Notes under the pieces: generated by a model
What the model saw: only the letters and a program-made list of their open reading frames with translations
What the model was told of the DNA's origin: nothing
Database searches by the model: none
Shown: in pieces, positions 1 through 49,024 of the stretch
Layout of the letters: every line of letters begins with the position of its first letter
Position numbering within the stretch: the first letter of the stretch is position 1
DNA from: an uncultured Muribaculaceae bacterium
Lineage (GTDB): Bacteria > Bacillota_I > Bacilli_A > RF39 > UBA660
Reading direction: 5' to 3'
NCBI GenBank assembly: GCA_964546995.1
Contig: CAZJKO010000003.1
Coordinates: forward strand, 1 to 49,024
DNA length: 49,024 nucleotides
Position numbers and translations under genes: made by a program

Positions 1-1199
1 TTACGGTGAAGGAAACGGGAACGAAGACGAGAAGTGAATACATGAATGCGAGTGCCGGAACGGTGATACCGATGGATGATATCAATACTATGTGGGTATG
101 GATTCCAAGGTATGAATATCTTATTTCTGAGGAAGCGAAGGGAGAAAAAACGACATGTGCATTTCCAGATGATTCTAGTTATCATTACGATTGTTATTTA
201 GATCCTGGGGAAATTAACATTCACTTTCTACTTGGGAATAATACCTTTGCAAGTGATGATCTGAATTATCACGTGCATCCTGCTTTTACCTTTGGTGATA
301 AGGAATTGGAAGGGCTTTGGTATGCTAAATTTGAAACGACAGGGACTTTGGATCAGGCTTGTACGAGTGAACATTGTGATGTCAGTACCGTCACGATCAA
401 ACCTGGTCTTCCTTCTTTAAGAAATCAACAAGTAAGTAGTTTCTTCTATATGGCAAGAAGTATGCAAATGAATAATGCTAGTACGTTTGGTTTTTCTAAA
501 ACGGAGAATTCCGATTTACATATGAGTAAGAATAGTGAATGGGGAGCTGTTACTTATTTATCTCAAAGTAAATACGGAAAATATGGGAATGCTAATTATG
601 TTGGTAGAGACAAAGAGGTTTATCAAAATAAATCCACTGACTATATTACGGGAAGTAGTAATGGTACACCAAGTACTGAGACTTACCGTACGCAAGTAAC
701 ATACGATGTAGAGGGAAGTGGAACGGGTGCTTCTACCACAGGTAATATAACGGGTGTTTACGATATGAGTGGAGGTGCGCTCGATTATGTGATGGGGGTA
801 TTAGCAGATAGTAATGGAGTACCAAGAACAGGATATAATGCTACGATTCATTCTGGATTTAACGGGATGTTATCCGATGGAAGTTATTATACTTCTGGCA
901 TTGATTTTCCTGATCGCAAGTATTATGATTTGTATCAATATGAAGTATTTTCAAATCCGTATGATTATTCTCTTACTTTATCTGCTTGTCATAAAGGCAT
1001 TTGTTTTGGACATGCTTTAAGTGAGACAGCAGGATGGTACCGTGATGCTCCCTATGTTATTTATAATAGTGGTGTTTGGTATATTCGAGGGGCTAATGCA
1101 ACAGATGGGGAGATCGGTGGTATTTTTTGCTCTGGGACTTATGGACAGGGATATGAGACTGCTATTAATACAACACGGTTAGTTCATGTTCCTTTGTAA
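1..1199 (+). CDS. Secreted/surface protein, 5'-truncated by the window edge; possible FGE-sulfatase-like (C-type-lectin fold) domain
   Basis: The reading frame is open to the window start (no in-frame stop before nt 6), so the N-terminus is missing. No TM helix is in the visible part. Motifs HPAFTF..WYAKFE and GVYDMSGGALDYVMG resemble by eye the core motifs of FGE-sulfatase-type domains (weak call). A hairpin plus T-run follows the stop. Confidence 0.6.
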   Translation, partial: TVKETGTKTRSEYMNASAGTVIPMDDINTMWVWIPRYEYLISEEAKGEKTTCAFPDDSSYHYDCYLDPGEINIHFLLGNNTFASDDLNYHVHPAFTFGDKELEGLWYAKFETTGTLDQACTSEHCDVSTVTIKPGLPSLRNQQVSSFFYMARSMQMNNASTFGFSKTENSDLHMSKNSEWGAVTYLSQSKYGKYGNANYVGRDKEVYQNKSTDYITGSSNGTPSTETYRTQVTYDVEGSGTGASTTGNITGVYDMSGGALDYVMGVLADSNGVPRTGYNATIHSGFNGMLSDGSYYTSGIDFPDRKYYDLYQYEVFSNPYDYSLTLSACHKGICFGHALSETAGWYRDAPYVIYNSGVWYIRGANATDGEIGGIFCSGTYGQGYETAINTTRLVHVPL

Positions 1200-1216
1200 T
1201 ATCTACAAAATTTTGA

Positions 1217-1250
1217 AAAGGCGAAATTCAAACTTGCCTCTTTTTTTTTT
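1217..1250 (+). terminator. Rho-independent terminator candidate
   Basis: An imperfect hairpin aaggcg...ttgcct is followed by a T10 run (1241-1250), about 20 nt after the stop at 1199. Confidence 0.5.
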
Positions 1251-1300
1251 GTTTAAAATACGATATACTTAACAATATAGAATAGGATAGGGGTGGACTT

Positions 1301-2872
1301 ATGATTTTACGTAGACCATATGCTTTTTTGATTAAACACTTTAAGAAAATTCACATTAGTTTACTAATTTTTGCTGTTTATATTTTCTATAAGAATATGC
1401 AGTTTCATTCTTTTGTTAACGATTATATCGAACTTGGAATATACAATTCTTACATTGAGAGTGTCGATCGATATACCAATATTCTTTTTTATGTGATTGC
1501 GATTTTGATCGTTTTAGTTAGTGCGATTCTGATTTATCTTTTACGTTTTAAGAAAAAGCCGTATTTGTTTTATGTGTTTTTGATCGGAGAATATCTTGCT
1601 TTAATTTTTATTTTTATGTATGGATCTCACTATTTTCATACGATCTATGAATCGGCTTCGACGATGGCATCCCTTGCGCTTCGCGATATGTTGTTTATTG
1701 CAACGATTCCCCAGTACGTGATTTTTATTTTATTGTTTATTCGTTCGTTGGGACTAGATCTTAAAAAGTTTGGGTTTCAGGAAGAGGATTCGTTTGTTCT
1801 TTCCGAGAACGACAATGAAGAATTTGAAGTTCAGTTAGAAGTAGATAAAGATGATTTAAAACGGAATTTGCGTAAACAAATGCGTTATTTGACTTATTTT
1901 TATAAAGAGCATTCGTTTGTTCTTACCATTCTATTTGGTGTTTTGGTGCTTGGTTCGATTGGATATACATATCTTTACTTTGGAATTCTTCATAAATCTT
2001 ATGGTGAGGGTCAATCGTTTCAAGCAAATAATTATCGTATTACGATTAATCAAAGTTACATGACGGATAAAAATAAGTCAGGGGAAGTGATTGCCGAAAA
2101 AGATAAGGTGTTTGTGATTTTGGATGTTTCGGTTGATAATTTAGGTAGTGAAAGGGAAATTGATATTGAAAAGTTTATGTTGATGAATCAAAATCAATAT
2201 GCTGTTCCTACTGTGAAATACAATCAGGCTTTTCAAGATCTTGGTACTCCTTACGAAAAAGGGACTTTAAAGGTGGGAGCAAAGACTAACTTTTTATTAA
2301 TTTATCAAATCGATAAGAAACTACTAAATAAGAATTTTGCTCTTTTCTATCAAGAGATTGCTAGTACAACGTCATTTAAGCTTCGTAAGATTAAATTAAA
2401 GGTTAAAGATATGACGACTCTTTCTTTGAAAACAAGTAAAAAAATGGGAGAAGAAATGGAACTTCTTCTTCCTAGTGGAGAGAAGAAAAATTTTACGATC
2501 AATTCTCTTTCTTATCAAGATCAGATTACTTATTATTATGAAAAATGCTATGTTCATGACTGCAGTATTGTAACCAATACGGTGTCTAGTTCTCAATTTG
2601 GACAAAATAAGAAGATTTTAGAACTTTCTTTTCAATCATTTGATTTAAATGGTAAGGAATTAATTGACTTTTTGCGACAGTATGGTAAAATTAATTATGA
2701 GAATAGCGAAGGTAAGAGTATTAGTGTAGATGTTCGGGATGCAGTTTTAGTTCATTATACGGGGAATTATCTTTACTTAGTGGTACCCGACGAGGTAGTA
2801 TCTAATGCAAACAATCGTGTTTTGCTTACGTGGACCATTAGAGATTCCGTTTATCAGTACCAATTAAGTTAG
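1301..2872 (+). CDS. Polytopic membrane protein with a large extracytoplasmic C-terminal domain (DUF4352-like Ig fold suspected)
   Basis: 523-aa ORF with a G-rich RBS (ataggggtgg) upstream. The N-terminal ~170 aa has several hydrophobic helices, and there is one more TM near residues 205-225. The segment VFVILDVSVDNLGSEREIDIEKFMLMNQNQYAVP...GAKTNFLLIYQI resembles DUF4352-type domains by eye. Confidence 0.6.
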   Translation: MILRRPYAFLIKHFKKIHISLLIFAVYIFYKNMQFHSFVNDYIELGIYNSYIESVDRYTNILFYVIAILIVLVSAILIYLLRFKKKPYLFYVFLIGEYLALIFIFMYGSHYFHTIYESASTMASLALRDMLFIATIPQYVIFILLFIRSLGLDLKKFGFQEEDSFVLSENDNEEFEVQLEVDKDDLKRNLRKQMRYLTYFYKEHSFVLTILFGVLVLGSIGYTYLYFGILHKSYGEGQSFQANNYRITINQSYMTDKNKSGEVIAEKDKVFVILDVSVDNLGSEREIDIEKFMLMNQNQYAVPTVKYNQAFQDLGTPYEKGTLKVGAKTNFLLIYQIDKKLLNKNFALFYQEIASTTSFKLRKIKLKVKDMTTLSLKTSKKMGEEMELLLPSGEKKNFTINSLSYQDQITYYYEKCYVHDCSIVTNTVSSSQFGQNKKILELSFQSFDLNGKELIDFLRQYGKINYENSEGKSISVDVRDAVLVHYTGNYLYLVVPDEVVSNANNRVLLTWTIRDSVYQYQLS

Positions 2873-2884
2873 GGAGATGATGAA

Positions 2885-4699
2885 ATGAAAGAGAAAAAGA
2901 AGTGGAAAAAAGTAGGAAAAATTGTGCTTGGTATTTGTCTTGCTTTTTTTCTTGTGTTTCTAATATGGTGGTTGTTTTTGGAAAAGTTTTATCTGTTTCA
3001 TAAGAGTGAGAAGCGGGTAGAAGATGCTGCTAGAGATTATTATCAGTTAAATGAGAAACGGCTTCCAGATAAGGCTTTGGAAGTTTCGACGGTTTCTCTT
3101 CAGACGTTATATGAAGAGAAATGGGTGGATTCTATCTATATTCCTCGAAGTAAAACCCTTTGTAATAGTGATGATTCTTGGGTAAAGGTAAGAAAAGAGA
3201 AAGATGGAAACTACAAGTATTATGTCTATTTATCTTGTGGGAAGTTTTCTTCTAATGTCGATCATGAGGGACCTGAAATTACCTTAAATGGTAGAGATGA
3301 AATTACGGTTTCGAGAGGAAGTACATACGAAGAACTCGGAGTAAAAAGTGTCATCGATGCAACAGATAAGAAAATGGACGCTAGCCTTGTGAAGATCGAT
3401 AGTAGTAACGTCGATACAAGTAAGCTAGGAGATTATGAAGTTACTTATACTGTTTCTGATTCTTTTCACAATAAGACTGTTAAGAAGAGAAAAGTGACTG
3501 TCATTCAGGTACTTAATGAACTTGTTCAATCATCGACAAATGGTACTGGTCTTTATCAAGGTCCTGTCGAAAACAACTATCTTCAGTTTTCTGGTATGTT
3601 ATTTCGCATTGTGAAGGAAGATGATGATAAGCATATTCAAATTGTTACCGAAGAAAATATTTCGAATATTAATTATGGTTTTCCAGAGTACGAGAAGAGT
3701 AATGTTCGTAAGTGGCTCAACGAATACTTTTATCAACACTTATCTTCTTCTGCGAAGAAATTCTTAGTTAAGGGAGAATTTTGTACCGATATGACGAGTG
3801 ATGCAACGGTACAACGTGATGTTTGTGAAAAAGCTGTTTCCGATTATGTTGGACAGCTTACGATCGATGACTACAATAGGACATTGATTGGTGGTACTTA
3901 TTTAAACAATCATTTGCCTTATGCGTTTATGACGAAACTTAGCGATACAGAGGTCTATTCTTTCCATCCGGATAAAGGGTATGCTATCTTTTCGTTCGAT
4001 CGTTTGCTTCCTGTTCGACCTGTTCTTTATTTAAAAGAGGGGTTGAAGGTTGTTGCAGGGGATGGTACTAGATACAATCCTTACCGTTTGGAAGATTATA
4101 CTTATGCAAAAGCTTCTAGTCTTTTAAAGGATCGTTTGAGTGGAGAATTTATTCATTATGCTGGTCATTTGTTCCGCATTATCGAAGTCGAAAAAGATGG
4201 TTCGATTAAAGTTGTGATGGATGATATTTGGAAAGATGAAAACGATAAAGCATTGAAACCAACTTATGAGAACGATACAAATCAGTTTGTCTTTAAGGTC
4301 GATGAGGTTGGAAATTTAGGTTACATTATCAATCAACATTTTACACAGTATTTGCCGTCTAAATTAATTGTGCCTGGTGAGTTTCGGACGACGTATCTCG
4401 ATAATGGTCTTTATTACGATCAGTTAGAGTCTATTTCCTATAAAGCAACGTTTGCTGTACCTGATACCTACGAGATGTTTTCTAGTAAAAGTACTAGTAC
4501 CGATTACAATAATTTTTGGTTACGTAATGCTTCGAAGAGCGATGGCGTGATTGTGTTTGTCACAACTCTTGGGACGCCAATTGAGATTACGTATCGATTA
4601 AATCGTTACAATGGGGTTCGTCTTGTTACAAGATTTCGTTCTGATACACAAATTATCAGTGGTAAAGGTTTAAGAGAAGATCCTTATTATGTAAAATAA
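2885..4699 (+). CDS. N-terminally membrane-anchored surface protein with a DUF5011-type Ig-like domain and an internally duplicated module ending in GxG...(N/D)PY
   Basis: 604 aa with a basic N-terminus plus one TM (IVLGICLAFFLVFLIWWLFL). GPEITLNGRDEITVSRGSTYEELGV...GDYEVTYTVSDSFHNKTVKKRKVTV matches the DUF5011 Ig-like pattern, which is also seen at 31019-32242. The modules ...FSGMLFRIVK...VRPVLYLKEGLKVVAGDGTRYNPYRL and ...YAGHLFRIIE...SGKGLREDPYYVK repeat. Paralog of 14071-15240. Confidence 0.7.
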   Translation: MKEKKKWKKVGKIVLGICLAFFLVFLIWWLFLEKFYLFHKSEKRVEDAARDYYQLNEKRLPDKALEVSTVSLQTLYEEKWVDSIYIPRSKTLCNSDDSWVKVRKEKDGNYKYYVYLSCGKFSSNVDHEGPEITLNGRDEITVSRGSTYEELGVKSVIDATDKKMDASLVKIDSSNVDTSKLGDYEVTYTVSDSFHNKTVKKRKVTVIQVLNELVQSSTNGTGLYQGPVENNYLQFSGMLFRIVKEDDDKHIQIVTEENISNINYGFPEYEKSNVRKWLNEYFYQHLSSSAKKFLVKGEFCTDMTSDATVQRDVCEKAVSDYVGQLTIDDYNRTLIGGTYLNNHLPYAFMTKLSDTEVYSFHPDKGYAIFSFDRLLPVRPVLYLKEGLKVVAGDGTRYNPYRLEDYTYAKASSLLKDRLSGEFIHYAGHLFRIIEVEKDGSIKVVMDDIWKDENDKALKPTYENDTNQFVFKVDEVGNLGYIINQHFTQYLPSKLIVPGEFRTTYLDNGLYYDQLESISYKATFAVPDTYEMFSSKSTSTDYNNFWLRNASKSDGVIVFVTTLGTPIEITYRLNRYNGVRLVTRFRSDTQIISGKGLREDPYYVK

Positions 4700-4714
4700 A
4701 GTGAGGTAGTAAAT

Positions 4715-5476
4715 ATGAAAAAATGGTTACTTCCTACGATTCTAGGTGTTTTATCTTGTATTGCGATTGGTATCTTTTTAGGATTAAAGGGTAGTGATCC
4801 TATCAAGATAGAACACAAGCTAGAAAGTAGAGTAAAAACATTGAAAGAACATCAAGATCAGGATGAAAATGTTCTTAGTTGGATTCAAGTGGAAGGAACG
4901 AATATCGATTATCCTGTGTTGTATTCTCCTAGTGTGGATAAGAGTGAAATCGATTATGATTACGCTTGGTCTAATTATAAAGAGGATCCGATTTCTTACC
5001 GAACGGTTTTGTATGGACACAACATTTTGAATGTATCGAATAAGCCATTGATCGCCTCACCGTTTCATCGGCGTTTCGAACAACTTTTGGGGTTTGTCTA
5101 TTTGGATTTTGCGAAAGAAAACCAGTTTATTGAATATACTGTCGGCGATAAAGATTATGTCTTTCAGATTTTCTCGGTTGCGTTTGTGGAAGACGATAAA
5201 CTGGATCGATCTAATTTAACCATGGATGCGAAGAGAGAGGAATACATTCAAACATCACTATCCGATAGTTTCTTTGAATACGATGTCGACGTTTCTAAAG
5301 AGGATTACTTGTTGTCGTTAATTACTTGTACGAGGTTCTTTGGAGCGGATAAAGATATTGCGTTTAAGATCGATGCAAAGTTGATTCGTGACGGTTCTTC
5401 TCAAAAATATACGTCGATTAAGACAAAAGAAAAATATGCTGTGTTAATCGAGCAAGGGAGGTTTGAAGAAATATGA
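4715..5476 (+). CDS. srtB: Class B sortase-like transpeptidase
   Basis: 253 aa with an N-terminal TM anchor. The motifs appear in SrtB order: VLSWIQVEGTNIDYPVLYS, catalytic-His motif VLYGHNI, YVFQIFSVAF, and catalytic-Cys motif LLSLITCT. The stop overlaps the next start (ATGA at 5473-5476). Confidence 0.8.
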   Translation: MKKWLLPTILGVLSCIAIGIFLGLKGSDPIKIEHKLESRVKTLKEHQDQDENVLSWIQVEGTNIDYPVLYSPSVDKSEIDYDYAWSNYKEDPISYRTVLYGHNILNVSNKPLIASPFHRRFEQLLGFVYLDFAKENQFIEYTVGDKDYVFQIFSVAFVEDDKLDRSNLTMDAKREEYIQTSLSDSFFEYDVDVSKEDYLLSLITCTRFFGADKDIAFKIDAKLIRDGSSQKYTSIKTKEKYAVLIEQGRFEEI

Positions 5477-7713
5477 AAAAAATAGGATATCTGTTCTTCT
5501 TTTCGGTATGTGCGTTTTTTCTCTATACGGATGTTTTTGCGGTCGAGTTACCGAATACGACAAATGTTTGTCCAACACCGGAAGAATTTGATAAGTACGA
5601 TGTTCATCATATTTATACATTGAATGAAGCAGATAACGGGAAGTTAAAGTTTGAAGTTTCTACTTCGAGTGATAATACTTACATTGCTAGGTTTCATCGA
5701 ATGCAGGGAATTTCTGTTTTGGATGTGAATACGGGACAGAGGTATTATCCAGATGACTATGGTAACATTTCCATCTTTGGCATTCGTGGTGGTAGTAGTG
5801 TTCGTTATGAGTTCTTTATTGCCGATCAAGCGAGTCCTTGTGTCAACCATAAGCTTGGATCTTTGGATACCTACGTGCGGCCTATTACGCGAAATCAACT
5901 TTATGGAAGTACGGCTTGTCAGAATTACATTACGCAGTGTGGAAGTGATGCGAAGAGTCGGGAAGCGGTTCCTATGTGTTTTGAAGAGTTTATTACTGGT
6001 AGTCAATACGATTATGCTAGTACGACTCGGATGATTGAGACGGTTACTGCGGGGTGTCGAACGAATTACGATGATACAGAGGCAGTAAAAGGGCAAACGA
6101 CAACACTTTGGTGTGAATACGACAATAGTAAAAACAATGCGTCGTTTCGTCATAATGCCAATTATTCGAGTTACGAATATTGTAGAGTCGATTGTACGGA
6201 GACTCTTCGAATCAGTTACGATAGTCCGATTGCCACAGTAGCAGGACTTGGATTTCAATATCAACTTAGGCTTAGTTCTGATGTTAGTTGTAATGTAACG
6301 ACGACGAAGGTTCCTGTTCGTCCAACGGTTTGTGTACCAACTTGTTCTTGTAATGGTGGTAAATACAACAATGATAACGATACCCATGGAGGACCGAATG
6401 AAGCGTTCGATAGTTGTGTAAAACAATGTGATGGTGGTAAATATACACAAGGATGTATCGATTCTTGCTATCAAGATGTGTACGTATTAAAGAAAGATTT
6501 TAAGGGTCTATCTTATCAGAACAAAACTTCCTTCTCTCAAAATACATTTGGAGGAACGTTTGTTACGTGGATCGATAGTGTTGGATGTTCGCATGCTGAC
6601 GACTGTGATGCAACTTGTTCTTTGACGAGTTGTCCTGCTGACAGTGTTGAAACGGATGCGGAAGCAGATGCGATTTATGCTTCTCGAGTTGCTCAAGCTG
6701 AAGCGGATCATGCTAGTTGTAGTGCCGATGCCTCAGGAGCTTCTTCAGATCTTACTGGAAAGGATCACTATCAAGCGACGGTCTTGAATCCAGTGACGGA
6801 AGAAAACAAGTTCGAATATGGTTCTCTTACGGTCGGAGGTAGTGGTAGTAGTGTAACGATCGATTTTCCACAGGCTTATATCGATAAAGAGACGGGTGTT
6901 ATTTACTATCATAGAAAGAGCTTGAAAAAAGAGTCACAGTATTATTACGATGGTGGAACGAAGTTCTACACGTCGATTAAGACTCCTAGTACTAACCGTG
7001 TTCTTAGTTGGCCTCTTCCCCTTACTAGTGCCGATCATAATTTTAATACGAACGCCGTTCGTTGGAACATTTTAGAGAATATTCGTAACATCGGTGTGTG
7101 GGGACAATGGAACATTAATGTTAACTGTTTCTATGGTTTGGTGAATAAATATTATTGTGATGATGAAAATTGTCCTGAAGATACGATCGAGGGAGGTCTA
7201 CAATACATTTTTAGGCCGATCGATTTAGAGGATGTGTTCCCGAACGATCGCAATCCTAGATGGAACTGGTCGTGTGGAGCAACCTCTACTTGGAAGGGTG
7301 GGCGTTATCCGATTACGCCGGTCTCTTTAACAGATCGCATTGAGAGTCAAGGCAATGAGATTTACGATGTTTCGAAAGAAGATACGTATCTCGATTACCA
7401 TATTTATTTAAATACTGATACGATGAGACAGATTCGAAATTACAATTCGGATAAAGGTAGTTACGGTAAAAACGATAATTACTGTGTGAAAGATGGTAAT
7501 CGTACAGTATGTAAGAGTGGACTTCTAGATGAATTAGAGAAGATGAGTGGAGTTGTTTTAAAACGAAATACTCAACTGATTGGATGCAATAATCCTAAGG
7601 GAAATCAATGTGACTACAATCGTGATGTTTCGCAGTGTGTTACTTACTTTAGAGGAAATAATTACGACATTGTCGATTGTAAAACAGTAGAACATATCGA
7701 GGTGGATCAATGA
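5473..7713 (+). CDS. Large secreted cysteine-rich protein of unknown function
   Basis: 746 aa with a signal peptide MKKIGYLFFFSVCAFFLYTDVFA/VE. I count about 32 Cys in the mature part, including clustered CxxC-like stretches (CVPTCSCNGGKY...CVKQCDGGKYTQGCIDSC; CSHADDCDATCSLTSC). No LPXTG-type C-terminus and no TM. Translationally coupled on both sides (ATGA overlaps). Confidence 0.75.
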   Translation: MKKIGYLFFFSVCAFFLYTDVFAVELPNTTNVCPTPEEFDKYDVHHIYTLNEADNGKLKFEVSTSSDNTYIARFHRMQGISVLDVNTGQRYYPDDYGNISIFGIRGGSSVRYEFFIADQASPCVNHKLGSLDTYVRPITRNQLYGSTACQNYITQCGSDAKSREAVPMCFEEFITGSQYDYASTTRMIETVTAGCRTNYDDTEAVKGQTTTLWCEYDNSKNNASFRHNANYSSYEYCRVDCTETLRISYDSPIATVAGLGFQYQLRLSSDVSCNVTTTKVPVRPTVCVPTCSCNGGKYNNDNDTHGGPNEAFDSCVKQCDGGKYTQGCIDSCYQDVYVLKKDFKGLSYQNKTSFSQNTFGGTFVTWIDSVGCSHADDCDATCSLTSCPADSVETDAEADAIYASRVAQAEADHASCSADASGASSDLTGKDHYQATVLNPVTEENKFEYGSLTVGGSGSSVTIDFPQAYIDKETGVIYYHRKSLKKESQYYYDGGTKFYTSIKTPSTNRVLSWPLPLTSADHNFNTNAVRWNILENIRNIGVWGQWNINVNCFYGLVNKYYCDDENCPEDTIEGGLQYIFRPIDLEDVFPNDRNPRWNWSCGATSTWKGGRYPITPVSLTDRIESQGNEIYDVSKEDTYLDYHIYLNTDTMRQIRNYNSDKGSYGKNDNYCVKDGNRTVCKSGLLDELEKMSGVVLKRNTQLIGCNNPKGNQCDYNRDVSQCVTYFRGNNYDIVDCKTVEHIEVDQ

Positions 7714-8159
7714 ATAGAGCAGTGATGGCCGCAGGAATTGTGGCGCTTGGGATATTGACATTTGTGTTAATTAACGTGATATCGAATTATCAACAAGGAA
7801 ATGAACTCGATTGGTCCTTGCTTAAAGATACGACGGAGGCAGCGATGATTGACGCTGTCGACGTTGGGTACTATCGAATGAATGGACAAGTTCGAATCGA
7901 TAAAGAGAAGTTTATCGAGAGCTTTATCCGAAGATTTAGTCAGTCTGTCAATTACGATCGTAATTACGATTTGAAATTTTATGATATAAATGAAACACCA
8001 CCGAAAGTAAGTATTCAAGTTGGAAGTGATACGTCTGTTACATTCAATAGCGAAACACTTACGATTCGGAATCGAATTGATGGAATATTAGAAACCAAAT
8101 ACGATGAAAACCGTATTTTGGAACAATTAATGAGAGAAGGGAAATTGAATTATGAATAA
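7710..8159 (+). CDS. Membrane-anchored pilus-associated protein (TadE/TadG-like pseudopilin candidate)
   Basis: 149 aa. The N-terminus MNRAVMAAGIVALGILTFVLINV is a short leader plus a single hydrophobic helix, and the rest is soluble. It overlaps the upstream gene by 4 nt and the cpaB-like gene by 8 nt. Confidence 0.45.
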   Translation: MNRAVMAAGIVALGILTFVLINVISNYQQGNELDWSLLKDTTEAAMIDAVDVGYYRMNGQVRIDKEKFIESFIRRFSQSVNYDRNYDLKFYDINETPPKVSIQVGSDTSVTFNSETLTIRNRIDGILETKYDENRILEQLMREGKLNYE

Positions 8160-8958
8160 TCTAATTGTTGGAATCAAAAAGTTTTTTACAAACAAAAATA
8201 CTGTTACCGTCATTGGGGTATTAGCAGCGGTACTTGTTCTTTATGTTGGATACAACATGAGAATTAGTAGTGCCATTAATCCCGTTACGGTAGCCTATGC
8301 AAAACAGACGATCGATCCTGGTACGAAAATTACTGCTGATATGATTGGGACGATGCAAGTACCTCCTGCTATGTTAAAAGGAGAAGTACTTCGAAATCCT
8401 AGCGATGTTGTCGGAAAATATGCTAATTCCGATAGTATTATCCCTGCTGGAAGTTTATTCTATGCTAGAATTGTTGTACCAAAAGAACAACTTCCTACAG
8501 GAGGCATTTTAGAGTATCCTGATGGGTATGTTCTCTATAACTTCCCAATCGATGTTGAATCTTCTTATGGTAACTCTATTTTTCCAGGTAACTATATCGA
8601 TATCTATTTGAAAGCAATCAATAAACTAGATGCTGCTGATCCGAATCAAAGAGATAAGATCATGGTTGGTAAGTTAATTCAAAATGTCAAAGTATTAGCT
8701 GTTAAAGATAGTAATGGAGATCCTGTATTCTCTAATTTAGAAGAGAAGAAGACACCAGCTATGATGGTATTTGCTGTTCCTGAAGAATACCATATCTTAC
8801 TTCGTAAAGCGAGCTTCTTAAGAGCATACGATACGACGTTAATTCCTGTTCCTACAGCAGAAAGCTTAAAAGAGGAACCAGGCGAAGTACAAATTAGTAG
8901 TGAAGATTTAAAGAACTTTATTAATTCTGTTACCGTTTGGACTGATACTGTACAATAG
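8152..8958 (+). CDS. cpaB: Flp pilus assembly protein CpaB/RcpC-like (SAF domain)
   Basis: 268 aa with an N-terminal TM (VTVIGVLAAVLVLYVGY). This is followed by a SAF-like segment VAYAKQTIDPGTKITADMIGTMQVPPAMLKGEVLRNPSDVVGKYANSDSIIPAGSLF, typical of CpaB. It lies directly upstream of the secretion ATPase. Confidence 0.7.
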   Translation: MNNLIVGIKKFFTNKNTVTVIGVLAAVLVLYVGYNMRISSAINPVTVAYAKQTIDPGTKITADMIGTMQVPPAMLKGEVLRNPSDVVGKYANSDSIIPAGSLFYARIVVPKEQLPTGGILEYPDGYVLYNFPIDVESSYGNSIFPGNYIDIYLKAINKLDAADPNQRDKIMVGKLIQNVKVLAVKDSNGDPVFSNLEEKKTPAMMVFAVPEEYHILLRKASFLRAYDTTLIPVPTAESLKEEPGEVQISSEDLKNFINSVTVWTDTVQ

Positions 8959-8967
8959 TGAGAGGAT

Positions 8968-10092
8968 GTGGAACATTTGAGAGAGAGTATTTTTGAACAA
9001 ATCGATTTTGGACCATTTAAAGAGTACATTGAAAACGATGATATTACCGATATTTCTTATAGCAACAATGGACAAACTTGGGTGAGATCTCTTACCCAAG
9101 GATCCATGCGTGTAGAGATACCAGGACTTAGTAATACTTTTGTTGAAAAGCTTGCCTTTCAGTGTTCTAATGTAATGGGAACTTCCTTTAATAATGCGAA
9201 TCCCTTTTTGGATGCCGAGAGTACAGAACTCCGTATGAATTTCTTGCACGAGTCGATTGCTACCAATGGGATTGCACTCGTTATCCGTAAGACGCCTGCT
9301 AAGATTCGTCTCGAAAAAGAGAAACTCTTAGAAGAAGATTACGTTTCTTTGGACATTCACGACTTTTTAGTTAAGTGTGTCGAAGGGCACTGTAACATCA
9401 TCGTCAGTGGAGAGACGGGTAGTGGTAAGACGGAGTTCGTTAAATACTTAGCTAGTCATACGAAAACAAATGAAAAGATCATCACGATCGAGGATACCCT
9501 CGAGTTACATTTGGACCGAATTTTTCCTGAACGTGATATCGTTGCCATGAAGACGAACAATGTGGCCAGTTACACTGATGTGTTGGTCGCTTGTATGAGA
9601 CAGAATCCAAAATGGATTTTGTTATCCGAAATTCGTAGTGCAGAAGCGGTTAGTGCTGCTCGTAACTCCATTTCCTCTGGACACAACATTTTATCCACTA
9701 TTCATGCGGATAAAGCAAGCGCGATTCCTTATCGTATGTACAGTTTGATGGAAACGGACCTCGATGTCAATCAGTTCCTTGCAACGATTTATCGCTACAT
9801 TCAACTAGGTGTCCACATCAAAGCATACTACAGTCAAAAATATCAGAAATTCCATCGTGAAATTGACGAAGTCGTCGAATTCTATGTCGATGAGAACAAT
9901 CAACCACAGTCGAGAGTTCTCTATCAAAAAGGATTCGAAAAAACGCCAGTTCAAAATGCTCCTAGTAAGTATTTACTAGAATATTTGAGCAATCAGGGAA
10001 TTTCAATTAATCAAAGTTCTACTACGGCAACTACGAATACTTTACCTAAGGGTACCAGTGAAAAGACAGTTGCTTTAGAAGATATCATCTAA
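8968..10092 (+). CDS. tadA: Type II/IV secretion ATPase, TadA/CpaF (VirB11 superfamily)
   Basis: 374 aa with a GTG start. Walker A IVSGETGSGKTEF, Asp box ITIEDTLEL, Walker B-like KWILLSEIRSAEA, and His box SGHNILSTIHAD. It is followed by two T2SSF-topology genes. Confidence 0.85.
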   Translation: MEHLRESIFEQIDFGPFKEYIENDDITDISYSNNGQTWVRSLTQGSMRVEIPGLSNTFVEKLAFQCSNVMGTSFNNANPFLDAESTELRMNFLHESIATNGIALVIRKTPAKIRLEKEKLLEEDYVSLDIHDFLVKCVEGHCNIIVSGETGSGKTEFVKYLASHTKTNEKIITIEDTLELHLDRIFPERDIVAMKTNNVASYTDVLVACMRQNPKWILLSEIRSAEAVSAARNSISSGHNILSTIHADKASAIPYRMYSLMETDLDVNQFLATIYRYIQLGVHIKAYYSQKYQKFHREIDEVVEFYVDENNQPQSRVLYQKGFEKTPVQNAPSKYLLEYLSNQGISINQSSTTATTNTLPKGTSEKTVALEDII

Positions 10093-10110
10093 AAGAAGAG
10101 GTGAAGAAAA

Positions 10111-11004
10111 ATGGTGTTATTCTTATTACTTGTCATAGCTATATTCATTATTTTATATCGTAATTATAAAGGGCGAAATATCTATAAATATATTATTCAT
10201 CAAGCAGGAAGTCTCTACGATAAATATGCACCATATTCTTTCAAAGTGGTCAGAGAGAAAACGAAAGAGTTGGGTCAAGAGTATACGGCAAGACAGTACT
10301 TGGTTCAAATTGTGACCTTTTCTGTTTTTGCAGGGGTTGTATCTTATATATACTTTTACAATTTGCTCGTTTGTATTTTCTATATTGTCATTGTGGATTT
10401 GACGATTCCATATCTTGCATATTTAAGGTGTAAGAGGGTCTATAGTGAGTTCATTTTTGAACAAGTACAAGTATATACGACCAATGTTATTATGGAATTT
10501 GCAACGACACAATCTTTTGTTAAATCACTAGAAGGAGTAAGAAATTCAGGTGTGTTAGAAGATCCTGTATTAAGTGATGTTTCTTATATGATCGAACTTG
10601 CTTATCAAAATGGTAGCATCGATGAATCGATTGCTTACATGAACGATAAATATCCTTACTACATCGTGAAAAACATGCATCAGTTGTTTTTACAAATTAC
10701 GAAAGAAGGAGCAAGGGATACGGGAGAGAGTCTTGATAATATGCAACTCGATATCGATATGCTTATTGAGAGTGTCTATCGCGATCGAATCGAACGTGCA
10801 ACCTTTCATAAATCGTTTATCAAATATGGTATTATGCTCTATTTGATGGTTATGTTGGTTCAATACTTGTTGGGTAGAGAAACGTATATCGATCTTTTAG
10901 ATCGATGGTACATGAAACTAGTGTTACATGCTATTTTAATTGTTAACAGTTACTTTCTTCTTAAGGGAGAAAAATATTATAACGAGAACGTAGGTGAAGA
11001 GTAG
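10111..11004 (+). CDS. tadB: TadB-like pilus assembly platform protein (T2SSF topology)
   Basis: 297 aa. Topology is an N-terminal TM, a TM pair, a ~140-aa cytoplasmic helical domain (…VKSLEGVRNSGVLEDPVLSDV…IDESIAYMNDKYP…), then C-terminal TMs. It lies immediately after the ATPase, with an AAGAGGTGA RBS. Confidence 0.65.
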   Translation: MVLFLLLVIAIFIILYRNYKGRNIYKYIIHQAGSLYDKYAPYSFKVVREKTKELGQEYTARQYLVQIVTFSVFAGVVSYIYFYNLLVCIFYIVIVDLTIPYLAYLRCKRVYSEFIFEQVQVYTTNVIMEFATTQSFVKSLEGVRNSGVLEDPVLSDVSYMIELAYQNGSIDESIAYMNDKYPYYIVKNMHQLFLQITKEGARDTGESLDNMQLDIDMLIESVYRDRIERATFHKSFIKYGIMLYLMVMLVQYLLGRETYIDLLDRWYMKLVLHAILIVNSYFLLKGEKYYNENVGEE

Positions 11005-11786
11005 TGGAAGTATTTATTGTTGGTGTTATTCTTGTATTTGTTCTCGTCTATAATAAAACGATCGATAGTAAGAAGTTTATTCTAGATAATAAAAAATATT
11101 TTGAATTGTTACGAGAAGATGATTACAATTTTCTAGTTTATGCGAAATATGGTGATTCTGTCGATGCCGATAAGTTGTTTCAGAAACGAATCAATAGTGC
11201 GTTTTTAACAGCAGTGCTCTTTCTATTTATCTTTTTGACTCAACTTAGTCTTTTGAATGTTACTTTATCGATTGTCATCGGTTACTTCGTCTTTAAATCT
11301 TCCTATATGAGTTTAAAGAAGTACTATAAGGCACATTTGCATGAAATCGACATTATGTTACCATACTATTTAAAGAGTCTTGAAATTTTGGTACAACACT
11401 ATACGGTTCCTGTTGCACTTGGAAAAAGTATTGGGGATGCACCAGATATTTTTAAACCTGGATTACGTGATTTGATTGCGAAAATCGATGCAGGTGATGC
11501 TAGTATCGATCCTTATATGGAATTTGCCAATCAATATCCAGTTAGAGATTCAATGAGAATGATGCGTCTTTTATATCGTCTTGGTATCGGTTCTCAAGAA
11601 AAGAAACAAGAACGATTATTAATGTTCTCAAGAACAGTTTCTTCTTTACAAAACAAAGCACGGGAAACCAAATATAAAGAACGTCTTAACTTTATGGAAA
11701 ATCAAACGATGGTTATGTTAGTTGTTACTGGTATTGGGGTAATGATTATCATCTTAGTTTCGATGTTTATGTTATTTCAAGTGTAG
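11004..11786 (+). CDS. tadC: TadC-like pilus assembly platform protein (T2SSF topology)
   Basis: 260 aa. The GTG start overlaps the upstream stop by 1 nt (TAGTG). TMs flank a cytoplasmic domain (MLPYYLKSLEILVQHYTVPVALGKSIGDAPDIFKPGLRDLIAKIDAGDASIDPYMEFANQYP), consistent with the TadC/T2SSF pattern. Confidence 0.65.
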   Translation: MEVFIVGVILVFVLVYNKTIDSKKFILDNKKYFELLREDDYNFLVYAKYGDSVDADKLFQKRINSAFLTAVLFLFIFLTQLSLLNVTLSIVIGYFVFKSSYMSLKKYYKAHLHEIDIMLPYYLKSLEILVQHYTVPVALGKSIGDAPDIFKPGLRDLIAKIDAGDASIDPYMEFANQYPVRDSMRMMRLLYRLGIGSQEKKQERLLMFSRTVSSLQNKARETKYKERLNFMENQTMVMLVVTGIGVMIIILVSMFMLFQV

Positions 11787-11852
11787 GGATTGAAAAAGCG
11801 AATACTCTTTGTTATAATAGAAATGTTAGGATAGGAAAGGAGTTGGAAGAGT

Positions 11853-12059
11853 TTGAAAGCTGCTACAGGTGAATTAAACTTAACTGTTATTACGATTATT
11901 GCGATTGGAGCGGTACTTGCCTTTTTCTGGGCATTTTGGCCTACCATTCAAAATACGATTTTAGGACAATGGAACAATGCAACAGAAGAAAAAGAAAACA
12001 GTGGATTAAATACAATTGGATATATTACAGCTGGGGATTACACGATGTATATTCGTTAA
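11853..12059 (+). CDS. Flp-like small pilin candidate
   Basis: 68 aa with a TTG start 10 nt after GGAAAGGAG (11834-11842). A short leader MKAATG is followed by ELNLTVITIIAIGAVLAFFWAFW (about 20 hydrophobic residues), which is a class III signal-like layout. The canonical Flp G/xxxxEY motif is not present. Confidence 0.5.
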   Translation: MKAATGELNLTVITIIAIGAVLAFFWAFWPTIQNTILGQWNNATEEKENSGLNTIGYITAGDYTMYIR

Positions 12060-12086
12060 AAGAAAGTATAAGAAGAAGGTGTTTTT

Positions 12087-12566
12087 GTGAGAGATGCAAT
12101 CGGTGGAGCAATGACCATACAAATTATTATTATCTTTTTGTTACTGATCAATGGATATTTAGCGTTTTCTGTTAATTATACGAAGGCATTTCGGACGAAA
12201 AACCAAATTATCAGTATTATTGAACAACACGAAGGTTTGACGCCTCCAGCACAGGAGAAAATTCGAAGTTATTTAACACAGGCTCACTATAAAGTTGGAG
12301 CAGAATACTTTCGAAAAGCAGAGCAAAAAGGGTACGTTTGTTTTGAAGGAGGGTACTGTGTTAAAGTAACGGCAATCGATGATACAGGATCTAACGATCC
12401 TGGTAATACTTATCGAGGAAGTTATTATAGTGTCATTACTTTCGTGAATATCGATGTACCGATCATTAACAAAATATTTCCATTTTTTGATGTGTTTCAA
12501 GTAAAAGGGGAAACAAAGACGATCTATAGTTCTGGTAACAATAGTGAACTAGAACCGATCGGATAA
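12087..12566 (+). CDS. TadE-like pseudopilin candidate
   Basis: 159 aa with a GTG start. The N-terminus MRDAIGGAMTIQIIIIFLLLINGYLAFSVNY (leader ending in GG plus one hydrophobic helix) is followed by a soluble domain. It lies between the pilin-like ORF and the TadZ-like gene. Confidence 0.45.
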   Translation: MRDAIGGAMTIQIIIIFLLLINGYLAFSVNYTKAFRTKNQIISIIEQHEGLTPPAQEKIRSYLTQAHYKVGAEYFRKAEQKGYVCFEGGYCVKVTAIDDTGSNDPGNTYRGSYYSVITFVNIDVPIINKIFPFFDVFQVKGETKTIYSSGNNSELEPIG

Positions 12567-12584
12567 AAGAAGGGAGGAAAACGT

Positions 12585-13565
12585 ATGAACGTTATCGTTT
12601 CGAACAAACAGCAGGCTCTTTTATCGGGGCTTGAGATCGACATTATTAAAAGTATTACCGGTGAATTTGATGCTGATGAAATCGTCGACATGTTTAAAAA
12701 TTTCTTTTTTGGAAGAATGATTTTGGATCTTACGGCGATCAAAGATTATCAAAATATCGAGAATTTACAAAAGATTTCGATGAATCTCGATGTTGAAAAA
12801 ATTATTCTATTACTTCCTCAAACTGGGGAGTCAGTAGCGCCTAGTTTTTTATCGAAACTTGTTTCGATGGGGCTTTACAATTTTACGACAGATATCGATG
12901 GCATTCGTTATTTGTTAGATCATCCGAATACATATCGTGATGTAGCTCATATTCAACAGTTGAGTGATGCAGATTCTGGCTCTAGTGATGGGGTCTTAGG
13001 ATCTACTCGCATTATTGGATTTAAGAATGTGACTGAACATGCTGGTAGTACGACACTTGTATACATGCTTAAAAAGGAACTTGAAAAATACGATAAGAGT
13101 GTTGTGGCTATCGAAGTCGGAAAACGTGATTTTGTCTATTTCAACGATAAGAACATGATCTCTGTCATGAAAGATCAATTAGCTAGTGAACTTTTAAGAC
13201 AGAAAGATGCTGGTATTGTATTAATCGATATGAACGATCAAGAAGAAGATGGGATGTTTCACGATGTGATTTATTTGATTGAACCAAGCTCAATTAAATT
13301 AAATAAGCTTACAAGAAGAGATCGCCATATTTTCGAAAAATTAAAGGGAAAGAAAGTTGTATTAAACATGAGTTTGTTGAGTACAAGTGATATTGCAGAT
13401 TTTGAATATGAAGCAAAGACCAAGACGTTCTATCAACTTCCACCACTTAATGATCGAACGAACAACGAAGAGATCGTTTCCTTTTTAGCAAAACTAGGTC
13501 TCGTTTTAGGAGAATCTAGTGAAAAGGGAGAAACGACAAAACTACGTGATCTATTTAAGTTTTAA
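12585..13565 (+). CDS. TadZ/CpaE-like protein (receiver-like N-domain plus ParA/MinD-fold with degenerate P-loop)
   Basis: 326 aa with a strong RBS GAAGGGAGGA. The C-terminal half RIIGFKNVTEHAGSTTLVYMLKKELEK...VVAIEV...GIVLIDMND follows the ParA/MinD layout, but the Walker A reads TEHAGSTT (no GK[ST]). The gene position is as in tad loci. Confidence 0.5.
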   Translation: MNVIVSNKQQALLSGLEIDIIKSITGEFDADEIVDMFKNFFFGRMILDLTAIKDYQNIENLQKISMNLDVEKIILLLPQTGESVAPSFLSKLVSMGLYNFTTDIDGIRYLLDHPNTYRDVAHIQQLSDADSGSSDGVLGSTRIIGFKNVTEHAGSTTLVYMLKKELEKYDKSVVAIEVGKRDFVYFNDKNMISVMKDQLASELLRQKDAGIVLIDMNDQEEDGMFHDVIYLIEPSSIKLNKLTRRDRHIFEKLKGKKVVLNMSLLSTSDIADFEYEAKTKTFYQLPPLNDRTNNEEIVSFLAKLGLVLGESSEKGETTKLRDLFKF

Positions 13566-13577
13566 CATGGAAAAGAA

Positions 13578-13607
13578 TTGACAAATATCTCATTTATGAG
13601 GTATGAT
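13578..13607 (+). promoter_or_regulatory. Sigma-A type promoter candidate for the T4SS pilin gene
   Basis: TTGACA (13578-13583), 18-nt spacer, TATGAT (13602-13607). RBS AAAGGAGGA is at 13619-13627 and the ATG at 13634. Confidence 0.55.
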
Positions 13608-13633
13608 TAAGTTATCTTAAAGGAGGAACAAAA

Positions 13634-13978
13634 ATGTTAGATTTATTTCAGTTATTAGCTTGTGATCCTGATTTAGCACCACTTATTACTCTTTTAAAAG
13701 GTGTTTTAAATCTTATTCAAGTAGCAATTCCTATCATTCTTATTATCATGGGATCAATCGATTTAGGAAAAGCAGTTATTTCAAGTGATGAAAAAGAAAT
13801 TAAAGCGGCAACGAGTAAATTGATTAAGCGTTGTATCGCAGCAGTTGCGGTATTCCTTATTTCTACTATTGTTAGCTTAGTTATGAATTTGGTAGCTAAT
13901 TCCGATGTATCTATTGGTGAAGAATACACATGGAAAGATTGTTGGAATAACAATAGTGCGGCTGCAAATAAGAATTAA
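13634..13978 (+). CDS. VirB2/TrbC-like type IV secretion pilin (Firmicute T4SS_pilin type)
   Basis: 114 aa with two hydrophobic helices flanking a polar loop: LIQVAIPIILIIMGSIDLGKAVISSDEKEIKAATSKLIKRCIAAVAVFLISTIV. This is the pattern of Gram-positive TrbC/VirB2-like pilins (family recalled from memory). About 45% identical by eye to the C-terminus of 15822-17087. Confidence 0.65.
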   Translation: MLDLFQLLACDPDLAPLITLLKGVLNLIQVAIPIILIIMGSIDLGKAVISSDEKEIKAATSKLIKRCIAAVAVFLISTIVSLVMNLVANSDVSIGEEYTWKDCWNNNSAAANKN

Positions 13979-13979
13979 A

Positions 13980-14009
13980 ATGGTTCATTTGAATCATTTT
14001 TTCTTTTTG
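13980..14009 (+). terminator. Rho-independent terminator candidate
   Basis: A 7-bp stem (atggttc / gaatcat, one G:U) with a 4-nt loop is followed by a T-rich run, starting 2 nt after the stop at 13978. Confidence 0.5.
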
Positions 14010-14012
14010 TAA

Positions 14013-14041
14013 TTGTAAATTCTTTTGTGTTTTGGTATACT
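14013..14041 (+). promoter_or_regulatory. Sigma-A type promoter candidate
   Basis: TTGTAA (14013-14018), 17-nt spacer, TATACT (14036-14041), upstream of RBS AGAGGAG and the ATG at 14071. Confidence 0.4.
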
Positions 14042-14070
14042 AAAAGTAGTTATGTTAGAGGAGTGAGATT

Positions 14071-15240
14071 ATGGCCAAAAAGAAGAAAATAGAAGATTTG
14101 GTTCAAGTAAAAGATGAGAAGCAAGAAAAAAAGAAAAAGAAGAACAATCCTCTTTATAAAAAGATTTTACTTTACGGTGGTATTGTATTGGGCGTTATTG
14201 TTTTGATTATTGTTATCATTTTCATTGTACGTCTTATTGTAGGAACTAGTGTTCCTTATCCTAAGATTGAAGAAAAGATGGAAGATGCTGCTAGAGAGTA
14301 CTTTTCCATTCATACGTATCTTTTTCCAGAAGAAGTAGGAGGAGAAGCGACTGTTAACATTTCGGAACTTGTTACAGCAGAGCTTATCGATCCACTTGAT
14401 GAGATGTTACCTAAGGGTGTTACGTGTGAAGCGAATGTTATCGTTAGTAAATTAGATCAAGAAAGTTATGCTTATACGCCTTATTTGGATTGTGGAGAGC
14501 ATTACTATTCGAGAGAACTTCACAAAAAGATGTTAGAAGATAATCCGATTGTTACAAATGGTAAGGGTCTTTATCAGATGGGATCTGATTATATTTTCAG
14601 AGGTGAAGTTAAAAATAATTATGTTTCGTTTGCAGGAAAACTTTGGTTAGCTGTTAAAATTACAAGTCAAAATTATGTAGAGCTTATTCAAATTGGTGAG
14701 GCAGAGAAACATGCTTGGGATGATCGTTTCAATGTTACAGAGAGTGATTATTCGGGAATTAACGATTATCATTTAAGTCGCATTTTTGAATATTTGGAAG
14801 ATTTATATCGAAATGACGAATATTTATCTAGCAAAGATAAGGAGAAGATTGTCAATACTTCACTTTGTGTGGGTAAAAGGAGTAGGTCCGATGCAGTGAA
14901 TGATGGTTCGATCGAGTGTGCTGCTCGACTAGAAAATCAGCCACTTGGACTATTGCCACTTTACGATTACATTAATGCTAGTTTGGATCCAACTTGTCAT
15001 AAAGAGATGGATACACAGTGTTTGAATTATAATTATCTCGCAAATTATCGTGATGATTTTTGGTTGTTGACAGCAAATAGTCAGGTGACAAATCGTGCAT
15101 ATCGTATTGAATATGGAGGAAGAATTAGTAACACTTTAACGAATCGTGATGCTCGTGTTTGTCCTGTTCTATATCTTAGTAATCGTGTTATGATTTCTGG
15201 TGGAGATGGAACAAAAGCGAATCCTTATAAAGTTCGTTAG
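14071..15240 (+). CDS. N-terminally membrane-anchored surface protein, paralog of 2885-4699
   Basis: 389 aa with a Lys-rich N-terminus and one TM (ILLYGGIVLGVIVLIIVIIFIV). Blocks shared with 2885-4699: MEDAAREYF / VEDAARDYY; C..C pair; GKGLYQ...VKNNYVSFAGKLWLAVKI / GTGLYQGPVENNYLQFSGMLFRIVK; VCPVLYLSNRVMISGGDGTKANPYKV / VRPVLYLKEGLKVVAGDGTRYNPYRL. Confidence 0.7.
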   Translation: MAKKKKIEDLVQVKDEKQEKKKKKNNPLYKKILLYGGIVLGVIVLIIVIIFIVRLIVGTSVPYPKIEEKMEDAAREYFSIHTYLFPEEVGGEATVNISELVTAELIDPLDEMLPKGVTCEANVIVSKLDQESYAYTPYLDCGEHYYSRELHKKMLEDNPIVTNGKGLYQMGSDYIFRGEVKNNYVSFAGKLWLAVKITSQNYVELIQIGEAEKHAWDDRFNVTESDYSGINDYHLSRIFEYLEDLYRNDEYLSSKDKEKIVNTSLCVGKRSRSDAVNDGSIECAARLENQPLGLLPLYDYINASLDPTCHKEMDTQCLNYNYLANYRDDFWLLTANSQVTNRAYRIEYGGRISNTLTNRDARVCPVLYLSNRVMISGGDGTKANPYKVR

Positions 15241-15250
15241 AAACAAGTTA

Positions 15251-15300
15251 AAATAGTAACAAATCAAGTAACAATAGTAACAAATCAAGTAACAATAGTA
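15251..15300. repeat. 21-bp tandem direct repeat, 2.4 copies
   Basis: AATAGTAACAAATCAAGTAAC occurs at 15251-15271 and identically at 15272-15292, then as a partial AATAGTAA at 15293-15300. A degenerate copy (aacaagttaa) lies just upstream. The repeat starts 11 nt after the stop at 15240. Confidence 0.85.
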
Positions 15301-15305
15301 ATCGA

Positions 15306-15334
15306 CTTGATAAAAGTACGTTTTCATGCTATTA
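15306..15334 (+). promoter_or_regulatory. Candidate promoter inside the non-coding hub
   Basis: TTGATA (15306-15311), 17-nt spacer, TATTAT (15329-15334). No ORF of useful length follows it. Confidence 0.3.
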
Positions 15335-15390
15335 TAAATATGTCAAGGAAACTTGCATAAAATAGAAAAGGATACATTTGATTGAGAGAA

Positions 15391-15552
15391 TCAGATGTTA
15401 TCCCTTATGGACGGCATCTGAAATCAACGAATGTTGAAATCAGATGCTTTTGCTATTTTAGAAGTAAAAGAATTACAACTAAGAATAGGAGCAATATAAT
15501 GAAATAAAGAGAAATTTCTCTTTTTGATAAATAGAAAGGGAAAGCATCTGAT
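15391..15552. promoter_or_regulatory. Nested inverted repeats built on TCAGATG/CATCTGA half-sites
   Basis: TCAGATG (15391-15397) pairs with CATCTGA (15415-15421). A perfect 12-bp pair ATCAGATGCTTT (15439-15450) / AAAGCATCTGAT (15541-15552) encloses a perfect 18-bp palindrome AAAGAGAAATTTCTCTTT (15506-15523). Confidence 0.8.
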
Positions 15553-15740
15553 ATATTTCAAATGCATCCACTAGCATTATAGCGAACGTTGTTCCTGATA
15601 TAAATGTTTTTTATAAATTATGATAAATTAACATACTTGTATGTTGAAAGCATTAATAAACATGTGGAATTGATTGGATTATGATTAAAAAATCAACGTA
15701 TGATTAGTCAATTTTAAATAGTAATAAATTTGAGGAAAAT

Positions 15741-15770
15741 AATAACAAAACTGTTTTGTTATTATTTTTT
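15741..15770 (+). terminator. Hairpin plus T-run (terminator or operator) overlapping the promoter region of the next gene
   Basis: AATAACAAAA-ctg-TTTTGTTATT is a perfect 10-bp stem (15741-15763), followed by attttttc. Confidence 0.35.
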
Positions 15771-15773
15771 CTG

Positions 15774-15782
15774 TGTTATAAT
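15774..15782 (+). promoter_or_regulatory. Extended -10 promoter element for 15822-17087
   Basis: TGtTATAAT lies at 15774-15782, about 40 nt upstream of the ATG at 15822. The -35 is weak. Confidence 0.4.
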
Positions 15783-15821
15783 TAGTCTGAAGTATAATCT
15801 TTAAGTGGGAGTGATTCTTAG

Positions 15822-17087
15822 ATGAAGACAGCAAAACGATTTTTTCTATTTTTTGCTTTAATGATAGTTTTTTTTGCTTGTGGAGATGTGTATGCGAAGG
15901 AAGAATATTTTAAAGATTCGGCTGGTTGTGTTTACGAATATAAAGATATAGAAAACAAAGGTTTTCTTTGGTTCAATAAAAAGGTTGATGAAACAATTAC
16001 TATTGAGGTATACAAATACGAAGGTGAACGTTTAGAAGTTAATATACTAGCTGATCATGGGACAGTACTTTCTCACAAATTTGCTACGGGATCTTTTATA
16101 GACAAAAATGGTAATTTGACTTGTCCTAGTTCGATGCCATTATATACGGCAACTCATGAAAATGGTGATCGTGCTTATTTTATAGGGAATGATCGGGCAG
16201 GACTTATTGCTTCTGTAGAAGGAAAATATACGTCGGAAAATTTTATTCAAGAAACAAAAACGTACGATGGTTCTTTAAATCTTCAAAAAACTGTAATTAG
16301 TGGCAAACAAGCTGATGAAGATTTAACAGATAAGGTTATTCAAGATGTAAACGATAGTAAAAATGGTTGCCTTGCTTTACAAAGAGAAAGCATTGATACA
16401 CTTAAAGAGATTATTACTAATCACAATTATTATTTAAATGAATTATCGCCATACTTTAATGAAGATGGACAAGTAACAGGTGATCTAAGTAAAGCTTTAT
16501 CTATTTGGACAAGTGCAAACAATTATCGTGTCAAACAGCATCCTATATTAGAACAATTAGATGAGAACTGGAATAAATATAAAAAAGATAAAAAATGTAA
16601 TACTTATGAAGAACTAACTGATGCATTGAATTTGGATGATGAGTTATATCAAAAAACAAATGCAATACTAGAAGCATTTAAACAGAACCGTGATCAATTT
16701 GATTTTACAGATCAACAACTAGGTATTTTAGAAGACAATGCTAATAAATATAAACCTAATTATTCTTATACACCAAATTATGTTGGTAATGCTGAAGTTG
16801 GATGCGATTTGATCGATAGTAAGATTTGGGCTGAAATAAGAAAGGTTTTATCATGGATACAGATTGGAGTTCCAATTTTGATTTTGTTGTTAGGGTCTGT
16901 TGATTTTGGAAAAGCCGTTTTATCTGAAGATCAAGATGCTTTAAAGAAAGCAACTAGTAAATTTGTTAAACGATGTATTATTGGAGTGGCTATTTTTTTG
17001 GTTCCGATTTTCTTAGATGTTTTGTTTAAATATGTTGACTTTCCGGAAGTTCAAGGATCACTTTGTAAGGATGATCTTGGATTATAG
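15822..17087 (+). CDS. Secreted protein with a C-terminal VirB2/TrbC-like T4SS pilin domain
   Basis: 421 aa with a signal peptide MKTAKRFFLFFALMIVFFACGDVYA/KE and a ~300-aa soluble N-domain. The C-terminus WIQIGVPILILLLGSVDFGKAVLSEDQDALKKATSKFVKRCIIGVAIFLVPIFL aligns block-for-block with the 114-aa pilin at 13634-13978. Confidence 0.7.
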   Translation: MKTAKRFFLFFALMIVFFACGDVYAKEEYFKDSAGCVYEYKDIENKGFLWFNKKVDETITIEVYKYEGERLEVNILADHGTVLSHKFATGSFIDKNGNLTCPSSMPLYTATHENGDRAYFIGNDRAGLIASVEGKYTSENFIQETKTYDGSLNLQKTVISGKQADEDLTDKVIQDVNDSKNGCLALQRESIDTLKEIITNHNYYLNELSPYFNEDGQVTGDLSKALSIWTSANNYRVKQHPILEQLDENWNKYKKDKKCNTYEELTDALNLDDELYQKTNAILEAFKQNRDQFDFTDQQLGILEDNANKYKPNYSYTPNYVGNAEVGCDLIDSKIWAEIRKVLSWIQIGVPILILLLGSVDFGKAVLSEDQDALKKATSKFVKRCIIGVAIFLVPIFLDVLFKYVDFPEVQGSLCKDDLGL

Positions 17088-17101
17088 AAGGAGGAAAATA
17101 A

Positions 17102-18787
17102 ATGTTTTTTAGTGATATTTTTCGGAGTCTATTTTTTCTTATAGATAAAGGAATTCATTGGTTAATTATACAACTTTATGAACTTTTTGAAAAAATCTCT
17201 TTAGTCGATATTTTTTCAAATGATGATCTTTCTATGTTTGCAAAACGTATTTATGCCTTTGTTGGTGTATTTATGTTGTTTCGAGTTACTATTTCATTGA
17301 TTACTTATTTGGTGAATCCAGATAAAATAAATGATCAAAAAGTTGGTATTGGTAAACTTGTTACAAATGTTGTTGTTGTTTTAGTTCTTATCTTATTTGT
17401 TCCGACTATTTTTAGTTGGACTATGAATCTACAACATTTGATTTTAGAAGATAATACTGTTGGAAAATTGATTTTGGGTATGAGCGATGGTGGTCTTGGG
17501 CAATGTAATGATTCGCCAGGAAACCTTATTTCTTGGACTATTGCTTCCACTTTTCTTCATCCGGCAGAAAATTCTTCTAATACTGCAGCTTATACTAAAG
17601 CCGAGGGTTTATGTGATATACAGGTGATGGATGAAGGGGAAGCATACAACGCCAAAACGGAAGATCGAACAGAATATATCTACGAATATCATCCTGTTCT
17701 TTCTACTGTTTTTGCAGGGTTTACTGCTTACTTATTGATTACTTTCTGTGTTCAAATTGCCGTTCGAACAGTAAAACTTGGATTTTTACAATTGATTGCA
17801 CCGATTCCAATTATGTCTTATGTCGATCCAAAGTCGAGTCAAAATGGTGCGTTTAGTAATTGGGTCAAGTTGTGTGTTAGTACTTATTTTTCTCTGTTTA
17901 TTCGGATTGCAACGTTGGATTTTGTTATTTTAATTGTTTCTAAGTTTTCATCTAATTTTATGGCTGATGACTCTATGGGATTTTTTGTTAAAGCGTTTGT
18001 TTTGTTAGGTGCACTTGTTTTCGCTCAACAAGCTCCTAAACTTCTTACTGATATGTTTGGTATGAAGGGTAGTGGTGATGATACTAGTAAAACAGTTAAG
18101 GGTATGCTTAAGTCTGCTTTAGGTCTTGGTGTTGCTGGTGCTGCCGTTACTGGTGCTATTGGTATGGGTATGATTGCTAATGGTGTAAGAGGATTTGGTG
18201 CTATTGGTGGAGCAGAAAAAGGCCTTGGTAATAAAATGAAGGCGTTTGGTTCAGGGCTTCTTAGTACGGTCGCAGGTGGAGTTAGTTCTGGTGCTAGAGT
18301 GTTATCTGGTTATGATAAAAAGGCAGGTCTTGGTGGTAATATGATGCGTGGTTTCCAAGGTGCTGTTGCAGCTCGTGATGTTCGTGGAGCGAGACGAGAT
18401 GCTGGAATTAGCTTTACTACTACTGTTTCTGATAATGTTAAGAATGCGTTTGGATTTAAACCTTCTACCATTCAAATGGAACGTGATTTAGATGCTGATA
18501 TTGCAAGGCATGAGCAGAATGCACAGTCTTACATTATGGCTGCAAACGATTATGCTTCGTCTCACGGTATGAATGAAGAACATATGAGTGAAGTTGTTGA
18601 TAATTTAAGTGCAATCCAAGATGGTACTTATGCATATAGAGGTGCTCTTACAGATGATCAGACTGCTTATGCTACATATTTGGGAAAGGCTGCTCAAGAA
18701 CAAAAAGCTGTTATCGATATTAAGAAGAGTGGTCGCAGTAGATACGTTAAAGCTCGTCAAGAGAGCTTTAAAGCTAAGAGAAAATAG
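17102..18787 (+). CDS. VirB6/TrbL-like polytopic T4SS channel protein with a Gly-rich C-terminal region
   Basis: 561 aa with at least six hydrophobic helices in the first ~330 aa. A Gly/Ala-rich stretch follows (GLGVAGAAVTGAIGMGMIANGVRGFGAIGGAEKGLG...), then a charged tail. The position between the pilin and VirB3/VirB4 is typical. Strong RBS GAAGGAGGA. Confidence 0.6.
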   Translation: MFFSDIFRSLFFLIDKGIHWLIIQLYELFEKISLVDIFSNDDLSMFAKRIYAFVGVFMLFRVTISLITYLVNPDKINDQKVGIGKLVTNVVVVLVLILFVPTIFSWTMNLQHLILEDNTVGKLILGMSDGGLGQCNDSPGNLISWTIASTFLHPAENSSNTAAYTKAEGLCDIQVMDEGEAYNAKTEDRTEYIYEYHPVLSTVFAGFTAYLLITFCVQIAVRTVKLGFLQLIAPIPIMSYVDPKSSQNGAFSNWVKLCVSTYFSLFIRIATLDFVILIVSKFSSNFMADDSMGFFVKAFVLLGALVFAQQAPKLLTDMFGMKGSGDDTSKTVKGMLKSALGLGVAGAAVTGAIGMGMIANGVRGFGAIGGAEKGLGNKMKAFGSGLLSTVAGGVSSGARVLSGYDKKAGLGGNMMRGFQGAVAARDVRGARRDAGISFTTTVSDNVKNAFGFKPSTIQMERDLDADIARHEQNAQSYIMAANDYASSHGMNEEHMSEVVDNLSAIQDGTYAYRGALTDDQTAYATYLGKAAQEQKAVIDIKKSGRSRYVKARQESFKAKRK

Positions 18788-18805
18788 AATGGGGTGTGAT
18801 ATATC

Positions 18806-19120
18806 GTGAATAATCAATATTTGATTCCTGCTAATACCAAGAAAGGGCGACTTATCTTTGGGTTCTTTCGACCGATTGATCTTACTATCTTTTTGATCGG
18901 AATCGTGGTTTCCTTTATTTTGGTGGCAATACTAGGAGCTGATAATACAACACTTGTTTTGATCATTTTGGCTCCTGCACTTATTTGTGCATTTTTGGTT
19001 ATGCCTGTACCGAATTATCATAATATGTTGGTTATTTTGACAGAAGCTTGGCAATTTATTACGACAAGACAAAAGTTTATATGGAAAGGTTGGTGTAGTT
19101 TACATGGCGAAGACGAATAG
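18806..19120 (+). CDS. PrgI/TcpE-type (VirB3-like) small T4SS membrane protein
   Basis: 104 aa with a GTG start. IPANTKKGRLIFGFFRPIDLTIFLIGIVVSFIL plus a second TM matches the PrgI-family layout. It overlaps the VirB4 N-terminal ORF by 17 nt. Confidence 0.6.
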   Translation: MNNQYLIPANTKKGRLIFGFFRPIDLTIFLIGIVVSFILVAILGADNTTLVLIILAPALICAFLVMPVPNYHNMLVILTEAWQFITTRQKFIWKGWCSLHGEDE

Positions 19121-19652
19121 ATCTAAGTATACGGAGGATTGGGTTCCTGTTCAATCCATTATTAATGGAATGATTTTATTACAAAATGGACAAAGGGTGA
19201 CAGGTGTAAAAATTGTTCCTCGTAATATTTTCATTTTAGATCAGGATGCTCAGACGAATGTGTTGATTCAATTAAAGAATTTTTACAATATGTTGGATTT
19301 TGAATTTTGGGTTGTGGTTGCAGATCGACCTGTCGATATTTCTGTTTATTTATCACAGCTTCAACTTCTTTACAATTCGACGCAGAGTCCTGTGATTCGT
19401 AAGATGATCAATGAAGATATTCAGAAAGGTAATACGTTTATGAATAATAGTATTGTGGATACAGAGTACTATATTCTATTTAAAGAGAAGAATATGGAGC
19501 TTATTCAAAAGAGAATTCGTCTTTTGATTAATGGGTTAGCAGGATGCGGGCTTAATTCTTCACAGACTAGTAATGATGATTTGAGAATTGTACTCGATAA
19601 CTTCTTAAATGGAGGACGGACGACAGAATTTGGAACGGTGGTGCCACAATGA
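19104..19652 (+). CDS. virB4: VirB4-type ATPase, N-terminal domain encoded as a separate ORF
   Basis: 182 aa. WVPVQSIINGMILLQNGQRVTGVKIVPRNIFILDQDAQTNVLIQLKNFYNMLDFEFWVVVADRPVDI follows the pattern of the N-terminal domain of Gram-positive VirB4 proteins (TcpF/PrgJ type). Its stop TGA (19650-19652) overlaps the next ATG (19649). Confidence 0.6.
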   Translation: MAKTNRSKYTEDWVPVQSIINGMILLQNGQRVTGVKIVPRNIFILDQDAQTNVLIQLKNFYNMLDFEFWVVVADRPVDISVYLSQLQLLYNSTQSPVIRKMINEDIQKGNTFMNNSIVDTEYYILFKEKNMELIQKRIRLLINGLAGCGLNSSQTSNDDLRIVLDNFLNGGRTTEFGTVVPQ

Positions 19653-21439
19653 GTTTAAAGTTTAAATCGCAGATTGCTCCTAAGGGATTGCAATTTAATG
19701 CAAGTGATTTCTTTATTAGTGATAAGTATGCAACGATTTTAAGTGTAATATCTTTTCCTAAGATGATTATGCCAGGGTACTTATCTAATTTGACGAGTAT
19801 GCCAGGTATCAAGATTGTCATTAAACACATTCCCGTTCCTTTTTCGACGATTTCTAAGATGTTGAATCGACAAGTTGCTGATTTACGTCAACGTTACCAA
19901 GAGGAAAGAGATCATACGTTACAAGAGAAGATTCGACAAGATGCTGAATCGCTTGAATACTTTACGTCGATGCTTGCTTCTAGTCAAGCACGTATCTTTG
20001 ACTTTCAAATGCACATTATGATTACGGCTGATTCGAAAGATGAACTAGAACTTAAGAAGACGAATGTAAAGAACTATCTCGATGCAATGGAATTAAAAGC
20101 TATAGCGCTTCGTTTTGAACAAGAGAAAGTACTAAAGAGTATTTTACCAATCTTTCCAAAGCAAGATGTGGAGGATCGAATTGGAACACCGATTCCTTCT
20201 GTTACGATTGCAGCCATGTATCCCTTTATTTTTGATAGTATTAAAGATCCAGGACTTTCTACTTTGTTAGGTGTCGATTTCTCTGGTGGTGTTATCCTCT
20301 TTAATCAGTTCTTATATCAAATTCGTAAAGAGAACAATCGTAATAATGCGAATCTCGTTATTCTTGGTACTTCAGGGTCTGGTAAGTCGACTGCTGCAAA
20401 ACTTATTTTGCGGGGACACATTCGTAATGGTTGTCAGATTGTGGCAATCGATCCTGAAAATGAATTATCTGAGATGACGAAGCTTTATGGGGGAGATACG
20501 ATCGACCTTGGTAAGGGTGGAGAATATGGTATGATCAACCCTCTTGAAGTAATTATCGATGCCGATGAAGATGAGATGAAGCAAGGACTTGGATATACCG
20601 TTCTTACTCGTACGTTACAATTTTTAAAGGCTTTTATGAAGTACTATGATCCATCGATCGAAGAAGATGTTCTTACGTTGTTTAGCGAAGTGGTTCAGGA
20701 TACATATAAGCGTTTTCAAATCGATTTTGATACGGATTTTACGAAGTTTACTTCGAAAGATTATCCAACGTTCAAAGATGTGTATGCGACAATTAAGGGG
20801 AAACTTATGGCTATGACAGAGCATACGCATGAAAGAGATATTATGGAACGTCTTGAATTAAAGGTTCGTCCTTTGACTAAGGAACTTAAATATTACTTTG
20901 ATGGTCATACGACGATTGCTTCCGATAGTGATTTTATCGTGTTTAATATCAAAGAGTTAATGAATGCCGATTTAAATATTCGTAATGCGTTGTTCTTTAA
21001 TGTATTAAAGTACGCTTGGGGACTTTGTTTGGATACGGGAGTCAATACGGCTTTGGTTGTCGATGAAGCCCATGTATTGTTGTCTGGTAACAATGCGCTC
21101 GGTGCGGATTTCTTGGCACAAGTACAACGTCGTGCTCGTAAATACAATACTGGTACAATCGTTATTACTCAACAACCTAGCGATTTCTGTGATCCACAGG
21201 TTATTACACAGGGAAAAGCGATTTTTGATAATGCATCGTACTATTTAGTTATGGGACTTCGTAAACAAGCAGTCGAAGATTTATCGTTACTAATCGACTT
21301 AAATGATAACGAAAAAGAAAGTATTAAGCGTTATTCACAAGGAGAAGCATTATTCGTCTGTGGTAGTAGACGTATGCGTATTAATGTGGTCGTTACTCCT
21401 GAAGAATTAGATTCCTTTGGTAGTGGAGGAGGATTCTAG
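19649..21439 (+). CDS. virB4: VirB4-type T4SS ATPase, central and C-terminal ATPase part
   Basis: 596 aa with Walker A LGTSGSGKSTAAK and Walker B ALVVDEAHVLL. The N-terminal IAPKGLQFNASDFFISDKYATILSVISFPK is typical of the VirB4 middle domain. It lies after the VirB3-like gene. Confidence 0.85.
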   Translation: MSLKFKSQIAPKGLQFNASDFFISDKYATILSVISFPKMIMPGYLSNLTSMPGIKIVIKHIPVPFSTISKMLNRQVADLRQRYQEERDHTLQEKIRQDAESLEYFTSMLASSQARIFDFQMHIMITADSKDELELKKTNVKNYLDAMELKAIALRFEQEKVLKSILPIFPKQDVEDRIGTPIPSVTIAAMYPFIFDSIKDPGLSTLLGVDFSGGVILFNQFLYQIRKENNRNNANLVILGTSGSGKSTAAKLILRGHIRNGCQIVAIDPENELSEMTKLYGGDTIDLGKGGEYGMINPLEVIIDADEDEMKQGLGYTVLTRTLQFLKAFMKYYDPSIEEDVLTLFSEVVQDTYKRFQIDFDTDFTKFTSKDYPTFKDVYATIKGKLMAMTEHTHERDIMERLELKVRPLTKELKYYFDGHTTIASDSDFIVFNIKELMNADLNIRNALFFNVLKYAWGLCLDTGVNTALVVDEAHVLLSGNNALGADFLAQVQRRARKYNTGTIVITQQPSDFCDPQVITQGKAIFDNASYYLVMGLRKQAVEDLSLLIDLNDNEKESIKRYSQGEALFVCGSRRMRINVVVTPEELDSFGSGGGF

Positions 21440-21466
21440 GAATCGAGACAGAAAAGAGGTGGTAGC

Positions 21467-23092
21467 ATGAAAATGAAGCTTATTAAAGAGATGTTAAAAG
21501 ATCCTAAGACTTTGATTAAGATTAAAGTTGGTGTAGCTTTAGGAGGACTTGCTACCATCTTGGTTCTTTTACTTGTCGTTGCTGCTGCTTTACTTTCACC
21601 AATTAGAGCAGGTGTAGAGGTATTCGAAAATGTTTCAAATGCGACTTCTGCGATTGCTCAGAAGCTTGGTAATTTCTTTACATTACGTGGATGGAAGACA
21701 GATAAGGAAGCAGAAGAACAGGATGAGAGAGATTTCTATAATGAACTTGAGAATGTAAGAGAAGAGTTTAGTCGGAAATATGGGGTAGAAATTGATACAG
21801 ATCTTATTTTAGCGACGATTTTTTATGGAGAAAGTATTAAGGATTATTTGGATATTTATGAGGTTTGTAATAATCCGAATAGTAATCCTCTTCAAGTTAT
21901 TAGGCCGAATCGAGATATCGACTGTTCTGAGTTTACTGCTGATCCTACAGCACTTCACGATTGGAAGACCGCGAAGAAACAAATTAAAGTTTTGGCTTCT
22001 TACCAGGTTGCAGATAATTATTATCAGTATGGTAAGACGGATGGTTGGGCATGTGACGATATGCCGACAGGAATCTATCTTGTTGGGCGTGACATTCCTG
22101 TTACACCAGGCTTTGATCATGAGTCACAGTATGCTTGGCAGGTAGCAAAAAATGATGGCGATTTTACTTTGTTTGGTATCACTTTCTTTACTTGGGAACA
22201 AAATATTCGCTACTATAGAATTTTTGTTCCTAAAAAAGAAGATGAATTCGGCAATATGGTTTGTCCTCCTTTGGATGAAGCTTTAGAAACTTTGGGACTT
22301 AAAAGTGAACATATTTATACTCTTGAAGTAGATGAAGGACATGAGCGAACCGAACCGACGGGTGTCTATTATTGGAATTTGGTCGATGAACCGAATACGG
22401 AGAGTGATACTAGACCTAGTTTTGTCGATGGTTGGTATGAAGATTATTTGAAGAGTGCTCCAGAAGGGGTTACTTTAGAAGAACGCAAGAAAGAGTTAAC
22501 GTTTAACATTTACGAATTTGTTCGTGCTGGACTTGCAGATCATTATGCTTATCGTAGTCCTTATTCTGGTGTTGGTGAAGAAAATTTTGGTGATATTGAT
22601 TTCATTTCTCGTAATGACAGTATAGAAGGATTAGATGATGCTTTTTATACGACGATGAGTAATCCTTTTTATGCATCTGGTATTTATGGGGGCTATAATC
22701 CATATCAGTGTACGACTTACGTTTATGGTCGTGTTTCTGAAGTGTTGGCAGAGAATGGTATATCCGGTAATTTAAATGTTTCAGGGCATGCTGGAAATTG
22801 GTATAGCAACAATTTAAATAAGGGTTCTAGTGGATATCCATCGTCTTCTAATGCAGGTGCACCAAAGGCGGGTTCAATCGCTGTTTTTGGCGGAGGTCCT
22901 GGTGGATATGGACATGTTGTGTTTGTGGAAAAAGTAAATCCTGATGGTACGATCGATATTTCGGAAGGTAATGTTCGTGGAACGAACAATAAATATGGGT
23001 ATCGTTATACAGCGGGAATTGATCCGAATAGTTCGCAATTTAAGAGTTTGTATGGTCTGAATTTTACAGGATATATTTATACATTCGATTAG
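21467..23092 (+). CDS. Membrane-anchored cell-wall hydrolase with a C-terminal CHAP domain (VirB1 functional analog)
   Basis: 541 aa with an N-terminal TM (VGVALGGLATILVLLLVVAAALL). The C-terminal CHAP motifs are NPYQCTTYVYGRV (Cys), GHVVFVEKV (His) and ISEGNV. The N-terminal ~380 aa is unassigned. Confidence 0.75.
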   Translation: MKMKLIKEMLKDPKTLIKIKVGVALGGLATILVLLLVVAAALLSPIRAGVEVFENVSNATSAIAQKLGNFFTLRGWKTDKEAEEQDERDFYNELENVREEFSRKYGVEIDTDLILATIFYGESIKDYLDIYEVCNNPNSNPLQVIRPNRDIDCSEFTADPTALHDWKTAKKQIKVLASYQVADNYYQYGKTDGWACDDMPTGIYLVGRDIPVTPGFDHESQYAWQVAKNDGDFTLFGITFFTWEQNIRYYRIFVPKKEDEFGNMVCPPLDEALETLGLKSEHIYTLEVDEGHERTEPTGVYYWNLVDEPNTESDTRPSFVDGWYEDYLKSAPEGVTLEERKKELTFNIYEFVRAGLADHYAYRSPYSGVGEENFGDIDFISRNDSIEGLDDAFYTTMSNPFYASGIYGGYNPYQCTTYVYGRVSEVLAENGISGNLNVSGHAGNWYSNNLNKGSSGYPSSSNAGAPKAGSIAVFGGGPGGYGHVVFVEKVNPDGTIDISEGNVRGTNNKYGYRYTAGIDPNSSQFKSLYGLNFTGYIYTFD

Positions 23093-23108
23093 TAAAGGAG
23101 AGGTTGAT

Positions 23109-23765
23109 GTGAAAAAAATTGGTTTACTTTTGATTCTCCTTTTCTTTGTGACTGGGTGTGGGATGCATTATGAAGTGGAGTTAAAAGATGGTGTTGTGAC
23201 GGAGAATTCCTACATTACGATTTTGAATCAAGATATTAAGGGTGGTAGCGTCTATAAGACGTTTGATGAAATGATTATGAAATATGATCCTATTCATGAT
23301 TTTTTACCTACTTATCATACAGAAGAGTTGATGGGGGATTCTTCATCGACATTAAAAATTATGGGAGAATATTATCCGAAAGATTATCAAAATTCTATAC
23401 CACTTGGGCTTTGTTATCGTAGCGCTCAAGCTTTGCAAGATGGAGATATTTTCGAGATTCGTACGGATCAGAGGTTTACTTGTTTTGATGATTATCGTGA
23501 ACTTGATTCTGTTAAGGTGACGTTTAAGACAGAATATAAAGTGTTACATCACAATGCAGATTCAACTAAGAATGGGGTTTATACTTGGAATATTACTTCT
23601 GATAATGCTTCTTATAAGCCGATTGAATTGAAAGTTGATACTTCGAAAAAAGAGGTAGTCAAAAATCCTTATTTGGGTTATTATATAGGTGGTTTGGTTC
23701 TTGTCGGTGCAGGAGTTTTGATTTTGTTTATTAAAAGAAAGCAAGAATCGATAAATCGTATTTAA
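23109..23765 (+). CDS. Lipoprotein with a C-terminal TM plus basic tail (sorting-signal-like)
   Basis: 218 aa with a GTG start and a lipobox LLFFVTG/C. The C-terminus reads VKNPYLG-YYIGGLVLVGAGVLILFI-KRKQESINRI. Confidence 0.65.
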   Translation: MKKIGLLLILLFFVTGCGMHYEVELKDGVVTENSYITILNQDIKGGSVYKTFDEMIMKYDPIHDFLPTYHTEELMGDSSSTLKIMGEYYPKDYQNSIPLGLCYRSAQALQDGDIFEIRTDQRFTCFDDYRELDSVKVTFKTEYKVLHHNADSTKNGVYTWNITSDNASYKPIELKVDTSKKEVVKNPYLGYYIGGLVLVGAGVLILFIKRKQESINRI

Positions 23766-23778
23766 GGGAGGAAGTTAT

Positions 23779-26004
23779 ATGAAATTTAAATTTAGAGCGG
23801 AACCTCAAGATATTCTTATTTTTATTCTGTTTGCTATCTTTCTTTTGTATGTAGTAGCGATTGGGGTTATCAATTTGTCAAGTTTTGCTCTCGATGGGGA
23901 ATTTGCGGGATTAAATCCTCTTCCTGCTTTTTCTTCTCGTTATTTAACAGCGACACTTACGTTTTACTTTCTTTTTCTAGCAGGGTTATTTATTGCGGTT
24001 AGTTCTTACTTTTTTGAAAGAGAAAAGGGTTTTGGTATTACGACAGATAAGAAGGATAAAGGTTACAGTCGTTGGGCTAAAGATAAGGAAATGCAAGCTC
24101 AACTTGAAGTGGTTTATCCTACTAATGAGACAGCAAATGCTGCAGGGGTTCCTTTGATTTTGAAGGAAAACGAAGTTTGGGTTGACAATGGAGAGTTTCA
24201 TACCCTTGTGATTGGTGCTACAGGTAGTGGTAAGACACAGACGGTGATTTTGCCTACGGTTAAGTTACTTTCTAAAGCAGGAGAGAGTATGATTATTACC
24301 GATCCTAAGGGTGAGATTTACGAAAAGACTTCTTCGATGTTAAGAGATAAGGGGTACAATATTTTGCTTCTTAACTTTCGTGATCCACAGCAAGGTAATG
24401 CGTGGAATCCTCTTACCCTTCCTTATCAGATGTATAAATCGGGTAATCAAGATAAAGCGATAGAACTTTTGGACGATTTGGCATTAAACATTTTGTATGA
24501 AGAGAACAATGGTAATGCTGATCCCTTTTGGGAGAAGACATCTGCCGATTATTTTTCGGGACTTGCTTTAGGATTGTTTGAAGATGCCAAAGAAGAAGAG
24601 ATCAATATCAATAGTATTAGTTTGATGACAACGGTAGGAGAAGAAAAATTTGGGGGAACTACTTATGTTAAAGAATATTTTAATGCTAAGGACCCTAATA
24701 GTGCTGCTGCGATTAATGCTTCGAGTACGATTCTTGCTCCTAATGAAACAAGGGGTAGTATTTTAGCTGTTTTTAAACAGAAGATTAAGCTTTTTGCTTC
24801 ACGTGAGAATTTATCTGAAATGCTTTCTTATAGCGATTTTGATTTTGAGAGTATTGGTGAAAAAAAGACGGCTGTTTTCATTATTGTGCAAGATGAGAAG
24901 AAGACGTATCATTCGTTGGTTACGATTTTCTTGAAACAGTGTTATGAAACTTTGATTCGAGTGGCACAAGAGCATGGTGGAAGTCTTCCGATTCGTACCA
25001 ATTTCTTACTCGATGAGTTTGCGAATATGCCACCATTAAAAGATGTTACGACAATGATCACTGCTGCACGATCTAGAAGAATTCGGTTTACGATGATTAT
25101 TCAAAACTTTGCTCAATTAAACCAGGTGTATGGAAAAGAAAATGCGGAAACGATTAAAGGTAACTGTGGTAATATTATCTATTTAATTAGTACAGAGCTT
25201 GCAGCTCTTGAAGAGATTAGTAAAATGTGTGGGGAAGTGAAGTCTAAAAAAGATGATAAGACGGCTTCGACACCTTTGGTTACGGTTAGTGATCTTCAAC
25301 GTATGAAACAGTTTGATACGATCATTTTAAGAATGAGAACACAACCGTTTCGGACGAAGATGACTCCCGATTTTAAGATGAATTGGGGAAAGAGTTACGA
25401 GCTTGGAACGTACCCACAACGTGAAAAACGTCCCGTTTCCATTTTTGATATTCGTGAATTTGTGAAAGAGAAGAAGCGACAGAAATTATTCGAAATGATG
25501 GATCAATCTTCTAGTGGTGGTGCTACTAATCATCTTCCACCATTTACACCACCGAATATGCTTCAACCGGAACAAAGACCAGTTTCGCCTATTCCAAATC
25601 AAATGCCTTTTGCTTCTTCTAATCCTTTCGATCTCGATGATATGGTTCGTAAGATCGATATGAAGATTGCAGAAATTGAAGCAGAAGAAAAAAGAAATAA
25701 GCAAGAACAGGAAGAAAAACGGAAAAGGGGAATCGATCCGTATCGCGATTTTTCTGATTCGAATGCTTCGGTTCGAGATTTACCTAAAAGAAGCGTTAAA
25801 GCGGAACCTCCTAAGAAGGAGCATCTTACGATTGAAAAGGTCGAGAAGCCTATTATTACGAATCCACCAAAGATGGAAGAAAAGGTTACGATTCATCATG
25901 AAAATTTACCGAAAGAGGAAGCGAAACCTGCTTCTAATCTGGTCTTATCTGATGAAGAAGAGGACGATACGTTCTTCGATGACTTTTTTGACGATGAAGA
26001 TTGA
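23779..26004 (+). CDS. virD4: VirD4/TraG-type type IV coupling protein
   Basis: 741 aa with two N-terminal TMs. Motifs: Walker A VIGATGSGKTQTV, TDPKGE, GNAWNPL, Walker B FLLDEFANMP, IIQNFAQL. A ~175-aa low-complexity Pro/Lys/Glu-rich tail ends in DEEEDDTFFDDFFDDED. Confidence 0.85.
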   Translation: MKFKFRAEPQDILIFILFAIFLLYVVAIGVINLSSFALDGEFAGLNPLPAFSSRYLTATLTFYFLFLAGLFIAVSSYFFEREKGFGITTDKKDKGYSRWAKDKEMQAQLEVVYPTNETANAAGVPLILKENEVWVDNGEFHTLVIGATGSGKTQTVILPTVKLLSKAGESMIITDPKGEIYEKTSSMLRDKGYNILLLNFRDPQQGNAWNPLTLPYQMYKSGNQDKAIELLDDLALNILYEENNGNADPFWEKTSADYFSGLALGLFEDAKEEEININSISLMTTVGEEKFGGTTYVKEYFNAKDPNSAAAINASSTILAPNETRGSILAVFKQKIKLFASRENLSEMLSYSDFDFESIGEKKTAVFIIVQDEKKTYHSLVTIFLKQCYETLIRVAQEHGGSLPIRTNFLLDEFANMPPLKDVTTMITAARSRRIRFTMIIQNFAQLNQVYGKENAETIKGNCGNIIYLISTELAALEEISKMCGEVKSKKDDKTASTPLVTVSDLQRMKQFDTIILRMRTQPFRTKMTPDFKMNWGKSYELGTYPQREKRPVSIFDIREFVKEKKRQKLFEMMDQSSSGGATNHLPPFTPPNMLQPEQRPVSPIPNQMPFASSNPFDLDDMVRKIDMKIAEIEAEEKRNKQEQEEKRKRGIDPYRDFSDSNASVRDLPKRSVKAEPPKKEHLTIEKVEKPIITNPPKMEEKVTIHHENLPKEEAKPASNLVLSDEEEDDTFFDDFFDDED

Positions 26005-26028
26005 TGCATCACCAAATGCATCTTTTTT
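26003..26028 (+). terminator. Rho-independent terminator ending the T4SS array
   Basis: GATGCAT-caccaa-ATGCATC (7-bp stem) is followed by TTTTTT. It overlaps the virD4 stop codon (26002-26004). Confidence 0.65.
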
Positions 26029-26055
26029 CATATAGTAAAGTAAGAGGTGAAAAGA

Positions 26056-26367
26056 ATGGATCATACGATTTCGGTGGAAGAGCTCATGAAAAAAATGGGG
26101 TTTGAGTCTCTTGATATTATCGATATTCGAGATCAATATCAATACCAAATGGGGCATATTCCACAAGCTAGAAACGTTCCAATGAATTTTTTACTTACTA
26201 TTCCTGAAAATTATATTGATAAAAATAAGACGTACTATTTGTGTTGTGAATTTGGTTCACGTAGTAAGCGATGTGCCAATGAATTAAATCATTTGGGCTA
26301 TCATGCTGTTAACATCGAAGGTGGATATCAGGAGTATCGTTTAAAGAATCATATTATCGATTCATAG
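26056..26367 (+). CDS. Single-domain rhodanese-like sulfurtransferase
   Basis: The ATG at 26056 lies 8 nt after AAGAGG (the ORF track starts at an upstream GTG, 26047). Active-site loop CCEFGSRSKRC (CxxGxRS) and the typical HIPQARNVP segment are present. Confidence 0.75.
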   Translation: MDHTISVEELMKKMGFESLDIIDIRDQYQYQMGHIPQARNVPMNFLLTIPENYIDKNKTYYLCCEFGSRSKRCANELNHLGYHAVNIEGGYQEYRLKNHIIDS

Positions 26368-26385
26368 GTCTAGAAATTCAAATTC

Positions 26386-26413
26386 TTGACTTTTTTTTGG
26401 GGTTTGATATGAT
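26386..26413 (+). promoter_or_regulatory. Sigma-A type promoter candidate
   Basis: TTGACT (26386-26391), 16-nt spacer, TATGAT (26408-26413) preceded by TGa (extended -10-like). Confidence 0.45.
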
Positions 26414-26467
26414 ACGTGCCAAAAGAAAAGAGGAATACCTATGGATTCTATGATTGATCGTATTTCT

Positions 26468-26533
26468 GAAATTTAAATTTCGGATTCTACTAAATTCCAT
26501 TTAGTAGATACATTTCATGCTTATGAAATGTAT
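26468..26533 (+). other. Three consecutive perfect hairpins downstream of an 11-codon mini-ORF
   Basis: The mini-ORF ATG 26441 MDSMIDRISEI-stop has an AAGAGGAA RBS. The hairpins are GAAATTT/AAATTTC (26468-26481), CTACTAAAT-tcc-ATTTAGTAG (26487-26507) and ATACATTTCAT-gctt-ATGAAATGTAT (26508-26533). Confidence 0.6.
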
Positions 26534-26581
26534 CTATATAAACTTTTACAATTGGATTTAAAATATCGTAAACTATTTTTA

Positions 26582-26795
26582 ATGAATCTTAAAAAGCGTG
26601 AAATTGTCGATAATCAGGAAGCGGAGTTACAAGAGAGTTTTTTGGTCGAGTTATATGGGTTAACGCAAAGAAGTAGTTCTTTCCCAAAATAATGAGGCAT
26701 GGAATCATTGGTTTCATTACAATTTGAATATGATCGATGAGCAGTTGTTTTATACCGAGCGTAATTTAGAAAAATATCAATTGCGATTAAAGTAG
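26582..26795 (+). pseudogene. Small ORF apparently interrupted by a +1 frame change (about 70 aa if joined)
   Basis: Frame A runs 26582-26692: MNLKKREIVDNQEAELQESFLVELYGLTQRSSSFPK-stop. Frame +1 is open at 26664-26795: ...KEVVLSQNNEAWNHWFHYNLNMIDEQLFYTERNLEKYQLRLK-stop, and looks protein-like. The two frames overlap at 26664-26692. Confidence 0.3.
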
Positions 26796-26915
26796 GGACC
26801 TTTACATTGGGTCTTTTTTTCATCTTTTAAATAATTGATAGGGAATTGCTTATAATAAGATTGTATAGTAAAATAGAATTGGTTAGAAAAATAGAAGTTA
26901 GAAAGGTTTGGTTTC

Positions 26916-27497
26916 GTGCGAGAATTCATCGATTTTTCCATAACTTATATTACAGAATGCCTTCAGTATATTGGACCACTGGGAGGAATTTTGTTAGTTC
27001 TTTTGGAATCGATTGTTCCAGCACTTCCCCTTGGTGTTTTTATTACGCTTAATATTCATGCATTTGGTAGCATTCTTGGTTTTTTCTTATCTTGGATTGC
27101 AACTTGCTTTGGTTGTTTTCTATCGTTTTTTCTATTTCGTCATTGTTTTCAAAAAAGATGGAATCGTTTATTGTCACGAAAAAATGGTAGACAGTTAAGA
27201 AAGATGATGGAGCGTTTGAATCATATTTCTTTTTCTAATTTGGTCGTACTAGTTGCTTTGCCATTTACGCCTGCTTTTCTTATCAATATTGCATCGGGTT
27301 TATCGACGATAGAAACTCGTAAATTTATCCATGCGATTTTGTTAGGAAAGTTATCGATTGTGTTTTTTTGGGGCTATATTGGGAAGAGTTTGCTTGAAAG
27401 TGTTACGGATATTAGGACGATTATCCTTGTCAGTATTATTTTGGTTCTTTTTTATTTGGTATCGAAGATTGTTTCTTCAAAATTAAACATTGAATAG
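26916..27497 (+). CDS. TVP38/TMEM64 (DedA superfamily) membrane protein
   Basis: 193 aa with a GTG start. LGGILLVLLESIVPALPLGVFITLNIHAFG, multiple TMs and ...LPFTPAFLINIASGLS fit the VTT/SNARE-associated domain pattern. Confidence 0.65.
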   Translation: MREFIDFSITYITECLQYIGPLGGILLVLLESIVPALPLGVFITLNIHAFGSILGFFLSWIATCFGCFLSFFLFRHCFQKRWNRLLSRKNGRQLRKMMERLNHISFSNLVVLVALPFTPAFLINIASGLSTIETRKFIHAILLGKLSIVFFWGYIGKSLLESVTDIRTIILVSIILVLFYLVSKIVSSKLNIE

Positions 27498-27508
27498 AGG
27501 TTGTTTTT

Positions 27509-28606
27509 ATGGAATATGTTATTATAGGTTTGTTAGTCGTTATTTTGGTTGTGTCGATTCTTTCTTTATTAAAGAATGTGAATGAAAGTAATATTGTGGA
27601 GCGTTTGGGACGATTTGAAGTCAATGTGACGAAAGAGCTTTCTGTTTTTCGGACTGATTTGTCGCGTGATTTAAAGAATGACTTTTCTTCTTTAAATGAG
27701 AATATGGAGAAAAAGTTACTTTTGATTAATGAAAAAGTTAACGAGCGCTTAGATCAAAATTTCGAGAAGACGAACAAGACGTTTATGTCTGTTTTAGAAC
27801 GTCTTAGTAAAATCGATGAAGCCCAAAAGAAGATTGAGACGTTATCTAGTGACATTGTTTCGCTTCAAAGTATTTTGACGGATAAGAAGAGTCGAGGTAT
27901 TTTTGGGGAAGTCAATTTGAAACATATTTTAACTTCTGTGTTTGGGGAAAAGAACGATGCATTGTTTCAGTTACAGTATACTCTTCCGAATGGAACGATT
28001 GCCGATTCGATGTTGTTTGCACCAGATCCTTTGGGAAATATTGCGATCGATTCGAAGTTTCCTTTGGAGAATTATCGTTTGATGGTCGATAAGAACAATT
28101 CTTTACAAGATAGGGAAATGTACGAGAAACAATTTAAGATGGATGTAAAAAAACATATCGATGCGATTAGTAGTAAATACATTTTGCCTGGTGTGACATC
28201 CGATCATGCGATTTTGTTCTTACCAGCGGAAGCGATATTTGCGGAAATCAATGCCTATCACTTGGATCTTTTGGATTATGCTTATAAAAAACAAGTGTGG
28301 ATTACGTCTCCTACGACGTTGATTAGTACACTTACGGTAATTCAGATGATCGTTAAGAACATTGAACGGGATAAATATACGTCGATTATTCATGAGGAAC
28401 TTAATAAATTGGGTGTTGAATTTGCTCGTTATCGAGATCGGTGGGATAAATTATCGCGAAGTATTCAGGCGGTCAACCGCGATATTGAAAATGTCAATGT
28501 GACGACAGAAAAGATTAGTAAAAAATTTGAAAAAATCAACAGAGTGGAATTACAGGATGCTTTCGATGGAGATGATGAAAATGAGAACCTTTATGAAGTG
28601 CGCTAA
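27509..28606 (+). CDS. rmuC: DNA recombination protein RmuC
   Basis: 365 aa with an N-terminal TM and a coiled-coil region. RmuC nuclease-like core: KSRGIFGEVNLKHIL...LPNGTIADSMLF...IAIDSKFPLENY...AILFLPAEAIF. Confidence 0.8.
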   Translation: MEYVIIGLLVVILVVSILSLLKNVNESNIVERLGRFEVNVTKELSVFRTDLSRDLKNDFSSLNENMEKKLLLINEKVNERLDQNFEKTNKTFMSVLERLSKIDEAQKKIETLSSDIVSLQSILTDKKSRGIFGEVNLKHILTSVFGEKNDALFQLQYTLPNGTIADSMLFAPDPLGNIAIDSKFPLENYRLMVDKNNSLQDREMYEKQFKMDVKKHIDAISSKYILPGVTSDHAILFLPAEAIFAEINAYHLDLLDYAYKKQVWITSPTTLISTLTVIQMIVKNIERDKYTSIIHEELNKLGVEFARYRDRWDKLSRSIQAVNRDIENVNVTTEKISKKFEKINRVELQDAFDGDDENENLYEVR

Positions 28607-29192
28607 TATTTTGATTATTTGTGTGATTGTTTCGGTATCTATTTTTGCGTTTTATGATCGTATACAGGATGCTAGTTACGATCGTATTCCGATTGTTCTT
28701 TCGTTTATTCCCATTGTTTTTGCTCCCTGGTTGGTTAAGCATATTTTTCATTATGATATGCCTCTTACCTTACGATTTTTCTATTATGTGTTTGCATTTT
28801 TAGGTCTTACGTTAGGAAGTGTGTTAGGCTATTACAATAAAATCGCTTGGTTTGATCTTTTTGTTCACACGCTATCTGGAATTCTTACTTCCTTTGTTGC
28901 TCTTATCTTTTTAAAGAAAATCGGTCTTATTACGGATCAAAATTTATGGTTTCAAGTACTATTTACGATTTGTTTTTCGATGGCCATTGCTGGCGTTTGG
29001 GAGATTTTCGAATTTAGTTGCGACAAAATTTTAAAAGCCGATGCTCAGAAAGTGATGGAAAGTGGTGTCGACGATACGATGGGAGATATGATCGTTGCTA
29101 CGCTCGGCAGTATTTTCTATAGTGTTTTCTATGTGATTGGTAGTAAAAAGATGAGTAGGAGCGAGAAGCAAAAATGGCTCGATCTTGTTTAA
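28581..29192 (+). CDS. Integral membrane protein (possibly DUF2238/YjdF-like)
   Basis: Multi-TM protein with the motif AGVWEIFEFSCDKIL and DTMGDMIVATLG. The ORF track start at 28527 would overlap rmuC by 80 nt. In-frame ATGs at 28566-28593 are more plausible (28581 chosen, uncertain). Confidence 0.55.
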   Translation: MRTFMKCANILIICVIVSVSIFAFYDRIQDASYDRIPIVLSFIPIVFAPWLVKHIFHYDMPLTLRFFYYVFAFLGLTLGSVLGYYNKIAWFDLFVHTLSGILTSFVALIFLKKIGLITDQNLWFQVLFTICFSMAIAGVWEIFEFSCDKILKADAQKVMESGVDDTMGDMIVATLGSIFYSVFYVIGSKKMSRSEKQKWLDLV

Positions 29193-29228
29193 AAGAGAGA
29201 TTTCTCTTTCTTTTTTTTGTATAAATTT
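29192..29228 (+). terminator. Rho-independent terminator
   Basis: The hairpin aaagaga-gatt-tctcttt is followed by a T8 run immediately after the stop (29190-29192). Confidence 0.55.
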
Positions 29229-29303
29229 GCTTGTTTTAACCATAATATAATTATAATAAAATAGAAATTAAATAATAGACTATTAGTAGGTGGAGTGAAG
29301 ATA

Positions 29304-29528
29304 GTGCTTACGAAATTTTTTTTCTTTTTATTGGGGTTTGGACTGATGGTCATTGGATGTACTTATTTGGTTACTTATTTAAATTTACTTTCATTGGGGT
29401 ATAGTTTGGAAGAATATTTTTCTTTTGTTATTACGAGAGTAGAGTGTTTGTTTTCCCTTGTAGGGTTTCTTATTTTAACGATTACTATTTTTTGGAAGGG
29501 TGGCTTAAAACATGATTTACATTTATGA
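29304..29528 (+). CDS. Small two-TM membrane protein
   Basis: The GTG at 29304 lies 8 nt after AGGTGGAG (the ORF track start GTG 29295 abuts the RBS). There are two hydrophobic helices. It overlaps the next gene by 17 nt. Confidence 0.4.
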   Translation: MLTKFFFFLLGFGLMVIGCTYLVTYLNLLSLGYSLEEYFSFVITRVECLFSLVGFLILTITIFWKGGLKHDLHL

Positions 29529-30168
29529 TGTTTTACTTAATTTTACCGATACCGATAAAGTGTATGAATTTTTTGAATGGGATACCAATGATACGATTGA
29601 ACATATTAAAAAGATTCCCCTTTATCGGGTTTCTTCTTCGATGTTTCGCGATCTTTTCGATCATCGCATTCAGGTTGTAAAGGACTTTCTTTTGGAAATT
29701 GCGAATGAATGTGAAGTGTTTCGGGAACGCCAATTAGAAACGATTCCTTATGCTTCGTTATTTACCGATGGAAAAAGAGCTATGGCGGTAGAATTCGATA
29801 AAGAGGGAAATAGTATTTTTAGAAGTCATCTTCTTTTGGATGAGGAGGAAGAAATTTTAGATATTGCATTGAGACTCGATGAAGTTACGATATCTTATCA
29901 ATTGGGAAAAAAGAATCGTTGGGGGCTTTTTTTTACGCGAAGTGAAGAGATGATTAAAAAGTATTTGATTAAAGAGATCAAGAGTACTTATCAAAAGAAA
30001 GAGGAGAAAAAGCTTTTGTTTTTATATCATGAATTTTTTAATGATAAAGAGACAGATATGGAGAAAATGTATAAGAAACTTACTTCTTCTTGTGATGATT
30101 ATTTGACCGATTCTCATCGAAAACTCTATCAATTATTAAAATTGACTCATAAAAAGAAACAAGTATGA
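29512..30168 (+). CDS. Conserved cytoplasmic protein, possibly YqhG/DUF3603-like
   Basis: 218 aa. The N-terminus IYDVLLNFTDTDKVYEFFEWDTNDTIEHIKKIPLYRVSSSMF matches my recollection of the DUF3603 N-terminal pattern (..DVWVNW...HFHEW...VELLDQVPLLRV). The family call is from memory only. Confidence 0.4.
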   Translation: MIYIYDVLLNFTDTDKVYEFFEWDTNDTIEHIKKIPLYRVSSSMFRDLFDHRIQVVKDFLLEIANECEVFRERQLETIPYASLFTDGKRAMAVEFDKEGNSIFRSHLLLDEEEEILDIALRLDEVTISYQLGKKNRWGLFFTRSEEMIKKYLIKEIKSTYQKKEEKKLLFLYHEFFNDKETDMEKMYKKLTSSCDDYLTDSHRKLYQLLKLTHKKKQV

Positions 30169-30239
30169 TTTCTATGATCATGATTGTTTCTTTGATAAAG
30201 CACACAATATATAATATAAAGAAATATATACATAATTAA

Positions 30240-30269
30240 TTGACAATTATTATATTTATGTGGTATAAT
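30240..30269 (+). promoter_or_regulatory. Consensus sigma-A promoter of the dinJ-yafQ operon
   Basis: TTGACA (30240-30245), 18-nt spacer, TGgTATAAT (TATAAT at 30264-30269). RBS AAGGAG precedes the ATG at 30293. Confidence 0.65.
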
Positions 30270-30292
30270 TTGTCTGTAACAAAGGAGTTGAA

Positions 30293-30589
30293 ATGAAAAT
30301 GGCTAATCCTAATATGACAACAGCTATAAATGTAAATGTTCCTACTGAAGTAAAAGAGGAAGCTACTAGTTTATTTAATAGTTTAGGTCTTAATATGAGT
30401 ACAGCAATAAATATGTTTTTAAAAAGAGCAATTTATGAAAGAGGGATCCCTTTTGAAGTAAAAAAACAGCCGTCTAAAGAATTAGCTGAGGCTTTAAAAG
30501 AATTGGATTATATGGAGAGACACCCTGAAGAATATAAAAGTTTCCATAGTGTTAAAGAGTTAATGAAGGACTTAAATAGTGATGATTAA
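30293..30589 (+). CDS. dinJ: RelB/DinJ family type II antitoxin
   Basis: 98 aa. INVNVPTEVKEEATSLFNSLGLNMSTAINMFLKRAIYERGIPFEV is the classic DinJ ribbon-helix-helix pattern. It overlaps the toxin gene by 8 nt. Confidence 0.85.
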   Translation: MKMANPNMTTAINVNVPTEVKEEATSLFNSLGLNMSTAINMFLKRAIYERGIPFEVKKQPSKELAEALKELDYMERHPEEYKSFHSVKELMKDLNSDD

Positions 30590-30872
30590 GTATAGCATCA
30601 AAAGAAGTAATCATTTTAAAAAACAGTATAAAAAGATTTTAAAACAAGGTAAAGATATTTCCAAAATGGAAACAGTCATTGAAATGCTTGCAAGTGGAGA
30701 GTCATTAGATAAAAAATATAAAGATCATCATTTAAGTGATAATAAATACTATAGAGGGTGTAGGGAGTGCCATATAGAATCAGATTGGTTATTAGTTTAT
30801 AAAATCGTAAATGATGAATTAATCCTATATTTAATTGAGACTGGTTCACATGCTGATTTATTTAATATATAG
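30582..30872 (+). CDS. yafQ: YafQ family type II toxin (RelE superfamily mRNA interferase)
   Basis: About 96 aa. FKKQYKKILKQGKDISKMETVIEMLASGESLDKKYKDHHLSDNKYYRGCRECHIESDWLLVYKIVNDELILYLIETGSHADLF matches the YafQ pattern (DH.L.G.....RECHI.PDWLLIY....). Confidence 0.85.
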   Translation: MIKYSIKRSNHFKKQYKKILKQGKDISKMETVIEMLASGESLDKKYKDHHLSDNKYYRGCRECHIESDWLLVYKIVNDELILYLIETGSHADLFNI

Positions 30873-31018
30873 TAGTTTATTCATTTATATTAACATAATT
30901 GAGTTGGTTAAAGAGTGTTTTGATGCTCTTTTTTGTTTGTTTTAGAAACTTTATCGTTATTTACTAAATATGGGATACGTGATATAATGAATAAGAATCG
31001 TAGTAGGGAAGGAGGAAA

Positions 31019-32242
31019 ATGATGGCGGTTAAACGTAGGATGAAGAGAAAAGCAAAATATACGTTTCTTTCGATTGTTAGTTTATTTGTTTTAACGATTT
31101 TGGTTCTTTATGTGAAAGATCAGAATTCGCTACGTTTAAAGGGAAGTAGGACGGTTACTTTAAATTTGTTAGAAGAGTATATTGAAGATGGTGTTCTTTA
31201 TAAGGATCAAGATGTTACGAAAGAGGTAACGATCGATAGTAATGTCGATCTTGAAAAAGTGGGAAATTACCAGATTGTTTATACTTATCAGACAAGTAAG
31301 GGACACAAGATGAAGATTGTTAGGAGGATTATCGTTAAGGATCTTACGCTTCCTACTATTACTTTGATCGGTGGTAATGAGATTATGGTGGTCAAGGGAG
31401 AAGCATTTAACGATCCAGGATACGAAGCGAAGGATAATCTCGATGGGGATCTTCACGATCAAGTGAAGGTAAGTGGAAGTGTCGATACTTCGAAAGAAGG
31501 AGATTACGAACTTGTCTATTCTGTATCCGATAAGAGTGGGAACAAAGCTAAGAAGACGAGAAAAGTGACGGTTACGACGAAGAATCCTTTGACGATGAGT
31601 GTGGAAGAGTTTTCGTTAGAAGGAATGTTTACTGATACGATTTTGCCTTCTAAGAAAGCAAGTAGTGACTACATGGATAAAATCATTTATACGGGGGACT
31701 CCATTGTTCTTTATTACGATATTAATAAGTTGGTTCCGAGTAAGAGGCTTTGGTATAAGAATGGAATAGATCCTAAAACGGCTAGGTCTGATACGGTTTA
31801 TCATTTGTATAAAGATACAAAGAAGACACTGGTTGACATGTACGAAGAAAATCAACCTGAGATATCGATCATTACCCTTGGATCCAATAGTGTTGCTTAT
31901 ATGGATATCGACGTGTTTATCGAAAACTACAAGGCTCTTTTAACCGATATTGTGAAAGCAAGTCCTAAGACGAAGTTAATCGTTCAGTCGATTCCTCCCG
32001 TTGACAAGAAAAAAGATTTGGATCATAGTCCTTTAAATAATGATAAGATCAATAAGTTTAATTATCATATCGTAAAGATGTGTCAGGAACTTGGACTTAA
32101 GTTTTTGAACTCTGCCGATGCGATGAAAGATAAAAATGGTTATGCCAAAGAAGGTTACTGTATTGAGAAAGATGGAATTCACCCAAGTAAACTTGGGCAT
32201 ACTGCAATCTATGACTATACAGAAAACCATGCATTTGAATAG
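31019..32242 (+). CDS. Membrane-anchored protein with a DUF5011 Ig-like domain and a SGNH/GDSL-type hydrolase domain
   Basis: 407 aa with an N-terminal TM. LPTITLIGGNEIMVVKGEAFNDPGYEAKDNLDGDLHDQVKVSGSVDTSKEGDYELVYSVSDKSGNKAKKTRKVTV is DUF5011-like. The C-terminus has GDSIV, ITLGSNS and DGIHPS blocks, typical of SGNH hydrolases. Confidence 0.75.
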   Translation: MMAVKRRMKRKAKYTFLSIVSLFVLTILVLYVKDQNSLRLKGSRTVTLNLLEEYIEDGVLYKDQDVTKEVTIDSNVDLEKVGNYQIVYTYQTSKGHKMKIVRRIIVKDLTLPTITLIGGNEIMVVKGEAFNDPGYEAKDNLDGDLHDQVKVSGSVDTSKEGDYELVYSVSDKSGNKAKKTRKVTVTTKNPLTMSVEEFSLEGMFTDTILPSKKASSDYMDKIIYTGDSIVLYYDINKLVPSKRLWYKNGIDPKTARSDTVYHLYKDTKKTLVDMYEENQPEISIITLGSNSVAYMDIDVFIENYKALLTDIVKASPKTKLIVQSIPPVDKKKDLDHSPLNNDKINKFNYHIVKMCQELGLKFLNSADAMKDKNGYAKEGYCIEKDGIHPSKLGHTAIYDYTENHAFE

Positions 32243-32255
32243 GAGATGAAATGTG

Positions 32256-32702
32256 ATGAAAAAGTTTATACTAATAGTAGGAATGGTTTTATTTACAATG
32301 GGATGTTCTAAAGAAGAAGTTCTTACTATCGATATGGATCAAGCTGTAGCAAGGCTCGATTCTTATGAAGAATTTGCTAGTTGCAAAAAAGCAAGCGAAG
32401 AGGATTTAAAGAATATTTATGATTTTGATGTTTCGTTATTGGAGGAATATCAAATTATGATGCCACAACTTGCCAATAAAGCGAATATGTACATGATTTT
32501 GAAAGTAAAGAAAGAAAATCAAGAGGAAGTAAGAAATATGCTCAATAATTTTACGGAAAAGTATATTGAACAATTTAAACTCTATGCTCCGAGTGAAGCA
32601 GATCTTATCAATAACAAAGTGATTTCTATTAAGGGGGATTACATTCTATACGTTGTATCTAATGATAATAGTAAGACTTTAAAAGAGATTATGAACAAAT
32701 AG
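32256..32702 (+). CDS. Lipoprotein (DUF4358-like)
   Basis: The ATG at 32256 follows AGGAGA. The lipobox is LFTMG/C. The ~148-aa size and composition resemble DUF4358 lipoproteins (low-certainty family call). Confidence 0.5.
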   Translation: MKKFILIVGMVLFTMGCSKEEVLTIDMDQAVARLDSYEEFASCKKASEEDLKNIYDFDVSLLEEYQIMMPQLANKANMYMILKVKKENQEEVRNMLNNFTEKYIEQFKLYAPSEADLINNKVISIKGDYILYVVSNDNSKTLKEIMNK

Positions 32703-32727
32703 ATACCATTTGATTGGTATTTTTTTG
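32703..32727 (+). terminator. Rho-independent terminator
   Basis: ATACCA-tttgat-TGGTAT is followed by T7, directly after the stop at 32702. Confidence 0.65.
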
Positions 32728-32783
32728 TTGAATTTTTCGTCGTTTTTTGATATATTGGTTTTCCAATATTTGAGGTGACTAAA

Positions 32784-32972
32784 ATGAAATTAGAGTTCTG
32801 TAAGCAACTTTTGTATTTGTTTGAAGAAAAAGATGTTAAGAAAATGTTATCGCATCTCTATGTCGAAGAAGGGATTCAAGTTCTTTCTTCTCTTCCTTCT
32901 TCCGTGATGGAAATCGATAGTAAAAAAGTATTATCTTACGTAAAGAAGAAAGATTTTACCTCTTCTTTCTAG
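32784..32972 (+). CDS. Small hypothetical protein
   Basis: 62 aa from the ATG at 32784 (RBS GAGGTGA). No recognisable motif. Confidence 0.35.
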   Translation: MKLEFCKQLLYLFEEKDVKKMLSHLYVEEGIQVLSSLPSSVMEIDSKKVLSYVKKKDFTSSF

Positions 32973-33047
32973 AGAATCGTTTTTAACTACTATTCTTTTT
33001 CTTTGTTTTTTGATATAATCACTACTAGACAGAAAGGCGGTATTCAT

Positions 33048-34664
33048 ATGATACAGACGAACCATGTGACATTAAAATTTGGGAAGAGAACGTTGTTTGA
33101 AGATGTCAATTTGAAATTTACAGCAGGAAACTGTTATGGAATCATTGGTGCTAATGGAAGTGGTAAAAGTACGTTTTTGAAGCTTCTATCTAATCAAATT
33201 GAGACAACTTCAGGAGAGATCGTCGTGACTAAGGGTGAGCGAATTGCTATTTTAAAGCAAGATCACTACGAATACGATGATACGAGAGTTATCGATACGG
33301 TTATTATGGGGAATACGAGACTTCATCAAATTATGATGGAAAAAGAAGAACTTTATCGTAAGACTGATTTTAGTGATGAAGATGGCATTCGGCTCGGCAA
33401 TTTGGAAGCTGAATTTATGGAGATGGATGGTTGGAATGCAGAAAGTGATGCTGGAGAACTTTTGAATCATTTGGGAATCGATTCTTCTTGTCACTATCTT
33501 TTGATGAGAGAGATTCCTGTTAAAGATCGTGTTAAGGTTTTGCTTGCCCAGGCTCTATTTGGAAGTCCTGATATTCTTTTACTCGATGAACCTACGAACA
33601 ACTTGGATATCGATGCGATCAATTGGTTGGAAGAGTTTTTGATTGGGTTTCCCAATACGGTTATTGTGGTATCTCACGATCGGCACTTTTTAAATAAAGT
33701 TTGTACTCATATTGTCGATATCGATTATGGTAAGATGAAACTTTATATTGGGAATTATGATTTCTGGTACGAGTCGAGTCAACTTGCTCTAAAACAAATG
33801 AAGGAAGCCAACAAAAAGAAAGAAGAGAAGATTAAGGAACTTCAAGCATTTATTGCCAGATTCTCCGCTAATGCTTCTAAATCAAAACAAGCTACGTCAC
33901 GAAAGAAGATGTTAGAGAAAATTGAGCTCGATGAGATCGTTCCGTCATCGAGAAAGTATCCGTTTATCGATTTTAAGATTGAGCGACCACAAGGAAAAGA
34001 AATTTTGACGGTTAAAAACTTGAGCAAGACTGTCGACGGTAGAAAAGTGCTCGATAAAGTATCTTTTCAAGTATTAAAAGGCGATAAAATTGCTTTTGTG
34101 GGAAGTGACGATATTGCGAAAACGACCCTTTTTAAGATTTTAATGGGAGAAGAGAAGTTCGATGGTGGAGAAGTGATTTGGGGAAAGACGATTCACCCTT
34201 CTTATGTTCCACAGGATAATAGTGAATATTTTCAACAAGATGAGACGATTATGGAGTGGATGGCGCATTATTATAACGTCGATGATGAGACAGTGTTACG
34301 TGGTTTTTTAGGAAGAATGTTGTTTTCTAATGACGATGTATTTAAAAAAGTACCTGTCTTGTCTGGTGGAGAAAAAGCTAGATGTATGCTTAGTAAAGCG
34401 ATGCTTGAGAGTCCTAATTTCTTAATTTTAGATGAACCGACGAACCATTTGGATCTTGAAAGTATTACCTCTTTAAACAACGGTATGGGAAGATTCGATG
34501 GGGAAATACTATTTACGACACACGATCATGAAATGAACCAGACGATTGCCAACCGTATTATTGAAATTTTGCCACATGGTGTGATCGATCGAAGAATGAG
34601 TTACGATGATTATGTTTTAGATAAAGATGTGAAGAAAATAAAAGAAGAGAGTCTAGCTAAGTAG
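33048..34664 (+). CDS. ABC-F family ATPase, YbiT/YkpA-like (no TM domains)
   Basis: 538 aa from the ATG at 33048 (RBS AAAGGCGG, extended -10 TGaTATAAT at 33011-33019). It has two NBDs: GANGSGKST ... VKVLLAQALFGSPDILLLDEPTNNLD (YbiT-type signature) and LSGGEKARCMLSKAML ... LILDEPTNHLD. A Lys-rich linker KKKEEKIKELQAFIARF lies between them. Confidence 0.85.
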   Translation: MIQTNHVTLKFGKRTLFEDVNLKFTAGNCYGIIGANGSGKSTFLKLLSNQIETTSGEIVVTKGERIAILKQDHYEYDDTRVIDTVIMGNTRLHQIMMEKEELYRKTDFSDEDGIRLGNLEAEFMEMDGWNAESDAGELLNHLGIDSSCHYLLMREIPVKDRVKVLLAQALFGSPDILLLDEPTNNLDIDAINWLEEFLIGFPNTVIVVSHDRHFLNKVCTHIVDIDYGKMKLYIGNYDFWYESSQLALKQMKEANKKKEEKIKELQAFIARFSANASKSKQATSRKKMLEKIELDEIVPSSRKYPFIDFKIERPQGKEILTVKNLSKTVDGRKVLDKVSFQVLKGDKIAFVGSDDIAKTTLFKILMGEEKFDGGEVIWGKTIHPSYVPQDNSEYFQQDETIMEWMAHYYNVDDETVLRGFLGRMLFSNDDVFKKVPVLSGGEKARCMLSKAMLESPNFLILDEPTNHLDLESITSLNNGMGRFDGEILFTTHDHEMNQTIANRIIEILPHGVIDRRMSYDDYVLDKDVKKIKEESLAK

Positions 34665-34684
34665 ATTCTCTTTGCTTTTTATTA

Positions 34685-34713
34685 TTGACATTGTTTTTAT
34701 TTCCTTCTATAAT
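34685..34713 (+). promoter_or_regulatory. Consensus sigma-A promoter of the Panacea antitoxin operon
   Basis: TTGACA (34685-34690), 17-nt spacer, TATAAT (34708-34713). RBS GGGAGG is at 34770-34775. Confidence 0.65.
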
Positions 34714-34784
34714 ATAGTGCAAATATCTTGAAAAGTTCTTAAAAAAAAGTTATGCTATAGATAGATGATGGGAGGTTGGTCCTT

Positions 34785-35267
34785 ATGTTGAGTGCTGATG
34801 TTGTTGCTAAATATTTCTTGTCTAAAGATCCAAATCGAATCTTATTTAATAATCATGTTGTCACTAAAAATGATAGAAAATTTTATGAAGGCAATGCTCG
34901 ATTAAATAAATATTTGTTTTTATCTCAAGTTGTGTATTTGGCAAAATATGAAACAAAATTAATTTCTGATCCTTTTGTTGCGTATGATAATGGTCCCGTT
35001 GTCAAGGAAGTTGTTGAGGAATATCCATTTCTTGTTTCGAGAAATGAGACTATTGATGTTCCTTTAACAGTAAAGGCATTTTTGGATAAGATTTATGAAG
35101 CTTTGAAGGATGCTTCTTATGATGAATTGATTGAAATAACTCATGAAGATCCAGAATGGATTCGATTAAGTAATGAAACGTTTCGTGCTCCAATCATGAA
35201 TTTAGAAAACAACATTTTAGAATATAAACAAAGATATAAAGGATTAATAGAAGCATTAAAAATATGA
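34785..35267 (+). CDS. Panacea (DUF4065) domain antitoxin-like protein (SocA/GepA/PanA type)
   Basis: 160 aa from the ATG at 34785, which is 9 nt after GGGAGG (the track start TTG 34776 abuts the RBS). LNKYLFLSQVVYLAKYETKLISDPFVAYDNGPVVKEVVEEY is the hallmark DUF4065 core (KL.yl....f.Aw.yGPV...vy). Confidence 0.75.
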   Translation: MLSADVVAKYFLSKDPNRILFNNHVVTKNDRKFYEGNARLNKYLFLSQVVYLAKYETKLISDPFVAYDNGPVVKEVVEEYPFLVSRNETIDVPLTVKAFLDKIYEALKDASYDELIEITHEDPEWIRLSNETFRAPIMNLENNILEYKQRYKGLIEALKI

Positions 35268-35722
35268 TAAATACAGTTGATATCGAAGTTGGGCAAGTAT
35301 TGTGGCTTAAAGTTAGATATCAAATCGATGTTGTTTCTTTCGAAAAACACCCTATGTTAGTTGCCAAAATTAACGATGAATATATCGAAGTGATTGCACT
35401 AGATAAAACATTGGGTAAAATGCATCAACTGTTTCATCGCTATAATTATTATATTGATTCTGATCATCCTAAAGAAACGGTTATTTTTCAAGATAGTTAT
35501 GCACAACTAAATACAAAATTGACAATAGATAATATCGATGAATTGAAATTTTCTAGAAAAACGTTAAATAAACTTTCTGTTCATAAACTAAATGATGTTT
35601 TGTTGGAATATGAGAACTATCAAAACAAATATGGCGTTGATGAACAGAGAATTGTTCATATGACAAAGGATGAAATTCTATATTTGAATCCGTATTTACA
35701 AGAAGATTTTGTCGTAGAGTAA
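35264..35722 (+). CDS. Unassigned 152-aa protein, candidate toxin partner of the Panacea antitoxin
   Basis: The ATGA overlap with the upstream gene suggests translational coupling. The N-terminal VGQVLWLKVRYQ...EKHPMLVAKINDEYIEVIAL, and later AQLNTKLTIDNIDELKFSRKTLNKLSVHKLNDVL, loosely recall the MazF/PemK layout (weak, by eye). Confidence 0.55.
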   Translation: MINTVDIEVGQVLWLKVRYQIDVVSFEKHPMLVAKINDEYIEVIALDKTLGKMHQLFHRYNYYIDSDHPKETVIFQDSYAQLNTKLTIDNIDELKFSRKTLNKLSVHKLNDVLLEYENYQNKYGVDEQRIVHMTKDEILYLNPYLQEDFVVE

Positions 35723-35743
35723 AATGATCCTAAGGGATTTTTT

Positions 35744-36691
35744 TTATTTGATGAGACTTCCTTTTTCACAACGGTTGCCCCAGCTATCGATTAGTTTTCC
35801 ATCTTGTTTGATGCAGATGATTTCACAGTGGTTAGGACATCTTCCACATTCTACTCCTTCTGTTTTGAAGTTTCGTTCTGTCATGTTGAAGTCGAATATT
35901 TTTTCTTCTTTTTTGTCTTTTGCTAAAATGGCTACTCCTAATGCCCCCATTAAGTGTCCGTTTTCATCGACGATGATTTCTTCTCCCGTGATATCTTCAA
36001 AGGCTTTTTTTACTCCGATGTTTTTGCTTACGCCACCTTGGAAGATGATTGGGGCTTTGATTCTTTTTCCTTTTCCAACGTTGTTTAAATAATTTAGAAC
36101 GACACTTTGGCAAAGGCCTGCGATAATATCTTCTTTTTTGTGTCCCATTTGGGCTTTGTGGACTAAATCACTTTCGGCAAATACTGTGCATCTTGCCGCA
36201 ATTTTGGTTGGTTTTTTACTGGTCAAGGCAATGGATCCGAATTCTTCTACTGGAACATCGAGTCGTTTTGCTTGACTGGATAAAAAGGATCCTGTTCCTG
36301 CAGCACAGAGGGTGTTCATCGCATAATCTGTTACAATACCATTTTCGATTAGAATGATTTTGGAATCTTGGCCACCTATTTCGAAGATGGTTTTGACGTC
36401 TTTATACTTAGAAAGGGTACCAATAGCATGGGCTGTGATTTCGTTTTTGATGATGGAAGCACCTAGTATGGTACCGATCAGTTTCCTTGCACTTCCTGTC
36501 GTACCAGTGCTAACGACGGTTACTTCTTTGTCGATTTGTTTTTTTAAATTTTCTATCAATTCTTTTACGGCTCCTACAGGATTTCCTTTGGTCCAAATGT
36601 AGTCTTTTGCTAGGATGTTATTGTCTTTGTCGATGATGACTCCTTTGGTAGAAATCGATCCAATATCAATTCCGAGATACGCTTTTTTCAT
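35744..36691 (-). CDS. BadF/BadG/BcrA/BcrD-type ATPase (acyl-CoA dehydratase activase-like)
   Basis: 315 aa. The N-terminus YLGIDIGSISTKGVII is an ASKHA phosphate-1 motif. FEIGGQDSK, CAAGTGSFL and GGVSKN follow. The C-terminal Cys cluster is CGRCPNHCEIIC...RCEKG. Confidence 0.8.
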   Translation of the reverse strand: MKKAYLGIDIGSISTKGVIIDKDNNILAKDYIWTKGNPVGAVKELIENLKKQIDKEVTVVSTGTTGSARKLIGTILGASIIKNEITAHAIGTLSKYKDVKTIFEIGGQDSKIILIENGIVTDYAMNTLCAAGTGSFLSSQAKRLDVPVEEFGSIALTSKKPTKIAARCTVFAESDLVHKAQMGHKKEDIIAGLCQSVVLNYLNNVGKGKRIKAPIIFQGGVSKNIGVKKAFEDITGEEIIVDENGHLMGALGVAILAKDKKEEKIFDFNMTERNFKTEGVECGRCPNHCEIICIKQDGKLIDSWGNRCEKGSLIK

Positions 36692-37760
36692 TTTTTCTTC
36701 CTTTCTTCATTTCTAACATGTCATAGAATGCTTCCAATCTAGTTTTGATTCCTTCTTGTGATGTTTGATTGTCAAATGAAAAGTAGATGATGGGCATTTG
36801 ATAATCAGAACATACTTTTTGAATGATGGGGATAGCACCGATTTCTGGGGTACAACCAAAGGGTTTGGTATGAATGATGCCATCGAAGTTGTGATCGATC
36901 AACCATTTGGTACGATAAATATTGTCTAATCCGTCGGCTCCAATTGTGTATTTACAGTAATCTTTGACTTCTTTTAACATTTTTTTGGTTTTCCATCGTT
37001 TCCAAAATAGTAGGTAAGATACATTGGTGAAGCGTTTGATTTCGATGTGCATTTTAGCAAGTGTTTTTTCTAATTCGTAGCTTGCTTGTGGTTCCATAGC
37101 CGTGTAAAGTTCGCCAATAATGCCAATTTTCATGCAGTTTTCTTTCTTTTTGATCGGAAGACGAAGGAAGGCTTTTTTATATTTATAATAATTCCATAGA
37201 AGAGTAATCGGGTTATTACATTTGGTGAAGTGTTCTTCTGTTTCTTTTTTTAAGTCGATGAAGCTATTGGTTTTGACTTCAAAGCCGATATTTTCTCGAA
37301 TGTATTCATCGATGTTATCGAATAATTGAATCATGATGAATGCCATTAAAAAGTAATGGGCAAACTTGATGAACGATAAGTGTTTATTGATTTGTTTCAT
37401 CATATGGTAGACTCTTCTTATCGATACATCTTTTCCAGTTAAACTATAGAATTTGAAATGATAACCTAAATCTTTTAGTATTTGTTCTTGAACTTCAGCG
37501 TAGTAACCATATCTACATCCTCCTCCTGCTTGGACTAAGATGTTGGCTCCATTTTCTAGGGATTCGAGGAAGTTTCCTAGATTGTATTTGAAAGGAACAC
37601 AGACGAAATCTGGTGCATATTTGCTTCCTAGTTCAATTGTTTTTTTGGTGATGGGTGGTGGAGGTAGGACTTTGGCTTTCGTTAGTTTTTTAAATAAATA
37701 GGTGAATACATGATGGTATTCTCCTAAGTGGGGAAAACTCACTACTTTTTCATCATTCAT
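36666..37760 (-). CDS. Activase-associated protein (2-hydroxyacyl-CoA dehydratase-like / DUF2229 region)
   Basis: 364 aa, overlapping both neighbours (26 nt and 8 nt). FPHLGEYHHVF...DFVCVPFKYNLGNFLE...GGGCRYGYY and FGCTPE motifs are as in the non-ATPase parts of large CoA-substrate-specific enzyme activase proteins (recollection). Confidence 0.6.
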   Translation of the reverse strand: MNDEKVVSFPHLGEYHHVFTYLFKKLTKAKVLPPPPITKKTIELGSKYAPDFVCVPFKYNLGNFLESLENGANILVQAGGGCRYGYYAEVQEQILKDLGYHFKFYSLTGKDVSIRRVYHMMKQINKHLSFIKFAHYFLMAFIMIQLFDNIDEYIRENIGFEVKTNSFIDLKKETEEHFTKCNNPITLLWNYYKYKKAFLRLPIKKKENCMKIGIIGELYTAMEPQASYELEKTLAKMHIEIKRFTNVSYLLFWKRWKTKKMLKEVKDYCKYTIGADGLDNIYRTKWLIDHNFDGIIHTKPFGCTPEIGAIPIIQKVCSDYQMPIIYFSFDNQTSQEGIKTRLEAFYDMLEMKKGRKNEKSVSRN

Positions 37761-38682
37761 GAGATATCACGTTTCCTTTTTGTTGATTTAAGATATCGAC
37801 AAAACTTTCAAGACGGGTATATAGACCTGCTTCGGCATTTAGTTCGTCGATAATGATGGGTAAAATGGGGACACTTTTTACTTTTCTTATGACCATTTCG
37901 TTACAAAGGGAGTCTGGTCCACAGGGGAATGTTGTTAGAAGAACGATGCCATCGACACTTCGTTTATAGTGTGTAATTGCGCCTAAAAGATATCGATTGT
38001 AGGTCCAGTATACATCTTTGGAAATGGTTTCACTTTCAATCTCTAATTCGTCTTTTGGGTAAATATCCGAGTAAATTACTTCGATATCCATACTTTTTAA
38101 ATAGCGAATAATGGGTCGACCAATCAATTCATCGTAGAGGTTATAGGGGTGACCTACGATTAGAATTTTTAACTTTTCTGTGTCTAGTCTTGCTTGTTGT
38201 TTTTCGATCCTCCATTCTTCTCTTTCTTTTTCTTTCCTTTTGGCTTTTTTATAAGCTTTCATGGTTTCAAAAGTTGTGAATCCCAGTTGTTTTCCTATTT
38301 TTAAGAACGCTAAGAGTTCATTTTCGTTTTTTTCAACATCGATATTATAATGAAGTAGTTCAACATCTTTAAATAGTGTATTGACTAAATCGTAGAGGAC
38401 ACTGAAATTGGTACATAGTTTTTCTTTTTTTTCGATACAGTAAAGTCTTGGAACTAAAATATAATCACATTTATTCTCTAAGTTTTTTATGTGTCCTAAA
38501 AATAATTTCATCGATAGACAAGCTTCGTCGATACTTTTTTTGGTCCCTTCTTCTAGTATTTCTTTATTGCTTTTATCACTTACTACGATGTCACAACCTA
38601 ATTCCTTAAAAAAGGTCGTCCAAAGTGTTTGGTACTGATAGAATAGTAATGCTCGTGGAAGTCCTATTGTGATATTTTTCAT
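37753..38682 (-). CDS. Activase-associated protein (DUF2229-like)
   Basis: 309 aa. ITIGLPRALLFYQYQTLWTTFFKELG...DEACLSMKLFLGH and FPCGPDS motifs are present. It is the first gene of the three-gene minus-strand operon, with RBS AAGGAGGA. Confidence 0.6.
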   Translation of the reverse strand: MKNITIGLPRALLFYQYQTLWTTFFKELGCDIVVSDKSNKEILEEGTKKSIDEACLSMKLFLGHIKNLENKCDYILVPRLYCIEKKEKLCTNFSVLYDLVNTLFKDVELLHYNIDVEKNENELLAFLKIGKQLGFTTFETMKAYKKAKRKEKEREEWRIEKQQARLDTEKLKILIVGHPYNLYDELIGRPIIRYLKSMDIEVIYSDIYPKDELEIESETISKDVYWTYNRYLLGAITHYKRSVDGIVLLTTFPCGPDSLCNEMVIRKVKSVPILPIIIDELNAEAGLYTRLESFVDILNQQKGNVISHE

Positions 38683-38740
38683 GACATCCTCCTTATCTCT
38701 ATACTATATGATTGATTTTTTGGTTCTAGTTTTAATCTTA

Positions 38741-38769
38741 TCGACATTTTTTTTATTCCTTGATATAAT
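38741..38769 (+). promoter_or_regulatory. Promoter placed for a leaderless ylmH-like transcript
   Basis: TCGACA (38741-38746), 17-nt spacer, TGaTATAAT (TATAAT at 38764-38769). The ATG at 38776 lies 7 nt after the -10 and has no Shine-Dalgarno. Confidence 0.45.
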
Positions 38770-38775
38770 GGTGTT

Positions 38776-39504
38776 ATGAAAAATAAAAGCCAAGAGACAT
38801 TCGATAGAGATCTTTCGTTTCAAATAGAAGGGGCGATTTCTAAAATAGAAAGACATCTTCCATACCATAGTAAATTTTTAGAAGAAGGGAAAAGACAATA
38901 TTTTGAGAATTGTTTAACGAAAAGACATTTGCCTTACGATGTGTTTTCGTTTCATCCTTTGTGTGAGAAAAAAATCATTTATTATGGGGAGGAACCTTGT
39001 TTTGTTCGATGTTTGGAAATTACGTTTTCTCGTCCTATTCGCCATCAAGATATTCTTGGATGTTTATTTGCACTAGGGTTATCTCACGATGTATTTGGGG
39101 ATATTTTTGTGGAACGTGATCACGCTTACGTTTTGGTTCTTTCCCATCTTTCTTCTTTGTTGATTCAGAATATAAAGATGATAGGGAAGAGTTCGGTATC
39201 CTTAAGAGAAGTTGATCAGATGGTTTTAAAGGAAGAACACTTTTGTTTTTTTCAAGTCGTGGTTCCTAGTTTTCGAATTGATGTGGTTCTTAGTAAATTG
39301 CTTTCTATTTCTAGGACTCTTTCCCTTTCTCTTTTGGGGGATCGTAAAGTGATGATCAATTACCGATTGGTGAGCGATAAGAGTAAGGTATTATCGTTTG
39401 GTGATGTGATTTCGGTTCGAGGGTATGGTAAGTTTCGTATGATGAAGGTAACAGGAACTAGTAAAAAGGGTCATTATTATGTAGAGATGATGAAATATCA
39501 GTAG
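38776..39504 (+). CDS. ylmH: YlmH-like RNA-binding protein (C-terminal S4 domain)
   Basis: 242 aa. The C-terminus FRIDVVLSKLLSISRTLSLSLLGDRKVMINYRLVSDKSKVLSFGDVISVRGYGKF is S4-like. The central RHQDILGCLFALGLSHDVFGDI matches the YlmH pattern. Confidence 0.55.
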   Translation: MKNKSQETFDRDLSFQIEGAISKIERHLPYHSKFLEEGKRQYFENCLTKRHLPYDVFSFHPLCEKKIIYYGEEPCFVRCLEITFSRPIRHQDILGCLFALGLSHDVFGDIFVERDHAYVLVLSHLSSLLIQNIKMIGKSSVSLREVDQMVLKEEHFCFFQVVVPSFRIDVVLSKLLSISRTLSLSLLGDRKVMINYRLVSDKSKVLSFGDVISVRGYGKFRMMKVTGTSKKGHYYVEMMKYQ

Positions 39505-39516
39505 GAGTTGAGTGGT

Positions 39517-40293
39517 ATGAAGCGTGCGTTGGTGTTTGGATTCTTCTTTTTTCTTTTGTTTTTGGGATGGACGGATGTCTATGCGAATCAAAAAGCAATT
39601 AAGAAAAGTCAAGTGTTTTCTTGTGATGGGGTGATGTATGGGTACCATGGGGATCCTATTCATTATCATAAGGTGTTAAAGAAAGGGGATACGTGGTATC
39701 CTGCGGGAGAGGAACTTGATCCTCCTTGTCTTCCCTCTTCCTCTTCTTCTTTTCGCGAAGTAGTAACGCTTAGTAGTTGTGTCGATGGGGATACGGCAAA
39801 ATTTATTACGAGCGATGGGGAAAAGACGACGCGTTTTTTGGCTATCGATACACCAGAGACGGTTCATCCAAAGAAAAAGGCCGAACCATTTGGAAAAGAA
39901 GCAAGTGAATATACTTGCCATGCCCTTAGTCACGCTAAGGAAATCGTTTTGGAGTACGATCCAGGTAGCGAAAAGGTGGATAAATACGATCGGTATTTGG
40001 CATGGGTGTTTGTCGATGGTACTTTGCTTCAACAAAAACTAGTGGAGGAAGGTCTTGCTAGTGTTGCCTACCTTTATGGTGATTATCGTTATACGTCGTT
40101 ACTTCAAGATAGTGAAGCTGTCGCTAAGGTCCATCAAGTAGGTAGATGGAACGAAGACGCGGTTCGATTAAAAGAGACGGAATTAAATCAAAAAGAGGAT
40201 GTTTCGTTTTTCGATTCTTTTTTTGACAAGCTCAAAGAATTTGTTGATAATATCATCGAAGAAATCAGAAAATTCTTTAAAAATTTGTTTTAG
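39517..40293 (+). CDS. nuc: Secreted thermonuclease (staphylococcal nuclease family)
   Basis: The ATG at 39517 lies 9 nt after AGGAG, with signal peptide MKRALVFGFFFFLLFLGWTDVYA. SNase motifs: DGDTAKF, RFLAIDTPE, PFGKEASEYT, DKYDRYLAWVFVDG, LVEEGLA. Confidence 0.85.
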   Translation: MKRALVFGFFFFLLFLGWTDVYANQKAIKKSQVFSCDGVMYGYHGDPIHYHKVLKKGDTWYPAGEELDPPCLPSSSSSFREVVTLSSCVDGDTAKFITSDGEKTTRFLAIDTPETVHPKKKAEPFGKEASEYTCHALSHAKEIVLEYDPGSEKVDKYDRYLAWVFVDGTLLQQKLVEEGLASVAYLYGDYRYTSLLQDSEAVAKVHQVGRWNEDAVRLKETELNQKEDVSFFDSFFDKLKEFVDNIIEEIRKFFKNLF

Positions 40294-40348
40294 TTTCCCC
40301 TGTTGTGTTATAATCGAGATATACATATGAAAAGAAAGAAGGCAAATT

Positions 40349-40825
40349 ATGAAAAATGATACAATAAAGAACGGTGTCATTATTGTTTTGGTATTACTAT
40401 TGGTCATTGGAGGTAGCTTTTTTACGAGCGAACTTACCCGTCGCGAGGAAAGTGTTCCTGCTTCTAGTGAACAGAAAGAGCATACGCCAATTGGAATCGA
40501 TCAATACTTAGCACTTAAAAAGGGAGAAGAAAAGGCTATTATCTATATTGGGCGTCCTACTTGTTCTGCTTGTAAGATGCAGGATCCTTATTTGAAGAAT
40601 GTCGCTTCAGAATATAATTTGACTGTTTACTATTTAAATACGGATGAACTCAGTGCACAAGAACATAGTCAATTGATGGCAAGTGATGCGTACTTTAACA
40701 ATGGGTATGGAACACCATTACTACTAATTGTTCAAAACGATCAAATTATCGATCTTGCACAAGGTGCTAGACAAAAAGATGGTTTGGTAACGTTCTTTAA
40801 GACGAATGGATTTATTCAAGAATAG
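40349..40825 (+). CDS. Membrane-anchored thioredoxin-fold protein (CxxC)
   Basis: 158 aa with an N-terminal TM and the motif IYIGRPTCSACKMQDP (CSAC). GYGTPLLLIV is typical of the thioredoxin fold (cis-Pro region). Confidence 0.65.
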   Translation: MKNDTIKNGVIIVLVLLLVIGGSFFTSELTRREESVPASSEQKEHTPIGIDQYLALKKGEEKAIIYIGRPTCSACKMQDPYLKNVASEYNLTVYYLNTDELSAQEHSQLMASDAYFNNGYGTPLLLIVQNDQIIDLAQGARQKDGLVTFFKTNGFIQE

Positions 40826-40834
40826 AGGGATTTT

Positions 40835-41278
40835 ATGGAAAGTGTATATGAAAAAGCTCTTGCTTTTAAGCAAAAGTATCCTCTTTGTATTGCTTGGCGT
40901 CTTCGGAGGAATGCCTCTATTATCGAGAAGCATCTAAACGAAGGAGAAACGGTCGATTATGTGTTTGTCGCTCAGAAGAACGATAATCCTTTTCACATTA
41001 TTGGTTCTTGTGTTGTTGCCCTTACCAACAAGCGCATTTTAATTGGACGAGATCGCGTGGTGATTGGGTACTTCTTAGATTCGATTACGCCTGATTTGTT
41101 TAACGATTTAAAAGTTAAGGCTGGAATTGTCTTTGGAAAACTTCATATCGATACGATCAAAGAGTTTATTACACTTTCTAATATCGATCGTCGTGCTCTT
41201 CCAGAGATCGAGACAGAAATTTCGACTTTCATGATGGAACAGAAACAAAAATACGGTTTAAATCATCAAGAAAATTAG
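40835..41278 (+). CDS. Bacterial PH-domain-like protein
   Basis: 147 aa. LNEGETVDYVFVAQKN...CVVALTNKRILIG...GKLHID resembles the bPH/YokE-like layout. Weak call. Confidence 0.4.
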   Translation: MESVYEKALAFKQKYPLCIAWRLRRNASIIEKHLNEGETVDYVFVAQKNDNPFHIIGSCVVALTNKRILIGRDRVVIGYFLDSITPDLFNDLKVKAGIVFGKLHIDTIKEFITLSNIDRRALPEIETEISTFMMEQKQKYGLNHQEN

Positions 41279-41282
41279 AAAG

Positions 41283-41317
41283 AATCATTTGTCACTAGGC
41301 AAATGACTCTTTTTTTG
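41283..41317 (+). terminator. Rho-independent terminator
   Basis: TCATTTG-tcactagg-CAAATGA is followed by a CTCTTTTTTT run, 5 nt after the stop at 41278. Confidence 0.6.
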
Positions 41318-41343
41318 TTATACTTTTAATAAGGTGAGAAAAT

Positions 41344-42591
41344 ATGAAGCGAGTATTTTATTTTATCTTGTTACTTTTTATTTTGTTTGTTGTCTATCAG
41401 TTTGTGGTGATGCTTTTTATCGATCATCATCAAGTTAGTTACACTATTGCTCAAGATGAAAAATCTTTTTCGATTACGGAGACTTTTTCGAAAGAGAATA
41501 AACAAGATCACTATTTTTTTGAAATTCAAGAAGGGGATCATTTATTCTATTTTCATTCTAATACTTCGATGGGGAAACGCGATCATGTGATTCAAGCTTT
41601 GGAAGTTTTTTTGCAAAATGATCTATATTGTCTTTATCCTGTTTTAGAAAAGGATACTCCTTCTTCCATTGTTTGTCTTAAAGATGGAAAGCTTGTTTCT
41701 TATGCTTCTTTACGGCAACAAAACAATGTGGATATTGGTTCGTTTGTCGAAATTCTTCAAAATAAGGGATATCAAAATCCAGGGTGGCAAGTATCCTATA
41801 CTTCTAAAGAGTATCGTGGGAAACTTGTCTATCAAGATAATTTGATCGATGGTGAAATTGTTACGTTGTGGAATTATCAAGGATTGGATTTGTATCAAAA
41901 AGAGGATCTTTCTTCTATTTCTCTTCTTTCTAGCGATCGATACGAAAACGATTTTGGTGCTCTTGTTTCTCATTATTACATCATTCCGAATTACGATCAA
42001 AAACACGATTTTAATACGATGTACCTTGTCAATTTATTGGATCACAGTAAAAAGAGTCTCTATTTTGATGACGATATTTCGTTTGATTCCTATGTTCAAG
42101 GAGTTGTCGATTCTAAATACTATTTATTCGATCGAGAACATAAAAAGCAATATGAAATCAATCCGAAACAAGCATCTTCTCGTCTTATTGGAAGTATCGA
42201 TTTAGAGGGACAATACTTCGATGGTGAGTCTTGGTCTAGTGTTCCTATTTCTCGTTTTGTATCAGAAAAACTTACGTTTCCTACCCCTGTTTCTTCTTCC
42301 GTTAAAGAAAAATATCCTGATGCGACCATTTATGAATTCTTCGATCGTTCCTATGTCATTACGCCTCAAAAAGAAGTTTATTTGGTTTATCGAGATCATC
42401 TCGATCATCCTATTTTCTTATTTCAAGATTCTATGATGCAATCGGTTACGTTAAAAGATGGGGCTATTTACTATATTAAAGATAATATTCTTTATCGTTA
42501 TTCAGATATTCATGGATTAAAACCGCTCGTTTCTTACAATGAGTTTCGTTATAATCATCAATACATTTATGATGTATATTTAAGTTATTGA
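41344..42591 (+). CDS. Membrane-anchored extracytoplasmic protein of unknown function
   Basis: 415 aa with an N-terminal TM (VFYFILLLFILFVVYQFVVMLFI). The rest is soluble and Tyr/Asp-rich, with no motif recognised. Confidence 0.6.
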   Translation: MKRVFYFILLLFILFVVYQFVVMLFIDHHQVSYTIAQDEKSFSITETFSKENKQDHYFFEIQEGDHLFYFHSNTSMGKRDHVIQALEVFLQNDLYCLYPVLEKDTPSSIVCLKDGKLVSYASLRQQNNVDIGSFVEILQNKGYQNPGWQVSYTSKEYRGKLVYQDNLIDGEIVTLWNYQGLDLYQKEDLSSISLLSSDRYENDFGALVSHYYIIPNYDQKHDFNTMYLVNLLDHSKKSLYFDDDISFDSYVQGVVDSKYYLFDREHKKQYEINPKQASSRLIGSIDLEGQYFDGESWSSVPISRFVSEKLTFPTPVSSSVKEKYPDATIYEFFDRSYVITPQKEVYLVYRDHLDHPIFLFQDSMMQSVTLKDGAIYYIKDNILYRYSDIHGLKPLVSYNEFRYNHQYIYDVYLSY

Positions 42592-42618
42592 TAACAGAAA
42601 ATGTTATCCATGATGCTA

Positions 42619-42659
42619 GTGAGTTGTTCTTTTCGTCAAGGGAACACTCACATTTTTCT
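42619..42659 (+). terminator. Rho-independent terminator
   Basis: GTGAGT(T)GTTC ... GAACACTCAC is a 10-bp stem with one bulge, followed by ATTTTTC. A smaller hairpin ATAACA-gaaaa-TGTTAT lies at 42591-42607. Confidence 0.55.
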
Positions 42660-42699
42660 TTGTCTAAAAAACGTGGGTAATTTTTTCTTTCTTTTTTGT

Positions 42700-42728
42700 T
42701 TGCAATTCTTCTATAGTTTTTGTATAAT
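42700..42728 (+). promoter_or_regulatory. Sigma-A promoter candidate for the rluB-lspA-rluD operon
   Basis: TTGCAA (42700-42705), 17-nt spacer, TATAAT (42723-42728). RBS GAGGTG is 6 nt before the ATG at 42747. Confidence 0.5.
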
Positions 42729-42746
42729 GTATGCGAGGTGATGGGG

Positions 42747-43472
42747 ATGGAACGTCTACAAAAGGTGATTGCGCATGCTGGAATTGCTTCGAGAAGAAAA
42801 GCGGAAGAAATGATTCAAGCAGGGCGTGTTAAAGTCGATTCTAAAGTTATTTTAGAATTAGGGTATCAAGTTGGACCAAAGCAAGAGATTCGTGTCGATG
42901 ACGTGATTTTGGAAAGAGAGGAGAACGTTTATTTTCTTCTTAATAAACCAAGGGGGGTAGTCACGACAACACAAGATGATAAGAACCGTAAGACCGTGGT
43001 CGATTTCATCGATACAGATAAACGAATTTATCCTGTAGGAAGACTCGATTACGATACCACAGGAGCCATTCTTTTAACCAACGATGGAGAACTTGCCAAT
43101 TATTTGATGCATCCATCTCACCATATCGAAAAAGTATATGTTGCCAAAGTCAAAGGAATTGTCAAGGGCGATACGATCAACCTTTTAAAACGAGGTGTCC
43201 TTATCGATGGAGTGAAAACGGCTAAAGCTCGCGTTAAATTACGACGTGTCGATTTGGTGAAAGAAACATCGATGGTCGAACTTACGATTCATGAAGGAAG
43301 AAATCATCAAGTAAAGAACATGTTTCAAGCAGTGGGTTTTGATGTATTAAAGTTAAAACGAATTCGAATTGGCTTTCTCGATTTGACAGGCTTAAAATCG
43401 GGAGAATACCGTCCCCTTACGAAAAAAGAAGTCGCTACGTTTTATGCGATGATGAAAGAAGGAAAGTCGTGA
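42747..43472 (+). CDS. rluB: 23S rRNA pseudouridine synthase RluB (RsuA family)
   Basis: Starts MERLQKVIAHAGIASRRKAEEMIQAGRV (S4 domain). Catalytic motif VGRLDYDTTGAILLTNDG, plus NHQVKNMF. The track's upstream TTG start lies inside the promoter. Confidence 0.9.
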   Translation: MERLQKVIAHAGIASRRKAEEMIQAGRVKVDSKVILELGYQVGPKQEIRVDDVILEREENVYFLLNKPRGVVTTTQDDKNRKTVVDFIDTDKRIYPVGRLDYDTTGAILLTNDGELANYLMHPSHHIEKVYVAKVKGIVKGDTINLLKRGVLIDGVKTAKARVKLRRVDLVKETSMVELTIHEGRNHQVKNMFQAVGFDVLKLKRIRIGFLDLTGLKSGEYRPLTKKEVATFYAMMKEGKS

Positions 43473-43960
43473 TGAAGACGAAAGATCGCATTTATTTCTT
43501 TTCCTTTTTACTCTTGGTGATCGATCAGTTCAGCAAATATTTGGTTGTCCATTCTTTCTCATTTAATCAACCGTATCCTTTGATTCCCTCTTTTTTTGAT
43601 ATTCGTTATGTTCAAAATGAAGGTGGAGCATGGGGAATTTTTGCGAATGCTACATGGGTTATTACGATTGTCAGTTTCGTTTTTCTCTTTTTTTTAAACC
43701 AGTATTTATCTCGTAAGGAAACGTTTTCGAAGCTTGCTCCTTTTTCTTATGCTCTATTGATGGGGGGCATTTTAGGTAATTTTATTGATCGAGTTCTCTA
43801 TCAGTATGTGATCGATTTTTTTAGTTTCCATTTTTTTGGTTACTCGTTTCCGGTGTTTAACTTTGCGGATATTTTTATTGTCGTTGGTATGTTTTTACTT
43901 ATGATTGATTTATTGAAGGAGGAATATGATGAATATTGTCGCCACAAAAAACGATGTTAG
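43469..43960 (+). CDS. lspA: Lipoprotein signal peptidase (signal peptidase II)
   Basis: 163 aa with four TMs. Motifs: DQFSKY, YVQNEGGAWG, GNFIDR, FNFADIFIVVG. ATGA overlap with rluB. Confidence 0.9.
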   Translation: MMKTKDRIYFFSFLLLVIDQFSKYLVVHSFSFNQPYPLIPSFFDIRYVQNEGGAWGIFANATWVITIVSFVFLFFLNQYLSRKETFSKLAPFSYALLMGGILGNFIDRVLYQYVIDFFSFHFFGYSFPVFNFADIFIVVGMFLLMIDLLKEEYDEYCRHKKRC

Positions 43961-44819
43961 ATTAGATCAGTATTTAGCTTCGGAACTTGAAATTAGTCGA
44001 AGTAAAATTCAGAAATTGATTAAAGAGGGAAAGGTGCTTGTCCATTCGAAGGTTGCTTCTTCTAATTATCTAGTAAAAGAAGGAGATAACATCGAGATCG
44101 ATGATGTTCTATCCTTCGATATTACGGTGGAAAAAGAGAATATTCCTTTAGATATTGTTTATGAAGACGACGATTTGATTGTTGTCAATAAACCTAGTGG
44201 AATGGTTGTTCATCCTGCTCCTTCTCATTATTCTATGACGCTTGTCAATGCTCTTTTATACCATTTTGATCTTGCTAAAGGGTCTAGTTCTTTTCGTCCT
44301 GGAATTGTCCATCGTATCGATAAAGATACCAGTGGACTTTTGATTGTCGCAAAGAGCGAAAGGGCATTTGAAAAGTTGTCTCAAATGATTGCCAAAAAAG
44401 AAGTAAAACGAATTTATGTTGCTTTGGTGGAAGGGGTCATACCTCACGATACAGGAACAATCGATGCTCCCATTGGAAGAGATACCGTCAATCGTCAAAG
44501 AATGATGGTGACCGATGTCCATAGTAAGCTTGCGATTACCCATTTTAGAGTGTTAAAACGTTTTTCTCACCATACGTTAATTGAATGTCAATTAGAGACG
44601 GGAAGAACGCATCAAATTCGTGTTCATATGAGTTATATTGGTTATCCTATTGTCAATGACCCTGTTTATGGTAAACATAAAAAAACGAGTGAATTTGGAC
44701 AATTATTACATGCAAAAAAATTGATCTTTTCTCATCCCATTACAGGAGAAGAGATGACTTTTGAAGTCGATGTTCCTCAAGAGTTTTCAAAGATGGTGGA
44801 AGAATTAACTCGCATTTAA
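43926..44819 (+). CDS. rluD: Pseudouridine synthase RluD (RluA family)
   Basis: 297 aa with an N-terminal S4 domain. Catalytic motif HRIDKDTSGLLIVAK, plus GRTHQIRVH. RBS AAGGAGGA. Confidence 0.9.
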   Translation: MMNIVATKNDVRLDQYLASELEISRSKIQKLIKEGKVLVHSKVASSNYLVKEGDNIEIDDVLSFDITVEKENIPLDIVYEDDDLIVVNKPSGMVVHPAPSHYSMTLVNALLYHFDLAKGSSSFRPGIVHRIDKDTSGLLIVAKSERAFEKLSQMIAKKEVKRIYVALVEGVIPHDTGTIDAPIGRDTVNRQRMMVTDVHSKLAITHFRVLKRFSHHTLIECQLETGRTHQIRVHMSYIGYPIVNDPVYGKHKKTSEFGQLLHAKKLIFSHPITGEEMTFEVDVPQEFSKMVEELTRI

Positions 44820-45263
44820 TACGTAGATACTAAGAGATAAAGCTGTTGCAAATAATCCCCACAAGAGATAGAGATTTAAGAATTTGTTGCTTTTCTCTTT
44901 TAATTTTGTCGTCTGTTCGTAGAGAAAAAGACTTGTGATAAAAGTACCCATCGTCGATACAAATCCTAAGAATGTGTTTTCGAGATAAAAAAACACAAAA
45001 GGGAAAGATTGGTTGAACAAATAATTGATTAGTAAGATACGGTAATAAGATTTAGGTGGCTCTTTTATGCCATATTCATTTATAATTTGGTAAGAACTAA
45101 TGGCAATTAAAAAATAGATAATCGGCCAAATGATTCCAAAAATATAAGCAGGAGGAGCAAAGATAGGAAGAACTAATTCGTTATAAAATTGTGCATTTTG
45201 GACAAAGATACTCGATAGAAACCAAGGAAGTAATAGGGATAGAAATAAAAGAATTTTTTTCAC
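44805..45263 (-). CDS. tspO: TspO/MBR family membrane protein
   Basis: 152 aa with five TMs. PIFAPPAYIFGIIWPIIYFLIAIS and NYLFNQSFPFVFF fit the TspO pattern. Its 3' end overlaps the rluD 3' end by 15 nt (convergent). Confidence 0.55.
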   Translation of the reverse strand: MKKILLFLSLLLPWFLSSIFVQNAQFYNELVLPIFAPPAYIFGIIWPIIYFLIAISSYQIINEYGIKEPPKSYYRILLINYLFNQSFPFVFFYLENTFLGFVSTMGTFITSLFLYEQTTKLKEKSNKFLNLYLLWGLFATALSLSIYVLNAS

Positions 45264-45336
45264 GGAACGTTCACCTCTTTCTTTATTCTATGAAATAGGG
45301 TATAATAATATTATTCTTATAAAGGAGAAAATAAAT

Positions 45337-46491
45337 ATGTTAGAGCAAGAAGCGAAACAGTTAAATGATAGAGAATTTATTGTAATGAAATTGCTTCATT
45401 ACTTTATTACCGAGAAAAATTATAATCCGATTATTTTACAGGGTGTTGAAAATGAAATTTGGCTTGAGAATTTGACGAGTGATTATCAAATTGTTCGGAT
45501 TGTATCGAATTATATTCACAATGATGAACAGATGAATTTCGATCTTTTTAAGACGAAGCGTATCGTTCGTAAAATTAAAGCTAAGACATTTTCATTTCAT
45601 ATGAATACTCTTAGTATTTATACCGATTTAGGAGATAGTGCTTCCTTAATCGAAGCAAAGGATATTACGTCTATTAAAGCGATGAGCGAAGAGGAACTTT
45701 TGGCATCTAAACCGTTGCTTGAAACTTTTTCTGATATCAAAAACAAATTATCCTTTAGTGAAGAGGGAATTCAATTGTTCCTTAAAATAACGAATGATAT
45801 TAATGAAAAAAATAAGAAGGATGCGTCACAAGTCGAAGATGTATTTGCACCAAAGAAGCCAGTTGTGACCTACGTTCTTATTCTTATCAATATGCTTTTG
45901 TTTTTTGGACCAAAACTATTTGGTTGTTACGATGAAGTGATCGATCTTTTTTGTACACATGGTCCATCGATTCGCATTTTATCCGAATACTATCGGCTTC
46001 TTACAGGAGCGTTTCTTCATGGATCGCTTATGCATTTGTTGTTAAATTGCTATTCTCTTTTTGTCATTGGCAGTCAAGTTGAGAGCTTTTTAGGAAAGGG
46101 AAAGATGCTTGTTATCTATTTATTTAGTGCTCTTTGTGGAAGTCTTTTGTCGATTACCTTTAGTGGACGTTATGCTAGTGTTGGTGCTAGTGGGGCACTT
46201 TTTGGTTTAATGGGAGCCATTCTTTATTTTGGATATCATTATCGAGTTTATTTAGGAAATGTGATGAAGAGTCAAATTATTCCTTTGATTCTCATTAATT
46301 TGGGGTATGGGTTCTTGGTATCCGGAATCGATAATGCTGCCCATATTGGAGGATTAATCGGTGGATGTTTGATGACGATTGCCTTAGGAATCAAATATAA
46401 AAGTACTAAGTTCGAACAGGTAAATGGTATCATCGTCACTGTTTTATTTACGGCATTTCTTCTCTACATGGGACTTGTTTATGCAAGATGA
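45337..46491 (+). CDS. Rhomboid family intramembrane serine protease with a ~180-aa cytoplasmic N-domain
   Basis: 384 aa. Motifs: HGSLMHLLLNC, catalytic GASGALFGLMGA, and AHIGGLIGG (His). Confidence 0.85.
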   Translation: MLEQEAKQLNDREFIVMKLLHYFITEKNYNPIILQGVENEIWLENLTSDYQIVRIVSNYIHNDEQMNFDLFKTKRIVRKIKAKTFSFHMNTLSIYTDLGDSASLIEAKDITSIKAMSEEELLASKPLLETFSDIKNKLSFSEEGIQLFLKITNDINEKNKKDASQVEDVFAPKKPVVTYVLILINMLLFFGPKLFGCYDEVIDLFCTHGPSIRILSEYYRLLTGAFLHGSLMHLLLNCYSLFVIGSQVESFLGKGKMLVIYLFSALCGSLLSITFSGRYASVGASGALFGLMGAILYFGYHYRVYLGNVMKSQIIPLILINLGYGFLVSGIDNAAHIGGLIGGCLMTIALGIKYKSTKFEQVNGIIVTVLFTAFLLYMGLVYAR

Positions 46492-46499
46492 TTTTTTTT

Positions 46500-46528
46500 A
46501 GAACACTTTTTGTCTGTGTTCTTTTTTT
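46500..46528 (+). terminator. Rho-independent terminator
   Basis: AGAACAC-tttttgtct-GTGTTCT is followed by T7. Confidence 0.65.
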
Positions 46529-46621
46529 GGGTATTTGTAATTCGTTTGCATTATTTTGGATGGCTATGCTATAATAAGTGAAAACAAGAGGTAATCATTT
46601 TGGTGTGAAGGAGATTCGTTT

Positions 46622-47164
46622 ATGTTTGATTTTAGAGAAATTAGTGAATTTTTAAGAGATGCATCTAAGTATATTATTGCTGTAGTTGTACTGATTGTGG
46701 TGTTAACTTTTGTTGTTGCCTTTCAAACAGTAGCGGGTAATTCGATGAATCCTACTTTGAAAGAAGGGGAAATTTTATTGTTGAACAAGTTTTCTCACCA
46801 ATATAACCGAAATGAAATTGTAACCGTTATTGTCAATGGTAAGAGTTATGTGAAGCGGATTGTTGGGTTACCAGGTGAAAAAGTTGAATATATGAAGGAT
46901 GTTTTATATATTGATGGAAAAGGATATAAAGAACCTTTTTTAGCGAGTCATATTAAGACACATAACTTTTTATTCGAAGATATTTGTTCTTTAGAAGATT
47001 GTCCTGATGGAGTGATACCTGATGATATGTATTTCGTATTAGGAGATAATAGAGGTGAGTCAGAAGATAGTCGTAATAAAGAATTTGGACTTGTTCCGAA
47101 ATCTCAAATTAAAGGGAAAGTGTTCTTTCGAATTTGGCCAATTAATGCTTTTGGTGGAATTTAA
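46622..47164 (+). CDS. lepB: Signal peptidase I
   Basis: 180 aa with an N-terminal TM. Ser box GNSMNPTL, Lys box YVKRIVGLPGE, and GDNRGESEDSR. Confidence 0.9.
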   Translation: MFDFREISEFLRDASKYIIAVVVLIVVLTFVVAFQTVAGNSMNPTLKEGEILLLNKFSHQYNRNEIVTVIVNGKSYVKRIVGLPGEKVEYMKDVLYIDGKGYKEPFLASHIKTHNFLFEDICSLEDCPDGVIPDDMYFVLGDNRGESEDSRNKEFGLVPKSQIKGKVFFRIWPINAFGGI

Positions 47165-47172
47165 CTATTTCG

Positions 47173-47197
47173 TTGCTAATTTATAGCAATTTTTTTA
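47173..47197 (+). terminator. Rho-independent terminator candidate
   Basis: TTGCTA-attta-TAGCAA is followed by T7. Confidence 0.45.
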
Positions 47198-47357
47198 TTT
47201 TTAGGCGTTTTTTGATTACTATTTGTGCTTTTTATGGGGTGAAAAGCGATAATTTGTTGTATTTTGTCGTAATTGTGATATAATGTAATCGACTCAAAAA
47301 ACTTTATTTTATGCACTTTTTTGAAATTTTTGAGTAAATATTAATGGGAGGTAAAAT

Positions 47358-49024
47358 ATGCTAAACAAAAAAAGAATAGCGATCTTTGTCGGATTTTTAT
47401 GTTGCTTATTCTTTATGACAACATTTGCTGGTGGAACGACACAGAATACAGCTATTGCTACACGTCAAGTAACGTTCATCGATGGTTACAATAATAGTAC
47501 TGTAGCAGAGCAAACGATCGAAGTTGGTACAGATGCAGAAGTTCCAGATGATCCAAAGCATGATAATTTTGTTTTTGCTGGTTGGTATCTTTATGATGAT
47601 CAAGATGTTAGAGTAACAGATTTTACAAATATTTTAGAGAATTTAACTGTCATTGCAAAATATGCTGGAGATTTAAATGGAAATGGTATTGCAGATGACA
47701 ACGAAACGCGTTATACCGTTACGTTTGTCGATTCTTTTGATAACCGTGTTTTAGGAACCGATACTGTATTACCTGGAATGAGTGCAACAGCGCCAGTTGT
47801 ACCAGCACACGATGGTAGAACATTTGTCGGTTGGAATGTAGATTATACGAATGTTAATGGTAATATTACAACTAACACAGTATACAATTTGAATCAAAAT
47901 GTTCAAGATGAAACGGTTTTCCACAATGTAACTTTTATCGATTCTGAAACGGATGAAGTAATAGCTGTTGTGAGAGTTGCAGATGGTTTGACCGCACAAG
48001 CACCAGTGCCAGCTGTTCATGCCAACAGAGTGTTCGATTATTGGGATGGTAATTATAACAATGTTACAAGTGATCGCACGATTACGGCTGTATACACAGA
48101 TGATTTAAATAATGATGGTATTAAAGATTATTTAGAACAACACTATACAGTAGAATTTATTATTAATGGTCAACATGGTCAATTTGCAAACGATGCTATC
48201 CTAACATATGAAAATATTGTAGCAGGATTAACGTTTGATCAAATTGGAATTGTATTACCAAGTACAGTGTTAGAAAATGAACATTACGAAGCTTTATGGA
48301 GTGAAGTAAGAAATGGAACACTTGTACCTTGGGATACAACGAATATTGGTGCAACTGTTGTAAATGGTAATTTGGTTTATGCTGTAAGCTTTGTACCTGA
48401 TGTGGACGATAATTCAGATGGTATAGCAGATGCTGATCAAGCTAAATCAAAATTAACTATTTCTTATGTTAGTATCAATGAAGAAACACAAACTGAATAT
48501 GTGATTGAACAAATAGAGGTAGAGAATGTACTAGAAAAGATAGAATACTCTATTCCTGTAAAGACATTCGATCACTATACAGAAAAAGCAGGAAATCCTA
48601 CTAGTATTGTTATGCCAAATCATGATATGGAAGTAAAGATTTATTATCATGTAAAAGGCGACGATAACGATAAAAATGGAAGAGATGATTCTGAAGAGTA
48701 CTTCGACTTAAACGTTCAATACATTAGTAGAGGTACATCTGGTGAACATTTACTAGATACTTTAACAAAGACAAACGTGAAAACAGGAACTGTAGTTAAT
48801 ATTGCAAAAGATTTCCCTGGATACTTAGTTGATGCTGATCAACCTAGTGAAGTAACGATTACGAATAAAGATGAAACTGTCGTTATTTACTATCATGTCG
48901 ATGGTGACGATAAAGATAACAATGGGCGAAATGACTCTGAAGAATACTTCGATTTAACTGTTCGATACGTTAGTAAAGGAACAGATGGAGAATACTTACT
49001 TGGAAGTTTTGCTCAAACAGATGT
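47358..49024 (+). CDS. Large cell-surface repeat protein (adhesin-like), 3'-truncated by the window edge
   Basis: Not in the supplied ORF track because no stop is reached. I translated it manually from the ATG at 47358 (RBS GGGAGG) and found no stop to nt 49024 (555+ codons). Signal peptide MLNKKRIAIFVGFLCCLFFMTTFAGG. There are three VTF(I/V)D...G..A..P..P....F.GW units (Listeria-Bacteroides/InlB-B-type repeat pattern). Ca-loop-like D.N.DG..D motifs and MucBP-like units ending in (I/V)YYH are also present. Confidence 0.8.
   Translation, partial: MLNKKRIAIFVGFLCCLFFMTTFAGGTTQNTAIATRQVTFIDGYNNSTVAEQTIEVGTDAEVPDDPKHDNFVFAGWYLYDDQDVRVTDFTNILENLTVIAKYAGDLNGNGIADDNETRYTVTFVDSFDNRVLGTDTVLPGMSATAPVVPAHDGRTFVGWNVDYTNVNGNITTNTVYNLNQNVQDETVFHNVTFIDSETDEVIAVVRVADGLTAQAPVPAVHANRVFDYWDGNYNNVTSDRTITAVYTDDLNNDGIKDYLEQHYTVEFIINGQHGQFANDAILTYENIVAGLTFDQIGIVLPSTVLENEHYEALWSEVRNGTLVPWDTTNIGATVVNGNLVYAVSFVPDVDDNSDGIADADQAKSKLTISYVSINEETQTEYVIEQIEVENVLEKIEYSIPVKTFDHYTEKAGNPTSIVMPNHDMEVKIYYHVKGDDNDKNGRDDSEEYFDLNVQYISRGTSGEHLLDTLTKTNVKTGTVVNIAKDFPGYLVDADQPSEVTITNKDETVVIYYHVDGDDKDNNGRNDSEEYFDLTVRYVSKGTDGEYLLGSFAQTD

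Follow-up and report, generated by a model that had tools for sequence, protein, structure and literature searches.

A pilus-assembly-like module joined to a Gram-positive secretion system in a chromosomal operon of uncultured gut Bacilli

We identified a 25-kb operon in which a pilus-assembly-like module is joined to a Gram-positive DNA/protein secretion system. The operon occupies positions 1301 to 26004 of the window (i.e., the whole 49,024-nucleotide stretch of contig CAZJKO010000003.1 that was analyzed). We documented which genes it contains, their homologies and linkage, and their synteny and co-divergence. We consider it very probable that these genes constitute a single, vertically inherited, composite chromosomal locus with kin among plasmid systems. 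We hold with moderate confidence the fuller reading, in which the operon, now domesticated, is related to the machinery used for conjugation by Bacillus plasmids (pLS20 and pBMB67) and Mollicutes ICEs and combines a filament-like module with a type IV secretion system (T4SS) for transfer across the envelope. Known conjugative plasmids of Bacillus already carry the same pairing of modules, which has gone largely unremarked; the novelty lies in the chromosomal fixation of the composite locus, not in the pairing itself.

The genes form one tight array on the + strand (the strand of every feature described below), overlapping by 4 to 8 nt or separated by short gaps, and run from surface proteins and a sortase B-like gene through the assembly-like module to a monoderm T4SS. 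The assembly half comprises DUF5411, CpaB, a CpaF/VirB11-family ATPase, two paralogous polytopic membrane proteins, and small N-terminal-TM proteins, and the T4SS half comprises VirB2-like, VirB6-like, split VirB3/VirB4, CHAP hydrolase, and VirD4 genes. A first-pass annotation of this DNA had placed its open reading frames (ORFs) and their strand correctly, as well as the 68-bp gap between the two blocks (13566 to 13633). The packed ORFs that it described at 7710 to 13565 number eight rather than seven, the DUF5411 gene (7710 to 8159) having been left unnamed. Of its T4SS set, the VirB6-like, VirB4, CHAP, and VirD4 assignments are supported by profile matches, and the set had skipped the ORFs at 14071 to 15240, 15822 to 17087, and 19104 to 19652. 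A terminator-like hairpin and T-run at the VirD4 stop (26003 to 26022; consensus match only) likely closes the operon at its 3′ side.

Among uncultured gut Bacilli, at least 485 species-representative genomes have a gene for the ATPase of this locus. These relatives are labeled "uncultured Bacilli/Tenericutes," "Mycoplasma sp. CAG:877," and "Ca. Onthousia" in public records, and the lineage, made up of uncultured, gut-associated, small-genome Bacilli, is one that we take to be the RF39/RFN20-type clade. Gene order was inspected in the 80 best loci of the at least 485 matching genomes, with contig ends limiting the extent; the order from g01 to the VirB4 gene is kept in all 80 as far as the contigs reach, and such a layout is far beyond chance. 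In metagenome loci the VirB4-to-VirD4 stretch is found again, as is a rhodanese-DedA-RmuC flank, and in at least one variant contig (L038) g09 is followed directly by the downstream flank. Divergence of the ATPase tracks that of VirB4 (rho, 0.81; Mantel P ≤ 0.001; 50 taxa), and pairwise identities of VirB4 and VirD4 follow those of the flanking RmuC (rho, 0.73; Mantel P = 5e-4). The proposal that the pilus-like and T4SS blocks form one unit is thus borne out by their constant linkage and collinearity in these 80 loci, by ATPase/VirB4 co-divergence, and by their pairing on pLS20 and pBMB67; both modules descend vertically together.

The assembly module opens with g05 (7710 to 8159), a DUF5411 protein (E = 1.2e-49) with an N-terminal TM segment and a small domain, which matches pLS20 p36 (gene 36; E = 5.7e-4) and whose 134-aa pBMB67 counterpart (h134) also matches DUF5411 (26 bits). 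DUF5411 has been found alongside CpaF and PilC-like genes in Clostridia (PMC9523054). The CpaB assignment of g06 (8152 to 8958) holds, with RcpC (33.0 bits; GA, 28.8) and SAF (30.0 bits; GA, 21) both above the Pfam GA; this protein also matches TIGR03177 below cutoff (48.9 bits) and is 32% identical to the pBMB67 SAF protein (E = 2e-29). The secretion ATPase g07 (8968 to 10092), likewise named correctly at first pass, is a hexameric-type member of the CpaF/VirB11 family (T2SSE, 102.8 bits) whose translation retains intact catalytic boxes (Walker A GETGSGKT, Asp box, Walker B, and His box). It is 34% identical to the product of pLS20 gene 37, and homologues in the 80 best loci of the at least 485 matching genomes are 72 to 82% identical to the window protein.

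The two membrane proteins had been described as having T2SSF topology, and Pfam and NCBIfam offered no support for T2SSF. Direct alignment to TadB/TadC is weak (hhalign Prob, ≤23%), and TadB/TadC are reached only by way of a bridging profile and a match at the level of fold. The TadB-like platform candidate g08 (10111 to 11004) had no match to Pfam or PDB sequences; its family aligns with pBMB67 h305 (hhalign Prob, 91%), which in turn aligns with TadB/TadC (94.7%). Its AF2 model (pLDDT, 81) resembles the EpsF/OutF cytoplasmic domains in Foldseek (prob, 0.87 to 0.90; TM, 0.63 to 0.65; all E values > 1), and the match to pLS20 p38 reaches a Prob of 36%. In the TadC-like position, g09 (11004 to 11786) is homologous to pLS20 gene 39 (hhalign Prob with the p39 family, 95.2%; E = 2.5e-8) and aligns with pBMB67 h244 (94.3%); the plasmid-family p38 and p39 proteins are themselves paralogous (77%).

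The next three ORFs had been described as pilin-like, TadE-like, and TadZ-like, and Pfam, NCBIfam, and PDB sequence searches of g08 to g12 returned no match to Flp, TadE, TadZ, or T2SSF. The 68-aa pilin-like g10 (11853 to 12059) has a near-invariant N-terminus, MKAATGELNLTVIT (alignment A3; 25 sequences), followed by a hydrophobic helix; the Flp G/xxxxEY motif is absent from this N-terminus, and the strongest promoter-like match on the + strand (11790 to 11818) lies just 5′ of the gene. The 159-aa N-terminal-TM protein g11 (12087 to 12566), in a minor-pilin-like position, is the counterpart of pLS20 gene 40/DUF4320 (alignment A7 versus the p40 family, Prob, 61%, E = 8e-5; p40 versus pBMB67 DUF4320, 94.8%). 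The 326-aa cytoplasmic g12 (12585 to 13565) is placed by position in the TadZ slot; in the search for a ParA-like fold, AAA_31 was matched in 1 of 26 family members (E = 0.02), and the hhalign Prob against the pBMB67 ParA-like protein is 2%. In a distant lineage (L177), g12 (43% identity) travels with CpaB, g08, and g09.

Beyond the gap, g13 (13634 to 13978) is a VirB2-like two-TM pilin-like protein (T4SS_pilin, 24.5 bits; GA, 26.6; E ≤ 0.01 in 15 of 26 family members) with a weak Mbov_0395 match and a promoter-like site at 13578 to 13607. The N-terminally anchored extracellular protein g14 (14071 to 15240) is a paralogue of g02 (repeat D2) and sits after VirD4 in many relatives (L098 and L108 were inspected), and g15 (15822 to 17087), whose length varies among relatives, fuses a secreted domain to a C-terminal VirB2-like two-TM module that resembles and cross-matches g13. 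The VirB6/TrbL-like channel protein g16 (17102 to 18787; TrbL_4, 35.1 bits; GA, 27) is of the pLS20_p028/Mbov_0396 type (NCBIfam, 48 and 31 bits, respectively, both below cutoff). Three genes together tile the fused VirB4 model of Mycoplasma ICEs: g17 (18806 to 19120), a small VirB3/PrgI-like membrane protein (positions 2 to 93; pBMB67 PrgI-family protein, blastp E = 1.4e-4); g18 (19104 to 19652), a separate TraC-like VirB4 N-terminal domain (Mbov_0397 positions 98 to 276, E = 1.4e-13; PF26593 TraC-like match in homologues; pBMB67 227-aa protein, E = 1.9e-15); and g19 (19649 to 21439), the VirB4 ATPase (Mbov_0397 positions 294 to 890, 349.6 bits; 72 to 86% identity to the window protein among relatives). 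The remaining genes encode a membrane-anchored CHAP peptidoglycan hydrolase in the VirB1 role (g20; 21467 to 23092; 70.8 bits), which is poorly conserved, with few tblastn matches in relatives; a lipoprotein with a C-terminal TM anchor (g21; 23109 to 23765), whose slot in relatives holds either a g21-type or a 260-aa N-terminal-TM protein; and the VirD4 coupling protein (g22; 23779 to 26004; T4SS-DNA_transf, 211 bits), which has a long acidic C-terminal tail, exceeds the cutoff of the NCBIfam CD1115 family (308 versus 250 bits), and is 60 to 78% identical among relatives.

Upstream, the first conserved gene, g01 (1301 to 2872), encodes a polytopic N-terminus and an extracellular domain (DUF4352, 23.5 bits, below GA), with homologues of 30 to 52% identity in the same position among relatives. 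The positionally conserved g02 (2885 to 4699), a surface protein anchored at its N-terminus, contains a bacterial Ig-like domain (Bact_surface_Ig-like, 58.8 bits), and g14 is paralogous to its N-terminal domain (D2 ties 2998 to 3039 to 14259 to 14300). The conserved g03 (4715 to 5476) carries the LITC catalytic motif; its description as a class B sortase stands at the family level (Pfam Sortase, 28.2 bits; GA, 26.6) but falls short for the class (NCBIfam SrtB, 52 bits; cutoff, 153). The surface proteins had been called sortase handled, which is unsupported because no large upstream protein, g02 included, has a C-terminal cell wall sorting signal. The large, secreted, cysteine-rich protein g04 (5473 to 7713; signal peptide and many Cys read from the translation; no Pfam match) is conserved in position (21 to 53% identity among relatives) and is a candidate adhesin, placed as the Tie adhesin is in pLS20, to which its C-terminus is weakly similar (E = 0.003).

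The combined architecture had been thought undescribed, a view that known plasmids contradict. The whole array is collinear with the well-studied conjugation operon of pLS20. That operon likewise includes an ATPase (termed a "putative VirB11"; PMC8557374), two membrane proteins, and small TM proteins, and its VirB4 and VirD4 are homologous to those of the window. The closest plasmid VirB4/VirD4 relatives are those of Bacillus thuringiensis pBMB67, which holds both modules about 8 kb apart, with DUF5411, SAF/CpaB, ParA, ATPase, two membrane proteins, and DUF4320 in the set. A VirB11 homologue has also been reported for pAW63 (PMC9673590).

The Tad reading of the assembly block is partly supported: CpaB, the ATPase superfamily, and, indirectly, the platform pair fit the label, but Flp, TadE, TadZ, and prepilin peptidase do not, the last being absent from the window and from the flanks of relatives. 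Counting against this reading, VirB11 is the best NCBIfam match of g07 (118.6 bits versus 94 bits for the TadA type, both below cutoff). A filament-building module is nevertheless slightly favored by CpaB above GA, the h305 bridge, the EpsF/OutF fold match, p38/p39 paralogy, the near-invariant g10 N-terminus, and the gene order of a canonical Streptomyces Tad locus, which is the same (SAF, hypothetical, CpaF, two T2SSF, small ORF, and TadE). As for the cargo, DNA is the likeliest candidate, at a tentative level just short of an even chance; a T4SS delivering protein effectors also fits, VirD4 being present without a relaxase.

A conjugative or otherwise mobile element was rejected in view of a syntenic chromosomal locus in a large lineage, housekeeping flanks (upstream, a thioredoxin-like lipoprotein, GreA, and BipA), and missing mobility genes. 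Among the major ORFs of the window, none matched a Pfam relaxase or integrase family, in agreement with the first-pass annotation, and no tRNA or att-like repeat was found. A separate T4SS insertion beside the Tad block had also been envisaged; no insertion scar separates the two blocks.

In the mechanism that we propose, the ATPase and platform pair would assemble the 68-aa and 159-aa proteins into a short filament or piston, and this structure and the large surface proteins (Cys-rich and Ig-like) would touch another cell. VirD4, VirB4, and VirB6 would then carry a macromolecule across the envelope. Since relaxase and integrase are absent and the locus is chromosomally fixed, it is expected to benefit the cell that carries it, by exchanging or taking up DNA or by contact-dependent acquisition from neighbors, rather than to promote the spread of an element.

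Positions 1301-26004 hold 22 packed plus-strand ORFs (g01 to g22, numbered in order), joined by overlaps of 4 to 8 nt or separated by short gaps. The first genes include an Ig-like surface protein identified by profile search (g02; 2885-4699) and a sortase (g03; 4715-5476), which passes the Pfam model (28.2 bits; GA, 26.6) and scores 52 bits, under the cutoff, with the SrtB model. The pilus-like half (g05 to g12) opens with a DUF5411 protein (g05; 7710-8159; E = 1e-49), a CpaB homolog (g06; 8152-8958), and an ATPase (g07; 8968-10092; T2SSE, 102.8 bits). [quoted passage not shown] Together, these genes form a conserved composite operon that encodes several large surface proteins, two kinds of pilin-like proteins, channel proteins, a peptidoglycan hydrolase, and three intact ATPases.

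The first-pass annotation had read this region as a Tad/Flp pilus wired to a monoderm T4SS. The observation was confirmed with small corrections: 7710-13565 holds eight ORFs rather than seven, and three T4SS-side ORFs had been omitted. The upstream surface proteins, described there as handled by the sortase, carry no sorting signals. We also rejected g21 as a sortase substrate: the motif of its NPYLG-TM-KRK C terminus is not conserved in relatives, in which only the transmembrane (TM) anchor and basic tail recur. Promoter and terminator scans gave no enrichment over shuffled sequences, so individual sites are cited merely as hints.

Past 26 kb, the window holds ordinary chromosomal genes, namely those for rhodanese, DedA, RmuC, toxin-antitoxin pairs, ABC-F, RluB/RluD, LspA, and signal peptidase. 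The toxin-antitoxin genes comprise a RelB/YafQ pair at 30293-30872, and a SocA/Panacea-domain antitoxin is accompanied by two small ORFs without a family match, possibly its toxin, at 34776-36092. The sole sizeable minus-strand block (35744-38682) comprises three genes resembling a BadF/BcrA-type activase and DUF2229/HGD-D of a 2-hydroxyacyl-CoA dehydratase-like system. A block at 39508-42591 encodes a staphylococcal-type nuclease, a thioredoxin/TraF-like protein (TraF, 26.8 bits), a bacterial PH-domain protein, and an uncharacterized 415-aa protein; in one relative, the nuclease/TraF-like block lies approximately 3 kb downstream of VirD4 (L105:15430-18365). In 18 of 43 relatives, the gene for a related thioredoxin-like lipoprotein sits directly upstream of g01 in divergent orientation; its product may provide the Cys-rich g04 with disulfide bonds.

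In the pilus-like half, the presence of CpaB/RcpC was established directly, as g06 passes the Pfam models for both domains (RcpC, 33.0 bits with a GA of 28.8; SAF, 30.0 bits with a GA of 21); its score with the equivalog TIGR03177 was 48.9 bits (cutoff, 71). The ATPase g07 belongs to the T2SSE superfamily, and its NCBIfam scores do not discriminate between VirB11 (TIGR02788; 118.6 bits), the TadA type (TIGR03819; 94 bits), and FlaI (91 bits), all being under the cutoff. Bit scores in tblastn were similar for plasmid CpaF (69 to 90) and VirB11 (66 to 95) proteins. By the matched ranges in NCBIfam, the N-terminal half of g07 is covered by the models for TadA and FlaI and not by that for VirB11. 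Among relatives, conservation of the ATPases equals or exceeds that of RmuC and greatly exceeds that of rhodanese and DedA, pointing to strong purifying selection. The window protein is 374 aa long, whereas many close relatives among P0013 to P0120 have 460 to 625 aa and seem to be extended at the C terminus; the window gene may be a short form, or the relatives may have an extra domain.

The two membrane proteins g08 and g09 were invisible to the T2SSF model (PF00482) even at permissive E-values, as were 26 relatives, 10 distant homologs, and the counterparts on the Bacillus thuringiensis plasmid pBMB67. A PDB profile search with both proteins returned nothing, and direct hhalign comparisons with TadB/TadC of three bona fide Tad loci were weak. 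The gap between g08 and TadB/TadC was bridged by a 305-aa pBMB67 protein (h305) as an intermediate: the g08 family aligned to h305 with a probability of 91%, and h305 aligned to TadB/TadC of the three Tad loci with a probability of 94.7% (E = 6e-8). Its 244-aa neighbor on the plasmid (h244) matched g09 (probability, 94%). An AlphaFold2 model of g08 from a shallow alignment was unusable (pLDDT, 52), and a deeper alignment with distant representatives raised the pLDDT to 81. The only compact Foldseek matches of this model were the cytoplasmic domains of EpsF (3c1q/2vmb) and OutF (5nbg), with probabilities of 0.87 to 0.90, TM scores of 0.63 to 0.65, rmsd values of 3.5 to 3.9, and E-values above 1. 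The corresponding pLS20 products p38 and p39 are paralogs (probability, 77%). Remote homology, predicted fold, and paralogy thus agree with the GspF/TadB family, and on the strength of the h305 intermediate and the agreeing structure model we accept g08 and g09 as a predicted divergent GspF/TadB-type platform pair.

The remaining proteins of this half gave less support to the Tad label. The 68-aa g10 has no Flp match in Pfam or NCBIfam and aligned to a Streptomyces Flp with a probability of only 0.2% in hhalign. Its N terminus is near-invariant (consensus, MKAATGELNLTVIT) and is followed by a hydrophobic helix; Gly6-Glu7 is present, and the EY of the prepilin processing motif (G/xxxxEY) is absent. 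Similarly, g11 has no TadE/TadF match (PF07811; hhalign against TadE, 0.3%) and is related instead to pLS20 gene 40 (p40) and DUF4320. For g12, no Pfam or PDB match was found; 1 of 26 relatives matched AAA_31 (E = 0.02), and hhalign gave 0.3% against TadZ and 2% against the AAA_31 protein of pBMB67. The assignment of g12 as TadZ is thus tentative, being suggested only by its position and a degenerate P-loop-like stretch. On pBMB67, a true AAA_31 protein is encoded near the TadZ position, between CpaB and the ATPase. No prepilin peptidase (TadV/CpaA, A24) was detected among the Pfam families of the major window ORFs or in the flank gene lists of relatives, although one may be encoded elsewhere in the genome. 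The first-pass Tad assignment therefore held for CpaB and the ATPase superfamily by direct tests and for the platform pair remotely, it failed for Flp and TadE, and it is tentative for TadZ. The left half is best called a type-IV-filament-like (Tad-like) module and not a Tad family member.

In the T4SS half, VirB4 (g19) matched P-loop_TraG and AAA_10, with 349.6 bits for the Mbov_0397 model and 175 bits for CD1110, and was 29% identical to the VirB4 of pBMB67 (E = 5e-85). VirD4 scored 211.5 bits with T4SS-DNA_transf and exceeded the cutoff of the CD1115 family. The VirB6-like g16 exceeded GA, and g17 aligned to the VirB3-like N terminus of the Mbov_0397 model and to a PrgI-family protein of pBMB67 (E = 1.4e-4), which is weak evidence for VirB3. 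The fused 894-aa VirB4 model of the Mycoplasma integrative conjugative elements (ICEs) is tiled by g17 (residues 2 to 93), g18 (98 to 276), and g19 (294 to 890). The CHAP domain of g20 provides the cell wall hydrolase (VirB1 role). No profile matched a VirB8/TcpC-like scaffold of the NTF2 fold; DUF5411 matched VirB8 weakly (E = 0.03), and g21 or an alternative 260-aa protein could fill this role. The CedB and CedD models matched VirD4 and VirB4 weakly. The region 25400-26004 of VirD4 encodes a long low-complexity E/K/P-rich tail ending in DDTFFDDFFDDED; matches to relatives end at about residues 580 to 730, so the tail is variable.

Relatives of the ATPase are widespread. Thousands of metagenomic relatives with at least 76% identity were found, and a one-genome-per-species scan identified at least 485 genomes with an ATPase relative, the best 80 loci being 72 to 82% identical. 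All carriers are metagenome-assembled genomes of uncultured gut Bacilli (labeled Tenericutes, Mycoplasma sp., or "Candidatus Onthousia") from human, rabbit, ruminant, chicken, and mouse guts. The gene order from g01 to VirB4 was identical in all of the best 80 of these loci, as far as the contigs extend. A VirD4-seeded scan showed the same VirB4-to-VirD4 order, with a rhodanese-DedA-RmuC flank downstream in many species. The upstream side, read from close relatives, carries a thioredoxin-like lipoprotein, GreA, and BipA. Neither the Pfam families of the major ORFs in the 49-kb window nor the flank gene lists of relatives included a relaxase, although one may lie elsewhere in the genome, and the window contains no integrase (Pfam), no tRNA, and no flanking direct or att-like repeats. 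Judged by pairwise identity, VirB4 and VirD4 diverge in step with the adjacent RmuC (rho = 0.73; Mantel P = 5e-4), and the ATPase tracks VirB4 (rho = 0.81; P ≤ 0.001; 50 taxa), indicating that both halves descended together with the chromosome. The wiring of the two halves proposed in the first-pass annotation is therefore upheld, the halves being linked in every relative examined and codiverging. The same annotation had allowed that one half might have been inserted independently; codivergence with RmuC and with each other shows that neither was. Candidate insertion scars at 13566-13633 and 15241-15821 were also rejected, as the gene order is conserved and repeats are absent.

Several local variants were observed. 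The 389-aa g14 lies between the two VirB2-like genes in the window (14071-15240) and after VirD4 in many relatives (e.g., L098:12502-13680 and L108:12664-13764). A 580-bp noncoding gap (15241-15821) follows g14, opens with a 21-nt tandem duplication (15241-15282), and probably reflects relocation of this gene. Upstream of g01, the window carries a 397-aa ORF (6-1199) that gives no Pfam match and may be truncated by the start of the window. None of the fetched loci has an equivalent, so the upstream junction here is unlike that of the relatives. In one contig (CAZWZO010000025.1; L038:1-8359), g04 to g09 are followed by rhodanese-DedA-RmuC, and the pilin-like gene through VirD4 is absent; this is either a natural deletion variant keeping the ATPase/platform half or a misassembly. 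Another locus carries an extra ORF resembling the g04 C terminus and a DUF5411 gene upstream of g01 (L008:379-1677), and its best DUF5411 match is this upstream copy and not a gene between g04 and CpaB. In a distant lineage (L177:9209-14539), a locus adjoining ribosomal protein and ECF transporter genes encodes, in order, a PedC-like thioredoxin (minus strand), CpaB, g08-like, g09-like, and g12-like (43% identity) proteins, and a 582-aa ORF of no recognized type; no ATPase gene lies between CpaB and the platform genes.

Comparison with known elements showed that the architecture is not confined to this lineage. The best plasmid ATPase matches were in the pLS20 family (34% identity), and plasmids of Listeria and plasmid records of Bacillus anthracis (one of pXO2 size) also matched. 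The pLS20 operon (genes 34 to 54) is collinear with the window, encoding the Tie adhesin, a DUF5411-like 126-aa protein, the ATPase (gene 37), two membrane proteins of approximately 250 aa (38 and 39), 120-aa and 47-aa TM proteins (40 and 41), a VirB2-like 76-aa protein, VirD4, VirB6 (p028), a VirB3-like DUF5592 protein, a 192-aa protein, and VirB4. The family members compared were pBV71 and plasmids of Brochothrix, Peribacillus, and Terribacillus. Homology was shown for the ATPase, p39 (probability, 95%), p40, VirB4, and VirD4 and was weaker for p36, p38, and VirB6. Unlike the window locus, pLS20 is a plasmid whose record includes a MobP2-family relaxase (mobL) and which is regulated by Rco/Rap/Phr (PMC8557374); it lacks CpaB, g12, and the sortase, has a different adhesin (with a thioester domain), and places VirD4 before VirB6. 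In the literature, pLS20 gene 37 is termed a "putative VirB11" and genes 38 to 47 are given as unknown (PMC8557374), the pAW63 homolog of the ATPase is treated as VirB11 in a review of conjugation in the B. cereus group (PMC9673590), and Gram-positive elements are stated to form no conjugative pili (PMC8557374; PMC8470214). Literature searches returned no paper on the present locus in RF39-type bacteria. For pBV71, a "type IV pilus" has been loosely named and pilus-like structures were shown by electron microscopy (PMC8121941); the pBV71 operon also includes a thermonuclease. Transfer by the homologous pLS20 system has been reported to need fluid conditions (PMC11730352).

The closest plasmid VirB4 (29% identity) and VirD4 (33%) were found on pBMB67 (NC_009841) and similar B. 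thuringiensis plasmids. This plasmid carries DUF5411, a SAF/CpaB protein (32% identity), the ATPase, two membrane proteins (E = 4e-8 and 9e-9), a small TM protein, and DUF4320, and it has a ParA-type AAA_31 protein where the window has g12. It differs in carrying a MobP3 relaxase and in having the modules approximately 8 kb apart, in the order T4SS and then pilus-like. In the B. cereus group review, it is described only as having a VirB/D4-homologous module (PMC9673590), and MOB-suite types both the pLS20 and pBMB67 records as MPF_T. The claim that the combined architecture had not been described was thus overstated, since these known Bacillus plasmids hold it under another name. What is new is that uncultured gut Bacilli carry it fixed in the chromosome, across the lineage and without a relaxase, together with the recognition, from sequence and structure models, of the "VirB11 block" of Gram-positive T4SSs as a putative type-IV-filament-like module.

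More distant systems share parts of the locus. The T4SS of Mycoplasma ICEs (Mbov_0395/0396/0397) has the same order of pilin-like, VirB6-like, and VirB4 genes, with all scores under the family cutoffs, but its VirB4 is fused, whereas the window has VirB3, N-domain, and ATPase as separate genes. Mycoplasma ICEs use a DDE recombinase and are not known to carry a CpaF/VirB11 module. Canonical Tad/Flp loci (Caulobacter Cpa, Aggregatibacter Tad, Bifidobacterium Tad, and a Streptomyces plasmid locus) have a similar gene order of CpaB, ATPase, two platform paralogs, small pilin, and minor-pilin-like genes, and the CpaB domain, the ATPase superfamily, and remote platform homology are further likenesses. 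The window locus differs from them in lacking the Flp motif, a TadE Pfam match, the TadV peptidase, and a demonstrable TadZ, in having a platform pair that PF00482 does not detect, and in the embedding of the module in a T4SS operon. Operons with DUF5411, CpaF, and PilC/GspF in Roseburia, Ruminococcus, and Eubacterium, predicted to be a new system in Clostridia, share DUF5411 beside a CpaF-type ATPase and a platform protein (Miller et al. 2022, PMC9523054); by that description, on which our comparison is based, T4SS genes are not mentioned. The IncI1 plasmid R64, in which a thin type IVb pilus serves a conjugative T4SS in liquid mating, is a functional analogy only; R64 is plasmid-borne in a diderm, and its Pil proteins represent another pilus class.

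In the mechanism that we propose, the ATPase, the platform pair, and CpaB would assemble a short fiber from g10 and g11, this fiber would help establish contact together with g01, g02, g04, and g14, and the VirD4/VirB4/VirB6 channel would then move a macromolecule. We favor a host-benefiting role in DNA exchange or uptake or in contact-dependent acquisition because no relaxase accompanies the locus and it is a fixed feature of a lineage that, according to a statement on RF39 cited in PMC12306168, is genome-reduced and auxotrophic. Protein effectors are the main alternative cargo. A contact-dependent effector or lytic system, in which VirD4 sends toxins or enzymes into bacteria or host cells for nutrients rather than transferring DNA (cf. 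the Xanthomonas killing T4SS), would account for a VirD4 without a relaxase, for the reported genome reduction and auxotrophy (as cited in PMC12306168), and for the hydrolase and surface proteins evolving fastest, as target-facing parts should. We consider it rather improbable, since no recognizable effector or immunity genes lie in or beside the locus and the close characterized homologs (pLS20) all move DNA, and effectors would in any case be one possible cargo within our preferred explanation and not an exclusive alternative. The loosely associated membrane nuclease and TraF-like thioredoxin fit DNA handling at least equally well, and the pBV71 thermonuclease also fits it, although they prove nothing. 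The strongest competing account holds that g07 is a plain VirB11 of the T4SS and that g05 to g12 are lineage-specific accessory membrane proteins that form no type-IV-filament-like fiber. The top NCBIfam match, the naming of the pLS20 and pAW63 homologs as VirB11, the unsupported T2SSF, Flp, TadE, and TadZ profiles, and the absent prepilin peptidase all agree with this account. However, Gram-negative VirB11 proteins are accompanied neither by CpaB nor by two paralogous polytopic partners, and a CpaB that passes Pfam, the link of the pair to TadB/TadC through h305, the fold match to GspF-family cytoplasmic domains, the ParA-type AAA_31 protein in the TadZ position of pBMB67, and the N-terminal alignment of g07 to TadA/FlaI make a plain VirB11 unlikely, though a real contender.

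Two accounts concern the unity and mobility of the locus. A colonization pilus that merely adjoins a separate T4SS would be compatible with the promoter-like sites before g10 and g13, which make suboperons possible, and with the distance between the modules on pBMB67. This is hard to reconcile with the constant linkage and strong codivergence of the halves, their arrangement as one operon in the pLS20 family, the shifting of g14 between halves across species, and an intergenic gap of only 68 bp, and we give such an arrangement little credence. The primary reading of the first-pass annotation, that the locus is an ICE or a remnant moving between genomes, draws on the homologs that every component has among the genes for conjugation in pLS20, pBMB67, and Mycoplasma ICEs, on the retained VirD4 coupling protein, and on RelB/YafQ and Panacea-type toxin-antitoxin genes 4 to 9 kb downstream. 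This reading is largely refuted by the absence of a relaxase, integrase, tRNA, and att repeats, by housekeeping flanks common across species, and by VirB4/VirD4 divergence that tracks RmuC; moreover, relatives across at least 485 species are 60 to 86% identical rather than near-identical. We hold it to be very improbable.

Small-genome or specialized cells keep T4SS-type ATPases on the chromosome, along with type IV filaments, to associate with other cells and to acquire DNA or nutrients (PMC12206443; PMC7427843). Analogies are offered by Saccharibacteria, with core T4SS-like genes and type IV pilus genes, and by the Ups pilus and Ced DNA importer of Sulfolobus, which are not homologous as loci to the present one. 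In the most far-reaching interpretation, which we put forward as speculative and probably not correct in full, the locus would be a central lifestyle organelle, functionally parallel to these systems: a machine captured from a pLS20/pBMB67-like plasmid that lost its relaxase, is kept under strong purifying selection, attaches via a type-IV-filament-like fiber, and imports or exchanges macromolecules, DNA among them, that the cell is unable to produce. If this were true, pLS20 genes 36 to 41 would build a true conjugative filament, overturning the pilus-less view of Gram-positive conjugation. The "VirB11 plus unknown genes" block of pLS20, pAW63, and pBMB67 is shown by the present locus to belong to a family whose fuller versions have CpaB, a ParA-type protein, a TadB/TadC-like pair, and pilin-like proteins, and the absence of pili in Gram-positive conjugation thereby becomes directly testable in Bacillus subtilis. 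A T4SS without a relaxase, inherited vertically as a chromosomal trait in a monoderm, represents a case of domesticated conjugation machinery. For the prevalent, uncultured small-genome gut Bacilli, the locus is a highly conserved candidate for cell interaction and could guide coculture or enrichment.
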